Origin: a virus
Lineage: Duplodnaviria > Caudoviricetes
Length of the DNA: 64,000 bases
Direction: 5' to 3' (one strand)
IMG/VR virus record: IMGVR_UViG_3300021255_000152
Location: 74,029 to 138,028 of that record
Shown here: piece by piece, positions 1 through 64,000 of the stretch
How the letters are laid out: each line of letters opens with the position of its first letter
How positions within the stretch are numbered: the first letter of the stretch is position 1
The notes under the pieces: generated by a model
Database searches by the model: none
Seen by the model: only the letters and a program-made list of their open reading frames with translations
Told to the model about the DNA's origin: nothing
Position numbers and translations under genes: made by a program

Positions 1-864
1 TAATTGTTGCTGACGGGTGTTTCTTAAAATATTGCGAAATTCCGATTGTTCAATTTTTTGTTTAAGATTTTCTTTATCCGTAAATACATTTGCCATACAT
101 GTTTCATCGCTTCAAGGCTTTCCGCATGAATAAACGCCGCCATCTGGATGAATTCCATATCAATGTCCAACGCAATTTTTTCCTTCACAAAAGAACAATT
201 CTTTTCCTTCAATATAAGAAAGTATTTCATCAAAAGGTCTGTCTAAATCATCTGTTTCTGTAATGCATATATAATCAAATAATTCAACCATTCTTTTGGC
301 TAATTCAATATGGTCTTCAATCGTTAATCCAATTCCAAAAGCTGTATTAAAAATTAGATTAAACTCATTATCTCGCGCAAATTGATAAGATTCAATAATT
401 CTCTTACTATTCTCTGGAGTCATTGTAAAAATAGCATTTACAACAACTCCTTTTTCTTTTCCTCGTTGCATTAATTCAAAGAAATTTCTTGAACCTCTAG
501 ATATATTATTATCAATACCATCCCAAGAACTTCCTATGTTTATTTGCAATTTTTTAAAATAATCTAATCAAGCATCATTTATTAATGTTCCATTTGATTG
601 AAAAGCTCAATTAATAGGTTTATCGGAAAAATGTTGTGTTACATTTTTAAAATAATCAAGTCCTAAAATTGAAGGTTCCCCTCCATGTCAAATAATTTCT
701 CAAGACTCATTTGGATCAATAGCAATTATATTTTCAAGTGCTTCAATAGCTTGTTCTTGGGTCATTTCTAAAGGATGTTCTGCATCTCGATTATTTTTTT
801 CATAACAATAAGTGCATTTTAAATTACATCTATATGTTGGTTTAAATATTACTGTATTTGACAT
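1..864 (-). CDS. Radical SAM/SPASM enzyme #3 (anSME/peptide-maturase-like), 3' end outside window; requires TGA=Trp
   Basis: ATG at 864 after AAGGAGG. KPTYRCNLKCTYC (CxxxCxxC), II[TGA]HGGEP, FQSNGTLINDA[TGA], SWDG, C-x4-C...DGGVYSC SPASM start. 6 in-frame TGA, several at conserved Trp positions; open to window edge. Confidence 0.93.
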
Positions 865-2182
865 AATCTTTTTGTAGTTCCTCCTTTAAGTATGCTGGCA
901 TATATAATTGCTGAATTAAATATTGTTTTAAAGTAGGATTTAATTTAACAAATTCTTTTGGTGTTAAATTTCCTAATTTATCATAAATATATGGGACAAT
1001 AGCTTTTCAAAATTTACATTGTGCAGAATATGGCTTTAATCCTTTTGATTCTTTTAAAGAACAATTCAAACAGCCTTGACCGCAAACAGGAAGATAATCA
1101 CAGTTTAAACATTGATTTTGTATTTGAGTTTGTTTTAGTTGTTGTAATTTTAAGCTTTTATCTCCATTAAAGAAATCTTTAATTGAATTAAGCTCATCTA
1201 TATTGCAAACATGCATTTCTTCAATACTTGTGTCATCACATCTATATAATTCACCATCTGCGTTAATACAAATACGATTTGAATATAAGCAATTATCTAA
1301 ATTGCATATCTCAGCAGAACGATTTAATGCTCGACGTATATAAGCGAGAGCAGATCGTTCTGGAACTCTTGGATTATTATCATATATAAAAAATTCTAAA
1401 TATTTTTTATACTCTTGGATAAATTCATCTATATCTAAGAATTTTTCTAATGGATTATTAGTAGTACCAAATACTGCATTAAAACTAAAAGGAACTCCAT
1501 TATCAGAAGCCTTTTTAGAATCTGCAATTAAATTTTTAACATTTTGTTTAGTAATTACAGATATTATAAAATAAAAATTAGATAATTTTTCTTGAGATAA
1601 TTCATATCCTCTACATTGCTGCCCACTTCAGTCATAACTGGTTCCAATAGGAACATTATATTTATCTAAAAGATATTTTCATTCATCATCTAAAAGAGTT
1701 CCATTACTTTGTGCATTAAAAATTAATTTTATATCTTCTTTAATAGCATATTTATACATTTCTAAACAAACATCATCAAATCATTGTTTATCTACTGTTA
1801 AGAACTCTCCTCCATGTCAAGTTCATTCGATTTTTGAATAACCTTCTTCATTTAATAATCTAAGTAATCTTAAAATGCGCTCTTTTGATAAAACCATTCT
1901 TGGTTTTTGCTGATTTTTTTTATCAAAACAATAAATACAGTTTTGATTACAAAAATTTGTCACTTTACAAATAACTTCACAATTATTATAACAATGATGA
2001 TCGTTTCAATCTCCTTGGAATGTTTTTTCTGAATCCTTTTTTCCCAAAAGAACTTGTAGATATTCGTTTTTTAATAAAGAGTAATAATTTTGAATTCCTT
2101 CTTCTGTAGTTTCATCAATAACTTGATTAAAGTCAATGTTTGGAAGATAATTATCAAAATCTATATAATCACTATATTTCAT
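842..2182 (-). CDS. Radical SAM/SPASM enzyme #2, 446 aa, with ~65-aa N-terminal extension; requires TGA=Trp
   Basis: GGAGGT RBS. KVTNFCNQNCIYC, IE[W]T[W]HGGE, QSNGTLLDDE[W], SPASM Cys set CNLDNC..DGELYRC..CLNCDYLPVCGQGC..C. 7 in-frame TGA; ends TAA. Confidence 0.93.
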
Positions 2183-2570
2183 TGAAACCTCCTATATAAT
2201 GAATAAAATCATTATCTTGTTTATTTTCTTGTGGAGATTTTAAAATATAAATAGTTAATTTATTTTCAATACAATATTGAATTATCACATTGATATATTG
2301 TAAGGGATAATCTTTAGAAAGGTCAAAGATAACACCACCATTTATAATATCTATATTATTAATTAAATTTTCAACAGAAGTTTTTGTTATTTTTGTAAAA
2401 AGATAATATAAATCAATTCTAGAATCTCAATTATTAGCAATAAATCTTTTTTTAAAAAATTCTGGAATTATTTTATCTTCAAAAGATAAAGCTATCTTGC
2501 ATTCTTCTGTTTTGTCGAAAACATGACGAATATTTTTATAAATATCTTTATCATATTGAAAAATTTTCAT
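2172..2570 (-). CDS. 132-aa hypothetical partner protein in the rSAM operon (1 TGA=Trp)
   Basis: Starts 2 nt after the upstream stop and overlaps the next start. Open with one TGA: MKIFQYDKDIY...GGFNEI*. Confidence 0.75.
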
Positions 2571-2572
2571 AA

Positions 2573-3754
2573 TTAATCTCCTGTTCCTAAATATGTAAGT
2601 AAATCTTGAATATCAATAATTTTTTGATTTTCAATAAATTCATCTACTCCTCCACCAGTAGAATAATTTGGGTTATTTCCTGTTCTTAAATTATAAGCTG
2701 TTGATGTTCCTTGGCGCATTTGAAGAATATCTTCCCATGTAATAATGGTAAAATTAGAAACTACTGGACTATTTGTAAAAGTAACAGTAGTTTGACCCAT
2801 TGCAGTGAGAACTTTATTTACTTCTCCTTGTACCTGATCTTCATTTGGTTTAGTATAATAGTCAGTATTTCAAGTAGGAGCTGTATAGTGATAAATTCTA
2901 ATTGGAGAAGAGACTGCGGCATAAGTGGTTTCGTATGCGGTTGTATCTTGTCTAACATTACTATAACCAGTACCATTATTTGATGCAGTAACTGCATTGG
3001 TAGCATGATTTTCAATATGATGATAAGTTCAGCCATTTCCTGAAGGAATAGCACTCCAACTACCATTATCATAAACAGTAACACCAATTTTATACCAACC
3101 AGCGGTTAATGAAGTAGCTGTTCAAGTATAAGAGGTTGAAGTCTGTTCTGATAATAAGGTCCAATTTCCATAAGTACCGTTTTGGGTAGCACAATATTGA
3201 TAATATATACGAAATTTTGTGGCTGTGCTAGTATTATCATCAGAATATATTAATGATGTTAATATAATTTTTATAGATTTGCTGTTATAATATCTAGAAT
3301 TTGCAAATGTTGAACCAGATACTTGAGGTGCTTTATTGGTAGTGTTTGTTGGAGTTCTTCCAGTTTCTACTGTTGTATTAACTGCTGCAGTGTTGGTGTG
3401 ATTATTATATCCAGTATTTCTATGGTTACTATATCCACTATTTGTATGGTTATTATATCCGCTTTTAGTATATCCACCATTGTTTGTGTGGTCATCATAA
3501 CCTCTGTCGTTATGATTTGCGTATCATCCATCATTCATAGTTCATCCAGAACTTCTTCTATCGGTATGATCGTCACTACCGCTATTTCTATGGTTGCTAT
3601 AATTTCTATGGTTATTATATCCAGTATTTCTATGGTTATTAGCACCAGACTGAGAATAATTATTATAACCTGATTGACGATATGCAGAATTTGTATGTCT
3701 ATAATTTATTCTATATCCATTGGTATGAACCGCTTTTTGATGAGATTTAATCAT
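2573..3754 (-). CDS. 393-aa His/Tyr/Asn repeat protein fused to an Ig-like (Y_Y_Y/PKD-like) domain; putative rSAM substrate; 5 TGA=Trp
   Basis: AAGGAG RBS, ATG at 3754 overlapping the rSAM1 3' end. Joins track ORFs 3542..3808 and 2573..2800 in one frame. Repeats GYNNHRNT/GYSNHRNT/GYDDHTNN, Thr-rich linker, then NKAPQV...STSYT[W]TATSLTAGWYKIGVTVYD. Confidence 0.88.
3380..3727 (-). repeat. Imperfect ~24-nt coding tandem repeats (G-Y-N/S/D-N/D-H-T/R-N/D-S/T)
   Basis: Recurrent plus-strand unit tttctatggttattatatccagta and variants; 11 H-x-N/D motifs in the translation. Confidence 0.85.
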
Positions 3755-4706
3755 TTTCTTTCTCCTTTCTATATCCAAGACAGGCGCAATAAAGTCCCGT
3801 TCGAGCATGTCTTGGACAAGATAAGCATTCTTTTTGAGGCGGAGTTTTTCTTAGAGAATCTTCTTCCGCATGAAGTAAATCTAATATTTCATCAAAAGTT
3901 TCAAACTCTGATAAAGCATGTTTGAACTTGTTGCATCCAAAACAACCAATAATATCTAATTCTGGCGTAACATCTAAGGCAGAACCATCACAAGCAAAAC
4001 TTCCAAAAAATGATGGGTCTATCTTCATAGCAAATGCAACGAAATCATCGTCATATGCGCAAATAGGCGGATTATTACAATCGCAAGAAAATGTTACATT
4101 ATATTTGGTTGCCCAAGTCAGCATTTCTTTTAATATAGGTTGAAATTCATGAAAATACTGTTTAAAATTAAAATCTTTAGATAATTTCATATTTGGTACA
4201 GTAATTGACCATCTAATATCAGAAATATTATATTTTGCAATAATGTCTTCCCAAAAGCTCATATCTTGATGCGGATCAAAAATATTAATACTAATACGAC
4301 TTACAGCATTTGGAATGCATAAAGAAAGATAGTCTAAATTACGTTCTATCGTAGGAAGAAATTGCGGATTATTGTTAATATTTGGTAAAAATTCAATAAA
4401 AATTTCATCACTATATTCCACAATTTTTTGAGCAAATTCAAAAGAAAATGAAAAATTAGAAAAAACTAACACGGAAGAAAAACAATCATAAGAAATTATA
4501 ATATCTAATAAATCAAAAAATTGCGGATGTAATGATGGCTCTCCTCCGATAAGTCTAACATTTTTTTCATTATTTTGCTTTAAAAAATCTAAATATATTT
4601 TAAAGTTATCTAAATTTATATTTTTTACTGTATTTGTTTTCATTTCTGTTTGCGCGAAGCAATAAGGACAATGAAAATTGCAATAAGTATTTATCATTAA
4701 GTTCAT
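3747..4706 (-). CDS. Radical SAM enzyme #1 with Cys-rich C-terminus (SPASM/twitch-like), TGA-free
   Basis: NTYCNFHCPYCF, IGGEPSLHP, C-terminal C..GCFGC..CLSC..CAC. Confidence 0.92.
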   Translation of the reverse strand: MNLMINTYCNFHCPYCFAQTEMKTNTVKNINLDNFKIYLDFLKQNNEKNVRLIGGEPSLHPQFFDLLDIIISYDCFSSVLVFSNFSFSFEFAQKIVEYSDEIFIEFLPNINNNPQFLPTIERNLDYLSLCIPNAVSRISINIFDPHQDMSFWEDIIAKYNISDIRWSITVPNMKLSKDFNFKQYFHEFQPILKEMLTWATKYNVTFSCDCNNPPICAYDDDFVAFAMKIDPSFFGSFACDGSALDVTPELDIIGCFGCNKFKHALSEFETFDEILDLLHAEEDSLRKTPPQKECLSCPRHARTGLYCACLGYRKEKEND

Positions 4707-4724
4707 AGTCTATACCTCAATATA

Positions 4725-4753
4725 ATTCTATCAAAAAAAAACGCTTCTGTCAA
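4725..4753 (-). promoter_or_regulatory. sigmaA-type promoter for the rSAM operon
   Basis: TTGACA-N17-TAGAAT upstream of the RBS of 4706. Confidence 0.75.
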
Positions 4754-4798
4754 GACCTATTATGTTTAAAAAAAGGTCTAAAATAATTAATATTAAAC

Positions 4799-4838
4799 GG
4801 CCAATTTATGTTAAAAGCCTTTTTGACTCTTTAAAATA
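4799..4838 (+). promoter_or_regulatory. Candidate phage-specific (late) promoter GGCCAA-N25-TTTAAAATA upstream of the endolysin
   Basis: The same two boxes with the same 25-nt spacing recur at 50158-50197 (minus). Confidence 0.4.
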
Positions 4839-4862
4839 CAAGAGAGAGAAAGGAGAAGAAAT

Positions 4863-7340
4863 ATGTTAAATTTATGCTTACCTATGAAGGTGATTAACAT
4901 TACTCAACATTCTGGTAGTAATTTTAGTCATCCAAATGGCGCACTCGATTTAGCAGGTTCTGATGCTGGAGTAGATTTTGCTTTTGCTCTTGGTAATTAC
5001 TGAAGATGTATTGCAGGACCTTGAGGAAGTAATACGTATTTCTTCACCGCATCTGACGCAAAAGGTAATCCAGTTACAGTTCATTGCGCGGATGGAGTGA
5101 ATAGAATTGTTACCGTAGCTATGACTCATAGTAATTTAAGGTATAATAAACCTATTATTGGTAAAGTTTATTCTGATGGTGAAGCGATATATGAAGAAGG
5201 TACTGCAGGTCAAGCAACAGGTAATCATATTCATTTTGAAGTGGCAGAAGGCTTGCATTATAGTAAAACAAAAGACTATAATTTAAATGTATATCGTATG
5301 CCAAATGAATTAAAACCAGAAGATGTTTGCTTTATCTGTGATAGTTTCTCTAAAGTTAAGAGCATGGGTGGAGTAACGATGAAACATTGTGATACACCTT
5401 ATTATGAAACGCAAGATACTAAACCAGTATTAGGAACACTACGCGGTATTGATATTAGTAACTGGCAGGCAAGTATGGATGTGGCTGCGGTCAGTGCTGA
5501 TTTCGTAATCCTAAAAGCTAGTGAAGGCGTAGATTGGAAAGACCCTGCGTTCGATACATTACTTGAAAAGGTTAAGAAAACCGATAAGTTAATCGGTTTT
5601 TATCATTTTGCACGTCCAACCGCAAACAACACTCCAGAAGCTGAAGCTGAAAGTTTCTTGAAGTTTATTACTCCTTCTGGATTAATTGGCAAGGCTATTC
5701 TAGCTTTGGACTGGGAAGCTGAAAATAAACAAAATGTTGCTTATGCTAAAGCATGGCTTGACTATGTTTATAATAAAACAGGTGTTAAGCCTTGGATTTA
5801 TATGAGTGAGTCTGTTACCAAGAATTATGATTGGAGTTCTGTTGCAAACGCTGGTTATCCTCTTTGGGTAGCTAAGTATAGAGATAAGTCTCAAGATTAT
5901 AATTATGATATGACTAATGCGGGAACAGCACCACAGGTTAATTATTGGAATAATTATATTATGTGGCAATGGACTGGTGTTGGTAGATTAGACAGTTATA
6001 ATGGAGATATTGATTGCAATTTATTCTACGGAACTGCTGATACTTGAAGAAGTTTAGCTGCTCCAGTAGAAGATGAATTAGCACAATATACTGACCTTGA
6101 GCTTGCGCACATGGTTCTTGAAAATAAGTTCGGCACAGGCGAAGAACGTAAAAAAGCTTTAGGCGATAGATACAAAGCGGTTCAATTAATTGTAAATCAA
6201 TTAGTTAAAGAACAGCAAGAACAAAAGCCTTCTATTGATGTTGGACCTGTTGTCAAATATTCAATTCAATATAATGGATTAACTGTTCATATTGCAAAGA
6301 TCAAAAAAGATCAAGAGATTAGAGGTTCTGTTGATGGAAATAGATATGGGGTTAAATATGATAAAACTGTTCCAGCAGGATTCTCTGATAAGGATTTACT
6401 TAATGCCGGTTATCAAGAAGCTTGCGCGCAAAATGGTTCAACATTCTATTCATGGAATGGCGCCACTTATGCAGAAGGCATTGAGATTTCTAAGGGTATA
6501 AATAATCAAGATTTTTATATGGATGCAGTTTCTAAATTTAATAGTGTTATGGCTATTGGATTTCCATATACTGGTGGAATTGTATTTGCGCCACAAAAAG
6601 AAATTGTTGAAACTTATTCTAGATATTATGGAGCAGTAACGGGCATTTTTGGAATTATTTATGAAGGAAAACAAAATGCTATGGGAAGTTCTATTAACCG
6701 CAATGGAGGATTTACTGTAAAAAGTGGGCGTTCTATCCTTGCGGAAGATGAAGATTACTATTATTCTATTTGTTTTGTTGGAGATACTGGTTCTACTGGT
6801 CTTACTGGAAAAGAGCTTTATAATTTATGTATAACCGTGTCTAAAAATATGATTAATGCTATTTGCTTTGATGGTGGTGGAAGTGTATTCCAAAGAATTG
6901 AAGGTGAATATACAATCAATACTACTCGTCAAGTTAAAAATGGTATTATGTTATTTATTAAAGATGATGAATCTACTTCACAAGAACCAAAAGATGAAAC
7001 ACCAGTAAATCCTTTAGATAAATATTCTGACGAAGAGTTGGCAGATATGGTTCTTGACGGAAAATTTGGTTCTGGGGATGCACGAAAAGAAGCTCTTGGA
7101 AATAGATATATAGCAGTTCAAACTATCGTTAATATAAGAGTTATTAACGCTTATTTAAGAGCAGGAGATAAAATCCGTATTAAAAATAATGCTAAAGATT
7201 TAAATACAGGAACTACTTATATCAAATCAGTCTATTTAACAGTATATAAAGTAAAAGAAATTTCTGAAAATAGAGTAGTATTTGGTACAGATAATGCAAT
7301 TATTGGCGTTGTTTCTAAAGATAATATTATATTAGAATAA
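4863..7340 (+). CDS. 825-aa modular endolysin: M23-like peptidase + GH25 muramidase + Cpl-7 repeat + NAGPA/phosphodiester-glycosidase-like domain + Cpl-7 repeat + SH3-like tail; 3 TGA=Trp
   Basis: AGGAG RBS, ATG 4863. TGA at 5001, 5022 and 6045 join track ORFs 5097..6047 and 6111..7340. Motifs SHPNGALD and GNHIHFEV (M23), GIDISNWQ/KASEG/LDWE/DIDCN (GH25), LAxMVLxxKFGxGxxRKxALG twice (Cpl-7), AICFDGGGS...RQVKNGI (NAGPA). Confidence 0.9.
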
Positions 7341-7353
7341 GGAGGAAAAGGAT

Positions 7354-7782
7354 ATGATTAATAATTTCACAGCATTAGCAGTTGTTGCTATGTTTATTGA
7401 AGCATTTATCACTTATGGTAATACTATTGCTAAAGAACATCGTATTCAATGGCAAATTGTCTTTGCTTTTGTTGTTGCGTTAATTCTTTGCTACAATAGT
7501 GATTTGAACTTATTCCAATTCATGGGATTATCTGAAAAATATCCTATTATTGGAATCGTATGTACTGCACTTGTTATGTGTAGAGGCTCTAACTACTTCT
7601 TTGAGTTCTATAAGCAATTAAGTAGCTGGCGTGCAAACAATCCAACAAAACCAGAAGATGTTAAGGATGATTTCTTATTCGCATCTAAGGAAAAAGTTGA
7701 AGAAGCTGTAGCACAAGAAAACGAGCTTCAGGAACCAAAAGACGAGATTGAACAAGAAGACGTAAAAGTTGCTAATCGTTAA
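7354..7782 (+). CDS. Putative holin
   Basis: Directly after the lysin; 2-3 hydrophobic segments, RGSNY motif, charged C-tail. Confidence 0.75.
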   Translation: MINNFTALAVVAMFIEAFITYGNTIAKEHRIQWQIVFAFVVALILCYNSDLNLFQFMGLSEKYPIIGIVCTALVMCRGSNYFFEFYKQLSSWRANNPTKPEDVKDDFLFASKEKVEEAVAQENELQEPKDEIEQEDVKVANR

Positions 7783-7789
7783 AATTTTC

Positions 7790-7819
7790 TTGACTTTTGG
7801 AGAAAAAATTTAGTATAAT
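7790..7819 (+). promoter_or_regulatory. sigmaA-type promoter upstream of ORF-hsp20-tRNA(UCA)-GT8
   Basis: TTGACT-N18-TATAAT. Confidence 0.65.
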
Positions 7820-7840
7820 AACAATGTAAGGAGAACTGAT

Positions 7841-8026
7841 ATGGTATTATACGTTGATACACATGATGAATTAAAAAAGGTAGAGAATTTTCTATTTAGA
7901 TTTATTTATCCAGAAGAGTTCTCTTTACATATTGTTATTAGAGATGAAGAGGAAGTTGGTGAATATTACAGATATAGAACTGTATATAACGAATTTGCTC
8001 ACGGTCTCGTTTTAGAAACTTTTTAG
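7841..8026 (+). CDS. Hypothetical protein, 61 aa
   Basis: AAGGAG RBS, open frame. Confidence 0.6.
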   Translation: MVLYVDTHDELKKVENFLFRFIYPEEFSLHIVIRDEEEVGEYYRYRTVYNEFAHGLVLETF

Positions 8027-8053
8027 ATTTTATTTTTTGGAGGTATTTTTATT

Positions 8054-8425
8054 ATGATTTTTGATTATGATTCTTTTTTTAACTGGGATAAGCCAGCATA
8101 TACTTTTAGTCGCTCTGTCCATGATATGTCACCGTATAAAATTAAAACTTTAGAAGATAGAGTTGTATTGGTTCATAATATCGTGGGTGTTAAAGAGAAA
8201 GATATTAAAGTTGATATTGTAAATGAAGACGGAAGAGATCAGCTTGTCATTGAAGGTGTAACTCACAATGACGTATTGAACTATGATTATAAAGTTAAAT
8301 CTAAATTTGATATTAAAGCTGATATGTTTAAAAACGTCACATATAGTGTAGAGGATGGACTTCTTTACATTAATTTGTATAAAAAAGAACCAGAAGTAGC
8401 AAAATTAACTGTTACTAAAGCTTAG
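8054..8425 (+). CDS. Small heat-shock protein (Hsp20/alpha-crystallin family)
   Basis: GVKEKDIKVDI...LVIEG...VEDGLLYINL pattern; GGAGG RBS. Confidence 0.75.
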   Translation: MIFDYDSFFNWDKPAYTFSRSVHDMSPYKIKTLEDRVVLVHNIVGVKEKDIKVDIVNEDGRDQLVIEGVTHNDVLNYDYKVKSKFDIKADMFKNVTYSVEDGLLYINLYKKEPEVAKLTVTKA

Positions 8426-8426
8426 T

Positions 8427-8450
8427 AGGTAGAGATTTCTCTACCTTCTT
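8427..8450 (+). terminator. Hairpin (weak terminator or processing signal) just upstream of tRNA(UCA)
   Basis: AGGTAGAG-ATTT-CTCTACCT followed by TCTT. Confidence 0.45.
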
Positions 8451-8452
8451 AT

Positions 8453-8523
8453 AGGGGTATCGTTCAACGGTAGGACAGTGGTCTTCAACACCATATATGT
8501 GGGTTCGAATCCTACTACCCCTG
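8453..8523 (+). tRNA. Opal-suppressor tRNA-Trp(UCA)
   Basis: Cloverleaf AGGGGTA/TACCCCT, discriminator G, anticodon arm GTGGT-CTTCAAC-ACCAT, T-loop TTCGAAT, short variable loop. Body closely resembles Firmicute tRNA-Trp. Confidence 0.93.
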
Positions 8524-8541
8524 CTATTATTGAGGTGTTTT

Positions 8542-9225
8542 ATGAAATATGCTTATGTTACATTGTTAAGTTCTGATGATTATATTTGAGGAGTCCTTGG
8601 ATTAAAATATAGTTTAGAAAAAAATAATTGTAAATATCCGCTAGTCACAATAGTAACAAATGATATTTCTCAAAAAAATTTAAATTTATTAAAACAAGAA
8701 AATATTATTATTAAATTAGTAGAAAAACAAGTTTTTCAGAATATCTCAAATGACCATAGATATAAAACTTGTATAAATAAGCTATATATTTTTGGTTTAA
8801 GTGAATATGAAAAAATATTTTTTCTTGATGCTGATTGTATTGTTATTTATAATTTAGATTTTTTATTCAATTATGATCTTCCAATATTTTCTATAATTCC
8901 AGATATAGAAACTTCTTATAGTCGTGGATATATTTGAGGAGGTGCTTTTTTAGTAAAACCTTCTTTAAAATTAAAAGAATACTTTTTTCAAATAGCACCA
9001 AATTTTGATACTGATGAAAAAATTCTTAATGATTTTTTCCAAAATTTTAATTTTAAAATTTTTAATGCAAGCTTTTTTATCATACACGACTATAATCCGA
9101 TTAAAAAGTATTGGGAGAGATATTCTTTAAAAGATAAAGAAAAAATAAAAAATTTTATTGATAATTCAACATACTTAATTATGGAAAAAACAAATTGAAT
9201 ATATTCAGAAATTTTACCACATTAA
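8542..9225 (+). CDS. Glycosyltransferase family 8 (glycogenin-like), 227 aa, 3 TGA=Trp
   Basis: GAGGTG RBS. MKYAYVTLLSSDDYI[W]GVLGLKYSL...NKLYIF..YEKIFFLDADC (DxD). Absent from the code-11 track. Confidence 0.85.
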
Positions 9226-9271
9226 AAAAAATAAAGGGAGTAACCAATTAAGGTTACTCCCTTTTTATTTT
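9226..9271. terminator. Bidirectional intrinsic terminator between convergent genes
   Basis: A-tract, GGGAGTAACC-loop-GGTTACTCCC, T-tract. Confidence 0.85.
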
Positions 9272-9835
9272 TTAATTATTATCTTCATCATATTGAAGAG
9301 CATCATATCCTATATCTCTATGACGATGACCTTCTAAATCTTCTGCTGTTACATAAAGTTCATCATCACCATGATTTATCTCTAATCGATCATGTTCTTT
9401 AACGATTGGCAATCTGGTTGCTTTTTGATAATATAAGTCACCTTGGCTATTGCCACCTAATGAATTATAAATTTTATGTAGTTCTGCGAGTCTATCAAAT
9501 TGATATTGAGTTATTTCACCTTGAGCGATATACTTTTTACAAGTATTAATTAATTGATATTTATAAAAAGCAAGATTCTGTTCGCGCAAAGTAAGAAAAT
9601 CTCTTTCAACATGTTCGAGATGTTCAACTGCTTCATTATACTTCTTTTGGAAATAATTCATATGGTCCATCATTGTGGCCTTAATAAATTCGGCCATTTC
9701 TGCCTTGTCAAAGGAGGCTGCTTTTTGTTGCGTCTCCTGGCCCTTCTTTGCCAATTGGTCCAAGATTGATTTTATAAGGAATCCTCCAACGGCAACAAGA
9801 ATATAGGTTAATAAGGCATCTGCTGATATTGTCAT
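9272..9835 (-). CDS. Membrane-anchored phage protein (lysis-region type, YxxLGGN motif)
   Basis: N-terminal TM, coiled coil, IYNSLGGNSQG; GGAGG RBS. Confidence 0.65.
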   Translation of the reverse strand: MTISADALLTYILVAVGGFLIKSILDQLAKKGQETQQKAASFDKAEMAEFIKATMMDHMNYFQKKYNEAVEHLEHVERDFLTLREQNLAFYKYQLINTCKKYIAQGEITQYQFDRLAELHKIYNSLGGNSQGDLYYQKATRLPIVKEHDRLEINHGDDELYVTAEDLEGHRHRDIGYDALQYDEDNN

Positions 9836-9904
9836 AATTGCGTCCTCCCTTTCCCTCTTTCAAAGTTTGTCGAATATACTAAAGAAGGTTATAATTAGTC
9901 TTAC

Positions 9905-10408
9905 TTAATTCGACCAATCATAACCCTCTTCCTTAATTAATTTATCTTCTGTTTGCGCGCAAGTACCAATGCATATAGCATCACATTCATCTTGAGTTGC
10001 TTTTATGTTATATGTCTCTTGGACCCATAGCTGCGCGTTCTTTTTTTGTTCTGGACGACGTTTTCCTTTTATCTGTAATTTTGATTTTCAAGTTACAGAA
10101 GGGATAATGATTACTTTCTTATTTAACTCTACAGCAGTCTCATAAACTACACCATAAACATTTGCCAATGTTTTGAAAGTATGAACGTTGTTTCCAACGG
10201 TTGATTGCATTTGTATATCTTCAAAAGCCACAGTATCTATATTTCATTCTGTAAATTTTTGAATCATAAATGCGCGAATTGCTACTAATCTATCTCCAAT
10301 ATCGTCCTGTTCGGTAGTTAGATGTCCTCAATCTTTAAGCTCCCCATCAATGAAGATTGATCATCCAGACACTCTACTTGCCTGATCTAGTGCTAAAATT
10401 CTGGTCAT
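9905..10408 (-). CDS. RuvC-like Holliday junction resolvase, 167 aa, 4 TGA=Trp
   Basis: MTRILALDQASRVSG[W]S...VAFEDIQ...PSVT[W]KS...DECDAICIG. Invisible in the code-11 track. Confidence 0.88.
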
Positions 10409-10652
10409 ATTCCATTACTGCCTCCTCTACTGCATCGTCATATGCCCAAACTCTTTGGGCAAGGCCAGCAGGGTAGGCATATTTATCTACATATAAATGT
10501 ACTTCACCAACGATATTTTTAATCTGTTCATTATCTCCATGAGTTAATAATATCTGAGTTAAACCATTGGTGATTTTAATATATTCATTATCTTGATCTG
10601 TAAGATAATCTGTTTTTCTTACTCTCTTCGCAAGAAATTCATCTAATGTCAT
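10374..10652 (-). CDS. Hypothetical protein
   Basis: Track ORF; start moved to the ATG just after the dUTPase stop. Confidence 0.55.
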   Translation of the reverse strand: MTLDEFLAKRVRKTDYLTDQDNEYIKITNGLTQILLTHGDNEQIKNIVGEVHLYVDKYAYPAGLAQRVWAYDDAVEEAVMEYDQNFSTRSGK

Positions 10653-10653
10653 A

Positions 10654-11196
10654 TTAGTTACCTGTGCTGCCGAAACCGCCTGTACGAGTACCACTTGCCG
10701 CATCATCTTCAGTAGTATTATACTTCATGATAATGCCCTGTCCAATCTTATCTCCTGGCTGGAGAATAATATCTACTGGAGAAAGATTAATAATCTGGAA
10801 GAAAATTTCTCCATCATTGGATTCATTTCCATAATAATCTGCATCAATAATTCCGACTCCATTAGCTAAAATAAGCCAATTATTTAATGGAGTAGAACTA
10901 CGCACGGAAATCTGTAGATATTCATCTGGATCGAGCTTGCATTTAATTCCAGTAGGAACTAATGTTGGTTTCAAGCCTGTCTGTTTTGTGATATTCTTTA
11001 AACTATCTAAACCGTACGGAATTCTCTTAGCCGTGAAATCCTCTAAATCTTCCATTAAATTCCAATATGATGGAACTAAAATCTGGTCTGAAACCATGAA
11101 ATCATATCCTGCTGAATTAGCAGTTGCGCGAGTTGGAATTGTTGCCCCAACCTTATCTCCATCGCTTAATCTCTTTACTACTTCAAATTTAGCCAT
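10654..11196 (-). CDS. dut: Trimeric dUTPase
   Basis: SAGYD, RSS, GIIDADYYG, GQGI, RTGGFGSTG motifs. Confidence 0.95.
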   Translation of the reverse strand: MAKFEVVKRLSDGDKVGATIPTRATANSAGYDFMVSDQILVPSYWNLMEDLEDFTAKRIPYGLDSLKNITKQTGLKPTLVPTGIKCKLDPDEYLQISVRSSTPLNNWLILANGVGIIDADYYGNESNDGEIFFQIINLSPVDIILQPGDKIGQGIIMKYNTTEDDAASGTRTGGFGSTGN

Positions 11197-11207
11197 TTAT
11201 ATTCTCC

Positions 11208-11462
11208 TTAAATATCATAATCTACATCATAATCAACTTTAATATGCTGACTTGGTTCTTTAATATCGTTAAAATTCTTTGTAAGCTGAACCTTAAAGTA
11301 GGAATCAACAACTTCACCCTTAGAAGTCTTTTCTTTATATTCAGAACTATATTTTCCAAGTTCGAACATTGAAGAAGACTTCGCATCTTCGATTAGCTTT
11401 TTAGCTTCATCATCTGTATCTACTCGATATGTTTCAACTGTACTTACTAAAAATTTACTCAT
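11208..11462 (-). CDS. Hypothetical protein
   Basis: Operonic ORF with overlapping neighbours. Confidence 0.65.
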   Translation of the reverse strand: MSKFLVSTVETYRVDTDDEAKKLIEDAKSSSMFELGKYSSEYKEKTSKGEVVDSYFKVQLTKNFNDIKEPSQHIKVDYDVDYDI

Positions 11463-11739
11463 TATTAGGCCCTTTCTTATCCATATAAATATTCAATATT
11501 CTATTACTAAACTTTGTCTTATTAATATCTATAATTTGATTTTTAATATCAACAGAAAATTCAGGATAACCTACAAGATGAATTTCGTCAATATTATTTT
11601 CATTACTATATCTGGCTAAAAAATTTGCAAGATTTTCCATGGGAATTTTTGCCACAACTCTCAAGCCAGAATCACCATCTTTTACATAAACCATTTGGTC
11701 ATATGCAAAGAGATCTACTTTACAATAAATTACTGACAT
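11455..11739 (-). CDS. Hypothetical protein (probable paralog of 12563..12802)
   Basis: Operonic ORF; shared C-x-[VI]-D...QM pattern. Confidence 0.6.
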   Translation of the reverse strand: MSVIYCKVDLFAYDQMVYVKDGDSGLRVVAKIPMENLANFLARYSNENNIDEIHLVGYPEFSVDIKNQIIDINKTKFSNRILNIYMDKKGPNNE

Positions 11740-12224
11740 TCTATTACTCCTTCTTCATATGGGAACAGATAATATACATGAGAATCGTTATCATGAGTAA
11801 TCCAGCATTCAAACGAACCATTATCTAATAATTCGATTGATTTAACCTGACCTCTACTCTTTAAACAATCCATAACTTCTACACCAAATGGCAATTTATG
11901 ATATTGTCTAGTGACAAACATTGTGTAATAACGTTCATCATTACTTAAAAGCATATAATATTGCTTGTTTGTCTCTTCACGCCACTTAGTAAATTCATCA
12001 GTCTTGGCACTAAGTTCTTCTTCAGAGCATTCTGGAAGACCTGTAATTGCAGCCTGATTGATTTCATATAATGTAGTATTAACTCCTTTTGGAGATACAT
12101 AACTTTGCCAGTTACTTCCATCCCATTTGTACATAACCCTGGTATCTTCAACCAAGGCCAGTTCATTAATCTTATTATTTTCTTTAAGTTTCCTTAAAGT
12201 TTTAATATCCTTAACTCTTAGCAT
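11730..12224 (-). CDS. Hypothetical protein
   Basis: AGGAG RBS, operonic. Confidence 0.7.
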   Translation of the reverse strand: MLRVKDIKTLRKLKENNKINELALVEDTRVMYKWDGSNWQSYVSPKGVNTTLYEINQAAITGLPECSEEELSAKTDEFTKWREETNKQYYMLLSNDERYYTMFVTRQYHKLPFGVEVMDCLKSRGQVKSIELLDNGSFECWITHDNDSHVYYLFPYEEGVIECQ

Positions 12225-12227
12225 ATA

Positions 12228-12509
12228 TTATCTCCTGCGGTACTTATATGCGTTTTTCCAACCATTCCATTTCTGAATTAGAGGAATTACATTATCTAGC
12301 GGAATTTCAAAAGTAAATTGCACTATTTGTTTCTGATTTATTTGGTCTGTCATGAGACTCATACTTGTATTGCAACCTTTTGGAATCTCTAGTGCTTTAT
12401 TAAACAACGACAAAATAGTGGCTAATTTTTCTCTTCTAATTGGAGTCATAAGCCTATTATTCATTTTCTGATTCATTACTTCTCTGATTTGTTCTGTATT
12501 ACTTTTCAT
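12228..12509 (-). CDS. Hypothetical protein
   Basis: ORF immediately downstream of a promoter. Confidence 0.55.
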   Translation of the reverse strand: MKSNTEQIREVMNQKMNNRLMTPIRREKLATILSLFNKALEIPKGCNTSMSLMTDQINQKQIVQFTFEIPLDNVIPLIQKWNGWKNAYKYRRR

Positions 12510-12515
12510 ATATTT

Positions 12516-12544
12516 ATTATATCATAAAAAATAAAAAAAGGCAA
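12516..12544 (-). promoter_or_regulatory. sigmaA-type promoter with extended -10, overlapping an upstream terminator hairpin
   Basis: TTGCCT-N17-TATAAT with TGn; the -35 lies in the arm of hairpin aggcaagaatt/aattcttgcct. Confidence 0.65.
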
Positions 12545-12562
12545 GAATTAAAAATTCTTGCC

Positions 12563-12802
12563 TTAAATTGCTTCTAATACAATGTTTGAGTTTTGATACA
12601 TTGTTTTGAACTTATAAATAAGTTCTAAAGATTCAAAATAAGAACCTTCAATGAAGATTTTTTTATATCCTGTTTTTTCGCAAAGTCCATGCATATAAAC
12701 AGGAAGTTCGTCAAAAGGAACCCAATACTCCTCGTTTGAAAAATTATTTCTAATCATTTGTTTGGTAGAGTATGGGTCAATATAACAAGTAAAGTTTTCC
12801 AT
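12563..12802 (-). CDS. Hypothetical protein
   Basis: Open ORF between the FNT gene and a terminator. Confidence 0.55.
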   Translation of the reverse strand: MENFTCYIDPYSTKQMIRNNFSNEEYWVPFDELPVYMHGLCEKTGYKKIFIEGSYFESLELIYKFKTMYQNSNIVLEAI

Positions 12803-12822
12803 AAAAACCTATCTCTCTCCTT

Positions 12823-13383
12823 TTAATTCAATAAAAATTCTACCAATTTAGCTCCTAAAATATTACCAATTATTACGAGGCAAAATTTACCAAGTGGAAT
12901 TAATCCAGGAGCGTACCATAAGTTTGCCATATCAGCGATACAGTGTTCTGCACCGACTAAGATAAATACCATAATGCAAAGTATAGTAATTATTTTACTT
13001 GTCTTTGCTCGGGTTGCGGTATGGATTAACATTCCGCACACTGTTCCCATCGCCAACATTTGATACCAGGGTTTGGCAAATTTAGCTATTGAAGCTTGCT
13101 GTAAAGTAGAAACATAATTTGGATTAGTGCTAAATAAGAATATCGTAATTAACATTCCAATAGCATTTCCAATATAAATTATGGTTAATGTTTTTGGTGA
13201 AAAGGTTGAAAATCCAACTTTTCCAGTGTATAGATTTAATTGTAATTCAAAGACAGCTAATAAACCTAAACTAAATAAGAAAGCCCCTAAATATGGATTT
13301 TCTACCAATGTCTTAGCTGCAACGCCAAGGCCAATCATAATACCAGCTAGAATTGCTTTTTTAAACATTTTACTATCAATCAT
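12823..13383 (-). CDS. Formate/nitrite transporter (FNT/FocA) family channel
   Basis: AILAGIMIGLG, FSLGL..LNLYTG, GNAIG, FILVGAEHCIADM, GNILG; ~6 TM. Confidence 0.82.
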   Translation of the reverse strand: MIDSKMFKKAILAGIMIGLGVAAKTLVENPYLGAFLFSLGLLAVFELQLNLYTGKVGFSTFSPKTLTIIYIGNAIGMLITIFLFSTNPNYVSTLQQASIAKFAKPWYQMLAMGTVCGMLIHTATRAKTSKIITILCIMVFILVGAEHCIADMANLWYAPGLIPLGKFCLVIIGNILGAKLVEFLLN

Positions 13384-13871
13384 TAAAAGTCTATTCCTTT
13401 TTTCCTTATTTTTTGATTTCTACTACCTCTTAATTTAAGAGTAATATCTCTTTGTTCTTCTATATACGGACCATCTATAAGAACATCTATTTTATCAAGA
13501 ATTGCTCTAGCTTCTCTGGCAAAGGAATATTCTTTTAATTCTTCTAACGTATATCCAGTCCAAAGAAATATTTTAATATCCGGAAACATATCTCTAATAT
13601 AACATACTATAGTTTCAGTTTGATAAATATTTTCTGGACAAAGAGGTTCTCCACCTAATATACTAAAATTGCGTTGAATACCGTTTGCGCGAATAGCTTC
13701 TTTGACTTGTTTTAATAGGTCCCAAGGTTGTTCTAATCCGCCATCAAAATCCCAAGTTTCTGGATTATGACATCCTGGGCAATGATGAGGACAGCCCTGT
13801 ACCCAATAAGACACGCATACGCCTTCTCCATTTGCTATATCATTTTTTATTAATCCAGCATATTTTCTCAT
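13383..13871 (-). CDS. nrdG: Anaerobic RNR activase
   Basis: QGCPHHCPGCHNPETW, LGGEP, DVLIDGPY, RGSRNQ. Confidence 0.95.
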   Translation of the reverse strand: MRKYAGLIKNDIANGEGVCVSYWVQGCPHHCPGCHNPETWDFDGGLEQPWDLLKQVKEAIRANGIQRNFSILGGEPLCPENIYQTETIVCYIRDMFPDIKIFLWTGYTLEELKEYSFAREARAILDKIDVLIDGPYIEEQRDITLKLRGSRNQKIRKKGIDF

Positions 13872-16150
13872 TATCGTTTCCAACTATCAATATCTTTTGA
13901 ATGCTTAAAGCGCATTTCTACTTCCTGTTGTTTTCCTTTGTTAAATGCGGTTGTATAGTTTCCTGTTAGATAACCTGTTACTCGACGAAGACGCTGAATA
14001 TTGTGTCCTCCGCACATAGGACAGGTATCATTCATATCATCTGTATATCCGCAATCTAAACATGTATCATTTGGTACATTGATTGCAAAATATGGAATAT
14101 CTTTATCCATCGCATAATTTACAATAGTTTCAAGTGCTTCCAAGTTATTCTTGGCACTTGATTCCAATTCAACATATGTAATGCATCCAGCATTTGAATA
14201 TCCAGTTAATTGAGATTCAATATCAATTTTTGTAAATGGATCCATATCGACCCAAACTGGAACATGAATACTATTTGTGAAGAATTCATTTTCAGAAACA
14301 TCTCGAATAACTCCATATTTTTCCTTGAACTTCTGCATTGCTGTGTAGCAAAGGTTCTCAGCAGGTGTGTAATAAACACCAAAGTTTAAATGTTCTTCTT
14401 GTTTAAATTCTGCACAACGATCCTTAAATAATTGTTCAATGCGTTTAGCTACTTCCATACCTCTTGGATCAGTATGATCACAGCCAATAAGAATCTGAAG
14501 TGTTTCTGCAAGACCAAGCTGACCAATTACAAGTGTGCCATGTTTGAGCGCACTTCTAATGCCTTCTTCTGGATGATAGCCAAGCATTGTGCCATTTTCA
14601 TACATGAACTTAGCTGAATCTGGAGATTGCGCGCACATCCATTCATAACGCTCTTTAAGCATATCTCTTGCTTCATGAAGTTTAATATCTAATAAATCCA
14701 AAAACTCTTCAACAATATCATATGCAGATTCTTCACTATTAGATAATTTAGCGTATGTTTCAATCTTCTCTTTTGTCATCATAGCAAGAGTTGGCAAAAT
14801 AATTGTTACAGGAGCAAGATTTCCACGGCCATCCTTTGTTTGCGGATTTGTTCCAGGTTCTGCATTAATATCAGCACCATTATATGTGCGGCAACCCATT
14901 GTGGATACGTATGTATTAGGGTCATTTCTATCATAACCTGCGTTTGTACTCCAATCTACATTAACATAGTTTGGATATAATCTCTGCGCAGTTGATTTAA
15001 GTGCAAGCTGGAATAAATCATAATTAGGCTCTCCTGGCTTACGATTTACACCTTTCATGCATTGGAAGATACCACAAGGGAAAATTGAAGTTTTATGTAA
15101 TCTACCAAGACCTTCAATAGAAACATTGAGAATTTCTTCAGTAACCATTCTTCCTTCTAGAAGAGTGCATGTACCATAGTTAATAGATGTGAATGGGAGC
15201 TGATTTCCACTACGCGATTGAAGAGTATTTAAATTATGGTACATACCTTCAACTGCTTGATGAATTTCACGCCATGTCATATCCATAGCATAGTCATAAG
15301 CATTTGGACAATTTAAGTCTTTATAGAAATCACCATCAATGGCTATATCTTTAGCATCTACATCATCAGAAAGAGCATCAATTATTTTTCCTTCGATATA
15401 ATGCACTCCATCTTTAAAGTGTTTATAGAAACTTTTTCTAACATAAGGAACCATTGTCCAGTCAATATGACTTGCACTAACGCCTCCAAATTGCTGTAAA
15501 GACTGAAGCTGGAAAATTACGGCAACCAACTGGAAAGCAGTATTTACAGAATTAGCTGGGCGCACATCACTCTGACGAGTATTAAATCCTTCTGCTAATA
15601 ACTTGTCAAATGGAATAGTTAAACAATTATGCATTCCAACAGCATATGAATCTAAATCGTGAATATAAATTTCATTGTTTAAGTGGTTGTTGCGAGACAT
15701 TTCAGACATGCAATAATCAAGCGCAAATTTTTTAGTTAATGCTCTACTGGCTTCTCCTACTCGTCCTCCAAAAGAATGTTCATCAACATTAGCGTTTTGA
15801 TTCTGAACATCGCTTGCATCAAGTTTTCTAGCAACTTCTTTCATGAAGGTTGTGTTGTGTTCGCGCACACGCTGACGCTCGTAGCGATAGTGCATATAGG
15901 AACGTGCAACGTCTTTGCGGCGACAACTCATTAAGCCATTTTCAACCAAATCTTGAATATCTTCTACATTCAATGTTTTTTCAGATGCCTTAACTTTGTC
16001 TTCTACATAATCTGCGATATTCTTTGCTTTTTGTTCTGCGTACTCTGTGACTTCTCCATCAACATCTAAGAAAGCAGACAAGATTGCCTGCTCAATTTTC
16101 ATTGGGTTAAAGCCTTGAATAGTACCGTCTCGTTTTTCAATAAATAACAT
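13871..16150 (-). CDS. nrdD: Class III anaerobic ribonucleotide reductase
   Basis: N-terminal ATP cone, IYIHDLD, MGCRT, TPAENL, CxxC..CxxC, RRVTGYL glycyl-radical motif. Confidence 0.97.
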   Translation of the reverse strand: MLFIEKRDGTIQGFNPMKIEQAILSAFLDVDGEVTEYAEQKAKNIADYVEDKVKASEKTLNVEDIQDLVENGLMSCRRKDVARSYMHYRYERQRVREHNTTFMKEVARKLDASDVQNQNANVDEHSFGGRVGEASRALTKKFALDYCMSEMSRNNHLNNEIYIHDLDSYAVGMHNCLTIPFDKLLAEGFNTRQSDVRPANSVNTAFQLVAVIFQLQSLQQFGGVSASHIDWTMVPYVRKSFYKHFKDGVHYIEGKIIDALSDDVDAKDIAIDGDFYKDLNCPNAYDYAMDMTWREIHQAVEGMYHNLNTLQSRSGNQLPFTSINYGTCTLLEGRMVTEEILNVSIEGLGRLHKTSIFPCGIFQCMKGVNRKPGEPNYDLFQLALKSTAQRLYPNYVNVDWSTNAGYDRNDPNTYVSTMGCRTYNGADINAEPGTNPQTKDGRGNLAPVTIILPTLAMMTKEKIETYAKLSNSEESAYDIVEEFLDLLDIKLHEARDMLKERYEWMCAQSPDSAKFMYENGTMLGYHPEEGIRSALKHGTLVIGQLGLAETLQILIGCDHTDPRGMEVAKRIEQLFKDRCAEFKQEEHLNFGVYYTPAENLCYTAMQKFKEKYGVIRDVSENEFFTNSIHVPVWVDMDPFTKIDIESQLTGYSNAGCITYVELESSAKNNLEALETIVNYAMDKDIPYFAINVPNDTCLDCGYTDDMNDTCPMCGGHNIQRLRRVTGYLTGNYTTAFNKGKQQEVEMRFKHSKDIDSWKR

Positions 16151-16208
16151 TTCGTTTTCCTCCTAAGTAGTTAAAATATTTCTAGGAATCGTAGCGATTC
16201 AGTATTAT

Positions 16209-16805
16209 TTAATTTTCATTTTTGATATATTCTCTTTTTTCGGCCTCTTTAATAAATTGAACTATTTCATAAACAGTTTCAATTCCATTTTGTGAGTTAT
16301 CCACACAGAAACGATCTTCTGGCGGTAGCATCTGTAAGCTATAATGAATTCCTGCAAAATCTGCTTCATCAGTCTCATATCTTCGGAAAATTTCTTTAAT
16401 ATCGGGATTTTCTTCTCTTTGTAATTGACGAATTAAACGAACTTTATCATTGGCCAATAGATAAATAACACGTACTCTATCTACTTCGCTTTCTATAAGG
16501 TCATATAATCCGTCCGGATTAAATACACCAATATTAATTTTTTCTTCACTTAAATCTTCATATCGAGTACCATACCACCATCCATTAAATGATTGATATT
16601 CAAGGAATTTATCATGATTGTTCTTAAAATATTCAGGCGAGACAAAATGATAATCCTTGCCCTCAACCTCGCCCTCACGAGGAGGGCGAGAAGTGCAAGA
16701 TACAATACCATGAGCGTCTATATTTTTTAAAACCTTTTTTAAAATGTAATCTTTTCCGCTGCCAGCTTTGCCGATAATCGCATATACTCTAATCATCTTC
16801 GTCAT
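16209..16805 (-). CDS. gmk: Guanylate kinase-like nucleotide kinase
   Basis: GKAGSGKD, TSRPPREGEVEGKDYHF, YGT. Confidence 0.85.
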   Translation of the reverse strand: MTKMIRVYAIIGKAGSGKDYILKKVLKNIDAHGIVSCTSRPPREGEVEGKDYHFVSPEYFKNNHDKFLEYQSFNGWWYGTRYEDLSEEKINIGVFNPDGLYDLIESEVDRVRVIYLLANDKVRLIRQLQREENPDIKEIFRRYETDEADFAGIHYSLQMLPPEDRFCVDNSQNGIETVYEIVQFIKEAEKREYIKNEN

Positions 16806-19800
16806 ATTCTCCTTGCGCTCTTGTCGTTTGTAATGTAATATCTCCATTAGGGAAGATTTCAGCTATTTTATATAATTGATGTCCTTGACTATTACTATAT
16901 TTACGAGGAATGAATGTATCACCATTTCTGATTCCCTGAACAACAATCATATTTCCTCTATTAAACCAGCTCTTTTCAATAACATGTTTAACACCGTCAC
17001 TGCCAAGAGCAGAAATCTGTTTGTCAAATAAAGCAAAATATTCTTTTCTAAATTTAACATCCACAACCCCATTAGTGGTTAATAGAGTTACTGTTGAACG
17101 CACCTTATCTTTAGCAATGCATGTGCCGCAAATGCGCGCAAGCTGAAATCTATTAATGGTATGACCAGTTTTAGTTCTATAAGTTTCAACTACTACTGGT
17201 TCTTCTGGAATATCATTGAAGTTTTGATAACCATACTTCTTCATATTTAAATGTGCTAATTCATGCTCATGATAGTAGAAGCACAATACTTCCATTTCCC
17301 AAGCAGAAAGCGTACCTGACGCATATTTTTCCCAATCGTCTTTAAAGATAATATCATTTAAATTTTGCAATGCTATATCTTTGTTTGCGGTAATCCAAGA
17401 ACGAAGTGTATCCATATATGTCTGATAAACTTTGTCCCACTTTTTTGCATCAAGAGTTAAATCATTTTCAATTAAATCTTCTCTTTCAATTTTTGTGAGG
17501 AAATTTATCGCACGATCTGTGAGTCGATAAACTGTTTTCTGCGGTGTGGCGCAAATCTTTTTTAAGTAGCGTGTAAATTCATATACACTACGAGCCTTTT
17601 TAATACTAGGATTATCTTCTGGAAGAATCTTATACTTAATAAGACTGTTCATATTTTGAAGCGTTAATCTCTGCTTTTTATCGCAGGTTTCCCAAATATA
17701 CCAAGCCATGAGTTCTTTACGATCCATCATATTATCAAAGGCGCCGCCCTTAATAAGACTGATCATTGCTTGTTTATTTGGATGAACTTTCATCAAAAAC
17801 TCTTTGGGTGATTTATATGGACGATTTGCTATTGCAGCATCAATAACATCGTCGCCAACGTTAAGCATACTCTTTAAGCCGAATAGAATCTGATTGTTCT
17901 CAATATCTGGTTCAAATCCAAGAGCAGAACGATTAATATCAACAAGGCTAACTTTAATACCCTCATTCATAATATCGCCTAATGCCTTAGCCATTTTAAC
18001 GTAGTTAGTAGAACCACCACCAACAGAACCACTATTTACAGTAAGACAAGCAGTGTTCCAATAAATCGGATTAAAATGCGTGCCAATATATGCGGTTTGG
18101 AAACCGATGAATGAATATGCTAATGCATGAATAATGGAGAATGAATAACCCATCTGCGGGCCAGCACCATATTGCCATACATAGCGTCCCAGTGCTTCAC
18201 TCTTCGCTTGCTTATAAACCTTTTCGCGTAACTCAGGAATCTTAGACATTTGTTTCTTACCAACGATCTTACGTGCAGAGTTGGCTTCACCAAGAGTAAA
18301 TCCGCAAATATTGGGATCCATAAGCATAGTCATTAACTGCTCCTGGCTTGGTGGAACTCCATAAGAAGATAAGAAGTATGGTTCAAGTGTTTTCTGTTCT
18401 TCTGGGCTTAATCCAGCTTTACGCATTTCATCGTACCAAAGACTAATGTCCTTTTTATAGCGAACATATTTATCCATCGGCGTTTCAGCACCTTTTTCGG
18501 CAGTCATGAGTCGCATGAGGCCGTTTGCGTCTGCCAACTCAAGAATAGTTTTTGGTTGGATTTTCTTTGCGGCCTGTGCGCCAACCATAGAATCGAACTG
18601 GAAAATATTAATTACAGTTCCGTTTTCAATGGCATCCCAAGCTTTCTTGTCATCAAGAGGAAGAACCTCTGGGTGGAAGTATTTATCATATACTTGGCGT
18701 AAAGTTAAATCAGATTCAATCTCTCCATTTTCTTGGAGCAATCTAATTGTTTCGACAAGTTTATCTTGCACATCAGTAACAAGGAAGTCAAATTTAGTCA
18801 TGCCCATAGATTCGCACATATGGAGATCAAACTGTGTAATTACATCTCCTCCTGGTGTTTTCATAAAGGCGCCAAATTCATATGGGTCTTCGTCAAAGAA
18901 GATAACACCAGAAGCGTGAGAACCTCTTTGTTTAATAAGGCCCTGAATACCAAGCATAATATCAATTAAACCTGGATAGTTTTCAACTTCATTTATAAAT
19001 TGAATAATAGGCTGTCTTTCTTTCTCAACGTTGCCATACATAACATCTTCGAGAGGCCAAATAAAGCCTCGTTCAGAAGGCACAAGAGAAGAAAGATACT
19101 GTGCTTGATCAACATCAATTCCATTAGGGAAATCTTCAGAACGATAACCTCTACAAGCTGTAAGAATTGCGCTTTTAGTTGATTCTGTGCCGTAAGTGGC
19201 GATAAGGGTGCATCCAAGATTTCGACGTGCCAAATCATCAACATCAGCATTAAAATTCTGACCACGCTCTTCTTTAATCTTCTCAATAATCATTGGACGT
19301 TTAGAAGGACATAGGTCAATATCAATATCTCCTAACTCAATACGTTCTTTATTGAGATAACGGAAGAATGGAAGATTCCATTGAATTGGGTCAAGCTGTG
19401 TAACACCTAAAAGGTAATGATTCAATCCTGAACAAGATGAACCACGACCTGCGCCAACCATGCTGCCGCAATCCCAGAACATATTGATATAATGTTGAAG
19501 GGTTACAGGATAACAGAACATATTAGTTTCAAGTTTTTCACCAATGGTTCTTTTAATATCTGCTTCTTCCTCAAGGCGCGCAAGATATGTAGGAGTATTT
19601 TTATTAAGTTCGTTTAACTTCTTAATACATGTATTTACCCAATATCTTTCATAAATATCATCAGAAATATACATAGATGAAAGAGTAGGATAATTATTTT
19701 CAAAGAAATCTCCTTGTCTGCTAACAGGTTTAGGATAATCTTTAACTTTTACTCTTGGAATTTGCTGTTTATGCTGAATTGAAAAGTTTTCAATCTTATT

Positions 19801-20679
19801 ATAAATATCCAGCGAATTAGCACAAAGTTCTTCATAGTTAAGATTTGTTTGCGCCAAATGCTCAATAATTTCTTCTTCAGACTGAAGATAGGCAAATTCA
19901 TAGAATGAATCAATTTCACGTTCGCCATCTTTGGAATTAAGATATGCTTTATGTACATATCTATCTTCTTTTTTAAGATAATGTGCGTCTGTGCCAATAA
20001 CAATTTTCTTTTTATATGCCTTGGCAATAGAAGACATTCTGTTATTTACGGCTAACTGGTCAGGCGAAGTACCTGGAGCGATCTCACAATAAAAATCATC
20101 GCCAAATAATTCATTCATATAAAGCATAAAATCGTTGATTTCTTTCTTTAAAGAATGAATTTTATCTGGAGATTCATTTCTATTCTCAGCTCGCACCAAC
20201 TCTAAAATTGTGCTTGAAAGAAAACCACCAATACAAGCACTGGTCGCAATTAGATGGCCCTTGCCATGCTTATTAATTATATTTTCTAATTCTGAATACA
20301 GAGTTGGAACTCTCTCTAATCCTCGATCCATATAACTCTGCATCCAAGAGGTTGAAGATAATTCTCTCATCATTCTCCAACCAATTTTATCTTTGCAAAT
20401 CAAAATAAAGTGATAATATTTTATCCCTTTATCTCGTGTATTTGTCAAATATATTTCATTACCAATAGCGACTTTAAAATCTGGCTTTACCTTTTGGATT
20501 TCTTGTGCAAATAGATTAATTTCTGGCGCAGCTGCGACTGTTTCATGATCTGTAATCGCAATTCCCGCAAGCCCTAATTCGATAGCACGATTAATTAAAT
20601 CCTTTGGTTTATTGATACTATCAATAATTCTAAAGTTACTATAATGCGTATGAGAATGCGGCTCGAATCTTTTCTGCAT
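16789..20679 (-). CDS. dnaE: DNA polymerase III alpha subunit (family C, PHP domain)
   Basis: HSHTHYS, AITDH, DAHY, GRGS, DIDID, HASG, KFDFL, YSFS..HA, OB-fold C-terminus. Confidence 0.96.
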   Translation of the reverse strand: MQKRFEPHSHTHYSNFRIIDSINKPKDLINRAIELGLAGIAITDHETVAAAPEINLFAQEIQKVKPDFKVAIGNEIYLTNTRDKGIKYYHFILICKDKIGWRMMRELSSTSWMQSYMDRGLERVPTLYSELENIINKHGKGHLIATSACIGGFLSSTILELVRAENRNESPDKIHSLKKEINDFMLYMNELFGDDFYCEIAPGTSPDQLAVNNRMSSIAKAYKKKIVIGTDAHYLKKEDRYVHKAYLNSKDGEREIDSFYEFAYLQSEEEIIEHLAQTNLNYEELCANSLDIYNKIENFSIQHKQQIPRVKVKDYPKPVSRQGDFFENNYPTLSSMYISDDIYERYWVNTCIKKLNELNKNTPTYLARLEEEADIKRTIGEKLETNMFCYPVTLQHYINMFWDCGSMVGAGRGSSCSGLNHYLLGVTQLDPIQWNLPFFRYLNKERIELGDIDIDLCPSKRPMIIEKIKEERGQNFNADVDDLARRNLGCTLIATYGTESTKSAILTACRGYRSEDFPNGIDVDQAQYLSSLVPSERGFIWPLEDVMYGNVEKERQPIIQFINEVENYPGLIDIMLGIQGLIKQRGSHASGVIFFDEDPYEFGAFMKTPGGDVITQFDLHMCESMGMTKFDFLVTDVQDKLVETIRLLQENGEIESDLTLRQVYDKYFHPEVLPLDDKKAWDAIENGTVINIFQFDSMVGAQAAKKIQPKTILELADANGLMRLMTAEKGAETPMDKYVRYKKDISLWYDEMRKAGLSPEEQKTLEPYFLSSYGVPPSQEQLMTMLMDPNICGFTLGEANSARKIVGKKQMSKIPELREKVYKQAKSEALGRYVWQYGAGPQMGYSFSIIHALAYSFIGFQTAYIGTHFNPIYWNTACLTVNSGSVGGGSTNYVKMAKALGDIMNEGIKVSLVDINRSALGFEPDIENNQILFGLKSMLNVGDDVIDAAIANRPYKSPKEFLMKVHPNKQAMISLIKGGAFDNMMDRKELMAWYIWETCDKKQRLTLQNMNSLIKYKILPEDNPSIKKARSVYEFTRYLKKICATPQKTVYRLTDRAINFLTKIEREDLIENDLTLDAKKWDKVYQTYMDTLRSWITANKDIALQNLNDIIFKDDWEKYASGTLSAWEMEVLCFYYHEHELAHLNMKKYGYQNFNDIPEEPVVVETYRTKTGHTINRFQLARICGTCIAKDKVRSTVTLLTTNGVVDVKFRKEYFALFDKQISALGSDGVKHVIEKSWFNRGNMIVVQGIRNGDTFIPRKYSNSQGHQLYKIAEIFPNGDITLQTTRAQGEYDEDD

Positions 20680-20732
20680 CGGGCAATCTCTCCTTTTCTA
20701 ATTATATTATAACATATTTTTTTATAAAAAGT

Positions 20733-21365
20733 TTATTTTATTTTGCGCGGATTCTCTTCTATTTGTTTTGTTCCAAAATATCTATTATAAAAATCTAACC
20801 ATAAATAAAATAGTGGTATAAATTGCGTTGGAATCCAAGCAAAACTTGCGCAAATAACTAATATATCTGGTGTGGGAATGTCGAATAAGTTGTAGTTAGT
20901 TATTATATCTGTTTTAAATTTTTCTTTATTTAATAATTCTTCGGGAAAGGGCGAAGAAGTTTCATTGGCCAACCACAAATATTCTTTTAAACGATTATTT
21001 TCTTCTAATTTTAATGCCCAGTTTCCACAATATAGATCAGAATTTGCTCTTGGATAACCACAATCATGATGATGATCTATATTTATAACATTATATTGAT
21101 ATTCATCGGAAGTGTAATCATATAATTGATCATGGTCAAAAACAAAGTGTATATTTTCTTGTGGCAAAAAATTAAATAAATGAAAAATATACATAGAAAT
21201 ATATGAGTATTTGTTTAAATCTGCATTACAATATTTTATTAAATCATTAATTTGAATGGCAATATCTTCTACACAAAATTCTTCATTTATAAAATTATTA
21301 TATAGCTCAATACTTGGTGCCATAATTATATCAAAATCAATTGTTACAATATTTTTTACTTCCAT
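20733..21365 (-). CDS. Putative metal-dependent hydrolase (arginase/UPF0489-like)
   Basis: TIDFD, FDHD, NIDHHHD, CGNW motifs. Confidence 0.5.
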   Translation of the reverse strand: MEVKNIVTIDFDIIMAPSIELYNNFINEEFCVEDIAIQINDLIKYCNADLNKYSYISMYIFHLFNFLPQENIHFVFDHDQLYDYTSDEYQYNVINIDHHHDCGYPRANSDLYCGNWALKLEENNRLKEYLWLANETSSPFPEELLNKEKFKTDIITNYNLFDIPTPDILVICASFAWIPTQFIPLFYLWLDFYNRYFGTKQIEENPRKIK

Positions 21366-21366
21366 A

Positions 21367-22575
21367 CTATTTTCTCACTATAATAAGCTTATCTCTAGCC
21401 CTAGTTACTGCTGTATATAACCAGCGCCTATGTTCATCGCCCCAAGGAAAATCTTCTTCAAATACTAATACTTTATTGTATTCACTACCTTGTGCTTTAT
21501 GGGCAGTAATGGCATATCCATAATCAAATTGATGAGGATGGAATTTTCTATTTACTCGTCTGAAATTATCAGCAGTAATACTTGGTTCCCATGTAGTAAA
21601 TAATTTATAATCCATATTTACTTGATTAAATACTGCCTGTCCATATAAAACAGCATCATCATTTTCGTCATAATGGTCAGGAATAAAGTCCGCATACATT
21701 AAGGTATCTATATACTTCTTGGGAATTAAACTTCCCATATTATTTTCTTTATATTCTATATTCTCTACAAAGCCAGTTAGTCCATTAACAAGTACATCAC
21801 CAGCTTCATTTACCGCATCCCAATCGTTGCGCAAACAGATTACTTTATCTCCTGGAACTGGGGCTTTTGGCACATCATGTCCGAAATAATATTCTCTCAT
21901 TAAGTCATTATAGAAATGGCGTGTTTGATTTTTTGCCACGATTATTTGGTCTGCCCATTTCAACATACCACTGACTACTTGTGATTGAGATACAACTCGC
22001 ACTTCTTTACCAGAGAATAAAGAAAGTTGTTTGCCCGCACGAATATCCATTGAAATTCTAATAATTTCTGATTCTTGTGCTTGACGCATAATTTCATCAA
22101 GAAATACATGCGGATGCTGCAATACTCCGTTATCGTCTGTCAAAGGAGGTAACTGACCAGGGTCTCCAAGAGCGATAACATATATGCGATGGCTTAACAA
22201 TAATTCCCACATAGCTTTTGGTAACATTGATACTTCATCAACAACTATTACTTTATACGGATATTCTAAGGGTCTGCGCGGCATGTGAAAAAAAGTCCCA
22301 TCTTTTCTTGGATATGACTGATACAATAATTTGTGCGCGGTCATAGCATTTTGATTGCCTTTTTCTTTTAATACTAACGCAGCTTTACCCGTATATGCGA
22401 TATAGCATACATCGAAAGGAGGAATCCCGAGTGCTTGTATAATAAACTGGACAAGTGTGCTCTTACCTGAACCAGCGTAGCCCGAAATACAAGTGTATGG
22501 TTTATGTTCTTTGTACCGCTTTACCGCAATTTCAAGACCCTGCTTTTGGTTTTCTGTTAAAATAATATCTTCCAA
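21367..22575 (-). CDS. SF1B RecD/Dda-like helicase
   Basis: GYAGSGKS, DEVSM, GDPGQLPP, YAITAHKAQGSE, YTAVTRA. Confidence 0.93.
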   Translation of the reverse strand: MEDIILTENQKQGLEIAVKRYKEHKPYTCISGYAGSGKSTLVQFIIQALGIPPFDVCYIAYTGKAALVLKEKGNQNAMTAHKLLYQSYPRKDGTFFHMPRRPLEYPYKVIVVDEVSMLPKAMWELLLSHRIYVIALGDPGQLPPLTDDNGVLQHPHVFLDEIMRQAQESEIIRISMDIRAGKQLSLFSGKEVRVVSQSQVVSGMLKWADQIIVAKNQTRHFYNDLMREYYFGHDVPKAPVPGDKVICLRNDWDAVNEAGDVLVNGLTGFVENIEYKENNMGSLIPKKYIDTLMYADFIPDHYDENDDAVLYGQAVFNQVNMDYKLFTTWEPSITADNFRRVNRKFHPHQFDYGYAITAHKAQGSEYNKVLVFEEDFPWGDEHRRWLYTAVTRARDKLIIVRK

Positions 22576-22633
22576 AATAGATGCCTCCTTTCATTTATTA
22601 TAACATAATTAATTTGTTTTGACAAAAAAGAGG

Positions 22634-22900
22634 TTATTTAACCCCTTTTGTTCTTGTATTAGTAGTAGTGCTTTCATATATCCAATTATCTGGATCTAAT
22701 TGTGTAGTATGATTTGTTACTGTGTAATTATAATCAGAGCTAGTCCAGGTTGGGCCATATTCCCACCAATTAGGATAATGTGGATAAACAGGATAAGGAG
22801 CATAATGAGTACATAGCTCATTTGTTTTATCGCACTTGCCGCAAGGTAAATAATATTTACATCCAGTGAAGTTTAAATCTAAATTTAATTCTTTTGCCAT
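22634..22900 (-). CDS. Small Cys-rich hypothetical protein
   Basis: GGAGG RBS; CKYYLPCGKCDKTNELC. Confidence 0.55.
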   Translation of the reverse strand: MAKELNLDLNFTGCKYYLPCGKCDKTNELCTHYAPYPVYPHYPNWWEYGPTWTSSDYNYTVTNHTTQLDPDNWIYESTTTNTRTKGVK

Positions 22901-22981
22901 AATTTCCTCCAAAAAATACTATGGGCATTTTTATTTTAGGTTTTCGATACACACATTCAGTGCCGGCCGATCCAGACCCTT

Positions 22982-24730
22982 TTAGAAATACCACTGAGTC
23001 CCTAATATGTCATAATCCTTGATCATAAGTTGTGGGCCATTATCCCATCCTGTATTGCGTGCGCATGTTCCAATAACATCTATCATGACAGTTTGATCAA
23101 TGCTACTTGGAAGCAAATTTTTATATTCATCTTCTGATACATTGAACTTAACAGCACTTAATCCAGAAGGGAACGTAATTTTAAGTGTTGAACCAAATAA
23201 TTTAGTATTATCTTCTGTAATAGGAACGCCTTGAATTAATACAAGAGGCTCTTCTACTCCTTGGCCCCACAAATCCTTGGCATCTGCTATTTCAAGAATA
23301 TCTAAATTATCTATCTTGTTTGGTAAATATGAAACATCTACAACATAAGAAGTTCCAAAATCTGCATCTTTTAATTTTTCATTTGAATAAGCAATAAACT
23401 TATCAACATTTGAATCTAAGATGGCTAAACCCAAAGCATTGTCATGTCCTTGTGCCAAGCTAAAGAAGCCACTATCATTCGCGAATTCTTGAAGAGATGG
23501 AACTGAATCATTAACTGGGTTGCGGCCAGAGCCAGCCCATAAGACTTCTCCTGTTTCTGGATCGAAAGTCTGATTCAATAACATAACAGGATGGCCATAT
23601 TTAGACATAACCTTGTTCGCAATTAATCCAGTGATAGATTTACTTTCTTCTGTTGGATTTTCCCATTTAATAAGGATAATCTTATTTTGATCCAAATGTT
23701 CATTCTGGATTTTTTTACATACTTCATCAAAAATAGTATCTCTTGCTTTATCCTGTCTTTTCTTAACATTGGTACATGTACGCACAGCCTGTTCAACAAT
23801 AGTTTCCATGTCTCCTGGCTTATGGCCTCGCTTAATTGAAGGCACTAATGTATATGCTTTTTGTTCAAGCATTGATTCAAAAAGACATTCTTTTTCTTGT
23901 TGCGTTCCAACTCTCGTAACTGCATTAACAGAAGGAGCAATATACCAAGCAACTCCTTCTGGAGAAGGCTGATCACTCTTTAATGAATATTCATTTTTGG
24001 CAACCATTGCCTTTAAGAATGGATTGTTTATATTAGTAAGACCCAGACTAATTAATTCATGCGTTTCATAGTCTTTTAGCTCCATTACATCGGCAATAAT
24101 TCCAAGAGCAGCTAAATCCAACATTTCTTTTGCGTAAGAAGTCTCATTCATTTCGTCAATATATGAACAGAATTTATATACCATTCCAACTCCACTTAAA
24201 CTCTTTGTTGGATAGCCATCATCTAATTGATTATTGATAACAATCGCATCTTCTGAGTAATTAGTCGTATTGTGATGATCTATAATAATTACATCTACTC
24301 CCATTCGTTTAAGAATTTCATGCTTATCAAACTCGTTACTACCTGCATCTGGGCAAATAACAAGCTGTGGTCTTATTTGCTCAATTTCTTTCATTAATAG
24401 ACCGTGGCCTTTATCATCATGCATTGCCCATGAAACATGCTGTTGAGTAAAACCTGGAAAAAATTTGTATAAATAATTAATCATAAATGCGGCACTGGTA
24501 TAACCGTCGCAATCACTATCAACATTTACAAATATGTCATGTTGAGCTGCAATATGATATACTAGGCATCTCGCTGCTTCATGCATATTTTTAATAGATG
24601 CAGGATTTATAATATCTGCTTCAGTTACTCTTAAATAATGATCGGGATTCTCGATTCCCCTATTCCTCAATATCCCATATAATATAGATTCATTTTCTTT
24701 TCGTTTATCTTCTCGAATTGTATATTTCAT
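22982..24730 (-). CDS. recJ: RecJ-like DHH ssDNA exonuclease
   Basis: DSDCDG, PDAG, IIDHH, SGVG, GSGR, GHDNALG. Confidence 0.92.
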   Translation of the reverse strand: MKYTIREDKRKENESILYGILRNRGIENPDHYLRVTEADIINPASIKNMHEAARCLVYHIAAQHDIFVNVDSDCDGYTSAAFMINYLYKFFPGFTQQHVSWAMHDDKGHGLLMKEIEQIRPQLVICPDAGSNEFDKHEILKRMGVDVIIIDHHNTTNYSEDAIVINNQLDDGYPTKSLSGVGMVYKFCSYIDEMNETSYAKEMLDLAALGIIADVMELKDYETHELISLGLTNINNPFLKAMVAKNEYSLKSDQPSPEGVAWYIAPSVNAVTRVGTQQEKECLFESMLEQKAYTLVPSIKRGHKPGDMETIVEQAVRTCTNVKKRQDKARDTIFDEVCKKIQNEHLDQNKIILIKWENPTEESKSITGLIANKVMSKYGHPVMLLNQTFDPETGEVLWAGSGRNPVNDSVPSLQEFANDSGFFSLAQGHDNALGLAILDSNVDKFIAYSNEKLKDADFGTSYVVDVSYLPNKIDNLDILEIADAKDLWGQGVEEPLVLIQGVPITEDNTKLFGSTLKITFPSGLSAVKFNVSEDEYKNLLPSSIDQTVMIDVIGTCARNTGWDNGPQLMIKDYDILGTQWYF

Positions 24731-25830
24731 TACAATGATATCCTTTCGCTAAATAGTTTCAAATATGTTTCTTTGCCTTTATCAACAGGAGAATCTTTAT
24801 ATCCTGTTATCATGTTTTTATCAAATATAAAGCTAATCTTAACATAATTATTATATTTACTATGAATTTTCGTTAAATTCTTAGTTAATTTCTTAAATTC
24901 ATCATCACCAATTTCTTTAAACTGGCGGTCAAGGGCTACTATGACTTCACGCACTCCGCAGTCCATAAGCAAACTCATTTGATGTTCAGATATATTGCTG
25001 CCGCAGCACGCAACAGAAATATCGTTCTCATGCCCGAAATATGTCTGATATTTCAGACAAGATTTCTCTCCTTCAAAAATTACCGCACGTTTAGCTTTAT
25101 TAATATTCCTTTTGGAATTATTTAAATTATATAAAGCCATACTTAGAGGATGATTATATTGAATTTTATTTACAATTAATGGACGATATTTTCCATACAT
25201 TTCTGCATCTTCTTTACTTAGAGTTCTACCTCTAATTCCAATTAATCGTCCTATATCATCAAAGTGCGGAATAGTAATTTGATTTCCACCTGGAAAGTAC
25301 CCTATTTTATTATAATCAAGCACTTCTTGAGAAATTCCTTCTTCTAGCCAAGGAAGAAGTTTTACTTTATAATTAAATACTGTAAGGATGTTTTTCTCAA
25401 AAGGTTTTAACTCAACACCGTAATCTTTTAATTCAACTCTTTCAATCTTATCATATCGTTCAAAGATATCCCAATCGGAAAGCTTTTCGCCCTCTTCACT
25501 TACATAGGTTCCTGAAATTCCGAATCGAAATGCGATAAAACGCACTGCCTCATTAAGGTCAATATCTTTATGCTGTTGGATTGAAAATACTTTAATAGCT
25601 AATTCAAATATATCAAATGATTCATCGCCAGCTGTATATGAAGTGAATAGTCCTGAATTAGAATAATAGTAGAGTTTTCGCGAACCCTCACCAGGAGGAT
25701 TATGATCTATCGTTTCTGCGATAATACCCGTGCTTGAGTATTGAGGATTTCCACCCCAATCGGCAAGCAATTCAAATATATTATCTATATCAAGACTTTC
25801 TCTTATCTCTTGCTTGTCGTAATTAAGCAT
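24730..25830 (-). CDS. DNA primase (DnaG-like, TOPRIM)
   Basis: ITIPHFD..GRLIGIRGR, KY, FEGEKS, ALD; adjacent to the helicase. Confidence 0.85.
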   Translation of the reverse strand: MLNYDKQEIRESLDIDNIFELLADWGGNPQYSSTGIIAETIDHNPPGEGSRKLYYYSNSGLFTSYTAGDESFDIFELAIKVFSIQQHKDIDLNEAVRFIAFRFGISGTYVSEEGEKLSDWDIFERYDKIERVELKDYGVELKPFEKNILTVFNYKVKLLPWLEEGISQEVLDYNKIGYFPGGNQITIPHFDDIGRLIGIRGRTLSKEDAEMYGKYRPLIVNKIQYNHPLSMALYNLNNSKRNINKAKRAVIFEGEKSCLKYQTYFGHENDISVACCGSNISEHQMSLLMDCGVREVIVALDRQFKEIGDDEFKKLTKNLTKIHSKYNNYVKISFIFDKNMITGYKDSPVDKGKETYLKLFSERISL

Positions 25831-25838
25831 AATTCCTC

Positions 25839-27362
25839 CTAGAATGCACTTGGTTCAACTTGAATTTCAAAATCGTCAATTGGAACAAACTGATAACGCC
25901 AGTCAGTAGCGTACATTGGATTAACTCTACATGTACTCAAATCTGCCTTACACCATAGATAAATACCTACATATCTACCTCTACGGTTTTTATAAACAGA
26001 TAGTTTCAAATCTGGCTGTTCAAGTCCATTATCTTTAATTAAAGTCTCTAATGAGTCAATATCTTTTTGAGTTACTTTAAGTAAGATACTACCATAGTCA
26101 ATTTTATCTGCTATGGATTTTGCTCCACGAAGTAAGTTCTGATCGGGGGTTTCTGATTCCTGATAATCTGCGTTTAACTGCGTCGCAGATTCAATAAAAA
26201 TATCGTATTTATTACACAAGTCTTTTAACTTAATAGAAAGCATGAATAATACGTTATCTTCTCTTAATTTAACTCCACCAGAACGACGAGTAATTTCCTC
26301 TAAAATTTTAATAGATGTATGAATATAATCATGAAAAACATATTTTACATTATGTTCTCGCAAATTCTTTTTAATTGTATCTTCAATATCCTGTAAAGAG
26401 AAATCTGGGAGTTCTTCTACATATATTGGAGAATGTTTTAATATATCTGCGGCTTTGCGTACCCTTTGAAGTTCATCACCTTCATATTGATTATTGATGA
26501 TATGTTCCTCATCCACGCAGGATAAAAATGCAATCATCATTGTCTGAATTTCTTCAAGCTCCTGTTCGGTTGAGATATATAGACATGGCTCTGCTACGCC
26601 ATTGCCAATCCATCCAAGCATTTTATCGTAAATCATATCTGCGCCAAGATAGCAACAATCTGCTATCATGGTACGAGATTTACCAACACCAGTAGCCGCA
26701 GAACGCAGATAAAATTTCTTTAGTCTTGCGCCACGGGTAACTCGATTAATAAAACGACCATATAAAGGAGAACCTACTTCTGGATAAGTCATTAATCGGT
26801 CAATTAAAGCATCAATGCCTTCTCCTGCATGGTGAGTTTCTCCAAAACTTCTGCTGACATAATTGATACGAATACTTTCAACCATTGTATCAACTTTATC
26901 TGCAATTTGTTCAAGAGTTAAATTATCTAATTCTTCCTCTTGGAGCTGAAGTTTCTTAGTATCAATTAAATTAGGGTCATATATAAAGGTAACATCAATT
27001 CCATATTTTTCATACGTGCGTAAAAGCGTCATTTTCTTCATTCGATTATAATAAAAATCAAACGCTGATGGTAACGCTTTTTCCGCAGCTGATTTAAGCC
27101 ATTGCTCGCCTTTATTAACGTTAAAGATAGCTTGGCTTTCTGGCTTTGTAGAAAAAAAGTCGCTGATATTTTCTACAGTAATTTCATCTGCGCCAAGATG
27201 ATAAATTCTTTCAATTGCGCCAAAGATAATTTTATGAAAATCAGTTGTAAAATCATCTGCATTAAATGAATATTTATCTGTATCATCTAATAAGGAGGGC
27301 TTGATAAATAAACTACCCAAAACTTGAACTATCGCAGTTTGATCTACGTATGCGCTACTCAT
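25839..27362 (-). CDS. Replicative helicase (DnaB-like)
   Basis: AATGVGKS, ISTE, HDYIH, ATQLN, KNRRG. Confidence 0.9.
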   Translation of the reverse strand: MSSAYVDQTAIVQVLGSLFIKPSLLDDTDKYSFNADDFTTDFHKIIFGAIERIYHLGADEITVENISDFFSTKPESQAIFNVNKGEQWLKSAAEKALPSAFDFYYNRMKKMTLLRTYEKYGIDVTFIYDPNLIDTKKLQLQEEELDNLTLEQIADKVDTMVESIRINYVSRSFGETHHAGEGIDALIDRLMTYPEVGSPLYGRFINRVTRGARLKKFYLRSAATGVGKSRTMIADCCYLGADMIYDKMLGWIGNGVAEPCLYISTEQELEEIQTMMIAFLSCVDEEHIINNQYEGDELQRVRKAADILKHSPIYVEELPDFSLQDIEDTIKKNLREHNVKYVFHDYIHTSIKILEEITRRSGGVKLREDNVLFMLSIKLKDLCNKYDIFIESATQLNADYQESETPDQNLLRGAKSIADKIDYGSILLKVTQKDIDSLETLIKDNGLEQPDLKLSVYKNRRGRYVGIYLWCKADLSTCRVNPMYATDWRYQFVPIDDFEIQVEPSAF

Positions 27363-27885
27363 TATTATCCTCCTTATCTAAATCTAAGAACGAAAACGAA
27401 GATTTCTTTTTGACTTTTCGTTCTGGAACTGGAATTGAAATTCGTATAGTTTTTGGTTCATATTTTTCTAATATCTTGGGAGTATCTTTGGCATGTTGGT
27501 TTGCTTCCCAGATAGAGTAAAAATAACGATATGCTTCATCATACATATATGGAACAATACCAATAGAGCCATTACCTTTTTCTATTGGTTCTTTTTTTAT
27601 TTCATATACATATTGCATCGTTCTAATCATGCCCGAATATGAAAAATTATTCTTTTCATGATAAGACTTAGCCAATCTCATAGTTCTTGGATAATCAAAT
27701 AATCTTCCAAATAATTGGCTACAATATTCTAATAACATATCGAAATCTTTTTCTTCTTTGGTTTTCGCCGCTTCGCGTTCATCATAACAGGTTTGATGTG
27801 CGTACCAGCGTCCCTTTTTGAAGGCTGGCTCTTTATCTGCATCAAATGTTTCTCCGCAAATGCGACACTTTACTAAATGTGCCAT
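27355..27885 (-). CDS. Zn-finger protein upstream of the helicase (possible loader/initiator)
   Basis: CRIC...HQTC; position in the replisome operon. Function is inference. Confidence 0.55.
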   Translation of the reverse strand: MAHLVKCRICGETFDADKEPAFKKGRWYAHQTCYDEREAAKTKEEKDFDMLLEYCSQLFGRLFDYPRTMRLAKSYHEKNNFSYSGMIRTMQYVYEIKKEPIEKGNGSIGIVPYMYDEAYRYFYSIWEANQHAKDTPKILEKYEPKTIRISIPVPERKVKKKSSFSFLDLDKEDNNE

Positions 27886-27904
27886 TTCGAGAATCTCCTA
27901 ACTT

Positions 27905-27933
27905 ATTATAACATATAAAATAAAAAGAGTCAA
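27905..27933 (-). promoter_or_regulatory. sigmaA-type promoter of the helicase/primase operon, overlapping a terminator
   Basis: TTGACT-N17-TATAAT with TG; hairpin aaaaagagtca/tgactcttttt. Confidence 0.7.
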
Positions 27934-27958
27934 TGTGTGACTCTTTTTATGAAGGGGT

Positions 27959-28921
27959 TTATAATTCTTTAATCTCATCTACGATAAGAGCAATGAATTC
28001 TGCTTGATCTCTTGTAGCCTCAGATGCCTTCTTGCCCTTGCCAAGATAGCGATTAACGATTTCAGTAATTTTAGGTCCATTTGAAGGATCTTTTCTCATT
28101 AAATCACCAGTAAGTTTCTGGAATTCTGCCATAAGTGCATCGAAGTCATATTCAGGAGCAATTACGTTAGAAATTCTTTCCTGCGTAACAAACTTGTTAT
28201 TTGTTTCAGCAGCTTCCTGGTCGATAGCTTTATTAAGAGCTTCAACAAGACTCTGATAGCTAAACGGAATTTCTGGTTCAATGTATTTGAAACGACAACC
28301 TGTATCTACTGAACCATCGAGAGAACGAAGAATTAATCTACGTTCGCCATTTATAATATCGGCGCAAGCGTAAATATCTGCCATTCCCTTAATGATTTCA
28401 TTTGCAGATTTCTGTGCTGTTGGAACCATTTGATTATATTCTGTTCCATCTTTCTTCTTAAAGGTTTTATCCGCAGAGTGAGAGATGAAACAAACCGCAT
28501 AACCAAGCTGAGCGATAGTTCTGAAAGAATCTTCAAATTCCTTCTTATATTTTGACCAGCCATTTGTACTCCAACCGCCATCACCAATGTTTTCAATACC
28601 AAGTTGATTACAGATGTATTTTTCACAGAGGGATGCCGCAATATCTACAGTGTCGATAATAATTGATTTATAAACCGCCTGAACTTCTGGTTTCTTTAAT
28701 TCTCTTAAAACTTGCTTAAATTCGCCCCAAGTTGTAATATCCTGTGCAATAACGCCAGGTAAAGCGTTATAACCTCTTTCAAAAGCGAGGATAAGAGCAC
28801 CTGGAAACTGGCTTCCAAAAGTAGTTTTACCTACCTTTGGAATGCCATATACATAGGTGATATATCCAGAGAGGTCGCGAGATACTTTATGAGGCTCAAT
28901 TTGTAATAAATTAATAGCCAT
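27959..28921 (-). CDS. Sak4-like AAA_24 ssDNA-annealing recombinase
   Basis: YGIPKVGKTT, FERG, IIIDTVD, FISH; next to SSB. Confidence 0.8.
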   Translation of the reverse strand: MAINLLQIEPHKVSRDLSGYITYVYGIPKVGKTTFGSQFPGALILAFERGYNALPGVIAQDITTWGEFKQVLRELKKPEVQAVYKSIIIDTVDIAASLCEKYICNQLGIENIGDGGWSTNGWSKYKKEFEDSFRTIAQLGYAVCFISHSADKTFKKKDGTEYNQMVPTAQKSANEIIKGMADIYACADIINGERRLILRSLDGSVDTGCRFKYIEPEIPFSYQSLVEALNKAIDQEAAETNNKFVTQERISNVIAPEYDFDALMAEFQKLTGDLMRKDPSNGPKITEIVNRYLGKGKKASEATRDQAEFIALIVDEIKEL

Positions 28922-28940
28922 ATATCATATCTCCTTTTAA

Positions 28941-29945
28941 TTAGAAATTAAAGTCGTCGTCTGTTGCAGGTAAATCAGGAGCCTTCTTTGTTGCTGTTGC
29001 TGCTGCTTTTGGAGCTGCGTTAGCTGCACCAATTGCATTGCCCTGAGAAGCCTTATATTCTTCTCTTCTCTGCTTGAGTTCAGCAAGAGTGTTTTCACGA
29101 GCCTGAGCTGCTGCCTTAAGATCGTCGAAGGTAATTGTTTCTTCAAGACCAAACTCATAAGGTTCTACTGCTGCCCAAGTGACAACATAATCCTTATTAG
29201 AAGTAGGAACTTCTCTTACGGAATCGTCACCAAACGCAGATTCTTCTCTAATTAAACGAACGCCCTGTTCAGAAATAATCTGACCCTTAATCTTTGTGAA
29301 GACAGGGTTCTTTGGACTTGCTTCGAGTCCTCTGAAGTAATCCATAGCCTTTTCATTTACAACAGAGAATGTAACTGGAAGCATATCTCCTCTGAAGTTA
29401 AAGATGCGACCATCAATGATTACCTTTGCAGGAGAAGTAACATTTCCTGCATCATCTTCGATAGCATCTCTATCGCGAGCACCAACGATAACTACATCTG
29501 CTTCAAATGTGTTACGCTGATTTTCATTTTCATTAATAGAAGTAGTTACATGAACGAATCCGCCCTCACATCTCTTTACAGATACAAGTTCCTCTGCACC
29601 ATTACGGTCAGAATAGAATTCGTTAAGACCAATAGTAGAATCAACACGAACCTTTGCCGCCTTATCTCCTACTTCTGGATCTGTGTAGCAACCAATCTTC
29701 TTATCAATAATACTCTTTAATGTTGTGAATGTTGCATTTTCCTTGCCCTGCTTTGTTGTAGCGGTAACATAGGTGAAATGAACTGGTACAATATTTGTCA
29801 TTGCGTTATTTGTTGCAACTTCAATTGCACCGCTAATAAATTCTGTGCCTGGCTTTTTGGAGTTAGGGCCAGAGACCTTTAATTCAAGACTATGCTGGTA
29901 TAAAACGCCTTCAATTCTAGTACCATTAATCATTCTCTTTTTCAT
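28941..29945 (-). CDS. Putative single-stranded DNA-binding protein
   Basis: Two OB-like halves, Ala-rich linker, acidic-aromatic tail DDDFNF. Confidence 0.65.
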   Translation of the reverse strand: MKKRMINGTRIEGVLYQHSLELKVSGPNSKKPGTEFISGAIEVATNNAMTNIVPVHFTYVTATTKQGKENATFTTLKSIIDKKIGCYTDPEVGDKAAKVRVDSTIGLNEFYSDRNGAEELVSVKRCEGGFVHVTTSINENENQRNTFEADVVIVGARDRDAIEDDAGNVTSPAKVIIDGRIFNFRGDMLPVTFSVVNEKAMDYFRGLEASPKNPVFTKIKGQIISEQGVRLIREESAFGDDSVREVPTSNKDYVVTWAAVEPYEFGLEETITFDDLKAAAQARENTLAELKQRREEYKASQGNAIGAANAAPKAAATATKKAPDLPATDDDFNF

Positions 29946-29959
29946 TTTAATAATTCTCC

Positions 29960-30307
29960 TTAGTCAATTTTATAATTTTTTCCTTTATCTGTTATAGCAT
30001 ATACCACAGGATCTTTAGAAACCTTCTCAGCGAAGCCGTCTGATACCAATTTTCTTAAAGCACCAGATACAGCTCTGGAAGAAATTCCCAATCCATTCGC
30101 AATATCTTTTGCTTTACCAAGCTTGATGTCATTGTCCTGCATATACTTTAGGACAACTTTTCCACTATCAGTAATTTCAGGTTTTCCTGCATTATCATCT
30201 TCAAGGATTTTGATATAATCTTTTATATCATCTGAAATAATACTATCTGTAAATGCTTTATCGTGTTCCATTAGTTTGTTAATAAAATCTAAAAATTCTC
30301 TTTTCAT
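29960..30307 (-). CDS. Winged-helix DNA-binding protein
   Basis: AKDIANGLGISSRAVSGALRKLVSDG...YAITDKG. Confidence 0.78.
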   Translation of the reverse strand: MKREFLDFINKLMEHDKAFTDSIISDDIKDYIKILEDDNAGKPEITDSGKVVLKYMQDNDIKLGKAKDIANGLGISSRAVSGALRKLVSDGFAEKVSKDPVVYAITDKGKNYKID

Positions 30308-30366
30308 TGTATTTCCCTTTCAAATCCTTATACTTTATTATAACAAAAAAATCCAATAGAAGCAAT

Positions 30367-31242
30367 TTACTTCTCTTCGTCAAAGATGAGTGGTGTGCTG
30401 TAAGGTAACTCATGCGCCCAATCAATAAATTGCGCCCATTCAGTTAGCTTATGCCCCTGTCTTTGATGGCAGATAGTTCTTAAATTTTCATAATTCATAG
30501 TTACTGTTCTTGTCTGTAGCCAGCCTTCTGGTAGCCAACGTACAAGTTCTTTCCAGTAACGCTTATCTTTTGTTTTGTTGTACTTTTGGCGTAAAGACTC
30601 TAAGAATCCAATAATAGTTTCAAGTTGATGAAAATCTTCTTCTTTTTCGCCTATAACATCTCTAACAGAAATATGGTAACTATATGGAGTGTCTCCATGA
30701 TCGTCAATACCTTCTTCAAAGATTAAATCTGGATTATAATCATCAATTTCAAAACAATCTATTGTAATAGGAGTTGAAGCCAATTTATGCATTGTGGAAG
30801 TAGAATTAGCACAAGTGCCTACTTTATATGTATCAAATTCTTTCCACCAATAAATCGGTGCGGTAATATCTACACTTACAAAAATTTGACGTAAAAATTT
30901 ACGATGTTCTGGTCCGCCCGCAATTAAACGTTTAGCTAAATCCATATCATTTGGACCAATCCAGGTCATTTTATATGCACGCCCTGTTTCATCTGCTTTA
31001 ATAGTACCATTTTTGAAAAGCCAATCGAGATATTCGTCCTCTTTACGGCCATATTCAACTGTTCCTCTTTTAAGTTCAGGATGCATTTTTTCTACCCACT
31101 TATCAGCGATATCAACCCCAAAAAAGTTAATATCTCCAGAAAGTGCAAAACGGCTATCTGATCTATCCCAACTTGCTAAAGGATTACGCATACCCATTAT
31201 AGCATGATTAATATTACATACTTCATAATTTTCAAATTTCAT
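30367..31242 (-). CDS. Divergent ThyX-like (flavin-dependent thymidylate synthase fold) protein
   Basis: HRKFLRQI, APIYWWKEFDTYK, STMH, LP..RTVTMNYENL..QR..HKLTEW. Confidence 0.6.
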   Translation of the reverse strand: MKFENYEVCNINHAIMGMRNPLASWDRSDSRFALSGDINFFGVDIADKWVEKMHPELKRGTVEYGRKEDEYLDWLFKNGTIKADETGRAYKMTWIGPNDMDLAKRLIAGGPEHRKFLRQIFVSVDITAPIYWWKEFDTYKVGTCANSTSTMHKLASTPITIDCFEIDDYNPDLIFEEGIDDHGDTPYSYHISVRDVIGEKEEDFHQLETIIGFLESLRQKYNKTKDKRYWKELVRWLPEGWLQTRTVTMNYENLRTICHQRQGHKLTEWAQFIDWAHELPYSTPLIFDEEK

Positions 31243-31508
31243 TAAATATTTCCTCCGAATCCCTTAACATCGCATCCAATTGCCGCAAGGAATTCATCAA
31301 TATCATCTAAATAACAGTTTGGTAAATATTTGCTTGATTCTTGCAAAAATTCAATATAAGATATAATTGTAATATCATATCCATATGATTTTGCTTTAAC
31401 TAGCATTGCTTCTGGATTTCTACATACAAATGTAGCACCCTCAGCCGCACATAAACCCATAATTTCTTTTGTTTTGCCACTACCTGGCTCACGAATTATT
31501 TTAACCAT
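31242..31508 (-). CDS. Small P-loop-like hypothetical protein
   Basis: EPGSGKT and YLDD in only 88 aa. Confidence 0.55.
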   Translation of the reverse strand: MVKIIREPGSGKTKEIMGLCAAEGATFVCRNPEAMLVKAKSYGYDITIISYIEFLQESSKYLPNCYLDDIDEFLAAIGCDVKGFGGNI

Positions 31509-31511
31509 TAT

Positions 31512-32498
31512 TTATTCCTCTGTGTTGTTTCCACGAGTTGTATTAAAGCCATAATCTGCACTTTGGAAATAATCAATCCAAAAGCGTTCGCGTTCATTTA
31601 ATCTTGAACGATCACATTCCTCAATGACTTCATACATAAAATGCTCTGGACCAACATCTTTCATTTCTGTATAAAATCTATTGTTTGATGCATTGATACC
31701 AAGACCTGCCTTAATATGATCTCTAAATCTAGTTCGAATATCTACACTTTGTCCGATATAACATTTATTGGTATCAAGATTTGTTATTTTATATATACCA
31801 ACCATAGGAGTTCCAGAAGGAGTAACTCTGTTTAATAGATCGGTAACTGGACGCTTGTAATAAACTTCCCAGATTACCTTGTTAATGGCAGAAGTATCTC
31901 CTCGCAATTCTTTAACTGCCTTTTTGAGGACATCTATATCCCATAACTGGTTTTCTGTAATATGAATTTGATAAAATCTCTTTTTATCTTCTGATGCAAG
32001 TCTGCGAAGTTCTTCTTCATTTGCGGCACGAACTTTCTTTTTCATTTCGTCCAGAAGATCAGATACTTCAACTACTTCATCAACTCTTGCTTTATATTCC
32101 TCTTGGACTTCTTTTAAAAGTTCAAGATATTGTTCTTTTGCTTCATTTTCTGCTTGACGATATTTCTTAGATGCTTCTTCAGCAGATTGCGACATACGCT
32201 CCTGCATTGCGTCAAAAGCTAAATCATATGTTTCTTGCGCCTTAGCTTTTGATTCTTCTGAAATACGAGTTATATCATCATTTAAATCTCTTTTTTTATT
32301 TACTAATGCTTGAATTGCAGTTTCTTCTGAAGCAATTTTTGATATTAATTCATTATGTTTTGCAGTTAATTCTTTATTTTTCTCTTCGGTTTCTTTATCG
32401 AGTTCTACTTTTCTTTTATAGAATGTATTTAATAATAAATAACCATAGGCTAATAAAGCAACCACAAATATTATGATTAAAATATGTATTCAATTCAT
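31512..32498 (-). CDS. Membrane-anchored coiled-coil GIY-YIG nuclease; TGA=Trp at codon 3
   Basis: RBS AAGAGGG, then ATG AAT TGA ATA CAT ATT..., in frame with track ORF 31512..32465, completing the TM helix. C-terminal GIYKITN..CYIGQS..R..H..ERE..GFN. Confidence 0.8.
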
Positions 32499-32514
32499 TC
32501 TAATACCCTCTTAG

Positions 32515-32548
32515 AAAAATAGGGGTAGAATTTATCTACCCCATATTT
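32515..32548 (-). terminator. Intrinsic terminator
   Basis: GGGGTAGA-loop-TCTACCCC with a T-run on the minus strand. Confidence 0.75.
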
Positions 32549-32556
32549 AACTGTTA

Positions 32557-32829
32557 TTACTTCGCATCTGTTTCTGCATCTGGGTTAAATGCCATGCCCT
32601 CTGCTGTAAGACTGAGAAGCTTAATTGCTTTATGAGAGCCATCATCAAGCTCAATTTCAGCAGGAGTGCGAACACCAAGTCCCTTGCGGCAGAGTGCTGT
32701 GAAGCATCCATCTACAGAACGCTTGTTTGGAATGCCGAGAGCCTTTGCAACATCTTCTGCTGTGAGGTTCTCACCATTGTGCTGCTTAAGATAATTCAAT
32801 ACATTTCTAGAATTTTCATTCATTGCCAT
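32557..32829 (-). CDS. Small winged-helix DNA-binding protein
   Basis: VLNYLK..LTAEDVAKALG..SVDG..L..KGL..LTAEG. Confidence 0.72.
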   Translation of the reverse strand: MAMNENSRNVLNYLKQHNGENLTAEDVAKALGIPNKRSVDGCFTALCRKGLGVRTPAEIELDDGSHKAIKLLSLTAEGMAFNPDAETDAK

Positions 32830-32878
32830 AATAATAATTTCTCCTTTAATCTAAATATATTTTATTATTGATGTAAAA

Positions 32879-32907
32879 ATTATATCACATTTTTTTAGTT
32901 AAGTCAA
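32879..32907 (-). promoter_or_regulatory. sigmaA-type promoter
   Basis: TTGACT-N17-TATAAT with extended TG. Confidence 0.7.
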
Positions 32908-32908
32908 T

Positions 32909-33097
32909 TTATTTTTTATTTAATTTTCTCAGCACCAATTCATCAATCTCAAAAAGTTCTTCCAAGCTCAAATTATTTTTTAGGCAGATATCCTGTATCT
33001 CCTGCTCTGCGGTCTCACGCAATGTTGGGTTTGAGCGCATACTTTCGAGCTGACTTATTCGTTCTGCGATTTTCTTTATACGTGCCTTACTTGCCAT
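32909..33097 (-). CDS. Hypothetical protein
   Basis: AAGGA RBS, 62 aa. Confidence 0.55.
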   Translation of the reverse strand: MASKARIKKIAERISQLESMRSNPTLRETAEQEIQDICLKNNLSLEELFEIDELVLRKLNKK

Positions 33098-33143
33098 AAC
33101 TGTTCCTTAATTTTTACATTTATATTATACATAATTTTTTTTA

Positions 33144-35123
33144 TTAACGCAAGAAGTTAGAAATAAATTCCTCTTCTGTGATAATAGGTACTCCGAGCTG
33201 TTTAGCCTTTTGGTTTTTACTTGAGACTGAATCAATATCATTATTAATAAGATAAGTTGTTTTGGATGTAATAGAATTTCCTACTTTACCTCCTTTGGCT
33301 TCAATATCCTTCTGGAGAGCAGCTCTATTTTTATAAGTTTTCAAAGAACCAGTAATAACGAAGGTCTGACCTGCTAAAGAAGAATCTTGCTGTTCTTCTT
33401 GAGGATTGTTTTCGTCAAAAGTTAAAATTCTTACTATTTCATCAGCTTCAGCATAATCAAAATGTTTAATACTATGGTCTATTTCAATTCCAAAATTATC
33501 TAATTTAAAGAAATGATAAGAATCATCTTTAACCGCATCTCTAAATTCAGCATAAGTCTTAAAATGTTTTGCCAATTCTTTTGCAGTATTTCTGCCAACA
33601 AGTGGAATACCAATAGCTGATATATAAGAATCTAATGTTGTGTTTCTTGAGGCAGTAATTGCGGCTAAAATTTTATCTACTGATTTAGCACCGAATCCTG
33701 GCTTCTTAATCCATTCATCCCTATGATCCTCAAGCAAATAAATATCTTTCAGATTCTCAATCCAACCCCAGTCAATAAGTTTCTCTAAAGTTGCTTCAGA
33801 TAATCCTTTAATATCTAGGCCTTTCTTTCCGCAGTAGTGATCTAATCTATTTACTAATTTACCTGGACAACCTGGATTCGCACAAACAAAATTCATAACT
33901 CCATCTGGAGAAGTCTCAAGTGCTACGTCTCCACCGCATATTGGACATTGTTCTATTACATCATTTGCAGAAACACTCCCAGCCGCAACCATCTCTTCAT
34001 AACCATAATGAGGACCAGCTTCTAAAATTTGAGGTATAATCATATTGGCTTTAAAAATTTTTACTTTTTCACCAACATAAGCACAAGGCCCTAAAGTTTT
34101 ACGTAAAACGCTATAGTTATGAAGACTTGCTCGTTCAACAGTAGAACCATCTAATTCAATCGGTTCAAATACTGCTACTGGTGTAAGTACACCAGTACGG
34201 CCCATAGTCCAGTCGATATATTTTAAATGAGATTCAACTGTTTCAATTTCTGGTTTCCACGCAATTCCATCTCTAAAATGGTGGCCAGTTGCACCAAGAG
34301 ATTCCGCATATGCGTAGTCATTAAATTTCCATACTACACCATCATTTGGAATATCTTTATCCAGGTTTCTAACCTGTCTATTTACTTCATCAATATCATT
34401 AACGTTTAAATCTGGTAAAAGATAAGGTACAACATTAAATCCCAAACCAAGAGCAGTTCTAAGTGCTTCTGTTTTGGTTTGGCCTGGTTCAGGAGTAATA
34501 ACTTCCCATGCGATAAATGTAATCAGACGCTCTTTTACAATATTTAAATCAAGTAAATTTAATGAACCAGCAACCGTATTACGAGGATTCTTAAATTCAT
34601 TATTTTGATTGATTTTATCAAAAGCATAGTATTTAATAACAGCTTCACCGTCTATAATATATTCACCTGGCATTCCAATAAATGTTGGCGTGCAAGTAAA
34701 ATATTTAACATGTTCTGTAATATCAGAACCAATCTGGCCGTCACCTCTTGTATTAGCGGAATATAAATGACCATTTTTATACTTAAGTCTAACTGAAACA
34801 CCATCGCATTTTAATGATGCGAAAACAGGTTTGTCCTTGCAGAAATCTTTAATCTCTTTTGCTGTATGGCATTTATCCAGACTTAACATTGGACGCGGAG
34901 TAATAGCAATTTTCTCTAGCTTATCTAATACTGGTGCGCCAACTATTTGAGAACCTCTTTGATCTTCTGGAATTTTATACTTCTCTTCAAGGGCTTTTAG
35001 TTTCTCCAATTTTAAATCATATTCTTGATCAGACATAATTGGAGTATCAGAATTATAATATGCATTATTTGCTTCTTTTATTTCATGTTCTAAATTTTTT
35101 ACTTTTGTTGATTTAATAAACAT
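33144..35123 (-). CDS. ligA: NAD+-dependent DNA ligase
   Basis: YY..SDQEYD, MLSLDK, KCDG, TRGDG, NPRN, GRTG, Zn finger, HhH, BRCT. Confidence 0.96.
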   Translation of the reverse strand: MFIKSTKVKNLEHEIKEANNAYYNSDTPIMSDQEYDLKLEKLKALEEKYKIPEDQRGSQIVGAPVLDKLEKIAITPRPMLSLDKCHTAKEIKDFCKDKPVFASLKCDGVSVRLKYKNGHLYSANTRGDGQIGSDITEHVKYFTCTPTFIGMPGEYIIDGEAVIKYYAFDKINQNNEFKNPRNTVAGSLNLLDLNIVKERLITFIAWEVITPEPGQTKTEALRTALGLGFNVVPYLLPDLNVNDIDEVNRQVRNLDKDIPNDGVVWKFNDYAYAESLGATGHHFRDGIAWKPEIETVESHLKYIDWTMGRTGVLTPVAVFEPIELDGSTVERASLHNYSVLRKTLGPCAYVGEKVKIFKANMIIPQILEAGPHYGYEEMVAAGSVSANDVIEQCPICGGDVALETSPDGVMNFVCANPGCPGKLVNRLDHYCGKKGLDIKGLSEATLEKLIDWGWIENLKDIYLLEDHRDEWIKKPGFGAKSVDKILAAITASRNTTLDSYISAIGIPLVGRNTAKELAKHFKTYAEFRDAVKDDSYHFFKLDNFGIEIDHSIKHFDYAEADEIVRILTFDENNPQEEQQDSSLAGQTFVITGSLKTYKNRAALQKDIEAKGGKVGNSITSKTTYLINNDIDSVSSKNQKAKQLGVPIITEEEFISNFLR

Positions 35124-35125
35124 AG

Positions 35126-35467
35126 TTAAAAATCCTCTTTAAAAAATCGTTGAAGAGCTTTATAATCATCGTCTTCTTCAAAGACTTTTTCACAAATAAT
35201 TGAACCAATGTATATTTTATCTCTAATATCAAATTCATCTAATAAATCAATTTCTTTTATATGTTTTTTACCTTTTGGCTCATATATAGAATCTGCTGGA
35301 ATAGTATAATAGCCTAATAAAATAACATTAGTATAAGATTCTGCCCCATACCAGCCGCAAAAATTGCCTTCTCCTTCCCAGTGATGGCCATTGTTAAATT
35401 TAAATAAACCAATAGCGGTTGTATGATAATCACTTTCTTCATTTAATCTATTAACATAATATTTCAT
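35126..35467 (-). CDS. Hypothetical protein
   Basis: Open ORF upstream of the ligase. Confidence 0.55.
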   Translation of the reverse strand: MKYYVNRLNEESDYHTTAIGLFKFNNGHHWEGEGNFCGWYGAESYTNVILLGYYTIPADSIYEPKGKKHIKEIDLLDEFDIRDKIYIGSIICEKVFEEDDDYKALQRFFKEDF

Positions 35468-35514
35468 ATTTATATTTTACCATAATTTTTTATTAAAAAC
35501 AAAAAGGTGTATTT

Positions 35515-37842
35515 CTACACCTTTGAAACTGATTGTATTCTATCTTTAATGGCTATTACGCCAGACGCATTTCGTCCAAGAGTAGAAATATCCTTGGCTG
35601 AAATACAAATTGATTTAGAAAGTCCTATAATAAGAACTGTATCTTCATCATTAAGAAGTGCGGCATCAGCTACTTCGCTATCACCCTTATAGCAGATAAC
35701 ACCCTTTCCACCACGCTTCTGTGTAATGAATTCACTAGCAGCAACTCTCTTACTATTTCCATTAACTGCAAATATTCCAAGAGAGTCATTCTCGTCTCTT
35801 ACTACAAGTGCAGCAACTACTTCATCTCCATCATTAAGAGTAATACCCTTAACTCCTTGTGTTGAACGAGAAGTAGGAGCAATATCTAATGAACTGAATT
35901 TAATACACATACCCTTTTTAGTGATAAGCATAATTGGTTCATCTTTAATTAAACCGATACTTGCTAAACTGTCACCTTCACGCAATGAGATAGAAGATAT
36001 ACCAGTCTTCTTTTTTGTCTTAATATATTCATCTATTGGAGTCTTCTTAACAACGCCATTCTTTGTTACAAACAATACGAATTTTGCATCAGTATCTTTG
36101 TAGATAGAATATATTACTGCTGGTTTTTCATTTGGTGCAAGAGAGAGAAGTGTTGTAATAGGAACACCCTTTGTTATGTTATTTGTTTCAGGAATCTTAT
36201 CAACCAAGAGTCGATACATATTACCCTTATCTGTAAAGACCATTAATGAATCTACTGTGTTGGTTCTGATAACAGAATTTACAATATCATCATTAGTTTT
36301 GACTCCCTTGCCGCCTCGCTTTTGAGTTTTAAATGCGGTTACAGGAACTCGCTTAATTAAACCAGATTCAGTCATAATTACCGCTACTTTCTCTGGCTCA
36401 ACTGCAGCGATTTCTTTATCTTCCTTTGCTATGGTAATCTGTGCCAATTCAGTCTTACGGTCATCGCCAAATTCATTTACAATCTGACCTAATCGGCTAA
36501 GAATTATATCTTTTTGCTTTTGATCAGAACTTAAAATAAGATTATTGGAATTAATTCTATCTAAAAGTTCGTCTCTTTCTTGATTTAATTCAATTCCTTC
36601 CAATTTAGCCAAGGAGCTTAATCTCATTGCAAGAATAGCTTTTGCTTGATTCTCTGTAAATTTATATTTAGCAATTAAAGCATCTTTTGCCGCAGCTGAA
36701 TTATCAGATTTCTTAATTAAGGCAATGATATTATCAATATCTTCGATTGCTTTTAACAAGCCTTCAATAATTTCAACGCGAGCCTTGTCTTTTCTAATAT
36801 CAAATTCAAGTTCTCTTCTTAAGCAAGAAAGATTATGATCTACATAAATCTTGCAGCAATCTTTAAGGTTTAACTCTGTTGGAGTCTTACCCACAAGAGC
36901 AACCTGATTATAAGAGAATGTTGTTTGTAAATCTGTCTTTGCGAAAAGTTGATTTACAATATAATTTACATTTGCCCCACGTTCGAGTTCAATAACAATT
37001 CTAATACCTTTCTTGTTAGTTTCGTCTCGAACATCATCAATACCGTTAATTTCTTCTGCGGCATCGCCAATCTGCGCAAGTAAAGATTCTACGGTAATTC
37101 CATAAGGAATCTCATAAAACACGATATTATTTTTCTCTGTTTTATATTTTCCTCTAATCTTTACGCTACCATGACCTGTTCGCATAATATCAGGAATATC
37201 ATCCTTGTTGATGACAATTCCTCCCGTTGGAAAGTCAGGACCTGGAAGAGTTGGTTCTTCACCATTCATATACTGAGCAATTGCCCCAGCCACTTCTTTA
37301 AGATTGTGCGGCGCCCAGTTACACGCCATAGCTACGCCAATACCGCTATTTGGATTACAGAGAAGGTTAGGAAAAATTGAATGTAAAACAACAGGTTCTT
37401 CCATTGTTTCATCATAGTTTGGAATGAAATCTACAATATCTTTATCCAATCCTTTTAATAAACCCTTTTCCGCAATTTTGGCTAAACGAGCCTCCGTATA
37501 ACGTGCAGCCGCAGGTCCATCACCCACAATGTTACCATTATTGCCATGCCAGTCAATAAGCGGATAACGCATAATCCAATCTTGAGAAAGTCGAGCCATC
37601 GCGCCATAGATAGAACTATCACCATGAGGGTGAAGCTTACCCATTACATCGCCTACAATTCGGGCGGATTTAACATGTGGTTTAGAGGATGAGCGACCTT
37701 CAATATCACATGAATATAAAATACGCTTTGCTACTGGTTTGAGGCCATCTAATGCAGATGGAATTGCTCTATCAGTATTTACCGCATATGCATATTCAAT
37801 AAAATTTCGATGTAATTCATCATAAATATCATTATTCTGCAT
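35515..37842 (-). CDS. gyrA: Type IIA topoisomerase subunit A (gyrase A-like)
   Basis: DGLKPV, HPHGD, AARYTE, GPDFPTGG, QKRGGKG GyrA-box, beta-pinwheel repeats. Confidence 0.93.
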   Translation of the reverse strand: MQNNDIYDELHRNFIEYAYAVNTDRAIPSALDGLKPVAKRILYSCDIEGRSSSKPHVKSARIVGDVMGKLHPHGDSSIYGAMARLSQDWIMRYPLIDWHGNNGNIVGDGPAAARYTEARLAKIAEKGLLKGLDKDIVDFIPNYDETMEEPVVLHSIFPNLLCNPNSGIGVAMACNWAPHNLKEVAGAIAQYMNGEEPTLPGPDFPTGGIVINKDDIPDIMRTGHGSVKIRGKYKTEKNNIVFYEIPYGITVESLLAQIGDAAEEINGIDDVRDETNKKGIRIVIELERGANVNYIVNQLFAKTDLQTTFSYNQVALVGKTPTELNLKDCCKIYVDHNLSCLRRELEFDIRKDKARVEIIEGLLKAIEDIDNIIALIKKSDNSAAAKDALIAKYKFTENQAKAILAMRLSSLAKLEGIELNQERDELLDRINSNNLILSSDQKQKDIILSRLGQIVNEFGDDRKTELAQITIAKEDKEIAAVEPEKVAVIMTESGLIKRVPVTAFKTQKRGGKGVKTNDDIVNSVIRTNTVDSLMVFTDKGNMYRLLVDKIPETNNITKGVPITTLLSLAPNEKPAVIYSIYKDTDAKFVLFVTKNGVVKKTPIDEYIKTKKKTGISSISLREGDSLASIGLIKDEPIMLITKKGMCIKFSSLDIAPTSRSTQGVKGITLNDGDEVVAALVVRDENDSLGIFAVNGNSKRVAASEFITQKRGGKGVICYKGDSEVADAALLNDEDTVLIIGLSKSICISAKDISTLGRNASGVIAIKDRIQSVSKV

Positions 37843-37843
37843 T

Positions 37844-38971
37844 TTATTCTCCAGCCTCCTTATCATCAATCAAGATATATGCATTAGATAAAGACCTTTG
37901 TCCAAAGATAAGTCTTCCTCCAACTAAGAATCCTTGAGCATCCCAATCTGTATCATTTAAAATATCTATTAATTTTGAAATACTATATTTGTTATTGTCT
38001 TTTGGTACTAAAGCTAGAATAGAACCATCAAACCATCCGCTGTCATTTGTAAAGAATGGTTTCATATCTCTTGTTCTACTATTTACATAAATCTTTTCTT
38101 TATTAATGTGACGAATTGCTCGTCCCCATTCCCACCAGTTAGATTCTGTAAAGTGTTTAATTTTTCTATTTAAGAGAGCTTGTTTATGCTGTAACATATA
38201 CTCATTTGGTTCTGTATAATAATGAGCCTTTTTGGTTAAACCAGTTCTTTTAGTATCAGAAACCACTAGATCAATATTTCCAGTTTCTTCAATAAAAACA
38301 TTGTTTAATCCACTTGCTCCACCCACTAAAACATCAAATATATCACTTATAATTACCTTCTGTTTATTTTTACTATTATCAGAGTTAATTACTAAATAGC
38401 CATTATTACATTCAACAGGAATGGTATGAGAACCTCCTTTAACCCATCTAAAAATTACTACATTTGGGGCTGCATCTGGAAATACTTGAATATCACCAAA
38501 TTCCTTCCAAAAGGTAAAGCCTCCTTGTTCAAACAGCCTTTTGTTAAGACTTAGCGCATATGTGGCTTTAATAAAATCTCTAGGGGTTATGAATATTAAT
38601 TCTCCTCCTGGTTTTAATAGATCAATGCATCTGTCTATAAAAAATATATATAGATTAGTTCTTGAATCAAATTTTTGAGGAAGTTTTCTTTTTGTATCAG
38701 AGTCAATGTTTTGATACTTTATATATGGAGGATTCCCAATAATGGTATCAAAACTAACATCTTTTAAATCAAAGAAATTCATTACTTTTGCTCGTTTGTG
38801 AGCAACGGTTGGATCAATTTCTACTCCCATGGCAGATGGAAGTAAATCTAAGAAAACTCCTGCACCACAAGAAGGTTCTAAAATAGAACCTTCATTTTCT
38901 ATAAGACTAACCATTTCTTCTGCTATTTGAGTGGGAGTAAAAAATTGACCATATAATTCTTTATTGTCCAT
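37844..38971 (-). CDS. N6-adenine DNA methyltransferase (gamma class, TaqI/Eco57I-like)
   Basis: GQFFTP, LEPSCGAG, IIGNPPY, NLYIFF, LKPGG. Confidence 0.9.
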   Translation of the reverse strand: MDNKELYGQFFTPTQIAEEMVSLIENEGSILEPSCGAGVFLDLLPSAMGVEIDPTVAHKRAKVMNFFDLKDVSFDTIIGNPPYIKYQNIDSDTKRKLPQKFDSRTNLYIFFIDRCIDLLKPGGELIFITPRDFIKATYALSLNKRLFEQGGFTFWKEFGDIQVFPDAAPNVVIFRWVKGGSHTIPVECNNGYLVINSDNSKNKQKVIISDIFDVLVGGASGLNNVFIEETGNIDLVVSDTKRTGLTKKAHYYTEPNEYMLQHKQALLNRKIKHFTESNWWEWGRAIRHINKEKIYVNSRTRDMKPFFTNDSGWFDGSILALVPKDNNKYSISKLIDILNDTDWDAQGFLVGGRLIFGQRSLSNAYILIDDKEAGE

Positions 38972-39617
38972 AAGCTCTTTCTTGCTCCCATTCTAGTAAA
39001 ATATCTAAACCAGAAACCTTTCTTTTAAAAGATTCTGTAAATGTTTGTAAAATGTATGCGCACTGTTCTTCACGAGAACGTGTAGTAAAGGATATATTTT
39101 TTCCCCAATTACACTGGAAAGGAAGATTATTTCCATTTGGAACCAAAGTATCAATTCTTTTTAATGAGGTAAAAAGAATTTTATTTGTGTTCTTGAAAAC
39201 AATTAAGAAGTAATAATCCTTATCATTGTCGCAATAAAATTTCTTTAATGCTTTATTGAAATCTTCCCAATGATTTAGATTACCTTCATCTTTAATTTCA
39301 TCATATTGTAATCCAGTTAGCGCATAAAACATTCCAAACTTAGATGAAATATTATCAGCTGTTCTTCCTTCTGTTATTTTTAAATTAACTGGATAAAAAT
39401 TTCCATGATATTTAATACAGAAATCATACCAATATCTTGGTCTAGGAGCTTTTTCAATATAAATATCAGTATTGGATAAGCTATCTGCTAAATAATCTAT
39501 AACAGTATTCTCAGAAATAGCTGAAGATAATCTTCCATCTTCCATACTATTATCAAGCAGTAAATCAGTAATTGCTTCTGATTCAAGTGTAGTTTTTAAG
39601 TATTCAAAATTTTCCAT
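38961..39617 (-). CDS. Putative type II restriction endonuclease (PD-(D/E)xK-like)
   Basis: SE..WYDF...PVNLK motif; overlaps the MTase start. Start approximate. Confidence 0.6.
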   Translation of the reverse strand: MENFEYLKTTLESEAITDLLLDNSMEDGRLSSAISENTVIDYLADSLSNTDIYIEKAPRPRYWYDFCIKYHGNFYPVNLKITEGRTADNISSKFGMFYALTGLQYDEIKDEGNLNHWEDFNKALKKFYCDNDKDYYFLIVFKNTNKILFTSLKRIDTLVPNGNNLPFQCNWGKNISFTTRSREEQCAYILQTFTESFKRKVSGLDILLEWEQERAYGQ

Positions 39618-39670
39618 ACTTATCCTCTTCTTATTTATTATATCATATTTTATATTAATTATCAAAAATT

Positions 39671-41605
39671 TTATTCTGCGTTATATTCGCCAGCTTCTTC
39701 GCTGTGATTCTTAATATATTCTTTTCTTAAACCTGCGCTTGAACCCATGAGAGTTTCAAATAACATATCTGCGGCCTTAGCATCTTCGATTGTAATCTGT
39801 TTAATAATGCGATTATTAGGATCGGTAAGAGTTTCTTCTGTTTCTTCAACAGACATTTCTCCAAGTCCTTTTAGGCGATTAACCTGATACTTGCTACCCT
39901 GATGAGTCTTTCTGAACTCTTCAAGTGCAGCATCATCTTTAAGGTACTTATAGCCTTTATTTCCTCCAAGAGTAATCTTATATAGAGGAGGAACGCCTGC
40001 ATAGATATAGCCATCTTCAATAAGTTGAGGACAGAAATTCCAAATGAAAGTATAAAATAGGTTCTTAATATGACTTCCATCTACATCAGCATCAGATTCA
40101 ATGATAATCTTACCATATCGCAAATCCTCAGGCTTATATGTGATTTTCATTGTTTTCATATCAACAGTCAATCCAAAAGCATCAATCATTGTCATAATTT
40201 CTGCGTTCTTCTGGATCTTATCCAATGTTGCTTTCTGAGTATTAAGAATTTTACCTCTTACTGGCATAACTGCTTGGAATGAGTTATCTCTTGCAAGTTT
40301 GAGGTTGCCAGAAGCGGAATCACCCTCGGTAATATAAATCTCACAATCTTTACGTGGCTTACCTTTGCAGTCTGCGAGTTTTGTGTCGAATTTAAGGGCT
40401 TTCTCTTTTTTCTTAGTTGCGGCACGAGCAGTATCACGAGCCTTCTTTGCTGCCTCTCGTGCTTTACGTGCGTTAATTGCCTTGTCCGCAATTAATTTAA
40501 CTTCTTTCTCATTCGCATTCATCCAAGAGACTAGATTATCTACAAGTGCGCGAGTAAATGGTGCCATATCAATCTTGGTAATTCTTGACTTAACCTGAGC
40601 ATCATATGCTACTCCTGGTGCGGTAATATTGAAGATAATATAAAGTCCTTCTTGAATATCTTCACCAGAAAGATTTTCTTCTTTATCTTTGAGCCACTTC
40701 TTTTCCTTAAAGAACTTGTTAAACTCTCTTGTGATAATAGTTTTAACCTGTACAATATGCTGGCCAGATTCTGTAAGACCTGTATTTACATATGGAATCA
40801 ATGTCGTACCATATGAAGAAGTATAGGTCATTACCATATCCATCTTATTCTTACCATCTACGAAATTCATATTAAAACGATTATCAATTAATTCATTGGA
40901 TTTAACCGCTTCATCTACAAGGTCATTAATACCATTCGTAGAGGTATAAGAAGTTTTCTCTCCATTAGCGTCAAGATTAATGGTTAAACCTGGACACAAT
41001 GCTGTAATAGTTTTAAACAAGGTTTTTATCTTATTTAACTCTACTGTTGTGTGTGTGAAAAACTCTTCTGATGGTTTCCAACAAACTCTTGTTCCAGTCT
41101 CATATCCAGTTAATTCATTACAAGCACCACTTTCTCTTTTATCAAAGACACCTTCAAGAAAACGGCAATTTTCAAATTGATTATCTCTAATAGTTGTAAC
41201 AGTTAGCCAGTGAGATAAAAAAGTAGTAATTTTACTACCAATGCCAAAAGAACCAAGAGAGGTTCCTTCATAGGTTCCATCTTCACGATATTTTCCCGAT
41301 GTGTTTAATACGCTAAAAGCGGCTTCAAGAATTGTCTTTCCATCTTCTCTAAATGAATTAGGAATAAAACCCTGACCGTAATCACGTACAATAACTGTAT
41401 CTTTATCTATCTTTACATCAATTTTATCTCCATGACCCAAACGATATTCATCAATCGCATTGGATAGGATTTCGACTAAAAGTTGAGTGGAATATGTAGT
41501 ATCACCTGCATATACACCTGGTCTTAGTCGAGTAAATTCAAGGGGAGATAATGACTCAATACTATCTTCAGTATATAATGTTTTATCAGTTTTCTTTTTT
41601 GCCAT
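39671..41605 (-). CDS. gyrB: Type IIA topoisomerase subunit B (gyrase B-like)
   Basis: RPGVY, EILSNAIDE, DYGQG, EGDSA, PVRGKILN, DADVDGSHI, KGLGEM. Confidence 0.94.
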   Translation of the reverse strand: MAKKKTDKTLYTEDSIESLSPLEFTRLRPGVYAGDTTYSTQLLVEILSNAIDEYRLGHGDKIDVKIDKDTVIVRDYGQGFIPNSFREDGKTILEAAFSVLNTSGKYREDGTYEGTSLGSFGIGSKITTFLSHWLTVTTIRDNQFENCRFLEGVFDKRESGACNELTGYETGTRVCWKPSEEFFTHTTVELNKIKTLFKTITALCPGLTINLDANGEKTSYTSTNGINDLVDEAVKSNELIDNRFNMNFVDGKNKMDMVMTYTSSYGTTLIPYVNTGLTESGQHIVQVKTIITREFNKFFKEKKWLKDKEENLSGEDIQEGLYIIFNITAPGVAYDAQVKSRITKIDMAPFTRALVDNLVSWMNANEKEVKLIADKAINARKAREAAKKARDTARAATKKKEKALKFDTKLADCKGKPRKDCEIYITEGDSASGNLKLARDNSFQAVMPVRGKILNTQKATLDKIQKNAEIMTMIDAFGLTVDMKTMKITYKPEDLRYGKIIIESDADVDGSHIKNLFYTFIWNFCPQLIEDGYIYAGVPPLYKITLGGNKGYKYLKDDAALEEFRKTHQGSKYQVNRLKGLGEMSVEETEETLTDPNNRIIKQITIEDAKAADMLFETLMGSSAGLRKEYIKNHSEEAGEYNAE

Positions 41606-41631
41606 TACATAAACCTTCCTTATATATAATT

Positions 41632-41660
41632 ATTATAACATAATCAATTAAAAAAGTCAA
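41632..41660 (-). promoter_or_regulatory. sigmaA-type promoter of gyrB overlapping a terminator hairpin
   Basis: TTGACT-N17-TATAAT; hairpin aagtcaaga/tcttgactt. Confidence 0.7.
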
Positions 41661-41677
41661 GATTTTGATTTCTTGAC

Positions 41678-42349
41678 TTATAATGTATCATTTTTACTAT
41701 TTTCTTGTTTATATTGCTTATACCAATTTCGTAGGGCTTTATTCGGATAAATCCACCCATCTTCAATTCCAGTTATCCAATACTTAGGATCATCTTTGTA
41801 TTGACATTCTGATCTCCAATTATCTCTTCCTGAGAAATAACCCATGTTTGGAATATTATTTTTAACGTCACTGAAATAGACTTCTTCTGCGGTCATGGTG
41901 CCAGTAGCTAATTTATCGGCAAGTTCATTTCCAACAATTCCACTATGACCCTTGATATAATTTATATTTACATGGAAATTTCCAGAAGCTAATAATTGAT
42001 GTATATCGTAGATAATTTGTTGATTTTCTACTGGTTTTCCGTCTGATTTTCTCCAGTCATTAGCCATCCATTTTTGTCCCCAAACAGTGGCACAATTAAT
42101 AGCATATTGAGAATCAGAATAAATTTCTGGACAACCCCACTCATCTTTTGTTCCATAATGCGCTATTGCATAATAGAGAGCATATAATTCCATTTCATTA
42201 TTTGTAGTATTTTTAACCTGTTTGGAATAAGCGTCTATAATATAATTTGTTTCCGAATCAAAAACAACATATCCAAAACCGCCTTCATTATTAGTTCCTT
42301 TTTTATTACTTATTCTTGTTGATCCATCGCAAAAAATTTTTATAGCCAT
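41678..42349 (-). CDS. rnhA: Ribonuclease HI
   Basis: FCDGS, TTNNEMEL, SDSQY, VEN, KGHSG..GNELADKLA. Confidence 0.92.
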   Translation of the reverse strand: MAIKIFCDGSTRISNKKGTNNEGGFGYVVFDSETNYIIDAYSKQVKNTTNNEMELYALYYAIAHYGTKDEWGCPEIYSDSQYAINCATVWGQKWMANDWRKSDGKPVENQQIIYDIHQLLASGNFHVNINYIKGHSGIVGNELADKLATGTMTAEEVYFSDVKNNIPNMGYFSGRDNWRSECQYKDDPKYWITGIEDGWIYPNKALRNWYKQYKQENSKNDTL

Positions 42350-42376
42350 TTTCTTATTCCTCTCTATTATATTGTA

Positions 42377-43003
42377 TTACAAAATTTTCTTTTTGTCAAA
42401 TTTATGCTTCAACATTTTTCTAAAATATTCTTGGGTATATCCAAATTTTTCAAACCAGTATTTAAAATCATCTAAATTTTTTAATTCAGAATAATAATGG
42501 ACTTGATTCTCGTTTCAATTATATTCTTTGCATAGTTGCTCGCATAGTAGCAATGTTTGGGTCATGCAATCACGCAAATAATTGAGATTTTCTTTATTAT
42601 CTTCACATATGCAGATATGTATATATCTATCTGTATTTCAAGACTGCATGTTGGTTGGCATTGTTTTTATTATTGCAACCTGGTTATATTTATCTTTCCC
42701 AATTCAATAATGAAAATTATGATCTCGATGAGTGTGGTTATAATCGTTCATTTTATTATTATATCCAATCTTTTCTAGTATCTCTTGTTTATTTTCATTT
42801 TTACTACCAGGTTTTACATACCATCTTAAATATGGGCGTGGCATAAGAGACGAATGAATCACGATTCCTTTTGGATTAAGCATATTATAATGTTTAGCAT
42901 ATGCCGTACTATTGTACATTACACAATCAAGAACTCAAGAAATATTAATGTTCTTGTTTGTTGTTTTTTGCTCTAAGAATTTGATAAACTTTTTCTTTTC
43001 CAT
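42377..43003 (-). CDS. Amidase_2-like (N-acetylmuramoyl-L-alanine amidase fold) protein, probably catalytically degenerate; 3-4 TGA=Trp; start 43003 or 42919
   Basis: KGIVIHS..PYLRWYV..HY[W]IG..S[W]..ICICED..LCKEYN[W]..WFEKFG; open to TAA at 42377. Confidence 0.72.
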
Positions 43004-43385
43004 CAATATAATTCTTTAAATCCACTTTCATTTCTGCAATGCAGTCCTTGATTGTTTCAATGTCCTCTCTGGTCATTCTAATCTGACGATATAGCATTTT
43101 TACAGGATATGACTTAGGATCAAATTGCTTACTCTGTTTCATAGAGTATAAAAGTTGGTTTAGACCTTCTAATTTGATCCTTAGATCATTTTTATATGTG
43201 GCCATCATATTGATATGCATACGAATTTCCGCAATAGTGGAACCAGTAATTAAGCTCTTAAAATCTTCATCTACTGGATTGCAGTATGCTTCTCCCACAT
43301 ATTTTCGTCCATATTTATTATCCACAAATTCGCATTTAGTATAATTATCTTTATATGTAAATTTAGGTTCTTTTTTCGTTTTCAT
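42945..43385 (-). CDS. Hypothetical protein
   Basis: AGGAG RBS; GEAYCNPVD motif, coiled coil. Confidence 0.7.
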   Translation of the reverse strand: MKTKKEPKFTYKDNYTKCEFVDNKYGRKYVGEAYCNPVDEDFKSLITGSTIAEIRMHINMMATYKNDLRIKLEGLNQLLYSMKQSKQFDPKSYPVKMLYRQIRMTREDIETIKDCIAEMKVDLKNYIDGKEKVYQILRAKNNKQEH

Positions 43386-43589
43386 ATAAAACTCCTTATT
43401 TTATATTTTATTATAACAAAAAAAAGGAACAATGGCTACTGTTCCTTTTTAATTTCATCTTCTATATCATCAAATCGAAGTTCTAAATCTTTCAAATTCT
43501 TTTCAATAATTTCAATTTCTTTTAGCGACATATATAAGATATATGAGTTTAAAAGAATTAATAATACACAGAAAAGCATTGTAAAAATA

Positions 43590-44132
43590 CTAAACACCAC
43601 GTCGCAATCTCCTTATATCTTCAATAACTTCATCAATATTTACTGGATACCCATTATGCGCATCCACGCCAATATTATAGATTTGATGCTCTTTAAGCGC
43701 AAACCTATCTGTTGTGTGAGTATGGCCGCTAAGATTCCAGAGTTTTTTACAATCATCAAAATTAGCAACCATTGTAGGATAATGAGATAGATAAAAGTTA
43801 ATGTGTTTATTGACATGTAACATATCTGCATATGCTACATCAACTACACTAGGAAGTTGTTTATATAATTCTACCCTTTTAAGAGAATCATGGTTCCCTA
43901 AAATAATATGGATATTACCTTTTAAATAACTTAAAATTCGCATACCCTCTTCATTATCATTCAGCATAACATCACCTAAATGATATATAGTATCTTTTTC
44001 GTTGATAGAGCAATTCCATTTATCCATTAAATCAAGATTCATCTGATAAACAGATTTATATCCTCTTGGTTGCCAAAGAAACTCTTTTTCATGACAGAAA
44101 TGAGTGTCAGATATGAACCATACGTTACTCAT
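43590..44132 (-). CDS. Calcineurin-like metallophosphoesterase
   Basis: ISDTH, HLGD, GNHD, SHYP, GHTH, NIGVD. Confidence 0.9.
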   Translation of the reverse strand: MSNVWFISDTHFCHEKEFLWQPRGYKSVYQMNLDLMDKWNCSINEKDTIYHLGDVMLNDNEEGMRILSYLKGNIHIILGNHDSLKRVELYKQLPSVVDVAYADMLHVNKHINFYLSHYPTMVANFDDCKKLWNLSGHTHTTDRFALKEHQIYNIGVDAHNGYPVNIDEVIEDIRRLRRGV

Positions 44133-44619
44133 TTACCACCTCATCATTGCGGATAAATTCAATCTCAATAATGGAACAATCAATGTCGCCAAATTCATCT
44201 TTAGTAGGGTATGTAAATTTTTCAGACATATTACGGATTGCATCTTCTGGAACTCGAGCTAATCCATTTCGATTGAGGTTATTTTTTAAGCACTCTTCAA
44301 GTGGAGTATTGATAACATAAACTTCAAGTCGATCGAAAAGAGTTTTATCAACTCTATTATAGAACTTGCGACGAGAACCAACAGTAATATGAGTTGCATC
44401 TGCCCAAACAATGTCGTGGGATTCAGCACTCTTATTTACATCATGGCAAAATTTATTGAAAACATCTGTTTCTTTTGAGAAATAAGGAATACCAGGAGCT
44501 ATTAAAGAGAATCGAATAGCATCACGGGATACTACTGCGTCTTCTGGATGTGCCATCATTTTTACAAAAGTAGATTTACCGCTTGCTGGAATTCCAACCA
44601 TCATTCTAAGAGTTGTCAT
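44125..44619 (-). CDS. Polynucleotide kinase-like (AAA_33)
   Basis: GIPASGKST, SRDAIR, DATH..R, R..VPE. Confidence 0.82.
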   Translation of the reverse strand: MTTLRMMVGIPASGKSTFVKMMAHPEDAVVSRDAIRFSLIAPGIPYFSKETDVFNKFCHDVNKSAESHDIVWADATHITVGSRRKFYNRVDKTLFDRLEVYVINTPLEECLKNNLNRNGLARVPEDAIRNMSEKFTYPTKDEFGDIDCSIIEIEFIRNDEVVNE

Positions 44620-44821
44620 TTTCAAAATCACCCCTTTCAAATTTCATTTTGAATTTTGCTACATCTTGTTCTGAATAACATTCGTAATGATTTACTTCTT
44701 GTTTGCAGTGTATGCAATATAGCTTTTTTAAATGTCCTTTTCCTCTTTGCGCCGCTTCGTTGCGCGCAATGGGAATCCCCCTGTTCCCGCACTTTATGCA
44801 ATAAAATTCATGTGTAATCAC
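44606..44821 (-). CDS. Zn-ribbon protein resembling the ribosomal protein L33 fold
   Basis: CIKC...LKKLYCIHC...HYE spacing like bL33. Confidence 0.5.
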   Translation of the reverse strand: MITHEFYCIKCGNRGIPIARNEAAQRGKGHLKKLYCIHCKQEVNHYECYSEQDVAKFKMKFERGDFENDNS

Positions 44822-44962
44822 CTCATAACCTTCTTTCTAATCCATATTCATGTATTATTTCATCTTGTAAATCAAGATTCATTATAAGGAATAATTTACT
44901 TTTTGGAATAATATGAATACTTCCTACATTGTCTGCATAATAATAGTCATCTTGACTTTCTT

Positions 44963-45163
44963 TTAAGAAAATGTACCCACGATCCCGTCTAAAATTTTTG
45001 TAGCTCTGATCGCTAATTCTTCCATCTGACTTTTTGTAATTTTCTTCCATTTCCAACACCAATCGATTCGATGACAAATCCAATCAATATCCCTTTCGTG
45101 ATAAGGCTTAAAATTTTCATAACTTTTAAGGGCAGTATCAATTTCTTTATAGAAGTCTTTCAT
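44963..45163 (-). CDS. Hypothetical protein
   Basis: RBS and upstream promoter; WICHRIDWCWKW. Confidence 0.6.
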   Translation of the reverse strand: MKDFYKEIDTALKSYENFKPYHERDIDWICHRIDWCWKWKKITKSQMEELAIRATKILDGIVGTFS

Positions 45164-45240
45164 ATTTTCCCTTTCCTTATATAATTATTATATCATATAT
45201 TTTTATAAAAATAAAAAGATCTTAATATTAATCAAGATCT

Positions 45241-46371
45241 TTAGTATTCGCTCAAAAAGTCAGGTAATTCAAAATCTGGAATGTACTTAGCAAGTTGTGG
45301 AACCTGCATCTTTTCCATTATATCTTCTACGGTCAGATTGTTTCCAATAGCCTTAAAGCCAAAGTAAGACAATCTGTCGTTCTTGATAACTTGCGCCACA
45401 GCCTTGCGTTCATAAGAATACTCTTCGTAAAGCAAACGAACATGCTGGATATAGCGAGTTACTTCCCACTTTAGCATATAGAGCTGGTAGGAATAGAAAT
45501 GAATCTGTGCCATATATGGATGATGGGTACCATTTATTTTAATAAATTCATCCCAGAAGTTATCCTTAAATCCCTGAAGAATAGTATTCTTATCCAAGAG
45601 ATAAGAACCATTATTCCAAGCATGGTGTAGTGCAAGATAAGCAGGAGACTTAATCTTTACACGATGCCAGTTCTTATCAACTACTACGAAGCCCTCATGC
45701 TCTACATTATCTGGATTCCCGTTCAATGCTTCGGCCGCTTTGAGTGCATCTTCAAAAGAGTGAAGTGGATATACCTTTGGCTTCTGGATTCCAATAGTAA
45801 AGTTAAATTCCTGACCTGTTTCGTTACATCTTGAGCCAATATGATAAAGCATTGGCTTTGGATAATCAATTACGATTTTATTATAAGGAGAAACGAGTTC
45901 GAAGATATAGGTAACATTGTTGAACAGCTTGTTGAAGGGAATATCTTCATAGTTAATTGCCTTATGGATTAAATCCAAAAAAGACATATTAGTATTAGTC
46001 ACAGCAGCGTTTTCTGCGTTAATAACACCATTGGTAGCCCAACGCCATTTTCCTTTATAACAATAAAGTTTTACGATGGAACCATCTATCTTTTCCTGAA
46101 CCTGAGCGGAATCCCAGTCGATTTCATCGGCATAAGATTCGATGTGGTTTCCAAACTTGCGGAAAGGCCAGCAGACAACTTGATATGTAGTCATATCAAT
46201 GATAATACCACGGGCTTCCTGAACTAAGGAGTTGGAAAAATCGCATCCAATTCCATAGTTAAAAATAGCAAGAGTTCCATCATAATGAACCTTAATGTCC
46301 ATATTTTTGAAATCTTCCATCCATGTTTGCGGATGTGCTTTAATATAATTTACAATAAGAGAATTGGACAT
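45241..46371 (-). CDS. RNA ligase (T4 Rnl1-like)
   Basis: EARGIII, KFGN, EKIDGS, FELVSP.N, EGFVV, RVKIKS..Y. Confidence 0.88.
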   Translation of the reverse strand: MSNSLIVNYIKAHPQTWMEDFKNMDIKVHYDGTLAIFNYGIGCDFSNSLVQEARGIIIDMTTYQVVCWPFRKFGNHIESYADEIDWDSAQVQEKIDGSIVKLYCYKGKWRWATNGVINAENAAVTNTNMSFLDLIHKAINYEDIPFNKLFNNVTYIFELVSPYNKIVIDYPKPMLYHIGSRCNETGQEFNFTIGIQKPKVYPLHSFEDALKAAEALNGNPDNVEHEGFVVVDKNWHRVKIKSPAYLALHHAWNNGSYLLDKNTILQGFKDNFWDEFIKINGTHHPYMAQIHFYSYQLYMLKWEVTRYIQHVRLLYEEYSYERKAVAQVIKNDRLSYFGFKAIGNNLTVEDIMEKMQVPQLAKYIPDFELPDFLSEY

Positions 46372-46420
46372 ATTTCTTTCCTCCTTATATAAATATTATA
46401 TCATATATTTTTATAAAAAT

Positions 46421-46449
46421 AAAAAAAGACCCCTTAATCGGGGTCTTTT
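46421..46449. terminator. Intrinsic terminator
   Basis: AAAAGACCCC-loop-GGGGTCTTTT. Confidence 0.75.
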
Positions 46450-46655
46450 CCGCATAAATAACAATAATGAACAGTATGTTCCATTCCACCTGTTGCGGGA
46501 ATTTTTTCAGTTTTTGTTTTATATGCCATGCATTTTTCACCTATGCATTCATCGAATTCTTCTTCTGTCGTATTTGCCATAGGGAAACCACCTACTCCAT
46601 GAAGATTATAGTTTATAACTATTTTACGTTTTCTAAAGGGACACTTTTTAGGCAT
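46434..46655 (-). CDS. Small Cys-rich hypothetical protein
   Basis: KCPF...ECIGEKCMAY...C; overlaps the sigma gene stop. Confidence 0.6.
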   Translation of the reverse strand: MPKKCPFRKRKIVINYNLHGVGGFPMANTTEEEFDECIGEKCMAYKTKTEKIPATGGMEHTVHYCYLCGKDPD

Positions 46656-47685
46656 CTCTAATTACCTCCTTTAGTGCGTTTGCACGAAGAGGCTGGCGTA
46701 ATTTACGCATGGCCTTTGTTTCAATCTGACGCGCACGTTCTCTAGTAACGCCAAGATGCTTACCAATATCTTCAAGAGTGTGGCCAATTCCATCTTCAAT
46801 TCCAAAACGAAGAGAAATAACCGTTTTTTCACGTTCAGATAAAGTATCCAAAATGGACATAATAGCATCTTTCGTAGAGGAATCCATTAATACTTCTTCT
46901 GGATTCTTTTGATTAGTATCTGGAATTACTTCTGTCATATCAGCATCATCATCTTCTGTTAAAGGCTTGTCAAGAGAAAGAAGATTCTTAGATGCGGCAG
47001 TGTAACGATGAATTTTTTCTACTGTTAAATTAGTGGCTTCTGCTAATTCTTCAATAGTAGGTTCATGACCTAACTCCTGGATCAAATTGGTTCTTGCCTT
47101 GGAGATTTTAGAGAGGGCTTCTACAACATGAACTGGGGTACGAATGGTATGACTCTGATCCGCAATTGCGCGAGTGATTGCCTGACGAATCCAATAGGTT
47201 GCATATGTAGAAAATTTATAACCTTTATCCAGGTCATATTTATCAATGGCTTTAATTAAACCAATATTACCTTCCTGTACGAGATCAAGAAAACTCAAAG
47301 GAGATTTTCCAATATACTTACGTGCAACAAAAGCAACCAAGCGCAAATTGGATTCAATTAGCTTATGCTTGGCTGTTTCATCACCATTTTTAATTCTTTT
47401 TGCAAGATACATTTCCTGTTCTGGACTTAAAAGAGGAATGGTATGAATCTGTCGCATATAGATTTTAACAGAATCACTAACAGACGAAAACTTTAAATCA
47501 TCCTCGCAATCTTCATCAAAGTCTGGCAGAATGATTTCAATACCTTTATCATATAAAGCATTATATGCCTGTTCAATTTCTTCATCTGTGCTGAACGTTT
47601 TAAGGATTACTTCATCCTTAATCTTATTATCTTTAGCATTTGCGATAATTGTTTCAATCTTTTTGTTAAATTCTTCTGTCATCAT
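46648..47685 (-). CDS. RpoD/SigA-like group 1 sigma factor
   Basis: DSVKIYMRQI (1.2), SNLRLV, DLVQEGNIGL, KFSTYATYWIRQAITRAIADQ, TLEDIG..GVTRERARQIE. Confidence 0.93.
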   Translation of the reverse strand: MMTEEFNKKIETIIANAKDNKIKDEVILKTFSTDEEIEQAYNALYDKGIEIILPDFDEDCEDDLKFSSVSDSVKIYMRQIHTIPLLSPEQEMYLAKRIKNGDETAKHKLIESNLRLVAFVARKYIGKSPLSFLDLVQEGNIGLIKAIDKYDLDKGYKFSTYATYWIRQAITRAIADQSHTIRTPVHVVEALSKISKARTNLIQELGHEPTIEELAEATNLTVEKIHRYTAASKNLLSLDKPLTEDDDADMTEVIPDTNQKNPEEVLMDSSTKDAIMSILDTLSEREKTVISLRFGIEDGIGHTLEDIGKHLGVTRERARQIETKAMRKLRQPLRANALKEVIRDA

Positions 47686-48238
47686 AACCCTTCCCTCTTC
47701 TAAACACTATAATTCCATTACTTACTTCTTTAAATAAATATCCACAATATATTTTATCATTTTTCATCGCAACTGAAATTCTATCAGCTATTTCAGATAT
47801 TTCAACATTATTCATATCTTTATCTCTTACAAGCCAAGTTGCCACTGTAATAATGTCATGTGCTTGCAAAACAAAAGTATCATCTTGATTATATTTTTCA
47901 TTCGTGCTTAAATCTTTGAGCGCACGCTCCAAGTTCTCTTCTAATGAAACCCATTCAAGATTTTGAAGTGAATTATCACGCTTATTATGATTAATATGAT
48001 CTACACTCATATTAGTATAATCATCAAGTGGATGCCACGTCATAAGAACTACTCTATGCACGGAGTAGTTCTGATTATTAACACGAATTTTCATATATCC
48101 ATGTTTATTTATCTTTGGCATTATTGGATTTTTATTAATATCTTTAAAATTGCCAAGAGTAGAAACATAGATTTTTAAATCTTCATTAAATTTCCATTTT
48201 TCTACTTGAAAATAGAGCTTTGGAAAAATATATTTCAT
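47666..48238 (-). CDS. HNH endonuclease (HNH_3 type)
   Basis: GYM..VHRVV..VDHINHNKRDNSLQNLEWV. Confidence 0.85.
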   Translation of the reverse strand: MKYIFPKLYFQVEKWKFNEDLKIYVSTLGNFKDINKNPIMPKINKHGYMKIRVNNQNYSVHRVVLMTWHPLDDYTNMSVDHINHNKRDNSLQNLEWVSLEENLERALKDLSTNEKYNQDDTFVLQAHDIITVATWLVRDKDMNNVEISEIADRISVAMKNDKIYCGYLFKEVSNGIIVFRRGKGYDDRRI

Positions 48239-48259
48239 AATTATTCCTTTCTATAATAA

Positions 48260-49036
48260 TTATAACATATTTTTATAATTTTTCAAGTTTTCCATGCTAT
48301 AACTAGAACCAAAAGGAATTGCTTCGTGATAGATCATTGTCGCAAATTCATGAAGGTCTCTATTATCATGGTAATGACCAAAATAGAACCTATCATAATC
48401 GCAGCGTGCAACGATTTCATTTAGAAAATATTCAGTAGTATTATCTACCATAGACTGATCTACTTGCGGTAAGAACAAGTCTTGGATATAAGGTATCCAC
48501 ATATATGGACAAGTGTGCGCAAATATGTAATCATATTTTGGCTCCTGGTATTCTAAAAGTTCCTGTCTCTCTTCATAAGAAAGTTGTTCGTTTTCAAACC
48601 AGGACCAGTGATTCATAATACGATACCACTTATCTACTGAATATGCTCCTGGAATTGTTAAAACAGATTTTCCTTCTATAATGTACTTCCCACCTTCGTC
48701 TAAAGCATATTTGATTTTTGGAAATCTATCTTCAACATATACTCGATTTTCAAAATATCTTTCATAATGCCAGTCCGCAGGATATTTTAACATTTGAATA
48801 GAAGGACGCTGTTCATGATTACCTCTAATGCAAAAATAGGTTAAAGGAAACTTATGGAGTTTCTCTTTGAAAAAATCATCTCGTTTATTAAGATAATATA
48901 ATGCGCCAAAGTCACCAAGCACAACCAAAACGTTATCTTCATAATTATCAGATAACTCTTCTTTATGCTTTACATAGAAATTGCGTACAACAGTCCAATC
49001 TCCATGGATGTCTCCAATTAACCATATGTTCTTCAT
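48260..49036 (-). CDS. Metallophosphoesterase
   Basis: GDIHG, LGDFG, RGNHE, HTCP, FGHYH. Confidence 0.9.
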   Translation of the reverse strand: MKNIWLIGDIHGDWTVVRNFYVKHKEELSDNYEDNVLVVLGDFGALYYLNKRDDFFKEKLHKFPLTYFCIRGNHEQRPSIQMLKYPADWHYERYFENRVYVEDRFPKIKYALDEGGKYIIEGKSVLTIPGAYSVDKWYRIMNHWSWFENEQLSYEERQELLEYQEPKYDYIFAHTCPYMWIPYIQDLFLPQVDQSMVDNTTEYFLNEIVARCDYDRFYFGHYHDNRDLHEFATMIYHEAIPFGSSYSMENLKNYKNML

Positions 49037-49818
49037 TAGATCATCTCCCTTTTAGCGTATTCTATTAAAAATGAACTATCAACAAATTCCCTGCATATTT
49101 CGTTAAGAAAGTCTTGTGTTGAAAGATTTATTTCTTCTGTGTATGTGAAATTATCTACAAGATTACGAATATTTTCTCCAGTAGTTTCTGCGATTGCGCG
49201 CAAAGAAGCTGCACCTAAAGTCCCATTGCGAATCTGAAGAATATACTTTTTAGTTTCTTCATCTGGACGCATACATTCGATGAAAGGTTTTCCTTCTATA
49301 TATTTGGTTAAATAATATTCATAACGAACTAAATTAGCGACCTGTTTAAAGCTAATATCACCGTTATCTAAGTAAATACGGTCTAAAGTATTTAGAGCGT
49401 TTCCTTTAATTGCTTTAACCGCAAGTTCTGGATTTAATTTACTTATCTCTTCTCTCTTGGAGCATAAAGATTCCCAAATTTTCTTATAGGCTGGATTAAT
49501 AATACAATATTCCGTATATAAGATTTCTAATACATTTATATTCTGTTTAGTAATCTCTTTAATAAACTGACGAATATCTTTAACTTTAATATGTTCTCCT
49601 GTTTCTGGAAATATTAAAGTAGCACTTTCTGGTCTGTGACCTAAATATATTTCATTAAGCGAAGGTGTAATAATTAATTGAGTATCTACATCAGATGACT
49701 CTATATCGGTACCATAATTTTGACTTCCTGTTAAAAAGATACCGACAACATTATTTATATCATATTTCTTGATAGCATAATTATAATGTTCTTGAATTCT
49801 ATCCATTACCAAGGGCAT
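49036..49818 (-). CDS. Pol-beta-superfamily nucleotidyltransferase
   Basis: GSQNYG...SDVD, N..EIL. Confidence 0.72.
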   Translation of the reverse strand: MPLVMDRIQEHYNYAIKKYDINNVVGIFLTGSQNYGTDIESSDVDTQLIITPSLNEIYLGHRPESATLIFPETGEHIKVKDIRQFIKEITKQNINVLEILYTEYCIINPAYKKIWESLCSKREEISKLNPELAVKAIKGNALNTLDRIYLDNGDISFKQVANLVRYEYYLTKYIEGKPFIECMRPDEETKKYILQIRNGTLGAASLRAIAETTGENIRNLVDNFTYTEEINLSTQDFLNEICREFVDSSFLIEYAKREMI

Positions 49819-50126
49819 CTAGGGTCTTCTCCTTCCAATTTAATTTCCGCACGCTTAATGTTTGTAACATATATATCTTTTGATTTTTCTATTTTACTCC
49901 AATAGTGAATATAAGAACAACCAGGTTCTTTGTATAAAGCTTGAACAGCTTCTCTATATTCATCTGGAATAGTATCTATTTTGTAATTGCAAAATTGCAT
50001 AAGGTAATAAAAGAGTGTTATTACATAGGCTTTTGAGAAATCAAGTTTCTTATTACCTTTAACGCAATCTTTGGCAATACGACGAATTTTATATTGTTCA
50101 TCGACTGACAAACATCTTGGTTCCAT
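49806..50126 (-). CDS. Hypothetical protein
   Basis: GAGGT RBS, operonic. Confidence 0.6.
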   Translation of the reverse strand: MEPRCLSVDEQYKIRRIAKDCVKGNKKLDFSKAYVITLFYYLMQFCNYKIDTIPDEYREAVQALYKEPGCSYIHYWSKIEKSKDIYVTNIKRAEIKLEGEDPRCPW

Positions 50127-50264
50127 ATAATACCTCTCTTTCTTATATTATATTATATATTTTAAAAATAATCAAATAAGGATATACTAATTTGGCCAAA
50201 AATTTTCTATGGGGCGAGAATTTCCGAACTTCGGCCGTTCGCGCTTGCCACCAAAAAAAGACCC

Positions 50265-50672
50265 TTATGCCTGTCGCGCAAGGGTCATAAATCTAAAATT
50301 ATAGAGATAAACTGGTTTATCATCAATTTCAAATTCAGTAAAATTGTCCTGTCTTTTTATAAGGTGTATTTTTTTACCGCTTAGGCATAATAGGGGAGTA
50401 TCTAGGTTGGTGAATATAATTAGAGATATATAATCATGAAAGTATTTTTCTTGAATTAAATTCTCTGATAACCAACTCCATCCGACATCTAACTCTTGCA
50501 TGGATATTTCATCATCGAAAGCAATGAAACTATTTTCAGAAAAAACCAATCGTTGTTTTTCTGATGTTACTTGAACCCATTTGTAACCCTCATTGTAGTA
50601 AATATACGGATTATTGAATTTGAATTGTAAAAATTTATCTCTATTACTTGTATAGGTTAGAAGTTTTATCAT
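50265..50672 (-). CDS. Hypothetical protein
   Basis: 135-aa ORF after a promoter-like TATAAT. Confidence 0.55.
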   Translation of the reverse strand: MIKLLTYTSNRDKFLQFKFNNPYIYYNEGYKWVQVTSEKQRLVFSENSFIAFDDEISMQELDVGWSWLSENLIQEKYFHDYISLIIFTNLDTPLLCLSGKKIHLIKRQDNFTEFEIDDKPVYLYNFRFMTLARQA

Positions 50673-50761
50673 ATTTATATTATAACAAAAAAAATAAAGG
50701 AGAGCAACACATGCTCTCCTTTATACAGGCTCCCAAGAGAGGAGCAATGGATATCAACGCG

Positions 50762-50842
50762 TCCAGTCAGCGGGACTTGAACCCGCACGTCTCTCGACAA
50801 CACCCCCTCAAGATGCCGTGTCTGCCATTCCACCATGACCGG
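50762..50842 (-). tRNA. tRNA-Leu(GAG)
   Basis: Cloverleaf, loop TTGAGGG, long variable arm. Confidence 0.88.
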
Positions 50843-50846
50843 AGAG

Positions 50847-50919
50847 TGCTGGTGACAGGAGTCGAACCTGCAACCTACTGATTACAAGTCAGTTGCGCTG
50901 CCAATTGCGCCACACCAGC
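50847..50919 (-). tRNA. tRNA-Thr(UGU)
   Basis: ACTGA-CTTGTAA-TCAGT. Confidence 0.93.
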
Positions 50920-51055
50920 AGAATCTAACCTTTGAAAATATTCACAACCTTTAAGCCATTCAAGTTCATGCGGATTACATCTTTGAGAACCGCATTTTTC
51001 ACAATATTTTTCTTGAAACTCTTCAAAAGTCATAGTTATACCTCCAAGGTTATAG

Positions 51056-51142
51056 TGGGTAGGGAGGGACTCGAACCCCCAAGTTTACCGCGTGGGACCT
51101 GATTTACAGTCAGGCGACTTCACCAATTTGTCACACCTACCC
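51056..51142 (-). tRNA. tRNA-Tyr(GUA)
   Basis: CCTGA-CTGTAAA-TCAGG, long variable arm. Confidence 0.88.
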
Positions 51143-51143
51143 A

Positions 51144-51356
51144 TTACTTTGTGTTGTTGTTTGAAAATATTCCACGGAATACCATACAAACAACTGTGAA
51201 TAAAATTACAAGGGGCCAACTAAATGCTACTGTCCATCCTGCTATTGAAGTGATACCAACTGTCTTAAGACCCCAACAAATAATCCATACAAGACCTGCG
51301 TTTATTAACAATGCAATAATAAGTCCAACTAACGCTCCAATAATAACTGCTACCAT
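51144..51356 (-). CDS. Small two-TM membrane protein
   Basis: AGGAGGT RBS; hydrophobic. Confidence 0.7.
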   Translation of the reverse strand: MVAVIIGALVGLIIALLINAGLVWIICWGLKTVGITSIAGWTVAFSWPLVILFTVVCMVFRGIFSNNNTK

Positions 51357-51375
51357 TTTAACCTCCTTGTAATAG

Positions 51376-51449
51376 TGACACTACGGGGATTCGAACCCGC
51401 GATTATCCGATTGAGAGCCGGATTTCCTGAACCATTAGAAGATAGTGCC
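51376..51449 (-). tRNA. tRNA-Glu(CUC)
   Basis: TCCGG-CTCTCAA-TCGGA. Confidence 0.9.
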
Positions 51450-51454
51450 ATAGG

Positions 51455-51604
51455 ATAACCCACTGGGATTCGCACCCAGATATTCTGCCTTTCACAGCAG
51501 ACCCACTGCGTACCAAGAGTCGTTTGCAACCGAGTTCTTGATAGGTATGTCCTCCTAACTGCTTGCAAGTCCAGTTAGCCATACAGACCTTATGGTATGG
51601 GTTA
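51455..51604 (-). ncRNA. tRNA-like RNA with a large structured insertion replacing the D arm
   Basis: Acceptor TAACCCA/TGGGTTA, T arm CTGGG-TGCGAAT-CCCAG, TCTGC/GCAGA stem, extra hairpins. Confidence 0.65.
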
Positions 51605-51606
51605 AG

Positions 51607-51681
51607 TCATGCCGACGGGACTCGAACCCGCGAATCCTGCCTTGAAAGGGCAGTGTGTTAAACCAGTTTCACCACGACATG
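51607..51681 (-). tRNA. tRNA-Glu(UUC)
   Basis: CTGCC-CTTTCAA-GGCAG. Confidence 0.9.
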
Positions 51682-51687
51682 AAATAG

Positions 51688-51801
51688 TGGAGGAGGAAGG
51701 GATTTGAACCCCCAAAGTCTAGAATTCTATTAACTAGTATTTTAGCGCGCTACCGACACCAGTGTTACGCACTGGCTCCGTTACCATTTGGATACTCCTC
51801 C
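51688..51801 (-). tRNA. Atypical tRNA (Tyr-like, GUA) with ~45-nt variable region and non-canonical anticodon loop
   Basis: GGAGGAG/CTCCTCC-A, D arm, CCAGT-GCGTAAC-ACTGG (no U33), T loop TTCAAAT. Confidence 0.6.
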
Positions 51802-51808
51802 ATATAAG

Positions 51809-51881
51809 CGGTCCCGACGGGTGATGCTCCCGCTATCTCTACCTTGACAGGGTAGCGACTCTGCTGACTGTCCCCGAGACC
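51809..51881 (-). tRNA. tRNA-Asp(GUC) with atypical D and T loops
   Basis: CTACC-CTGTCAA-GGTAG; T loop AGCATCA; G73. Confidence 0.78.
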
Positions 51882-51953
51882 ATATTTTAAGCTAGGATCC
51901 AACCATCCATTATGTCACCCTACCGAACGCTAACATGTGACTACCTAGCTTAG

Positions 51954-52028
51954 TGGGAATGAGAGGACTTGAACCTCCGACCTCTCGCTTATCAGGCGAA
52001 CGCTCTAGACCAGCTGAGCTACACTCCC
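51954..52028 (-). tRNA. tRNA-Ile(GAU)
   Basis: Loop CTGATAA, canonical cloverleaf. Confidence 0.93.
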
Positions 52029-52038
52029 AGAAAATGGA

Positions 52039-52212
52039 TTATCGAGGTACAACCTCGTAATCCATCGCATCTACGCGAAGATCTTCCAAACAGGTATAAT
52101 CTTCATTAACGTAGTCTGCCATATCTTGGTCAGCAAAGGGGGTTTCTCCCAGCATTGACTGCATAAGCCCCGCTGACATAATCAAGTCCCTTGAATTAAA
52201 ACGTTCTCTCAT
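52039..52212 (-). CDS. Hypothetical acidic protein, 57 aa (below track cutoff)
   Basis: AGGGG RBS; MRERFNSRDLIM...EVVPR*. Confidence 0.5.
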   Translation of the reverse strand: MRERFNSRDLIMSAGLMQSMLGETPFADQDMADYVNEDYTCLEDLRVDAMDYEVVPR

Positions 52213-52282
52213 ATTTCATTCCCCTTTCCTTACCTTACATATATATTATAACATTTATTTTTTATTTTTTCAAATAATTAGT

Positions 52283-52501
52283 ATAACCAGGTGTGCAGTT
52301 GGACGCCTCGAACAGGGCTGTTAAGAATCTATGGCTCGATATTTGGTTCCTCAATCACACGCATTTCTTGCGGATTCAACGAATAGTAACTGGGGTAGCT
52401 TACGCGGATTTTCACCGCCGCCCTCTGTGGTGTCTCCCCACTGCTTTCCGCAGGACGAACTTTATTTTCTTCACGGCTTTTAATGCTTGCCTACTGGTTA
52501 T
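52283..52501 (-). ncRNA. Candidate structured ncRNA (~220 nt)
   Basis: Terminal pairing ATAACCAG/CTGGTTAT, internal GC-rich hairpins, no credible ORF. Confidence 0.5.
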
Positions 52502-52681
52502 GAAAAGATCTAAGGCAGAGTGACGACTCTCCTAAATTCAACTGCGTCTCCTACTTATGTAGTAATTGAATTACCTTAGACCTTGCAAGGCACAACCCTT
52601 GCGCGCAGGTGACTTTACCTGGAGTTCCCCGACTTTTTTAAGTCCAGTATAACAACATACACTATCGGGTGGTGGAACTAA

Positions 52682-53188
52682 TTATTTTTCAAGTCTAATA
52701 ACCTGATCTGGTTCAACTTCTGTAGAGAAATATACGCCATCAAGGCCGATAAGATCTCTAGCGACATCCTGATAAAGTACGGATGTAATGCCCTGTTCTG
52801 TACCAAGGTCATCGCTGAAATACTGAGCAACGTCCTTCTTAAATACTACGTGAGTAATAGGCTGACTGTAGAGTCCCTGGAATTCAGAGCAGTGAGAGAA
52901 AATTGGATTGCCCTTAAAAGCAGTGGAATAAAGAGTTGCTTTACCTGCTCCTGTAAGATTATTACCAGGCACAACAGTAATTTTAAGGGAAACTGCCCCA
53001 AAAATTTGTTCGCAAGGAAGAAGCTGAGAAATTGCTTCTGCCTTTTCAAGATCTTCTACATAGAGCTTAACCTCAAGATTGTCCTCGTCAAAGACGATGT
53101 TAATTCCTGGATCCTTGCCAAAAAGAACACGAAGTTCTCTGACATAGATATACCAAGGAGCGGATAACTTTAACTTATTCTGGTCCAT
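52682..53188 (-). CDS. Hypothetical phage protein
   Basis: AGGAG RBS; LSAPW..LFGKDP..VVFKKDVAQYFSDDL. Confidence 0.75.
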   Translation of the reverse strand: MDQNKLKLSAPWYIYVRELRVLFGKDPGINIVFDEDNLEVKLYVEDLEKAEAISQLLPCEQIFGAVSLKITVVPGNNLTGAGKATLYSTAFKGNPIFSHCSEFQGLYSQPITHVVFKKDVAQYFSDDLGTEQGITSVLYQDVARDLIGLDGVYFSTEVEPDQVIRLEK

Positions 53189-53211
53189 TTTTAATATCTC
53201 CTTTTTAAAAG

Positions 53212-53285
53212 TCTCCTCTGAGGGATTCGAACCCCCGGCACCTACGTTCGTAGCGTAGTGCTCTATTCCACTGAGCTAAGAGGAG
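53212..53285 (-). tRNA. tRNA-Arg(ACG)
   Basis: CTACG-CTACGAA-CGTAG. Confidence 0.92.
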
Positions 53286-53515
53286 ATAAGTACGCCGAAC
53301 ATCCTATTGAATCACTTTCATCTTGCGGGATTTCTATTGTTTCTTTGCCGGCAGAGTTTGAACCATTAACCGTGGCGTAGGGTAATTTAATAACGACCAG
53401 TAGATAAACTTCCCATAAAGCTACTGAATGATAGTTCTACTTCCTTTCGACAGCGCTATCAACCGAGAAGATCTTCCCAGGCATATCCGCGGTTTATGTT
53501 TCTCCTGAGAATGAG

Positions 53516-53588
53516 TCGCCCCAGTAGGACTTGAACCTACGACCCTCTGCTTGTAAGGCAGATGCTCTCCCAACTGAGCTATGGGACG
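53516..53588 (-). tRNA. tRNA-Val(UAC)
   Basis: TCTGC-CTTACAA-GCAGA. Confidence 0.93.
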
Positions 53589-53590
53589 AT

Positions 53591-53857
53591 TTAATCGTTT
53601 TCTAAATGTAAATCAGACTTTTTCATTATAGTACCATCTGCATTATAGGCTACTGTTATTCCACCTCTATATGTGGCAATAAACATAAGATAAACAACTT
53701 CTGTATCTTCATCAATAGCGTAATAAAAATGTTCATTATCTGATGAATATACAGTCATATTAGTTGGACCTTTTCCGTTATAAGCAGTATGTGGATTACT
53801 ACATCCTGTCAATAATAAAGCAGATAACACTATTTTTATTAAATCTGAAAATTTCAT
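53591..53857 (-). CDS. Small lipoprotein
   Basis: Lipobox LLLTGC; D..T.V.Y..GGIT..NADG. Confidence 0.72.
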   Translation of the reverse strand: MKFSDLIKIVLSALLLTGCSNPHTAYNGKGPTNMTVYSSDNEHFYYAIDEDTEVVYLMFIATYRGGITVAYNADGTIMKKSDLHLEND

Positions 53858-53877
53858 TTAGCATCTCTCCTTTTAAA

Positions 53878-53952
53878 TAGCAGAAGTGAGATTCGAACTC
53901 ACAACCAATAGGGTATGAATCTATTGCTCTAACCGATTGGAGCTATTCTGCT
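53878..53952 (-). tRNA. tRNA with CAU anticodon (probably elongator Met)
   Basis: Loop TTCATAC; AGCAGAA/TTCTGCT. Confidence 0.85.
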
Positions 53953-53957
53953 AAAAG

Positions 53958-54029
53958 CACCCGAGGAAGGATTCGAACCCTCATAGCTGGTTTTGGAGAC
54001 CAGAGTACTAGCCGTTGTACGACTCGGAT
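53958..54029 (-). tRNA. tRNA-Trp(CCA)
   Basis: CTGGT-CTCCAAA-ACCAG, G73. Confidence 0.9.
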
Positions 54030-54038
54030 ATATATATC

Positions 54039-54216
54039 TGCCTACCCCCAACTCCAACAGACTGCATCAGTTGCCCGAAAATTAACACCGCCATATAGAC
54101 GGGCTGATGTTCCCAATCACAGTTTCTTTTGCCACTAAGCTCGACTCAGCCAGGCTGCGAAACCTGTTTCACTGAAAGCATCATTTCGCACCAATGCTTC
54201 AGAGCCGGCGTAGGCA
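54039..54216 (-). ncRNA. Candidate structured ncRNA between tRNA-Leu and tRNA-Trp
   Basis: Closing stem TGCCTAC/GTAGGCA plus internal hairpins (CATCAG/CTGATG, AAGCAT/ATGCTT). Confidence 0.55.
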
Positions 54217-54218
54217 AG

Positions 54219-54292
54219 TAGGGAAGGTGGGATTTGAACCCACAGAACTCTGATTTTGAGTCAGATACGTATGCCAATTCCGTCACTCCCCC
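54219..54292 (-). tRNA. tRNA-Leu(CAA), short variable loop
   Basis: TCTGA-CTCAAAA-TCAGA. Confidence 0.85.
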
Positions 54293-54389
54293 ATATAAAC
54301 TCAGTAGAGCAGACATAATCTGTTTCAGGGGCTGGTAGCGCTACTTCCAGCGAAGTGGTTGCTGAGTTTATTAAGTTATATAACTTTAG

Positions 54390-54462
54390 GTTGACCTATG
54401 GGATTCGAACCCATGACATTTGCGGCCACAACGCAACGCTCTACCACTGAACTAAGGCCAAC
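54390..54462 (-). tRNA. tRNA-His(GUG)
   Basis: Loop TTGTGGC; G-1:C73. Confidence 0.92.
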
Positions 54463-54470
54463 ATAAGTCG

Positions 54471-54547
54471 AGGTACCGATCAGATTTGAACTGACGAAAT
54501 ACGGAGGTTGCAGCTCCGGGGCTTAAACCAGACTTGCCAACGGTACC
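54471..54547 (-). tRNA. tRNA-Cys(GCA)
   Basis: CGGAG-CTGCAAC-CTCCG; U73. Confidence 0.9.
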
Positions 54548-54606
54548 CATAACTTTTCCTTACAATATTATTATATAATATTTTTTTTATTTTTTCAAAT
54601 TAGACA

Positions 54607-54798
54607 CTACAAACCTTGTTGCTTTTTGTATTCATCTTCTAACATCCAGATAAAATTATTCTTACAATCTACATCAAATTGAAGAGTTACTCGTCTGAAT
54701 TCATCTAAATCATGACTACGAAGTTCTTCATAACCGTGATCAACATCATACTTCAAATCTTCAATTAACTTATCAATCTTAATAGTTCTTTCTTCCAT
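54607..54798 (-). CDS. Hypothetical protein
   Basis: AGGAG RBS, 63 aa. Confidence 0.55.
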   Translation of the reverse strand: MEERTIKIDKLIEDLKYDVDHGYEELRSHDLDEFRRVTLQFDVDCKNNFIWMLEDEYKKQQGL

Positions 54799-54807
54799 AA
54801 TATCTCC

Positions 54808-55659
54808 TTAGAAAATCAAGCTACCTTTATCATCCCAACGGCTGTATAAATGTCCATTAGGACGAAGAATAGCATATTTCATTTCATCAATACTGTCTTT
54901 GCTCATGCAATTAGTATCAACAACAGTAGAAATACCATCTACTGAATACTGAATGAATCCATAAGGAAGACGCGCAATCGCAACGCCCTTGTCGCAAACA
55001 TAGTCGATAATTTCTTTGAACTTTGCTTCTGGATATTCATGTTTTTCTACCCAGCTAGCTTCTTTACCATTTCCACTCTTGTAAATTTTTCTAAAAGTTA
55101 ATTGATCTACATTGTAAAAATCAGCCCAAGCAAAGAAGAAATCAGGATCAAATTTAATAAAAGCATCTGTTAAATTAAGACAAACACGTACATTTAAATG
55201 ACAATGTTTCGCTTCATCAATAAGCTGTGCAATAGTCATAATTCGTTTATTCTGTGGGGTATGAGTAATATCCCAATTCTCAATAGGGTAGAAAGAATTT
55301 ACAGATAATGCTAATGTAGTAACTCCTGCTTCAGCTAAATTCCGAATATCAATAGGGGTTAAACCAGAGCCAGTAGTCTGAATTGCAATGTTATAGAAAG
55401 GCTTGCGCATCAGACGATTAGCTTTAAGCATTTTATAAATGAAAGGTAGATTCTGCTGCGGTTCAGCAGTTCCAGTAATAATCATAGAATTACAGCCCTC
55501 TTCGCGCACGAACTCCATTTTATCAATATATCTTTCTGGAATGGTGTCAAAATTAAGATTATTACCATAATCTTCATTATGCATTCTCGATACACAAAAA
55601 GCACAATGGTTCCAGCATATTCCTGTTGGCACTACAATGGATAATGACTGTATATTCAT
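54808..55659 (-). CDS. Stand-alone radical SAM protein (no SPASM domain)
   Basis: CWNHCAFC, ITGTAEP, QTTG. Confidence 0.85.
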   Translation of the reverse strand: MNIQSLSIVVPTGICWNHCAFCVSRMHNEDYGNNLNFDTIPERYIDKMEFVREEGCNSMIITGTAEPQQNLPFIYKMLKANRLMRKPFYNIAIQTTGSGLTPIDIRNLAEAGVTTLALSVNSFYPIENWDITHTPQNKRIMTIAQLIDEAKHCHLNVRVCLNLTDAFIKFDPDFFFAWADFYNVDQLTFRKIYKSGNGKEASWVEKHEYPEAKFKEIIDYVCDKGVAIARLPYGFIQYSVDGISTVVDTNCMSKDSIDEMKYAILRPNGHLYSRWDDKGSLIF

Positions 55660-55733
55660 AATTACTATATCCTTTCCTTTATATAATAATTATATCATTT
55701 ATTTTTTAATTTTTCAATAAAAAGAAGAAGAAG

Positions 55734-57596
55734 CTAAGCTTCTTCTTCCTCTTCTTCTTTTTTCTTGTTCTGTGTTAATCCAGCTAAGACTACGCTAATT
55801 GCAAATATTAGTACCATAGGAATAGTCCATTTATCTACAAGAACCATTGGCAAACTCATATCCTCAGTGAGGATAAACATCATTACTGCAAGTACCGCAG
55901 GTAATAAGCCAAGAATCTTGGTGAGTTTATGTTTGCCTTCATCTTCTTCTTTTGGATGTTCTTCTTCATCTTCATATGTTTTCTTGAAGATGAAAGTTAT
56001 TAACATTCCAAGAGCAATGAGTACAGAACCAACAGTCATAATTAAATTGATTAATGCCCAGGTTCCTCTTTGAGGCATAACTAAAGGAGCAGCCATATCT
56101 TCAATAGTAACTTCTCTAATTAATTCAGGTTCTTCTTCCTCAATATCATCTACTACTATTACAGCAGGTTCCTCTTCAGCTTCTGCGGCAATAACAAATG
56201 GAGTGAAAATCTCTGTAATTACTTCTGGAATAATTTCAGGGATTGGAATGATAATTGGTTCTGGTTCAGGCTCTACTGTTGGAGTAAGCTCTGGATCAGG
56301 ACTTGGAGCAGGTGTAGGATCTGGGGATGGACTTGGTTCTGGAGAAGGAGTTGGATCTGGACTTGAAGTAGGTTCAGGATCTGTTTTCTCTGGAATATCA
56401 ATTAAATCCATTTTATCTAATTTATCAAGATAATTGCCTTTTGTTGGTGCGGTTGGATTTTCCATATAATCAGGTGTATATTCCTGATATTCTGGTTCAT
56501 ATTCTACAGGTTCATCCCAAATTCTTTGGAAAATATATGTGAATATTGCCAAAATATTTTTTGGTTTTGTACCATCTATTGTGCGTTCAACTACAGTCTC
56601 CTCTTTAATCTTACCATCTTCATAATAATGCTGAGTTCTCTCTTCTGGAGTAAATTGAACGACATATGTTTCTCCACCCTTACCTGTTTGGGTATCAAAA
56701 TCATAATTCCATCCATAATCTAAAGTGTTAGAGTTTGATGCAATTATGCTACCTGGAGTCCAAACACCCTGAGTGTAGTCTTCAACATTTCGCACAAATC
56801 TTGCATCATAAGCTTGCATTTTATACTGCTTGCCATTGTGTCGAATAGTTGTATCTTTATAAGTTTCAGCTTCACTCTTAATAGTTGCGGTGTCGTTTAA
56901 ATCTATCTTCGCAACTTCCCATTCTGCAAAAATCATTGCATCTTTTGCTTCTTGATTGATTTCAAAGCTATCTTCTGTTACTTTATCAAATAAAGTAGGT
57001 GGAGCATATTCTGAATCTAAATATAAATGTAGATTCATAATTGAAACTTCTTCACCAGATTTTTCTGTGGCTTCTTCAACTTCGATTGTTTTTAAATCTT
57101 CAGTTGTATCTGACCAATCTGTTGGTAATTCTTCGGCATCGGTTGTGTAATTCTCAATGACCGTACCAGGAGCATTCTCTTCTACTTTAGCTTCGACAGC
57201 TGCAATTTCTGCTTGAGACTCTTCAACCTTTACATCTTCTTCGGCATTGTGCGCTTCTACCTCAGCGACTTTTTCATCTTCTTCTGCGTTGTGAGCAGCA
57301 ACTTCTTCTACTTGTTGTTCATATTCTTGAACTTGAGTTTCATATACCTCATCTACTTGCTGATTATATTCATCAACATAGGTATTATATTCATCAACTT
57401 GAGTATTATACTCATTAATTAATTCATTAGAACCTTCTGGATCGGATTCATCAATAACTGGTTGTTGTGGAATATCCATTTCAACAATTTCTTCTGTTGG
57501 AGTTTCTTCCTCTTCAGGTCTGTCATCTGCATATGTGTGCGCAGTAGAAAGTGGTAAAGCTAATGCCAAAGTCAATAAGAATATTTTCTTTTTCAT
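55734..57596 (-). CDS. Acidic cell-surface protein with signal peptide, Pro-rich stalk and C-terminal 3-TM anchor
   Basis: MKKKIFLLTLALAL signal; (P-[TS]-P-[SD]) repeats; WALINLI...TM-TM-TM. Confidence 0.8.
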   Translation of the reverse strand: MKKKIFLLTLALALPLSTAHTYADDRPEEEETPTEEIVEMDIPQQPVIDESDPEGSNELINEYNTQVDEYNTYVDEYNQQVDEVYETQVQEYEQQVEEVAAHNAEEDEKVAEVEAHNAEEDVKVEESQAEIAAVEAKVEENAPGTVIENYTTDAEELPTDWSDTTEDLKTIEVEEATEKSGEEVSIMNLHLYLDSEYAPPTLFDKVTEDSFEINQEAKDAMIFAEWEVAKIDLNDTATIKSEAETYKDTTIRHNGKQYKMQAYDARFVRNVEDYTQGVWTPGSIIASNSNTLDYGWNYDFDTQTGKGGETYVVQFTPEERTQHYYEDGKIKEETVVERTIDGTKPKNILAIFTYIFQRIWDEPVEYEPEYQEYTPDYMENPTAPTKGNYLDKLDKMDLIDIPEKTDPEPTSSPDPTPSPEPSPSPDPTPAPSPDPELTPTVEPEPEPIIIPIPEIIPEVITEIFTPFVIAAEAEEEPAVIVVDDIEEEEPELIREVTIEDMAAPLVMPQRGTWALINLIMTVGSVLIALGMLITFIFKKTYEDEEEHPKEEDEGKHKLTKILGLLPAVLAVMMFILTEDMSLPMVLVDKWTIPMVLIFAISVVLAGLTQNKKKEEEEEEA

Positions 57597-57713
57597 ACTT
57601 TGCCTCCTATAAGTTCATAAACATAAAGAAACAATGCGCTTGTTCCTTTGTGTATTAAAACTACAAGGAGAGTTTTCTACATATATTATAACATTTATTT
57701 TTTATTTTAACAA

Positions 57714-58103
57714 TTAATCAGTTAAACTACAGGATACAATTTCTAATAATGGATTATCGCTATATACAACTAAATCTCCACCGCCAATATTATCTGTGGG
57801 GTTTTGGTAATAAGATAATTTAATTTTTAATGTATTAGTATTATCTCCAGATATTAAAGTGGCTCCATTCATATAGCAACCAATATAATGAATTGGACTA
57901 TTAAAACTAATAGTTAAATATTGTGTTGTTCGTGTATGATCAGCACGATGTTGTGCATTAACTTGAATACGGAAATCATTTCTACCTGTTTCTGGACGTT
58001 GATGAATTCGTGCAGTGACTGTATAACATCCACTACCAGAAGAAGCATAAATACCTTCTGCCATATCATCTAATTGTAAGGCAATTGGCTTAATATATGC
58101 CAT
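57714..58103 (-). CDS. Small beta-rich protein with RiPP-leader-like N-terminus
   Basis: AAAGGAG RBS; MAYIKP...AEGIYASSG then a beta-sandwich-like region. Confidence 0.65.
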   Translation of the reverse strand: MAYIKPIALQLDDMAEGIYASSGSGCYTVTARIHQRPETGRNDFRIQVNAQHRADHTRTTQYLTISFNSPIHYIGCYMNGATLISGDNTNTLKIKLSYYQNPTDNIGGGDLVVYSDNPLLEIVSCSLTD

Positions 58104-58147
58104 ATGTTTAATCTCCTTTCTGTTGAAAAAGGCAGTAAGCCAATGGC

Positions 58148-58432
58148 TTACCACCCTTTATGTGGAAGTATCTTTAAGTCAAATCCTGTTTCTTCTAATG
58201 AAGATTGCATACCCTCTAGCTTTTTGTAGTCAGATAAAGAAGGGCCATATAGTTTTGTTTTTGCGGAACAGAGAGGACAAGAGCAATGTATCTTTCCTTT
58301 ATTTAATCTGTTCCTCTGGCCTCCATGAGTCCAATCATCATAAGCGTCATACCAACCCTGCTTGAGTTTGCGCTTTTTACGTTCGATCGCCATTTGCGTT
58401 AAATGACGTCTTTCTGCCTTAGGTCTCTGCAT
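58148..58432 (-). CDS. Basic hypothetical protein with CSCPLC motif
   Basis: GGAGGT RBS. Confidence 0.7.
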   Translation of the reverse strand: MQRPKAERRHLTQMAIERKKRKLKQGWYDAYDDWTHGGQRNRLNKGKIHCSCPLCSAKTKLYGPSLSDYKKLEGMQSSLEETGFDLKILPHKGW

Positions 58433-58561
58433 ATAAATACCTCCAAGAATTGGGCTGGGCCTCCGTTATGTGGATGCTACACCATATCTCTTGCTTGTGG
58501 CAAGTATTCTCAGCTTTGAACTATCACGTTCTTTAAAATTCCCATTTCCTCCCAATAAAAA

Positions 58562-58634
58562 TGGACACTCCGGGTGTCGAACCCAGTCCTAGGGATTTTC
58601 AGTCCCCCGCAATAACCGTATCTGCCAAGTGTCC
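58562..58634 (-). tRNA. tRNA-Phe(GAA)
   Basis: GGGGA-CTGAAAA-TCCCT. Confidence 0.88.
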
Positions 58635-58716
58635 GCGAAGAGGATTCTCAATCGAGAATCCTCGATCTGCCCTTTGGGCCATCTGTTTAACCGTAGGCCC
58701 GCACATCCTACGATAA

Positions 58717-59026
58717 TGGACCTGAGGGGAATCGAACCCCTGTCCAAGAATATCTACTGTCCTCGACATCTATACTTACAGCTTCCCTATTCAAAGTAAT
58801 TAAAGATGCGTGAATAGGACCGCAATCCTTAATTTGGTTTGAAACTAAAGTGCTTTAATAATTACGACTAAAGAGCTAAAGCTAACTGATTAGAAGGTGC
58901 AAAGAAATTCTTGATCTTTGCGATAGTGTTTTTAACAAAATTTGCGTTTAAATTTAATTTTAGCGTAAGTCGCTACCTTGCTGCTGTCTTGGCACTCAAT
59001 AAACCTGTCGAAACCTTTACAAGCCC
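58717..59026 (-). ncRNA. ssrA: tmRNA; tag (A)ANFVKNTIAKIKNFFAPSNQLALAL*
   Basis: 5' GGGCTTGTAAAGGTTTCGAC, 3' GAC-AGGGG-TTCGATT-CCCCT-CAGGTCC-A with G3:U70. Resume GCA at 58945; tag ends LALAL-TAG at 58868. Confidence 0.9.
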
Positions 59027-59146
59027 ATAAGCAGGGCAGCATTCAATTAAGTGCTTGCCCAGAAACGCCTGTACCCTTGGTACAGGACATGTATCGCCGT
59101 AGCGATATAAGTGACTGTTCCCACACCTTAGGTGGGTCAGCTATAT

Positions 59147-59247
59147 ATACGGGCAGAGATTTGCACTCTGCATGGCACTGTGAGAATTTGTTCGTGCCGA
59201 TTCTACCTCACACTTGTAGTCTATGTCTACCTATTCCATCACCGCAA
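59147..59247 (-). ncRNA. tRNA mimic with Leu-type D arm and kissing-loop/pseudoknot centre
   Basis: ATG-GAATAGGTAGA-CAT D arm; GCAGAG-TGCAAAT-CTCTGC; interleaved TGTGAG/CTCACA and GGCAC/GTGCC. Confidence 0.65.
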
Positions 59248-59250
59248 TTA

Positions 59251-59405
59251 AATTACCCTTCCTCACATAATATTCGTATTGCCGTAGGCCCTTAGGCTCC
59301 GCCGATGGGCCGGAGGCTATAACGGCTCGTAAAACTGGTTCTTCAAAGATTGACGACTCGCCAATCCTGCATAATTTAATATGCTTAGTCTGAGGAAAGT
59401 CAATT
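59251..59405 (-). ncRNA. Candidate structured ncRNA
   Basis: Closing stem TTCCTCA/TGAGGAA with flanking AATT pairs; internal hairpins GCATA/TATGC, GATTG/CAATC, GCCGT/ACGGC, CTCCG/CGGAG. Confidence 0.5.
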
Positions 59406-59420
59406 CCACCGATTTCTTTA

Positions 59421-59542
59421 TGGTATTGAGGGTAGGGATTTGCACCCTGCATGAAAGAGTTTTGAGACCTCGCGTGCGACAATCATGTATGCATCCATGC
59501 TCTTTCATCACGCCCAGCGTCTACCTATTCCGCCACCTCAAT
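59421..59542 (-). ncRNA. tRNA mimic with encoded CCA and a pseudoknot in place of the anticodon arm
   Basis: ATTGAGG/CCTCAAT-A-CCA; GCG-GAATAGGTAGA-CGC; T loop TGCAAAT; GCGTG/CACGC crossing ATGAAAGAG/CTCTTTCAT. Confidence 0.72.
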
Positions 59543-59554
59543 TAATTAATATAC

Positions 59555-59914
59555 CTATTCCTTATTTCCTTTATATGGATTTGGCAACGGCATCCATGCT
59601 GTAACTGCATAATCAACATGGAAACCAGCCATGGTAAATTCTCCAAACTTTTGTTTATCACAATCAAACCATTCAGAATAACTTCTATTTCCATCGGAAA
59701 CATTAAACAATCTGTTATTCCTTATACACTCGTCGTGGTTTGGCAATCTTTCACTTACTGAAATCCATTGTGGTTCTGTACTAACTAATTGCCCCTGTTT
59801 TACACCTATGCGAAAACCTTTTTCAAAAGCCGCAGGAATAGATGTGTTTATATCACATTCGCTCTTAAAATAATTCTCTATGGCAATTTTCATTTTTCTT
59901 TCACTAATTGGCAT
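59555..59914 (-). CDS. DUF551-type phage protein
   Basis: WISVSERLP...VTAWMPLPNPY. Confidence 0.75.
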   Translation of the reverse strand: MPISERKMKIAIENYFKSECDINTSIPAAFEKGFRIGVKQGQLVSTEPQWISVSERLPNHDECIRNNRLFNVSDGNRSYSEWFDCDKQKFGEFTMAGFHVDYAVTAWMPLPNPYKGNKE

Positions 59915-59916
59915 TT

Positions 59917-60450
59917 TTACCTCGTATATTTTAAACCTTTAACACATTGATTTATAAGGCTACTTTTTGCTTCTGGACATGTTCCTTCTTGGTCCATGCC
60001 TCCTTCCCTATAATACCATGTCATATGCTTATCTTCGTAGATTTGAAATTCTAAATATTTGCCATTTTGGTCATATTCTAATTGAATAGAACCATCTGCT
60101 ACTGGAAAAATCTCTGGTATAATATCTAATTCAGAAATCAGATTTTTTACAAAATAAATCAATTTATCAGAGAAAGGTTCTGCGTCATAACCATTCCAGC
60201 CTTTTTTATAGACATGAAAGCTATCTAACTTCATCCACGCATCCCAAAGCTTTTCAGCTTCTTTGCTTGTAAATGTAATATCATTTTTTGAAAGACGCAC
60301 ATATGTTCTTAATTCATCAAAAACATTAATTCCAACTGGAACAGAATCTCTTTTCAAAATTTCCTGATTTATTTTTTGCTCTTCTTCTGTCATGCAACGT
60401 TGCTCGCCAAACAATTCTTGAGCATGTTCAATCCAATCTATTTTTACCAT
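59917..60450 (-). CDS. Hypothetical protein
   Basis: GWNGYDAEP..PEIFPVADGSIQLEY. Confidence 0.65.
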   Translation of the reverse strand: MVKIDWIEHAQELFGEQRCMTEEEQKINQEILKRDSVPVGINVFDELRTYVRLSKNDITFTSKEAEKLWDAWMKLDSFHVYKKGWNGYDAEPFSDKLIYFVKNLISELDIIPEIFPVADGSIQLEYDQNGKYLEFQIYEDKHMTWYYREGGMDQEGTCPEAKSSLINQCVKGLKYTR

Positions 60451-60782
60451 AATTCCCACCAAAATTCTGCGTTTTTGTTATAGGTATAATTTGTTAAATT
60501 CTCTGATTTCATTGCCCTACGATTTTTTCTATGGCAATTTGTTTTAATCCATTTGCTTAATTTGACCGGACGCCAATTACGTTTTAAATAAGAATTCTCA
60601 GTAGGAAAATTTTTATGAGTATTTTCATCCCACTCATAATCACTCCAGCCGACCGGCCAAGGAAACCATCTATCTCCTCCAATAGAATAAAGGTAATTCA
60701 TTTTATCCTTATTCTTCTTTTTGCGGAAATAGCGATTACTTTTTACTTTCCCAGAATAAGGGTCTCTATACTTGTGAGCCAT
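60444..60782 (-). CDS. Basic hypothetical protein
   Basis: AGGAGGT RBS; K/R-rich, ends FWWELW. Confidence 0.7.
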   Translation of the reverse strand: MAHKYRDPYSGKVKSNRYFRKKKNKDKMNYLYSIGGDRWFPWPVGWSDYEWDENTHKNFPTENSYLKRNWRPVKLSKWIKTNCHRKNRRAMKSENLTNYTYNKNAEFWWELW

Positions 60783-60804
60783 ATAAATACCTCCTATCTG
60801 ATAG

Positions 60805-60876
60805 TCCGGGCGAGAGGAATTGAACCTCCACTCTTGCCCTTATAAGGAGCCTGCTTTACCATTAAGCTACGCCCGG
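60805..60876 (-). tRNA. tRNA-Ile(UAU)
   Basis: Loop CTTATAA; canonical D and T arms. Confidence 0.88.
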
Positions 60877-61032
60877 AAATTTTAATCCTTCCATTTAATT
60901 GAAAGCACTTTTGGATCAAAACGTTCTAACTCTTCTTCAAGAAGTTCTTTTATTAGTTTATCTTCATGATCGAAGTTATCAGTGTAATCAATTAATCTAA
61001 TTGTAACTTCAAATTCAGTCATAAAAATCTCC

Positions 61033-61287
61033 TTAAAAATTCGAGTTACTTAAATCATATGGATCTTCATCACCCGTCCAAATGACATCTAAATCACACA
61101 TCCATTTTTCTTCTGGACGATAATCATTAAACACTTCTTGATATAAAAGATCTCCAACGTTATTCCAATCTTCTTCTGTTACTTCTTCATCAGATTCTAA
61201 ATACGCTCTTAATCTATCACACAAATATTTTCGGTCTGATGGAATAACTTCTAACATCTGTAATATAACATCATGTAAATCTCGCAT
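61033..61287 (-). CDS. Acidic hypothetical protein
   Basis: GAGGT RBS. Confidence 0.6.
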   Translation of the reverse strand: MRDLHDVILQMLEVIPSDRKYLCDRLRAYLESDEEVTEEDWNNVGDLLYQEVFNDYRPEEKWMCDLDVIWTGDEDPYDLSNSNF

Positions 61288-61304
61288 ACAAATACCTCAC
61301 TAAA

Positions 61305-61376
61305 TCGGCCCGATGGGGATTGAACCCATGACCCACGGATTAAAAGTCCGCTGCTCTACCGCTGAGCTACGAGCCG
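61305..61376 (-). tRNA. tRNA-Lys(UUU)
   Basis: GCGGA-CTTTTAA-TCCGT. Confidence 0.93.
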
Positions 61377-61380
61377 ATAG

Positions 61381-61452
61381 TACCCTCGCTGGGAATCGAA
61401 CCCAGATTATAACCTTAGAAGGGTCATGTACTATCCTTTATACGACAAGGGC
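61381..61452 (-). tRNA. tRNA-Arg(UCU)
   Basis: TGACC-CTTCTAA-GGTTA. Confidence 0.9.
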
Positions 61453-61457
61453 ATAAG

Positions 61458-61556
61458 ATACTGCCAGTATGGAATTTAACCATATCTTCCGGCACTCTTT
61501 TCCAATGGTTAGTTGGCAGTGGCGCCAGTATGCGACCTTACATCATGTAACAGTAT
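61458..61556 (-). ncRNA. tRNA-like RNA with elongated anticodon arm
   Basis: ATACTGTTA/TGGCAGTAT; TATGG-TTAAATT-CCATA; CTGGCGC/GTGCCGG extended by CCAA-CTAACCA-TTGG. Confidence 0.55.
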
Positions 61557-61591
61557 TCTATACTACTGAGTGACCAGCTTTTCGTATATAG

Positions 61592-61664
61592 TCCTACCGC
61601 AGGGACTTGAACCCTGAACCCTTTGATTAAGAGTCAAATGCTCTGCCAGTTGAGCTACGGAAGG
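61592..61664 (-). tRNA. tRNA-Lys(CUU)
   Basis: TTTGA-CTCTTAA-TCAAA. Confidence 0.92.
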
Positions 61665-61681
61665 ATATAGAAAAGTAGAAA

Positions 61682-62095
61682 CTACTTTTCTTCTGCGTAC
61701 CAATCCCAACCTAAATGAAGGTTGAAACTTTTGCTGTCATCGCCCCAGCGGAAGACATATTCAATATTTACGTCATCGCCAGTAGCCATTGTGAGATTTG
61801 GATCGGCTTTCATTGCGGCAAGGACACCCTGTGTGTCATGAGCAGCTTTATAAATATACTTGTCGTAAGTTGCCTTATTCTTACATTTAATAAGATAATC
61901 AGCGGAACGGATTCCAAATGTACGAATATCCAATCCAATCCAGTAAATTTCTCCAGGTCCCTGGTCAAATCCATGCACATTACACCACATCATTGCTTTA
62001 TTTGGCCAAGTAACCGTTTCGTCATAAATGTGATTAACCCAATGAGTTTCCTCTGTTGATTTAAATAACTTCTTTTTAAACCATTTTAGACACAT
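61682..62095 (-). CDS. Hypothetical protein (start corrected to exclude tRNA-Ala)
   Basis: GGAGGA RBS before ATG 62095. Confidence 0.65.
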   Translation of the reverse strand: MCLKWFKKKLFKSTEETHWVNHIYDETVTWPNKAMMWCNVHGFDQGPGEIYWIGLDIRTFGIRSADYLIKCKNKATYDKYIYKAAHDTQGVLAAMKADPNLTMATGDDVNIEYVFRWGDDSKSFNLHLGWDWYAEEK

Positions 62096-62121
62096 AATCT
62101 TATCCTCCGCTTTAATCAGAG

Positions 62122-62194
62122 TGGAACCGAAGGGGATCGAACCCTCAACCCCCTGCTTGCAAAGCAGGTGCGCTCCCGGTTGCGCCACGGCCCC
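62122..62194 (-). tRNA. tRNA-Ala(UGC)
   Basis: G3:U70; loop TTTGCAA. Confidence 0.94.
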
Positions 62195-62269
62195 ATATAT
62201 AGGAAGTTACCCCGTTTTTATTAAAGTGAGCTTTCTGCAAAACTTCCCCAAATGACCGACCTCACTCAG

Positions 62270-62350
62270 CGCCGCACACAGGATTCGAACCTGCAAACCT
62301 TTACGGTTAATGGTTTTCTAGACCACTCCCTCACCACCCGGACATGCGGC
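62270..62350 (-). tRNA. tRNA-Ser(AGA)
   Basis: GTGGT-CTAGAAA-ACCAT, variable arm AACC/GGTT, G73, minimal D arm. Confidence 0.78.
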
Positions 62351-62353
62351 ATA

Positions 62354-62427
62354 TGGCAGCCCCACCTCGATTCGAACGAGGAACAACAGGTTCAGAGCCT
62401 GGTATGTTGCCGTTACACTATGGGGCT
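62354..62427 (-). tRNA. tRNA-Gln(CUG), CCA encoded
   Basis: Loop CTCTGAA. Confidence 0.88.
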
Positions 62428-62498
62428 ATAAGATAAGGATTTCCTTACCTTACATATATATTATATCATATATTTTTTAACTTTTCAAAAATGTTCTT

Positions 62499-63014
62499 TT
62501 ATTTTGAATATCTATCAGCAATATGGCTGGCTGCATAGCTATCTGGTTTGATTTCAAAATCATAACCAAGTGCAGTCATCCATCCACTCAACTCTTGGAT
62601 TAATTCCTTTGTTGGACCATTTTTACCAACATCCATATGAATATGGAAGTGAATATTACTATTCTTATCTGTTAAATCAATACCTTGATCGAAAAATTCA
62701 TCTACTAATAGTTCAGCAGCATCAACAGATATGGCGGTTTCTTCTCTGAGTTTATAATGTAAGCTAGCTATCTTATCATGATACATTCTTTTATAGAAGA
62801 AGATACCACCATTATGCAATCTGTGAACTGTAATAGCAAGAACAAATTGAGTGGTACTATATGTCATTGAGTCCGTTCCAATAGCTATATCGTATTCCTT
62901 ATCAGGTTCCTCCTGGATATACTCTACAATGCGCGCAATAGCTTCTCGTAAAGTTAGAGTTCCTTTTGTTAAGCTATGAACAGACATATCTAAATTTATA
63001 TTAAACTCTGACAT
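62499..63014 (-). CDS. RNase H-like YkuK/DUF458 family protein
   Basis: IGTDS, GGIFFY, L..ET..S, IHMDVG..GPT, IKPDSYAAS.IAD. Confidence 0.82.
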   Translation of the reverse strand: MSEFNINLDMSVHSLTKGTLTLREAIARIVEYIQEEPDKEYDIAIGTDSMTYSTTQFVLAITVHRLHNGGIFFYKRMYHDKIASLHYKLREETAISVDAAELLVDEFFDQGIDLTDKNSNIHFHIHMDVGKNGPTKELIQELSGWMTALGYDFEIKPDSYAASHIADRYSK

Positions 63015-63096
63015 TTTATACCTCCTATAATTAGTGCAAATCCTGCCTGTTTCATTATTTAAATTTGTTCTTAAAAAAGGCCGATATTCGGCCTAG

Positions 63097-63169
63097 CAGC
63101 CCCAGCATGGTTCGAACATGCGCATCAAGGATTCAAAGTCCTCCGCCTTACCTACTTGGCTATGGGGCC
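63097..63169 (-). tRNA. tRNA-Gln(UUG)
   Basis: GAGGA-CTTTGAA-TCCTT. Confidence 0.9.
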
Positions 63170-63178
63170 ATAAAAGAG

Positions 63179-63661
63179 TTATTTAATAACTCTTTGTGTA
63201 ACAAATAAACCAATAATCATTGTGATAGTGTCGATCATGAATGCTGTGAAACTCTTCACAATTTTTACCGCAAATGGAATCTGATACAAGAAGCACTCAA
63301 TAAGAGTTTTCGCACATAGAATACCAAGAGCGACAAAGATTACGGTTACAATCATTTTCACCCAAATGTTCTTAGTCTTTTGGAACAAAATTCCGCACCC
63401 AAGTCCAATGATGAAATTACCTACGAACCAACCGATGCTGAATCCATATGGGGAAAATAGAATACTTTCAATTCCACATCCTACTGCGCCAATGAAGGCA
63501 CCCCAGGGGCCAAACATTTCACATCCAATAGCAAGGGCAATATATCCTAAATCAAGAGAAATTGCGCCAATGAATGGAATTTTCATGAAGGCACTTAGCA
63601 CACAATATAGTGCTGTGAGAATTGCGATTCCTGCGATTTTTTTTGTTGTCAGTTTATTCAT
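63179..63661 (-). CDS. ECF transporter S-component
   Basis: TKKIA.IAILTAL, LDLG, FGPWGAFIGAVG; 5-6 TM. Confidence 0.8.
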   Translation of the reverse strand: MNKLTTKKIAGIAILTALYCVLSAFMKIPFIGAISLDLGYIALAIGCEMFGPWGAFIGAVGCGIESILFSPYGFSIGWFVGNFIIGLGCGILFQKTKNIWVKMIVTVIFVALGILCAKTLIECFLYQIPFAVKIVKSFTAFMIDTITMIIGLFVTQRVIK

Positions 63662-63884
63662 AATCTATACCTCCTAATGTTCATGAATAAACCAAAAACA
63701 CTAGAAGATACGAGTATTTTTGGTTGACAGTTTAACGACATGATTTGCGACAAATACAAACTTCTTGGTCGAAAAAATACGATCACTCCTTGCTTCCTTT
63801 ATTTTATAACGCGACATTTTCCAAGCGTGATCGTGAGACGAATGTTAATGCCGCGGGCATTTTTCTCCTCACTGAAAGGAGTAG

Positions 63885-63958
63885 TCGATAGGGTGGGACT
63901 CGAACCCACAAACCACTGTTTCTAAGACAGTGTGCTATGCCAATTCGCGTACCTACCG
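63885..63958 (-). tRNA. tRNA-Leu(UAG), short variable loop
   Basis: ACTGT-CTTAGAA-ACAGT. Confidence 0.85.
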
Positions 63959-63963
63959 ATAAG

Positions 63964-64000
63964 TGTGGGATACGGGGGTCGAACCCGTACTTCATCCTTG
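63964..64000 (-). tRNA. Partial tRNA (3' half; 5' end outside window)
   Basis: T arm ACGGG-TTCGACC-CCCGT and acceptor 3' strand. Confidence 0.7.

Follow-up and report, generated by a model that had tools for sequence, protein, structure and literature searches.

Five closely packed genes lie on the minus strand at one end of the 64,000-nucleotide stretch of DNA analysed here (the window), which belongs to a large gut phage in which TGA encodes tryptophan. Under translation table 11, positions 1-4753 yield only fragments, except for a single intact gene (3747-4706). Under table 4 the five genes fill positions 1-4706, called at 1-864 (open end), 842-2182, 2172-2570, 2573-3808 and 3747-4706, all with TAA or TAG as their stop codons and four of them with in-frame TGA. 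The features, in window coordinates, are as follows.

1..864, minus strand: rSAM3, radical SAM/SPASM enzyme, first 288 of 372 aa; runs on to the left of the window
842..2182, minus strand: rSAM2, radical SAM/SPASM enzyme, 446 aa, 7 TGA and 0 TGG (PF04055; TIGR04085, E 5.8e-10)
2172..2570, minus strand: accessory protein of 132 aa, 1 TGA, no known family
2573..3754 (stop codon included), minus strand: repeat protein, 393 aa, 5 in-frame TGA; candidate substrate
2576..2884, minus strand: repeat protein residues 291-393, conserved HY-x-x-P-x-W and three helices, ending I-x-D-I-Q-x-L-L
2885..3340, minus strand: repeat protein residues 139-290, FN3 domain (AlphaFold2 pLDDT ~90; 23-sequence alignment)
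3350..3754, minus strand: repeat protein residues 1-135, V-H-T-N start and G-Y-x-N/D-H-x-N/D array, predicted disordered
3747..4706, minus strand: rSAM1, radical SAM enzyme, 319 aa, 0 in-frame TGA (PF04055, E 1e-8; PHROG 13987)
4725..4753, minus strand: promoter-like site TTGACA-17-TAGAAT with extended -10 TG, just upstream of rSAM1, 11/12 matches
8453..8524, plus strand: tRNA with anticodon TCA, which reads UGA (ARAGORN)

Genetic code and setting of the cassette

The reading of TGA as tryptophan has threefold support. The tRNA-TCA is required by every gene of the cassette other than those for rSAM1, an 82-aa protein and YcaO, judged from TGA and TGG counts per gene; the tryptophan of the W-HGGEP motif is TGA here and an ordinary Trp codon in standard-code relatives; and the window's TGA positions are ordinary TGG-coded tryptophans in the orthologue from relative L006. 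The initial annotation had proposed this recoding together with five tightly packed genes, a repeat protein of 393 residues and three radical SAM enzymes, all of which our analysis bears out. To the left of the window the operon extends through genes for a U32-like Fe-S protein (321 aa), a 169-aa protein and the 82-aa protein, followed by a convergent YcaO gene (607 aa).

On one side of the cassette are tail-spike, Gp10_C and S74-fibre genes, on the other a GH25/CW_7 lysin gene, and per-gene TGA and TGG counts place it inside a TGA-rich late block. This position beside tail-fibre and lysis genes in a recoded late block suggests that the product is probably late and displayed outside the cell. 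The cassette is transcribed in the opposite direction to the structural genes and carries a host-type promoter-like site, which makes late timing less certain. That site scores highest of its kind within 1-5200; promoter-like sites are not enriched across the region as a whole, and we therefore treat it as a consensus match only.

The repeat protein and its relatives

All homologues of the repeat protein begin MIK(S/T)HQ, which corresponds to M19 of the longest open reading frame. The ATG at this point (3754) is preceded by an AAAGGAG ribosome-binding site, and from it to the rSAM1 stop the two genes share 8 nt. The protein has no match in Pfam, NCBIfam or PHROG, none of the structural-protein families in Pfam, PHROG or the PDB matches it, and its family profile finds no sequence relative in the PDB. 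It founds a family of ~25 diverged members, each with an invariant N-terminal V-H-T-N, a repeat array, an FN3 domain and three C-terminal helices, the FN3 and helical domains being the best conserved. The repeat unit across the family is S-G-[Y/C]-x-[N/D]-[H/W/Y]-x-[N/D], and the array of the window protein has a Trp-rich central motif, SGWTMNDGWYANHND. AlphaFold2 gives pLDDT values <50 for residues 25-124 and models the array as a loop joining strands 13-23 and 125-135, not as a free tail.

The order of the motifs exceeds what composition gives. There are 11 H-x-N/D motifs in the first 135 residues, the number that the initial annotation had reported near the N-terminus, compared with 3.0 expected (composition-preserving shuffles, 0/500 reaching 11). 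Over 24 proteins, 160 H-x-[ND] motifs compare with an expectation of 41, and 112 [YC]-x-x-[HWY]-x-[ND] motifs with one of 14. Repeat arrays expand by duplication, and motif statistics are inflated as a consequence. The aromatic position of the repeat is taken by H in 109 cases, Y in 39, W in 19 and F in one; in a distant phage protein discussed below (L097) it is H in 19, W in eight and F in one. Such interchange would be expected of an aromatic cross-link donor more than of a position that binds metal or carries charge. Some members have Cys in place of Tyr in their repeats (GCSTHSNSGCNTHSD). Others (P0046, P0047 and P0049) retain just the invariant H-T-N and a Tyr/Trp/Gly/Ser-rich tract, and so the strict H-x-N array is not universal in the family. 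Members P0051, P0054-56, P0059 and P0065 carry an acidic N-terminal extension of 30-40 residues that has a leader-like look.

The Ig-like domain that had been predicted is present, and its fold is that of FN3: VIA-align superposes it on titin FN3 with Z 9.5 and an rmsd of 2.4-2.8 A over ~95 residues, and Foldseek returns FN3 matches with probability 0.9-1.0, yet with E >1e-3. The fold of residues 291-393 matches nothing known. One family member has an ILEI domain (PF15711), a GG-type lectin fold. As read from sequence, the phage repeat proteins have neither a signal peptide nor a membrane segment.

In 10/10 contexts examined the repeat gene directly follows rSAM1, often with the 8-nt overlap, and the SPASM enzymes come next. 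This linkage persists while repeat-protein identity drops from 74% to 27%. Every relative examined keeps the enzyme set and the repeat protein together as an obligate unit with translational coupling, and no trio of radical SAM genes lacking the repeat protein was found among them. No protease or exporter is present in any context examined, in agreement with the earlier remark that neither these nor a signal peptide could be seen. The surroundings vary: in L008 and L009 the cassette adjoins genes for DNA polymerase and helicase and not structural ones.

More distant rSAM1 relatives also adjoin aromatic-x-Asn repeat proteins with an Ig/FN3 domain. In L097, a standard-code phage, an Ig domain precedes ~30 units of [H/W/F]-x-N-T-G-Y-x-x-Y-x-D, an array of 330 residues, and the gene occupies a tail-fibre slot, preceded by Baseplate_J, Mu Gp48 and a fibre-like gene and followed by a lysin. 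Tyr repeats are found in the protein paired with the rSAM1 relative in L099, which is a TAG=Q phage. The system occurs outside phages too: a Dehalobacter chromosome encodes a version whose N-terminus is signal-like and whose W/Y-x-N repeats are accompanied by an Ig-like domain, its gene lying between U32 plus SPASM radical SAM genes and rSAM1 and adjoining pilus-type genes. In Oscillospiraceae contigs the neighbour of an rSAM1 relative combines an Ig domain with Y/W-T-N-P repeats, and a related rSAM1 is found in a bacterial LanC and double-YcaO cluster.

The enzymes and comparable systems

Across the gene contexts, the conserved core consists of rSAM1 and between one and three SPASM enzymes of the DynA/anSME-like kind, and it usually also includes a small accessory protein and a U32-like Fe-S protein, the latter encoded here beyond the window edge; the 132-aa protein is conserved in closer relatives at 28-47% identity. 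All three enzymes have the radical SAM domain PF04055, and rSAM2 and rSAM3 also have SPASM (TIGR04085). In rSAM1 the CxxxCxxC motif is C9/C13/C16, and eight C-terminal cysteines are conserved (seven invariant, one in 16/17 relatives) in a region that is not a canonical SPASM domain. The canonical 7-Cys SPASM pattern is present in rSAM2, which has a 70-residue N-terminal extension (six cysteines invariant, C358 in 6/7), and in rSAM3 (all invariant). The best models for these two are anSME, DynA, AmcB, GrrM/OscB and YhhB. The top NCBIfam matches of rSAM2 (anSME, DynA and TIGR04083) are far below cut-off, and those of rSAM3 (anSME 3.4e-28, DynA 5.3e-28, AmcB 9.4e-26) are also below it. The SPASM enzymes of L097 and Dehalobacter match DynA best, over the full length, at 152 and 128 bits. 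With all scores far below the family cut-offs, the chemistry could differ and be, for example, epimerisation, hydroxylation, formylglycine-type oxidation or methylation-free rearrangement.

The nearest solved structures are those of anSME (PDB 4k36-4k39), with 4k36 closest to rSAM2 and 4k37 matching rSAM3 at E 3e-15. This enzyme, whose substrate is a folded protein, is also the top NCBIfam match of both, but they score 81-99 bits against its cut-off of 349. The SSPIR of the repeat protein, which matches S-x-P-x-R, is kept by close relatives only and not across the family, and the neighbours examined include no sulfatase gene. DynA (NCBIfam NF041298) is a top-two model for rSAM3 and rSAM2, although cassette-type enzymes score 74-152 bits against a cut-off of 450. 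Dynobactin contains a Trp-to-Asn C-C link and a His-to-Tyr link. These are the residue types of the cassette repeats. Dynobactin is a 10-residue secreted antibiotic of Photorhabdus, not a protein (PMC10125368).

The closest analogues are HXS, the triceptides and CrpC/CrpA. The HXS antiphage system comprises the effector HxsA, the radical SAM enzymes HxsB and HxsC, and HxsD (Li et al., Nat Commun 2026, PMC13128918); the system works only after maturation, and a mass shift of +8 Da has been localised to a single repeat (PMC13128918). Both systems pair a folded protein (not a short peptide) bearing tandem His-x-polar repeats with at least two radical SAM enzymes, one of SPASM type, and a small accessory protein. 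The cassette differs in having at least 11 Y/C-x-N/D-H/W-x-N/D units rather than 5 HxS units, FN3 and helical domains rather than a peptidoglycan-binding domain, three radical SAM enzymes plus U32 in another gene order, and a Gram-positive-type phage as its source, with no sign of export or N-terminal processing. Of the earlier interpretation, the unit of enzyme set and repeat protein is upheld by comparative genomics, whereas the His-Xaa-Ser parallel holds as an analogy only, since no NCBIfam HXS model reaches cut-off for the cassette proteins.

Triceptides are three-residue cyclophane RiPPs made by the SPASM enzymes XyeB, GrrM/OscB, YhhB, HaaB, HtkB and ChlB, which act on aromatic-X-X motifs, including the His-first HAA, HNR and HTK (PMC11499958). 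The cassette repeats fit this motif; the enzymes are likewise of the anSME-like SPASM branch, and ChlB (PDB 9gm3) is among the few PDB matches of rSAM3. In contrast to triceptide precursors, the cassette substrate would be a folded protein of 330-510 aa without a cleavable core, with a unit of two interleaved motifs; the phage cassette has rSAM1 and a U32-like protein in addition, and its enzymes fall far below every triceptide model cut-off. CrpC, a SPASM enzyme of Methanococcus voltae, forms ranthionine thioethers on the Cys-rich protein CrpA (PMC13692751). Here too a whole protein encoded alongside is cross-linked, which bears on the members with Cys for Tyr, but this archaeal system has a single enzyme, Cys-only chemistry and no aromatic-x-Asn array. 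HxsA and CrpA are precedents for radical SAM maturation of whole proteins.

Proposed function and alternatives

The operon is conserved and previously undescribed, a literature search having found no paper on such a system. On balance we favour, by a modest degree, a dedicated protein-maturation cassette that crosslinks the repeat array of a product that is probably late and exposed, the virion being its likeliest location. That the adjacent 393-aa protein is the enzymes' substrate is the part we consider likely. The enzymes would act on its disordered N-terminal array, where hydrogen abstraction from side chains would lead to numerous short cross-links within the molecule, placed on tandem aromatic-x-Asn/Asp motifs (Y/C-x-N/D, then H/W/Y-x-N/D). 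The likeliest products would be three-residue cyclophane-type C-C links, with thioethers in relatives that have Cys for Tyr; we hold this cyclophane or thioether chemistry only tentatively. A floppy loop would thereby become a rigid, protease-resistant module carried on the FN3 and helical domains. The matured protein would probably be exposed outside the cell, its likeliest role being that of a virion fibre or decoration protein. Virion association is plausible, at slightly less than an even chance. Hints of display come from the fibre slot in L097, the ILEI domain of one member and the fibre/lysin neighbourhood of the window cassette, and the distant relative in that slot and the signal-like N-terminus of the bacterial version lend weight to the earlier suggestion that an Ig protein is displayed.

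It is considerably less probable that the product is a non-virion soluble or cell-envelope effector resembling HxsA, serving superinfection exclusion, anti-defence or host takeover, with a modified His-rich array that would bind DNA or another target. HXS, with its folded-domain repeat protein, two radical SAM enzymes and small protein, blocks phage DNA entry (PMC13128918), and the cassette resembles a mobile module in its changing neighbours (replication genes in L008), has its own host-type promoter-like site and has a bacterial counterpart beside pilus-type genes. Yet the phage proteins' want of a signal peptide or membrane segment, the missing HXS model match and the L097 fibre slot speak against it, H/W/F interchange does not suit charge-based DNA binding, and in-frame TGA in 4/5 window genes within a late block suits late products better than exclusion factors.

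We think it improbable that the array is cut out once modified and yields small peptides with cyclophane or thioether links (a bacteriocin set free on lysis would be one example), the FN3 and helical parts being no more than a carrier or a scaffold for recognition. Triceptide-type motifs, multi-core precursors known for GrrA/OscA-type systems (NCBIfam TIGR04261 description), the leader-like acidic extensions and the rSAM1 relative in the LanC and double-YcaO cluster would all suit such a true RiPP pathway; a protease and exporter are absent from all contexts examined, however, the supposedly disposable carrier is the best-conserved part, the array is modelled as a loop between two strands, and that of L097 runs to 330 residues in a fibre slot.

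U32 proteins include RNA and quinone hydroxylases, and the His-rich fibre tips of T4 gp37 bind iron. These facts, and the generic N-terminal radical SAM matches (viperin, MoaA, QueE) that are otherwise the only ones of rSAM1, would agree with an ordinary low-complexity, metal-binding or linker tract of a structural protein beside radical SAM, U32 and YcaO neighbours that modify nucleotides, cofactors or tRNA/rRNA, but we regard this as equally doubtful given the 10/10 syntenic contexts with translational coupling, the recurrence of the pairing in four further, unrelated architectures, the grouping of the SPASM enzymes with protein- and peptide-modifying rather than nucleotide-modifying families, and the substitution of W and F for H at the same repeat position.

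A recoded cassette in the structural and lysis block of a phage

When TGA is read as tryptophan (table 4), the left end of the window resolves into five tightly packed genes on the minus strand, as the initial annotation had claimed, with open reading frames that abut or overlap. Standard-code calling of positions 1-4753 instead gives a single intact gene and otherwise fragments. The five genes, with their TGA:TGG counts, and a nearby tRNA gene are as follows.

3747-4706, minus strand: rSAM1, 319 aa in table 4; TGA:TGG 0:3
2573-3754, minus strand: repeat protein, the candidate substrate, 393 aa in table 4; TGA:TGG 5:4
2172-2570, minus strand: 132-aa protein in table 4; TGA:TGG 1:0
842-2182, minus strand: rSAM2, 446 aa in table 4; TGA:TGG 7:0
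1-864, minus strand, open-ended in the window: rSAM3, complete at 372 aa in the full record; TGA:TGG 7:1
8453-8524, plus strand: tRNA with anticodon TCA (ARAGORN label SeC), flanked by lysis genes and a GT8 gene

The 393-aa length first proposed for the repeat protein is upheld: all homologues start with MIK[S/T]HQ, an AAAGGAG ribosome-binding site precedes the ATG, and the gene overlaps the end of rSAM1 by 8 nt. The IMG/VR record is 138 kb long and the window makes up its right-hand 64 kb; to the left of the window the record supplies the end of rSAM3, followed by genes for a U32-like protein (321 aa; TGA:TGG 5:1), a 169-aa protein (3:0), an 82-aa protein and a convergent YcaO protein (607 aa; 0:3), beyond which lie tail-spike, Gp10_C and S74-chaperone fibre genes. 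To the right of the cassette are a GH25/CW_7 lysin gene, small genes, the suppressor tRNA and the GT8 glycosyltransferase gene (8497-9225, plus strand; 3 in-frame TGA). The lysin itself (825 aa; 4863-7340, plus strand) has GH25 and NAGPA-like domains together with CW_7 repeats, and its gene contains TGA in frame 3 times; an M23-like N-terminus reported for it earlier was not confirmed by Pfam.

The reassignment of TGA to tryptophan is well founded. The tRNA(TCA) is likely to be a UGA-to-Trp suppressor unlocking recoded late genes, the tryptophan of a conserved W-HGGEP motif is encoded by TGA in this phage and by an ordinary Trp codon in standard-code relatives, and the repeat-protein orthologue of one related contig (L006) has regular Trp codons at the TGA sites of the window. 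Across the whole contig, positions 1 to about 84,400 hold the structural and lysis genes, most of which contain TGA in frame, and such codons are almost absent from the minus-strand replication half, a split which in the window falls between 1-10408 and 10654-64000. Two exceptions in the replication half are 42377-43006 (4 TGA) and 44562-45083 (7 TGA). It has been proposed that recoding marks late genes (bioRxiv 10.1101/2021.08.26.457843), and the TGA pattern of the cassette fits this idea, but a near-consensus, host-type promoter-like site before rSAM1 (TTGACA-17-TAGAAT, with TG) tempers the case for late timing. The early half of the genome also carries a cluster of about 23 tRNA genes (50761-63958, minus strand), within which lies a tmRNA (58717-59026) whose tag peptide ends in QLALAL; an ordinary tRNA-Trp (CCA) is encoded at 53957-54029.

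The terminase large subunit shares 44-47% identity with its counterparts in Enterococcus phages H1 and EF1 and in phage Phass-1, and 48% with that of Geobacillus phage E3 (PMC10607447), which points to a phage of roughly 140 kb with a Firmicutes host. Phass-1 (terminase 44% identical) has a single SPASM radical SAM gene, but neither a recognisable cassette nor anything matching the repeat protein.

The repeat protein family and its enzymes

An exhaustive HMMER search recovered 31 representatives of the repeat protein, about 20 of which are full length, at 25-70% identity. They have in common an N-terminal (I/L)(K/R)Q(K/H)(A/S)V-H-T-N sequence, in which the His is invariant and the Asn nearly so, and then a tract that lacks aliphatic residues, is rich in N, S, T, G, Y, H, D, W or C and has a Trp-rich motif at its centre. 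An FN3 domain, a conserved HY-x-x-P-x-W segment and three helices complete the plan. The initial annotation had described an Ig-like domain, and the fold indeed proves to be FN3 (VIA-align Z 9.5; AlphaFold2 pLDDT of about 90). Prediction from the single sequence was uninformative (pLDDT 39); with the family alignment AlphaFold2 gives the FN3 domain and helices a pLDDT of about 90 and leaves residues 25-124 disordered between two strands. Foldseek searches of PDB and BFVD returned FN3-type matches only, with E above 1e-3, and the C-terminal helical part found no fold match in a hit list dominated by FN3. Beyond the FN3 fold the protein has no PHROG, Pfam or PDB match. One family member carries an inserted ILEI domain (PF15711), a GG-type lectin fold.

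The consensus unit of the array is S-G-[Y/C]-[N/S/D]-N-H-[T/S]-N, and its motifs are strongly enriched relative to shuffled sequences. H-x-[ND] occurs 160 times in the family (41 expected) and [Y/C]-x-x-[H/W/Y]-x-[N/D] 112 times (14 expected), while [YWFH]-x-[ND] occurs 19 times in residues 1-135 of the window protein (6.8 expected) and 289 times in the family (112 expected). Tyr and Cys interchange at the first position of the unit, the second aromatic position is filled by His (109), Tyr (39), Trp (19) or Phe (1), and repeat number differs even between close relatives (348-398 aa).

That the cassette encodes three radical SAM enzymes, two of them with SPASM domains, was borne out when we applied a pattern of CxxxCxxC plus the seven-cysteine C-x9-15-G-x4-C ... 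C-x2-C-x5-C-x3-C ... C. All three contain CxxxCxxC, and rSAM2 (C78/C82/C85; C293, C298, C315, C358, C361, C367, C371, C389) and rSAM3 (C13/C17/C20; C231, G242, C247, C291, C294, C300, C304, C321) carry the full SPASM set, whose residues are invariant in seven or eight orthologues with the exception of C358, present in six of seven relatives. rSAM2 also passes the SPASM model TIGR04085 (39.5 bits, cut-off 27). The best NCBIfam models for this pair are anSME, DynA, AmcB, TIGR04083, PapB, GrrM/OscB and YhhB, with all scores far under their cut-offs, and the nearest solved structures are anSME, followed by ChlB and CteB. Judged by its sequence, rSAM1 is a separate family: it has eight conserved C-terminal cysteines (seven invariant) and no canonical SPASM motif, and known families match its N-terminal core only. 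The U32-like protein is a borderline pass for PF01136 (23.1 bits, gathering score 22.4), has seven cysteines invariant across six orthologues and matches no NCBIfam subfamily, and the YcaO protein matches PF02624 (E 1e-35).

Relatives of the cassette, near and distant

Searches through protein collections found the relatives of the family. By comparison, the GenBank phage collection gave no DNA match to window positions 1-8000, no tblastn match to the repeat protein and only a 67-residue match to rSAM1, and IMG/VR pattern scans that took single proteins or alignment A1 as query returned nothing. Ten contexts (the window and contigs L004, L005, L006, L007, L008/L009, L010, L013, L014 and L015) were reached through rSAM3, the repeat protein or rSAM1. 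All ten have the same gene order, rSAM1, repeat protein, one or more small proteins and two or three SPASM-type radical SAM genes, and in none does the radical SAM trio occur without a repeat protein. The U32 gene comes next wherever the contig reaches far enough, except in L008/L009. TGA is read as Trp by some of these phages and does not occur in frame in the cassette genes of others. In L006 the rSAM3 gene is split between two frames (4333-5425; 110 aa and 242 aa), which could be a frameshift, an assembly error or decay; its other cassette genes are intact and TGA-free.

More distant rSAM1 relatives, at 25-33% identity, also adjoin aromatic-x-Asn repeat proteins with an Ig-type domain, in differing architectures. 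Two contigs in the standard code (L096 and L097) encode, in order, Baseplate_J, Mu Gp48, a fibre-like 202-aa protein, a 511-aa protein, rSAM1, a 74-aa protein and two SPASM enzymes, with an Amidase_3/SLH lysin later on. The 511-aa protein opens with an Ig domain and continues with about 30 units of [H/W/F]-x-N-[T/S]-G-Y-x-x-Y-x-[D/N], and its position after baseplate and fibre genes places it in a tail-fibre slot. In two contigs that read TAG as Gln (L099 and L100) the order is an rSAM1-like gene, a 120-aa gene, a 221-aa gene, radical SAM genes and a 272-aa gene; the 221-aa protein ends in QYNGQYSS-type Tyr repeats, and the 272-aa protein, with no Pfam match, has an N-terminus like that of the U32-like protein of the window. 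A helical region in L099 was considered as the family's C-terminal domain and rejected (hhalign probability 2.8%, not significant).

A version of the core outside phages lies beside prepilin peptidase and pilus-type genes in two Dehalobacter chromosomes (CP148031.1 and NZ_CP157399.1; L018, 4951-9966, and L021), where the order is a SPASM radical SAM gene, U32 (46.1 bits against PF01136), a 259-aa gene, a lipoprotein gene, an rSAM1-like gene and HD-GYP. In the 259-aa protein a signal-like N-terminus is combined with W/Y-x-N repeats and an Ig-like C-terminus, and the locus is covered by no NCBIfam model. Contigs of Oscillospiraceae metagenome-assembled genomes carry an rSAM1-like gene, GT8 (L022, 1521-2333) and a gene whose 447-aa product has an Ig domain plus Tyr-rich Y/W-T-N-P repeats. 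GT8 is also kept near the cassette in L013, and this recurrence means that the GT8 enzyme of the window may act on the same repeat protein. On a 232-kb IMG/VR contig (L102), a YSNYSNYSN repeat followed by an Ig-like segment lies at about position 193 (plus strand), some 8.8 kb from an rSAM1-like gene, and may be a further variant or a chance match.

The YcaO gene (L003 14043-15863, plus strand, equal to G000:C1 70042-71865, immediately left of the window) is TGA-free, convergent to the cassette and present only in the closer lineage of the window (the window, L004-L006 and L013). None was seen in the spans covered of L010, L014, L097 and the Dehalobacter locus, and we therefore rejected it as a universal core part. 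An rSAM1 relative from Marinifilaceae (L017) adjoins a LanC-like protein and two YcaO proteins, which makes the YcaO neighbour in the window lineage less likely to be accidental.

Known cross-linking systems and a proposed function

In function, the HXS defence system comes closest. Its repeat protein HxsA is matured by two radical SAM enzymes together with HxsD (PMC13128918), but the His-Xaa-Ser repeats of HxsA and its folded part, a peptidoglycan-binding domain, differ from those seen here. Against the HxsB model TIGR03978 (cut-off 370 bits) rSAM2 and rSAM3 score 57.3 and 51.8 bits. The HxsC model TIGR03977 (cut-off 267.9 bits) is absent from the 25 best families for rSAM1 (all E <= 5.8e-4 and <=36.5 bits), and the rSAM1 relative of L097 reaches 36.6 bits. 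Neither the 132-aa protein nor the repeat protein, with its H-x-N/D repeats and FN3 fold, has an NCBIfam or Pfam match, HxsD and HxsA included.

A triceptide ring is a link from an aromatic carbon to a C-beta, with a loss of 2 Da each. The motif logic is common to both systems, since aromatic-X-X motifs are present in the candidate substrate, but the triceptide enzyme models are not reached and the cassette has no short leader-core precursor. Scores against the maturase models XyeB, GrrM/OscB, FxsB, YhhB and AmcB stay well below the cut-offs of 310-445 bits (AmcB 90.7, GrrM 66, YhhB 65.5 bits). DynA (NF041298, cut-off 450 bits) gives 98 bits for rSAM3 and 74 for rSAM2, and is the best model, over the full length, for the SPASM enzymes of L097 (152 bits) and Dehalobacter (128 bits). 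Known triceptides include His-first rings and their precursors are peptides (PMC11499958); the candidate substrates in the family and its relatives are proteins of 314-511 aa with a confidently folded FN3 domain predicted. CrpC and CrpA (PMC13692751) provide a precedent for a SPASM enzyme that cross-links an entire protein. A sulfatase-maturing role, which would call for a sulfatase carrying a conserved C/S-x-P/A-x-R motif, was rejected: the anSME model TIGR03942 (cut-off 349 bits) gives 98.8 and 81.5 bits, there is no sulfatase among the annotated neighbours, and an anSME-type S-x-P-x-R target (SSPIR) is kept in close relatives only and not family-wide. Literature searches on phages with radical SAM and SPASM, RiPP, cyclophane or YcaO turned up no account of such a cassette.

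Taken together, the recurrent pairing, translational coupling, motif excess, aromatic interchange and protein-modifying character of the SPASM enzymes make cross-linking of the array the simplest reading. The enzymes would install many short side-chain cross-links, and the hexapeptide Y/C-x-(N/D/T)-H/W/Y-x-(N/D) can be viewed as two adjacent aromatic-X-X motifs, for which two SPASM paralogues making two ring types would be an attractive assignment. rSAM1, the most faithfully linked enzyme, may perform the initial reaction, with the invariant H-T-N as a possible site. U32 relatives hydroxylate their substrates without oxygen, so an added hydroxylation by the U32-like protein is conceivable. One further idea was that the first TGA, at codon 71, acts as a switch that yields either a 70-aa peptide on its own or the complete protein; it was discarded because TGA does not occur in frame in the orthologues of L006, L007, L008, L013 and L015. 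Within its reach, sequence analysis supports the original interpretation of a candidate RiPP-like system that may cross-link a repeat protein.

Hints of display outside the cell come from L097, where the repeat protein fills a tail-fibre slot, from Dehalobacter, where it starts with a signal-like peptide, and from the ILEI insert and the Ig/FN3 domains. The late-block position of the window cassette, which adjoins fibre and lysis genes, is a further hint. For a tail-fibre or virion role the support is positional, namely the L097 slot and this adjacency. Our fuller proposal is tentative, and we hold it to be somewhat more likely wrong than right: a displayed Ig/FN3 protein, serving in phages as tail fibre or decoration and found in some Firmicutes too, would have its array converted into tens of tiny side-chain macrocycles by rSAM1, DynA-like SPASM enzymes and the U32-like protein. 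It would be the first radical-SAM-matured virion protein, a protein-scale poly-cyclophane material for receptor binding or resistance to gut proteases.

Small secreted peptides are the main setting in which radical SAM cross-linking is known. Whole-protein substrates were described only in 2026, for HxsA (PMC13128918) and CrpA (PMC13692751), and with the cassette such chemistry would reach proteins that phages encode and probably display on the virion, whose chains hold as many as about 30 motif units. The system would also offer enzymologists a natural multi-site substrate and phage biologists possibly a new route to fibre hardening or specificity. The analysis defines rSAM1, the SPASM pair and the U32-like partner as three uncurated enzyme families, and the cassette recurs in gut and animal-associated phages using three different genetic codes. 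As a practical warning, standard-code gene calling misses the operon wholly.

Follow-up and report, generated by a model that had tools for sequence, protein, structure and literature searches.

Tryptophan-coded TGA in a selected gene set of a ruminant-gut phage: comparative evidence for two coding regimes in one genome

The genome of a large tailed phage from ruminant guts very probably follows two coding regimes, in which TGA codes for tryptophan in ~37 genes and is read there by the phage's own tRNA(UCA), and the early genes are free of TGA. The 64 kb of DNA analysed (the window) form the right-hand part of a 138-kb contig that is ~79% complete. The phage is distantly akin to SPbeta-like and phAss-1-like phages of Bacillota, and about a third of its genes (~37 of ~119) contain in-frame TGA. 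This set comprises the structural module, which lies outside the window, a radical-SAM cluster, a lysin, a GT8-like glycosyltransferase, a RuvC-like resolvase, a GIY-YIG nuclease and an amidase; the ~60 early, replication and tRNA-region genes have none. The MAG bins that hold relatives of the phage carry labels that disagree (Bacillota, Agathobacter, Bacilli and Clostridia on one side, Treponema and a Bacteroidales genus on the other). Among sister lineages that share its gene order, some recode TAG and others recode nothing.

Results

Distribution of TGA along the genome

Coding density was compared under tables 11 and 4. For the region of late, radical-SAM and lysis genes, reading under code 4 gave 55 ORFs with a median of 243 aa and 96.8% of the sequence covered, whereas code 11 gave 114 ORFs with a median of 117.5 aa and 76.0% covered; code 4 brings no gain in the early region (94.3% covered under code 11 vs 92.7% under code 4). 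The early/replication block (positions 10654 to 50126, minus strand) encodes dUTPase-like, NrdD, DnaE, helicase, RecJ-like, DnaB, LigA, GyrA, GyrB and other proteins, and is TGA-free except for the GIY-YIG and Amidase_2 genes. With these excepted, its 14,436 codons include 0 TGA and 191 TGG, against 185 TGA and 196 TGG in the other blocks (Fisher p = 5e-42). DnaE, NrdD, GyrA, GyrB, LigA, DnaB and the helicase were confirmed by Pfam and are stop-free throughout under table 11, and since no early ORF holds TGA, none can end in it. An earlier note on this DNA, made from the letters alone, had claimed that TGA is confined to a selected gene set from which the long replication genes are absent, and that well-supported genes end in TAA or TAG; the counts bear out the first claim, and every tiled gene does end in one of those two codons. 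The presence or absence of TGA per gene also agrees between orthologues (p = 1.7e-11 for a 178-kb relative and p = 5e-6 for a 161-kb relative). The tape measure ORF contains 26 TGA and an 1818-aa ORF 24, and several late genes have no TGA. One TGA-free late protein, of 370 aa and 90% identical in both relatives, is a putative major capsid protein. A 173-aa ORF at 44562 to 45083 with 7 TGA was rejected as an out-of-frame artefact.

Three recoded genes lie at or inside the early block and together carry 9 TGA and 7 TGG (p = 7e-12 against their neighbours), and two relatives, with portal and RuvC proteins ~70% identical to those of the phage, retain TGA in all three. The RuvC-like Holliday junction resolvase (9905 to 10408, minus strand; Pfam RuvC, PHROG 827), which borders the TGA-free block, has 4 TGA and 2 TGG; of 12 TGA-recoding relatives (~65% protein identity), 9-12 share the TGA at each of the four sites. 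Among relatives without TGA recoding, 65 of 66 have TGG at site 107, in the motif T-W-K, and at site 16, in the motif SG-W, 34 have TGG and 27 TAT. At two of the four sites other clades have Tyr, Phe or His, implying that TGA was installed there through an amino-acid change. The membrane-anchored GIY-YIG nuclease (31512 to 32498, minus strand; Pfam GIY-YIG, 38 bits; PHROG homing endonuclease) has a single TGA, at codon 3; orthologues in two relatives, at 50% identity, have TGA at codon 3 and codon 5, and one orthologue carries 5 TGA. Placing this TGA upstream of the true start was rejected, because a Shine-Dalgarno sequence and an ATG precede codon 3 and the orthologues retain the TGA. The Amidase_2-like peptidoglycan amidase (42377 to 43006, minus strand; Pfam Amidase_2, E 2.8e-8) has 4 TGA and 2 TGG, and its orthologues in five relatives have 4-6 TGA each, with TGG at site 101 in three.

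Permissive drift with no timer could possibly account for this distribution, although we regard it as somewhat doubtful. In that case, early genes cannot tolerate TGA before the suppressor is active, AT bias moves TGG to TGA elsewhere, and the pattern marks late-expressed genes and has no regulatory role. Codon usage is consistent with this explanation, since in late genes TGA makes up 0.47 of the TGA/TGG pair, less than the A-ending codons contribute to any comparable pair (AAR, GAR, CAR, TTR, AGR: 0.66-0.95), and the figure for the recoded early-block genes (0.56) does not exceed that range either, a result that indicates early exclusion and late tolerance, not overall positive enrichment. 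Exchange between TGA and TGG among relatives is also about as free as that between TGT and TGC, and the TGA-free late genes, the putative major capsid protein included, fit a cost of incomplete suppression. The data therefore fall short of enrichment as a designed switch. Drift is harder to reconcile with the retention of all four RuvC sites, two of which were not Trp in other clades, with a lone TGA staying at codon 3 or 5 of diverged GIY-YIG genes, with an amidase that has multiple TGA in every relative, or with the significant TGA preference reported for gene families of Agate phages (Borges et al., bioRxiv 10.1101/2021.08.26.457843).

It is very unlikely that the host itself uses code 4, as Mycoplasmatales do, and that the phage simply follows it, with the absence of TGA from early genes arising from codon preference or recent acquisition. 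Code-4 organisms are low in GC and, like the phage, have both tRNA-Trp(CCA) and tRNA-Trp(UCA), and one relative was found in a bin labelled Bacilli. However, codon preference sits badly with a block that has no TGA against 191 TGG, yet ends 57-89% of its other codon pairs in A. The same early genes are TGA-free in two diverged relatives, sisters of the same gene order recode TAG or nothing, and only about a third of the phage genes are recoded. In addition, the phage encodes two wall hydrolases, the GH25/CW_7 lysin and the Amidase_2 enzyme, whereas code-4 gut bacteria are not known to have cell walls. The ~60 TGA-free early genes, the two peptidoglycan hydrolases and the TAG-recoding or non-recoding sisters suggest instead that the host uses the standard code (code 11).

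Assignment of TGA to tryptophan

As a test of the amino acid assigned, TGA codons were masked as X, and the X sites were aligned to the codons of relatives that do not recode TGA. In the portal neighbourhood, masked sites fell opposite TGG at 310 of 499 positions in TAG-recoding relatives and at 62 of 101 in standard-code-like relatives (62%), close to the 64-69% obtained for the control, the phage's own TGG sites (627 of 904 and 121 of 189, respectively). TGG ranked first among the codons opposite TGA, followed by codons for aromatic and hydrophobic residues; Gly, Cys and Ser were rare, and Gly codons were absent from the eight commonest partners in the portal neighbourhood. The ~190 TGA sites are distributed evenly along genes (KS p = 0.41), although in ~7 genes TGA lies inside the last 8 codons, where sense and stop readings are indistinguishable. 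No sign of RNA editing was seen, TGA being kept at at least 6 sites in contigs from RNA libraries. These comparisons indicate that in-frame TGA stands for Trp in the phage genes. The reassignment to Trp proposed in the earlier note is upheld by these alignments, in which TGG, and not a non-Trp codon, predominates at the TGA columns.

Individual genes agree with this assignment. In the radical-SAM cluster, all on the minus strand, radical SAM/SPASM enzyme 3 (rSAM3; 1 to 864; Pfam Radical_SAM, E 1.7e-15), a protein of 372 aa in all whose gene runs 255 nt past the window start, has 6 TGA in the window and 7 in the whole gene. It is followed by enzyme 2 (rSAM2; 842 to 2182; Pfam Radical_SAM and SPASM) with 7 TGA and 0 TGG, a 132-aa ORF of unassigned family (2172 to 2570) with 1 TGA, a repeat protein (2573 to 3808) with 5 TGA and 4 TGG, and radical SAM enzyme 1, the first of the cluster (3747 to 4706; Pfam Radical_SAM), with no TGA. 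Residue X99 of rSAM3 lies opposite W108 of anSME 4k36, a position that is W in 6 of 7 distant homologues, and X168 of rSAM2, in the motif NGTLLDDE-W, lies opposite the same anSME residue. The 825-aa lysin (4863 to 7340, plus strand), with a GH25 muramidase domain, a NAGPA-like region and CW_7 repeats identified by Pfam, has 3 TGA and 11 TGG; two TGA-recoding relatives have TGA at its site 395 and one has TGG. All nine genes for which the earlier note had listed in-frame TGA were found to contain it at the counts given. The Trp motifs quoted there are likewise all present, but two are less conserved than implied: the column of II-W-HGGEP, at residue 59 of rSAM3, is Trp or Phe in distant homologues, and lysin site 395 lies past the conserved GH25 core, opposite Leu in PDB 1jfx.

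The decoder that the earlier note had named is present next to the lysin. On the plus strand, the lysin gene is followed by a TGA-free 142-aa hydrophobic ORF (7354 to 7782), a candidate holin, and by a sigma-70-type promoter match (TTGACT-18-TATAAT, 11/12; 7790 to 7819), in a region where the total of promoter-like matches is not above that of shuffled sequence. Two TGA-free genes (7841 to 8425) come next, one a 61-aa ORF and the other coding for a weak Hsp20-like protein of 123 aa with 87% and 83% identity in the two relatives. An 8-bp hairpin (8428 to 8445) separates the stop of the latter from the tRNA(UCA) gene (8453 to 8524; ARAGORN; Rfam tRNA, 62 bits), and two relatives also have a hairpin at this place. 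This UGA decoder is a 72-nt class I cloverleaf with A1-U72, G73, no encoded CCA and no long arm, and its closest paralogue, at 71% identity, is the phage's ordinary tRNA-Trp(CCA) (53957 to 54029, minus strand), one of 23 tRNA genes on that strand. Judged by these features, the tRNA(UCA) has a tRNA-Trp-like body, and it is presumably charged by the host TrpRS. Beyond it lie the GT8-like glycosyltransferase (8542 to 9225, plus strand; Pfam Glyco_transf_8), with an ATG start at 8542 after GAGGTG and 3 TGA, and a two-way terminator-like hairpin of 13 bp with T-runs (9233 to 9264).

The probability that TGA has another meaning (Gly as in code 25, selenocysteine or Cys), is edited in the RNA or marks broken genes is negligible, since the 'SeC' label given to the tRNA by ARAGORN derives from the anticodon alone, and the codon partners, the tRNA, the even placement of sites, the RNA-library contigs and the conservation and collinearity of the recoded genes in relatives all speak against it. 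Code 25, known from phages of Absconditabacteria or Gracilibacteria, was rejected on the lack of Gly codons among the aligned partners and on a recoded fraction of about a third of genes vs ~90%, and selenocysteine decoding on the class I form of the 72-nt tRNA and on the ~190 UGA sites, which are far from sparse and lie opposite Trp.

Helper genes and tmRNA

No family match to RF1/RF2 or TrpRS (PF00472, PF03462, PF00579) was obtained in the whole contig or in three near-complete relatives (93-95%), which extends to those genomes the earlier statement that the window has no release-factor gene. A helper gene could sit in the missing part of the contig, yet the near-complete relatives are without one. 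A phage tmRNA gene (58714 to 59026, minus strand; Rfam RF00023, 74 bits) was detected. Among the members compared, a tmRNA occurs in 4 of 4 that recode TGA, in 1 of 5 near-complete ones that recode TAG and in 0 of 2 with the standard code; these genomes are related and do not represent independent cases. The tmRNA is possibly linked to read-through.

The 26 TGA of the tape measure gene mean that near-complete read-through is needed at each site, and no means of relieving RF2 competition was found in the phage. An unrecognised RF2-neutralising step might act alongside the lone tRNA gene, although we consider this improbable. In one such route, the suppressor tRNA would decode the in-frame UGA at the frameshift site of host prfB and keep ribosomes in the zero frame, new RF2 synthesis would be shut off and the code switch would become self-reinforcing, and the phage tmRNA would rescue ribosomes that overrun host UGA stops.

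Discussion

We favor a two-regime genome in which the early, replication and tRNA-region genes would be readable by an unmodified bacterial translation system. The tRNA(UCA), apparently transcribed with two standard-code genes from a host-type promoter just 3' of the lysin, would then have to outcompete RF2 at UGA before the recoded genes could yield full-length protein, so that virion parts, wall hydrolases and DNA-cutting enzymes would be held until the code switch. Since the tRNA lies behind a host-type promoter, any delay must arise from its build-up against RF2. This delay may be adaptive, with TGA acting as the translational timer of the earlier note.

The work of Borges and colleagues on such phages reportedly appeared in Nature Microbiology in 2022. 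It describes TGA-to-Trp gut phages of standard-code Firmicutes, the Agate, Jade and Sapphire phages, with Agate genomes of ~127-154 kb from the guts of cattle and other animals (Borges et al., bioRxiv 10.1101/2021.08.26.457843). Our phage is Agate-like in its large genome and animal-gut habitat, in TGA placed in structural and lysis genes with standard-code replication machinery, in scattered recoded modules with a recoded homing-type endonuclease within the early region, in having a tRNA(UCA) and no RF or aaRS gene, as is usual in Agate, and in close relatives that are TAG-recoding or standard-code. Its size, habitat and pattern are compatible with a place in the Agate clade. RuvC, Amidase_2 and the radical-SAM cluster, recoded here, are not named among the recoded genes of that paper, and a tmRNA, not mentioned there, is present. 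The Jade code-change module, which precedes the lysis cassette, consists of tRNA(UCA), TrpRS and RF1 (bioRxiv 10.1101/2021.08.26.457843); here too the suppressor tRNA adjoins the lysis cassette, inside a standard-code unit, but the phage and its near-complete relatives lack TrpRS and RF1, and the partners of the tRNA are the 61-aa ORF and the weak Hsp20-like protein.

The human-gut phage phAss-1, of the proposed Phassvirus group, recodes TAG to Gln through tRNA(CUA) (Babkin et al. 2023, PMC10607447). Its portal is 35% identical to that of our phage, and it shares a genome size of ~136 kb, a siphovirus-type layout, many tRNAs without a dedicated aaRS, and stop recoding in ~28% of ORFs (TerL, portal and tape measure among them); the phage described here differs in recoding TGA to Trp and in coming from ruminants. 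Yutin and colleagues are said to have described, in 2021, crAss-like phages with read-through of TAG or TGA in late genes. These too have a suppressor tRNA and recode mainly late genes, but they belong to a phage order that is unrelated, infects Bacteroidota and has another replication module. Proteomic proof exists for their TAG read-through (PMC9523058).

Our phage is a clean, fresh example of a published gut-phage habit and introduces no new principle. Table 4 is needed to read it, since only then are the lysin, RuvC, the amidase and the three-enzyme radical-SAM cluster whole, and the left 83 kb of the genome resolves into 55 long ORFs instead of the 114 short ones of table 11. It also sharpens the question of how one tRNA, with no helper gene, prevails over RF2 at 26 sites of one ORF. 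Two nucleases and a wall hydrolase make up the recoded set within the early block, and they keep their TGA across diverged relatives. The phage is a clear-cut case in favor of the published proposal that recoding of stop codons delays late and dangerous proteins.

Coding density and in-frame TGA codons

The left 83 kb of the contig was read under codes 11 and 4, as was the early region. Under code 11, the left 83 kb contained 114 ORFs with a median length of 117.5 aa, and 76.0% of the sequence was covered, whereas under code 4 it contained 55 ORFs with a median length of 243 aa and coverage rose to 96.8%. There was no such gain in the early region, where coverage was 94.3% with code 11 and 92.7% with code 4, and reading TAG as sense did not improve coding density. 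The TGA counts and motifs listed in the earlier note were all found in the sequence. Pfam matches to the two SPASM radical-SAM enzymes, the GH25/CW_7 lysin (4863-7340, plus strand), the GT8 glycosyltransferase (8542-9225, plus strand), RuvC (9905-10408, minus strand) and the Amidase_2 protein (42377-43006, minus strand) were seen only when TGA was read through. The GIY-YIG nuclease gene (31512-32498, minus strand) has a single TGA at codon 3, right behind AGAGGG and the ATG, and this codon was counted as part of the gene because the orthologues in two relatives also start with an early TGA, at codon 3 in one and codon 5 in the other.

Some candidates were rejected. A 173-aa ORF with 7 TGA codons (44562-45083) lies out of frame over real small code-11 ORFs (44606-44821 and 44963-45163), and in ORFs 35515-37923 (GyrA) and 10374-10745 the TGA codons close to the 5′ end are upstream of the true start, which in GyrA is MQNNDIY behind AAGGAGG.

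Partition between TGA-using and TGA-free genes

The IMG/VR contig is linear (138,028 bp, 34% GC, ∼79% complete by CheckV), and the window covers its bases 74029-138028. In the late block (genome 1158-71865, plus strand), TerL and the portal are accompanied by a sigma-factor-like gene and by giant tail proteins of 1100-2700 aa. This block is followed by the radical-SAM cluster (genome 72119-78734, minus strand, its final part being window 1-4706), the lysis unit (window 4863-9225, plus strand), and the minus-strand early block, which runs from window 9272 to the window end and combines replication genes with 23 tRNA genes and a tmRNA. Pfam searches of the table-11 reading found DnaE, NrdD, a DHH (RecJ-like) protein, DnaB, LigA, GyrA, GyrB and an SF1 helicase.

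The late block contained 151 TGA and 171 TGG codons, the radical-SAM cluster 28 and 10, and the lysis unit 6 and 15, while the early block without its three recoded genes (14,396-14,436 codons, depending on trimming) contained 0 TGA and 191 TGG. The difference in TGA/TGG between the early block and the rest of the genome (Fisher p = 5e-42) bears out the claim that TGA is restricted to a selected gene set from which the replication genes are excluded. The three recoded genes of the early block, RuvC, GIY-YIG and the amidase, together have 9 TGA and 7 TGG, and differ from their neighbours with p = 7e-12. Since the other early ORFs are without any TGA, none of them can end in TGA, and the early-block stops were 54 TAA and 11 TAG.

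Along the recoded genes, TGA positions were uniform (KS p = 0.41) with a slight excess over the final 5%, and in ∼7 genes with a TGA no more than 8 codons from the end, sense and stop are inseparable. Immediately 3′ of TGA, T and C were slightly underrepresented relative to TGG (chi-square p = 0.035), but a read-through context based on this position was rejected, because the signal is not strong enough and in part runs against what was expected.

The radical-SAM cluster (window 1-4706 plus genome 72119-74028) encodes three radical-SAM enzymes, two of them with SPASM, a repeat protein and small ORFs. It is the part of the genome richest in TGA, and its first gene, rSAM1 (3747-4706, minus strand), has none.

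Conservation of the partition in relatives

The genome was compared with two TGA-recoding relatives of 178 kb (95% complete) and 161 kb (93% complete), with portal identity of ∼70%. The presence of TGA agreed strongly between orthologues, with 2 × 2 counts of 20/1/5/41 (p = 1.7e-11) for the 178-kb relative and 14/4/6/35 (p = 5e-6) for the 161-kb relative. RuvC of the 178-kb relative has 4 TGA codons, and no RuvC orthologue was called in the 161-kb relative. In a RuvC scan, TGA at all four sites was kept in 9-12 of 12 TGA-recoding loci, and the amidase of five relatives has 4-6 TGA codons.

Megablast against GenBank phages gave no match for a 24-kb query. The nearest cultured relatives, with portal identities of 25-28%, are phages of Enterococcus, Bacillus, Brevibacillus, Clostridioides, Lactococcus and Staphylococcus; the phAss-1 portal is 35% identical. 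Several studies of bovine, goat and sheep gut metagenomes include DNA runs bearing the window. MAG bins containing the relatives were mostly Bacillota, but a host call from them was dropped, as the labels disagree among bins.

Amino acid represented by TGA

With TGA masked as X, all genes were aligned to related IMG/VR loci found by portal and RuvC proteins. These loci sort into TGA-recoding, TAG-recoding and apparently standard-code groups; TAG of the second group aligns to CAA and CAG of this phage, so that group uses a different code. In relatives without TGA recoding, the TGA sites aligned to TGG in 310/499 and 62/101 cases, and the phage's own TGG sites did so in 627/904 and 121/189. The other partners of TGA sites were mostly Tyr, Phe and Leu codons, and Gly codons were absent from the commonest partners in these relatives.

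The earlier note placed TGA at conserved Trp positions, and this was upheld at some sites. At RuvC site 107, all but one of the 66 non-recoding relatives (65) have TGG, and W108 of anSME (PDB 4k36) aligns with X99 of rSAM3 (1-864, minus strand) and X168 of rSAM2 (842-2182, minus strand), the rSAM3 X99 column having Trp in 6 of 7 distant homologues. It was not upheld at lysin site 395, which is TGA or TGG in relatives but has no conserved Trp in solved GH25 structures, or fully in the W-HGGEP column, where distant homologues have Trp (3) or Phe (4). Elsewhere in RuvC, the non-recoding relatives have TGG (34) or TAT (27) at site 16, and Tyr, Phe or His at sites 27 and 55. The amidase gave no match to PDB sequences and only one close relative in the IMG/VR scan. 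Its database homologues are TGA-recoded themselves, and their codons were therefore read directly: three relatives have TGG at site 101, and at the two positions where this phage uses TGG, others use TGA.

There was no sign of TGA editing in RNA contigs, because RNA-library contigs identical to the window span six TGA sites (160-162, 2870-2872, 3029-3031, 3122-3124, 3524-3526 and 3542-3544).

The tRNA(UCA) and its probable transcription unit

The sole suppressor tRNA of the phage is a 72-nt class I tRNA(UCA) at 8453-8524 (plus strand; 62 bits with the Rfam tRNA model). Among its paralogues it is closest to the phage tRNA-Trp(CCA) (53957-54029, minus strand), to which it is 71% identical; A1-U72, G73 and both the D and the T arm are shared. 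G73 and A1-U72 are identity elements of bacterial TrpRS. Evidence for Trp charging of UGA suppressors in E. coli is cited by Borges et al. (bioRxiv 10.1101/2021.08.26.457843). The claim that the window has no release-factor gene could be extended, since neither RF1/RF2 (PF00472, PF03462) nor TrpRS/TyrRS (PF00579) had a match in the whole contig or in three near-complete relatives.

Ahead of the tRNA, a TTGACT-18-TATAAT match at 7790-7819 is followed by two TGA-free genes and then a conserved hairpin, and downstream are GT8, with 3 TGA codons, and a strong two-way terminator. No theta/HDV-like ribozyme or other Rfam family was detected beside the tRNA at E <= 1. In three RNA runs from two studies, the deepest contigs lay over 7551-8434 (the promoter/tRNA operon) where DNA depth is flat. 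Those spanning the promoter, 61-aa ORF and Hsp20-like gene had 5-10x the depth of the phage's other contigs. This is a hint only, as genes cannot be ranked by contig depth and some DNA may be present in RNA libraries. One RNA contig corresponds to 7836-8434, from just past the -10 box to the hairpin ahead of the tRNA.

The relatives carry variant forms of this tRNA. In eight TGA-recoding relatives (L152:1634-1990 in the 161-kb relative; also L061-L064, L066-L068, L070), a split tRNA(UCA) occupies this position behind the Hsp20-like gene, its halves parted by an insert that begins just 3′ of the anticodon loop. The insert of the 161-kb relative, the sole one measured, is ∼250 nt and scores 34.9 bits as an Rfam group I intron, short of the gathering score of 50 (E 3e-7 in a small search). 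These insert-bearing genes were missed by ARAGORN. In the 178-kb relative (L065:11620-11714) and in L109 (∼9129, minus strand), the tRNA(UCA) is 95 nt long, its variable region bearing an additional hairpin whose 7-nt loop (GUCCAUA or UUCCAAC) holds U-CCA like the tRNA-Trp anticodon loop; the window's tRNA(UCA) is without this hairpin. This shows three suppressor-tRNA designs at one locus within one clade. Among the other tRNA genes, tRNA-Ile(UAU) (60804-60876, minus strand), with an anticodon uncommon in bacteria, lies beside tRNA-Ile(GAU).

A tmRNA is located at 58714-59026 (minus strand; Rfam 74 bits). A full tmRNA was present in 3/3 near-complete TGA-recoding, 1/5 near-complete TAG-recoding and 0/2 standard-code relatives, genomes that are related rather than independent. 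Any link between the tmRNA and ribosomes that read past TGA stop codons of the host is purely speculative.

TGA as a possible timer

The earlier note proposed that TGA acts as a translational timer released by the phage tRNA(UCA). It is mechanically certain that the recoded genes need this tRNA. The TGA pattern may have been selected as a switch, with evidence on both sides. Two observations speak against selection: the TGA share is never above that of A-ending codons in comparable pairs, and TGA is avoided by some late genes. In favour of selection are the persistence of TGA in the RuvC, GIY-YIG and amidase genes and the placement of two RuvC TGA codons where other clades have Tyr, Phe or His. 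A literature search found no paper tying phage suppressors to the prfB frameshift.

Agate phages have exactly the same recoding pattern as this phage: TGA is used in structural and lysis genes, replication genes are in standard code, a recoded endonuclease lies inside an early gene, RF or aaRS genes are few, and close relatives use other codes (Borges et al., bioRxiv 10.1101/2021.08.26.457843). Because this pattern is described for Agate phages, and phAss-1 relatives are described as TAG-recoding (Babkin et al., 2023, PMC10607447), this phage is a further example of already described TGA-recoding phages.

The first late-block gene (genome 1158-2318, plus strand, outside the window) is similar to PHROG 5767 'sigma factor' (E 9e-46). 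Of its 3 TGA codons the earliest is codon 242, and the orthologues contain 2 and 4 such codons. If this sigma-like gene drives late transcription, the late genes would be doubly gated.

Follow-up and report, generated by a model that had tools for sequence, protein, structure and literature searches.

Stable tRNA-like RNAs, such as species 1 and 2 of T4 and RNA1 and RNA2 of T5, were recognized in the tRNA clusters of phages as early as the 1970s. These are the closest known RNAs to the elements described here. In the T5 record (NC_005859), RNA1 and RNA2 are listed as misc_RNA T5s03 and T5s06 and annotated as "tRNA-like stable RNA with unknown functions". Like the present elements, they lie within a phage tRNA cluster and combine an acceptor-like closing helix and a T arm with a long non-anticodon insert. 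RNA1 also has a Leu-type D arm (CCGGAAUUGGUAGACGG) and is the best non-family match of our covariance model R1, with 26.2 bits against 59-78 bits for family members. However, the T loop is the canonical UUCAACU and not UGCAAAU, and the host of T5 is Gram-negative. RNA1 shares the design of the family and is at best a candidate homologue. The species 1 and 2 RNAs of T4 (rnaC and rnaD; NC_000866, T4s001 and T4s002) are small stable RNAs encoded directly after tRNA genes, and their T arm and closing helix resemble those of tRNAs. rnaC differs from the family in its truncated D region, which has no Leu-type D loop, in its canonical UUCGAAU loop, and in its R1 score of 14 bits.

Class II tRNA-Leu (RF00005) has in common with the family the 7-bp acceptor, U8, the 3-bp D stem, an almost identical D loop, the A15-U48 and G19-C56 partners, and a hairpin in the variable-arm position. 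The family departs from it by the absence of the anticodon arm, by G55 in place of U55, by a 6-bp T stem, and by a variable N73. Engineered "tRNA scaffolds" are laboratory designs in which an arbitrary structured RNA replaces the anticodon arm and the frame gives processing and stability, whereas the phage RNAs are natural and are distinguished by a 6-bp T stem and an invariant T loop of their own. YrlA and other bacterial Y RNAs, some of which are cut by RNase P and given CCA, are also non-decoding tRNA mimics with a conserved elbow of D and T arms and occur in phages (PMC4201824). In YrlA, however, the order of the arms is permuted, a stem binds Ro60, and the Ro60 gene is adjacent, whereas the family keeps the order D arm, insert, T arm.

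The elements belong to a sharply defined and very widespread phage family of non-decoding tRNA-Leu-like RNAs. It represents a version of the stable tRNA-like RNA theme that is carried mainly by phages and prophages of Gram-positive bacteria (Bacillota). This version has an invariant non-canonical T loop, an extra T-stem pair, and reassorting inserts.

Two elements upstream of a phage tmRNA gene

The window is a stretch of 64,000 nucleotides from a Caudoviricetes record (IMG/VR, IMGVR_UViG_3300021255_000152). The two elements described in it (element 1 and element 2) are confirmed as real. They are encoded on the minus strand, in an RNA cluster whose genes (elements, tRNAs, and tmRNA) are all co-directional and between whose units no promoter or terminator is found (Table 1). 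The 172-nt spacer between the two elements contains no ORF, Rfam match, promoter, or terminator.

A sequence-only reading had placed the pair upstream of the tmRNA and had regarded it as anticodon-less tRNA mimics with a structure under selection. Both statements are borne out: the tmRNA begins 120 nt downstream of element 1, and a conserved frame encloses unrelated cores. The same reading had recognized in both elements an acceptor stem, a Leu-type D arm, and a T arm made of a 6-bp stem and a TGCAAAT loop. The D arm is indeed shared, with a 3-bp stem and the loop GAAUAGGUAGA; between the elements the stem is fully compensated (GCG/CGC in element 2 vs AUG/CAU in element 1) and the loop is identical. 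The T loop is present in both, with a perfect stem in element 1 but a C.A mismatch in the stem of element 2. The acceptor is perfect in element 2, where the 7 bp of ATTGAGG/CCTCAAT are followed by A73 and an encoded CCA as described, but is paired at five of seven positions in element 1. The window contains two copies of the T-arm 19-mer that is common to both elements, where 0.04 would be expected by chance.

Table 1. Coordinates and composition of the elements, their spacers, and the tmRNA gene in the window, with the SPP1 member of the family
Feature	Position	Strand	Description
Element 2	59421-59542	minus	complete gene for a tRNA-Leu-like RNA without anticodon arm; 122 nt with A73 and CCA counted
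Element 2, acceptor	59536-59542 with 59425-59431	minus	ATTGAGG with CCTCAAT, read from sequence
Element 2, 3' end	59424; 59421-59423	minus	A73; encoded CCA
Element 2, U8-G9 and D arm	59517-59535	minus	stem GCG/CGC, 11-nt Leu-type loop GAAUAGGUAGA
Element 2, 5' segment	59507-59516	minus	UGGGCGUGAU, in the place of the anticodon arm
Element 2, insert hairpin	59453-59506	minus	7-bp GAAAGAG/CUCUUUC around 40 nt, class II variable-arm position
Element 2, unpaired AU	59451-59452	minus	between insert hairpin and T stem
Element 2, T arm	59432-59450	minus	6-position stem GCAGGG/CCCUAC with one C.A mismatch, loop UGCAAAU
Element 1	59145-59248	minus	second family member, 104 nt
Element 1, acceptor		minus	ATTGCGG/CCGTATA, 5/7 positions paired; N73 = U; without CCA
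Element 1, U8-G9 and D arm	59223-59241	minus	stem AUG/CAU, loop GAAUAGGUAGA as in element 2
Element 1, insert	59174-59222	minus	24-nt 5' segment (59199-59222), then hairpin
Element 1, insert hairpin	59174-59198	minus	GGCAC/GUGCC around 15 nt, then AU at 59172-59173
Element 1, T arm	59153-59171	minus	6-bp stem GCAGAG/CUCUGC, loop UGCAAAU
Spacer between elements 2 and 1	59249-59420	minus	172 nt, structured; MFE -52.4 kcal/mol, z -2.84
Spacer between element 1 and tmRNA	59027-59146	minus	120 nt, four consecutive hairpins; MFE -44.1 kcal/mol, z -3.11
tmRNA gene (phage)	58714-59026	minus	Rfam RF00023, 74.3 bits; also ARAGORN
SPP1 member	6647-6756 of SPP1		

ARAGORN reports no tRNA at element 1 or element 2. 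In Rfam, neither element has a match at the gathering threshold or at E up to 10, neither reaches the gathering score of the tRNA model (RF00005, 29 bits), and the tmRNA model matches its own gene and neither element. The anticodon arm (5-bp stem, 7-nt loop with U33) is absent from both cores, and without it the RNA cannot decode. The possibility of ordinary intron-containing tRNAs was also checked; no intron model matches, and since no anticodon stem is present on the flanks of the core, its splicing out is unlikely.

The cores had been described as equally knotted, each forming crossing helices. The complementarity itself is present, as GCGUG in the 5' segment of element 2 can pair with CACGC in the hairpin loop and UGUGAG in the 5' segment of element 1 with CUCACA in the loop. 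It does not go beyond shuffled controls, however, with p of 0.18-0.26 for GCGTG/CACGC in element 2 and a marginal 0.04-0.13 for TGTGAG/CTCACA in element 1, and the claim of equal knotting is not sustained by these values. The pseudoknot tendency across the family is weak (mean z -0.56). Element 2 can also form a 9-bp helix, but two of its base pairs, at the outer end, would take up the AU that stays conserved and unpaired throughout the family; the family-consistent helix is the 7-bp GAAAGAG/CTCTTTC. As to covariation within the cores, the search for close relatives yielded two contigs without the element through the DUF551 neighbours and none through the 620-aa gene, and the SPP1-type core is too invariant to be informative.

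Constant frame and reassorting inserts

A covariance model of the frame (R1), of the kind proposed by the sequence-only reading, was built from 37 relatives. Non-redundant members of the family number more than 110 and come from IMG/VR phages, from prophages (mostly of Bacillota), and from deposited phages including SPP1, SBSphiJ, Grass, Listeria phages, and Lactobacillus phages. R1 gives 78.2 bits to element 2 (E 2e-21) and 68.8 bits to element 1 (E 1e-18), scores that are high partly by construction because both elements are in the seed alignment. Independent family members score 59-76 bits. Genuine tRNAs score 26 bits or less, and the true tRNA-Leu genes of the phage itself about 22 bits.

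The frame of both elements is far beyond chance. Among the 37 relatives, pairing holds in 97.5% of the frame cells, 110 cells are doubly changed, compensatory changes are found at all 7 acceptor pairs, and none of 500 shuffles reaches the real covariation value. Across the family, all three frame helices show compensatory changes, and the T stem co-varies even when it is left free. Acceptor pairing amounts to 97-99% at pairs 1-6, 90% at pair 7, and 55% beyond, and this collapse after pair 7 indicates a true 7-bp acceptor stem.

In family members the acceptor helix co-varies and is exactly 7 bp long; it is followed by U8-G9 and a D arm of the tRNA-Leu type with a 3-bp stem and the 11-nt loop GAAUAGGUAGA. 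The T arm consists of a 6-bp stem and an invariant UGCAAAU loop, in which G55 replaces U55. This loop is present in all six phage members retrieved by the D arm alone, where it was not imposed. The acceptor/T stack is of 13 bp (7+6), compared with the canonical 12 (7+5), and the elbow partners U8-A14, A15-U48, and G19-C56 are conserved. The anticodon arm is absent, and a 5' segment is followed by a hairpin in the class II variable-arm position. In 57 of 110 members a G-C pair closes this hairpin and the two nucleotides AU separate it from the T stem, a layout that both window elements fit. Insert length is 37-95 nt across the family, and 51 and 66 nt in the two window elements. A73 occurs in 50% of members (A in element 2, U in element 1), and an encoded CCA is found in element 2 only.

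Almost none of the members is annotated in the deposited genomes. The SPP1 member overlaps a doubtful ORF ("gene 10"), and the SPP1 re-annotation mentions no RNA at this locus. SPbeta has no copy, and the family is absent from Rfam. Literature searches, which included the sequence motifs themselves and whose coverage leaves out most subscription journals, returned no description.

Frame and insert reassort between phages. SPP1 and Grass have a common core and different acceptor stems, each of them compensated, whereas Grass and SBSphiJ have a common frame and unrelated cores. SBSphiJ5 bears the Grass-type core, and the core of SPP1 is nearly identical to that of unrelated Nitunavirus phages. 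The inserts match no Rfam family, and none of the known aptamers or ribozymes overlaps an insert at 20 family loci. An antisense payload against the phage's own genome was also considered and rejected, the longest match being one 13-mer, which is at chance level.

No constant or obligatory protein neighbour is found, and the flanking genes are heterogeneous. There is a modest enrichment between late regulators (Sigma70_r4, DUF722, DUF1492) and HNH/terS. Accessory or "moron" regions are a frequent location, one of them being the oriR/genes 8-10 segment of SPP1, and in phage Lenus the element sits between tRNAs. The elements are co-oriented with the flanking genes, within operons or RNA arrays.

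Charging, processing, and possible roles

It has been reported that the anticodon arm is dispensable for charging by leucyl-tRNA synthetase (LeuRS), while A73 and the G18-U55 pair are critical (PMC2377443). The premise of the sequence-only reading that LeuRS needs no anticodon arm is thus correct, but its view of the RNAs as chargeable is doubtful. The roles that it suggested for them, as decoys or as modulators of EF-Tu, RelA, or T-boxes, are speculative. The G18-U55 pair is impossible in the family, as position 55 is G in every member. Judging from sequence, G55, the 13-bp acceptor/T stack, and the presence of A73 in half of the members would argue against routine leucylation, and the restriction of CCA to element 2 adds to this doubt.

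The reading that is preferred here, and to which about an even chance is assigned, is that of a non-decoding chassis RNA derived from class II tRNA-Leu, processed like a tRNA and carrying an exchangeable insert. In its favour are the high R1 scores of both elements compared with the tRNA-Leu genes of the phage, the covariation of the frame (T stem included), the sharp 7-bp acceptor boundary, the single direction of the cluster with no internal promoter or terminator, the recurrent insert hairpin, the UGCAAAU loop in members retrieved by the D arm, the reassortment of frame and insert, the lack of a constant protein neighbour, and the similar design of T5 RNA1. The frame keeps the 7-bp acceptor, U8, and the Leu-type D arm, together with the elbow contacts U8-A14, A15-U48, G19-C56, and U54-A58. 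The T arm differs in its 6-bp stem and invariant UGCAAAU loop, a short variable segment takes the place of the anticodon arm, and the variable arm is, in this reading, enlarged into a lineage-specific structured insert. The RNAs would be co-transcribed with the tRNA/tmRNA array and excised by host tRNA-processing enzymes, RNase P making the 5' end and either RNase Z or exonucleases together with a CCA-adding enzyme making the 3' end. No phage-encoded CCA-adding enzyme is found in the 79%-complete contig. Element 1, with its acceptor paired at five of seven positions, may be a poor substrate of RNase P. Given G55 and the 13-bp stack, the RNA is likely to stay outside normal charging and EF-Tu/ribosome traffic and would act in trans. 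As a constant chassis, the tRNA frame would serve processing and nuclease resistance and perhaps docking to an elbow- or acceptor-binding host factor, and the insert would be the exchangeable, specific part.

Several other explanations have to be weighed against this chassis. An unlikely one is that of a chargeable tRNA-Leu mimic acting as a decoy, that is, a matured, CCA-bearing, and possibly leucylated RNA that would titrate a host factor or defence toxin recognizing the acceptor end or the elbow, for example a toxin modifying or cleaving the tRNA 3' end, leaving decoding undisturbed. The perfect acceptor, A73, and CCA of element 2, charging by LeuRS without an anticodon arm (PMC2377443), the conserved elbow partners, and the phage-specific occurrence, often in accessory regions like that of SPP1, are consistent with it, and the invariant frame would suggest a single conserved host partner. 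However, U55, a partner in the pair critical for LeuRS, is replaced by G, A73 and CCA are as sparse as described above, and the stack is one pair above the norm for the CCA-adding enzyme, LeuRS, and EF-Tu. With no anticodon loop to cut, anticodon nucleases drop out as targets, and a decoy leaves unexplained why a phage has several copies with differing structured inserts and why inserts are swapped. Still less probable is a cis-acting element of processing or stability ("tRNA punctuation"), whose fold would do no more than bring in RNase P/RNase Z to cleave polycistronic transcripts or to cap transcript ends, with no function left for the RNA that is released. The co-orientation with flanking genes in operons and RNA arrays, the modest enrichment between late regulators and HNH/terS, the position between tRNAs in Lenus, and the sharp 7-bp acceptor boundary would suit such a role, but any tRNA would do the job, and neither the invariant G55, the 6-bp T stem, and the conserved Leu-type D loop nor inserts that are structured, conserved, and reassorting (SPP1 and unrelated Nitunavirus phages, for example, have nearly the same core) are explained by it.

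It is very improbable that the elements are decaying tRNA-Leu pseudogenes or an intron-interrupted tRNA-Leu yielding a working tRNA. Their D arm is near-identical to that of bacterial tRNA-Leu and they lie within a tRNA array; yet the architecture is kept family-wide and its three frame helices all carry compensatory changes, the insert has no flanking anticodon stem, a group I intron would need more than the 37-95 nt available, no intron model matches, and ARAGORN recognizes a tRNA at neither element. A YrlA-like Y RNA tethering a Ro60 protein is essentially refuted. YrlA RNAs are non-decoding tRNA mimics that also exist in phages, but their arms follow a circularly permuted order, T arm, acceptor hairpin, D arm, and they carry a Ro-binding stem (PMC4201824). 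No TROVE/Ro60 gene is present in the contig, although such genes are detected in control genomes, and no Rfam Y RNA matches at E up to 10.

The chassis reading can be extended, tentatively and with less confidence, to a natural "tRNA-scaffold" system. One tRNA-Leu chassis, kept out of translation by G55 and the 13-bp stack, would express, process, and stabilize many small structured RNA cargoes. These would be swapped between phages by recombination at the constant ends, and each would have its own host or defence target, acting for instance as an RNA-based anti-defence aptamer. If the chassis-plus-cargo view is true, the family would constitute modular RNA effectors of a new class in phages and the natural equivalent of an RNA-engineering tool. 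SPP1, SBSphiJ, and Grass infect Bacillus subtilis, so the function is directly testable.

Some observations weigh against the chassis reading. The inserts have neither an Rfam match nor complementarity to the phage genome above chance level, and the acceptor of element 1 is incompletely paired. The invariant G55 and the exact D-loop sequence are not accounted for by a chassis role alone, and they lead to the suspicion of a specific binding partner. As to the bases next to the acceptor, the enrichment in U across the family (49% at -1 and 54% at position 74) speaks for the chassis, but both window elements have A at -1, unlike most of the real tRNAs of the same phage, where this base is U in 19 of 23, and this counts against it.

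Two window elements and their family

The source contig is 138 kb long, and its terminal 64 kb, the window, contains about 24 tRNA genes and a tmRNA, nearly all on the minus strand (ARAGORN, Rfam). The sequence-only reading had described a pair of anticodon-less tRNA-Leu-like RNAs upstream of the tmRNA, and its description of both holds when they are read on the minus strand. Neither is matched by ARAGORN, and Rfam misses both as well, whether searched at its gathering threshold or with E values up to 10. In element 1 the closing (acceptor) helix is paired at five of seven positions and is not followed by CCA. The 19-nt T-arm word common to both elements is found twice in the window, against 0.04 copies expected.

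Coordinates and composition of the features discussed
Feature	Coordinates	Strand	Description
Element 2	59542->59421	-	in order: ATTGAGG, UG, D arm, core, T arm, CCUCAAU, A, CCA
Element 2, D arm		-	stem GCG/CGC, loop GAAUAGGUAGA
Element 2, core		-	66 nt: UGGGCGUGAU, then GAAAGAG[40 nt]CUCUUUC, then AU; fits family plan
Element 2, T arm		-	GCAGGG-UGCAAAU-CCCUAC
Element 1	59248->59145	-	D loop identical to that of element 2; compensated D stem AUG/CAU
Element 1, core		-	51 nt, unrelated to element 2 core: 24-nt segment, then GGCAC[15 nt]GUGCC, then AU; fits family plan
Element 1, T arm		-	GCAGAG-UGCAAAU-CUCUGC
Spacer, element 2 to element 1	59249-59420	-	multibranch fold closed by a long helix
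Spacer, element 1 to tmRNA	59027-59146	-	four consecutive hairpins
SPP1 family member (L157)	NC_004166, 6647-6756	+	72.3 bits with model R1
SPP1 "gene 10"	NC_004166, 6525-6734	-	doubtful annotation

A first scan of IMG/VR with the exact pattern GGTAGAC, a gap and the T arm returned 51 contigs, the chance expectation being far below one. In these matches UGGCGGAAUA upstream of the pattern is nearly invariant and the closing helix varies in sequence with its pairing always kept, although the pattern imposed neither. In A2, an alignment of 37 sequences, 97.5% of the cells of the frame (closing helix, D arm and T arm) are paired, and two-sided changes occur in 7/7 closing-helix pairs and 2/3 D-stem pairs; shuffled and slid controls come nowhere near. 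On the whole contig R1, the covariance model derived from A2, finds only two strong copies, element 2 (78.2 bits) and element 1 (68.8 bits), the genuine tRNA-Leu genes of the phage scoring about 22 bits.

A second scan, covering one genome per prokaryotic species with the T stem left free, gave 97 matches, of which 82 combine a closing helix with a T stem of 6 bp. The freed stem co-varies (GUAAGG/CCUUAC, GCGAGG/CCUCGC, AUACAG/CUGUAU and others). Hosts are overwhelmingly Bacillota (Lactobacillaceae, Bacillaceae, Paenibacillus, Clostridia, Erysipelotrichaceae), with a few environmental MAGs from other phyla. BLAST against deposited phages yielded 154 records, including Bacillus (49), Enterococcus (27), Lactobacillus (22), Listeria (20) and Leuconostoc (13); most of the matches listed lie under no annotated feature. 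As both scans imposed UGCAAAU, the T loop was checked in phages matched by BLAST via the D-arm half alone. In all six (Grass, Lenus, Satyr, BUCT082, PWc and KLEB27-1; 59-76 bits with R1) the T stem has 6 bp and its loop reads UGCAAAU, so that the invariance of G55 is a genuine property of the family.

The two elements are genuine members of a widespread phage RNA family, which is described neither in Rfam 15 nor in the full-text literature searched (the motif itself included, most subscription journals lying outside this search). It is a fresh version of the old theme of stable tRNA-like RNAs encoded in phage tRNA clusters. These are the nearest described RNAs, similar in layout but not members: T5 RNA1 shares the Leu-type D arm and a long insert but has a canonical T loop (26 bits with R1), and T4 rnaC scores 14 bits.

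Anatomy of the RNA and of its core

Anatomy was analyzed in 110 non-redundant members. Pairs 1-6 of the closing helix are formed in 97-99%, pair 7 in 90% and the next in 55%, after which pairing falls to background; the acceptor stem is exactly 7 bp, with some leader-trailer pairing beyond it. Together with the 6-bp T stem it makes a coaxial stack of 13 bp, which exceeds that of ordinary tRNAs by one pair. At position 73, 50% have A and 30% U; U occupies position 74 in 54% and position -1 in 49%. Among family members an encoded CCA was seen in element 2 only, and it is atypical for its own phage, whose 23 tRNAs are almost all CCA-less. These 23 genes (minus strand, window 50761-63958) have stereotyped flanks, with U at -1 in 19; ..TAT often precedes the gene and N73-C-T-A-T typically follows.

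Constrained folding of all members gives a common core plan. A 5′ segment (median 16 nt) comes first; among the 55 members whose terminal hairpin is clear, 69% have A as its last base. It is followed by a hairpin, usually G-C-closed and often of 7 bp, with about 23 nt inside. In 57 of the 110 this hairpin ends exactly 2 nt from the T stem, and the two nucleotides are almost always AU. The U is U48, the Levitt partner of A15, and the hairpin takes the position of a class II variable arm. The RNA is thus a tRNA-Leu with the anticodon arm reduced to a short variable segment and the variable arm expanded.

The crossing helices proposed in the sequence-only reading would join the 5′ segment to the loop of the core hairpin. 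Across the family this complementarity is weakly enriched (mean z -0.56, t-test p 2e-5), with p <= 0.05 in 10% of members. The helix of element 1 has p 0.04 to 0.13 depending on the side shuffled, and that of element 2 p 0.18 to 0.26; in the 9-bp helix of the latter the outer two pairs consume the conserved, normally unpaired AU. In some sub-families the 5′ segment folds as a hairpin of its own, with a compensated change (CUAG/CUAG to CUGG/CCAG, L010 versus L011). Relatives of the window phage that would allow covariation of the two cores were looked for and none was found. The complementarity thus stands but its significance falls short, and pseudoknots in the two elements are possible. An 11-mer of the element 2 insert loop, AGCATGGATGC, recurs at 59590-59600 (-), at the end of a DUF551 gene about 50 nt upstream of element 2; about 3.5 such matches are expected genome-wide and the recurrence is probably chance.

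Modular exchange and possible function

Head genes 9 and 11 flank the SPP1 member, which overlaps the opposite-strand "gene 10". This ORF, flagged in NC_004166 as conflicting with the conceptual translation, may be spurious. In the 2018 re-annotation of SPP1 the segment is an uncharacterised moron region and the RNA is not mentioned (PMC6316719). SBSphiJ has one member (63 bits), and none was found in SPbeta. The function of the family is directly testable in B. subtilis phages.

SPP1, a siphovirus, and Grass (Herelleviridae) have nearly identical cores, whereas their acceptor stems differ in five of seven pairs, all compensated. Conversely, Grass and SBSphiJ, both Nitunavirus, share identical acceptor and T arms and differ by a compensated D-stem change, but their cores are unrelated; a Grass-type core is present in SBSphiJ5. 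These combinations indicate that frame and insert are separate modules that reassort, presumably through recombination within constant ends of 20-25 nt.

That one phage can carry several copies with different inserts, and that inserts are swapped, suggests that the insert carries specificity, and the invariant frame points to one conserved partner or processing pathway. On these grounds a non-decoding RNA made of a chassis and an exchangeable insert is the favoured reading, with about an even chance of being right as judged from sequence. No Rfam family matches the inserts, nor does any part of the phage genome. The 7-bp acceptor stem, the U at -1, the U at 74 and the location among tRNAs suggest that the RNA would be matured by the tRNA-processing machinery; in B. 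subtilis, U residues downstream of the tRNA stimulate RNase Z. That processing could be the whole purpose of the element, as a purely cis-acting signal, is improbable; a decoy presenting its acceptor end or elbow is somewhat less so, though still unlikely.

The RNAs had also been taken for chargeable mimics. LeuRS charging does not need the anticodon arm (PMC2377443), and to this extent the proposal stands, but the same paper shows A73 and the G18-U55 pair to be critical. G55, the variable N73 and the extra helical pair of the family weigh against the proposal and make charging less likely than first supposed. A pseudogene or an intron-containing tRNA is essentially excluded by the lack of an Rfam match and the co-variation of the frame in A2; a Y RNA is likewise essentially excluded, since the contig was searched for a TROVE/Ro60 gene and has none, and YrlA RNAs have their arms in permuted order (PMC4201824).

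Genomic surroundings

Genes flanking family members are mostly co-oriented with the element, yet heterogeneous; late regulators (Sigma70_r4, DUF722, DUF1492) are only modestly enriched on the upstream side, as are HNH/terS on the downstream side. In the flanking-gene alignments A3/A4, the Thoeris defence genes ThsB-TIR and ThsA-Macro are each the nearest gene of one member, upstream and downstream, respectively. Some members adjoin tRNAs or other phage RNA motifs (abiF, DUF3800-VII), and the family seems to be placed in islands of phage non-coding RNAs. On a Faecalibacterium MAG contig (L067:1748-1977, -) the member is closely flanked by an abiF motif upstream and a tRNA downstream; at L045:126-215 (+) the member is preceded, at a distance of about 117 nt, by a DUF3800-VII RNA.

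Between the units of the window cluster neither promoter-like nor terminator-like sites were found. The spacers on either side of element 1 fold far more stably than shuffled controls (z -2.84 towards element 2, z -3.11 towards the tmRNA) and have no Rfam match. The roughly 500 nt upstream of the tmRNA look like a single processed array.

Between tRNA-Ile and tRNA-Glu an unannotated tRNA-shaped sequence (51688-51801, -) has an acceptor GGAGGAG/CTCCTCC and a D arm, a CCAGT/ACTGG stem whose loop GCGTAAC lacks U33, some 45 additional nt and a T arm of the canonical TTCAAAT type. Missed by ARAGORN and the Rfam tRNA model, it scores 18 bits with R1 and is not of the UGCAAAU type. The sole plus-strand tRNA of the window (8453-8524, 72 nt, anticodon UCA; Rfam tRNA 62 bits), called tRNA-SeC by ARAGORN, may be an opal suppressor, with TGA perhaps translated as sense in certain genes of the phage.
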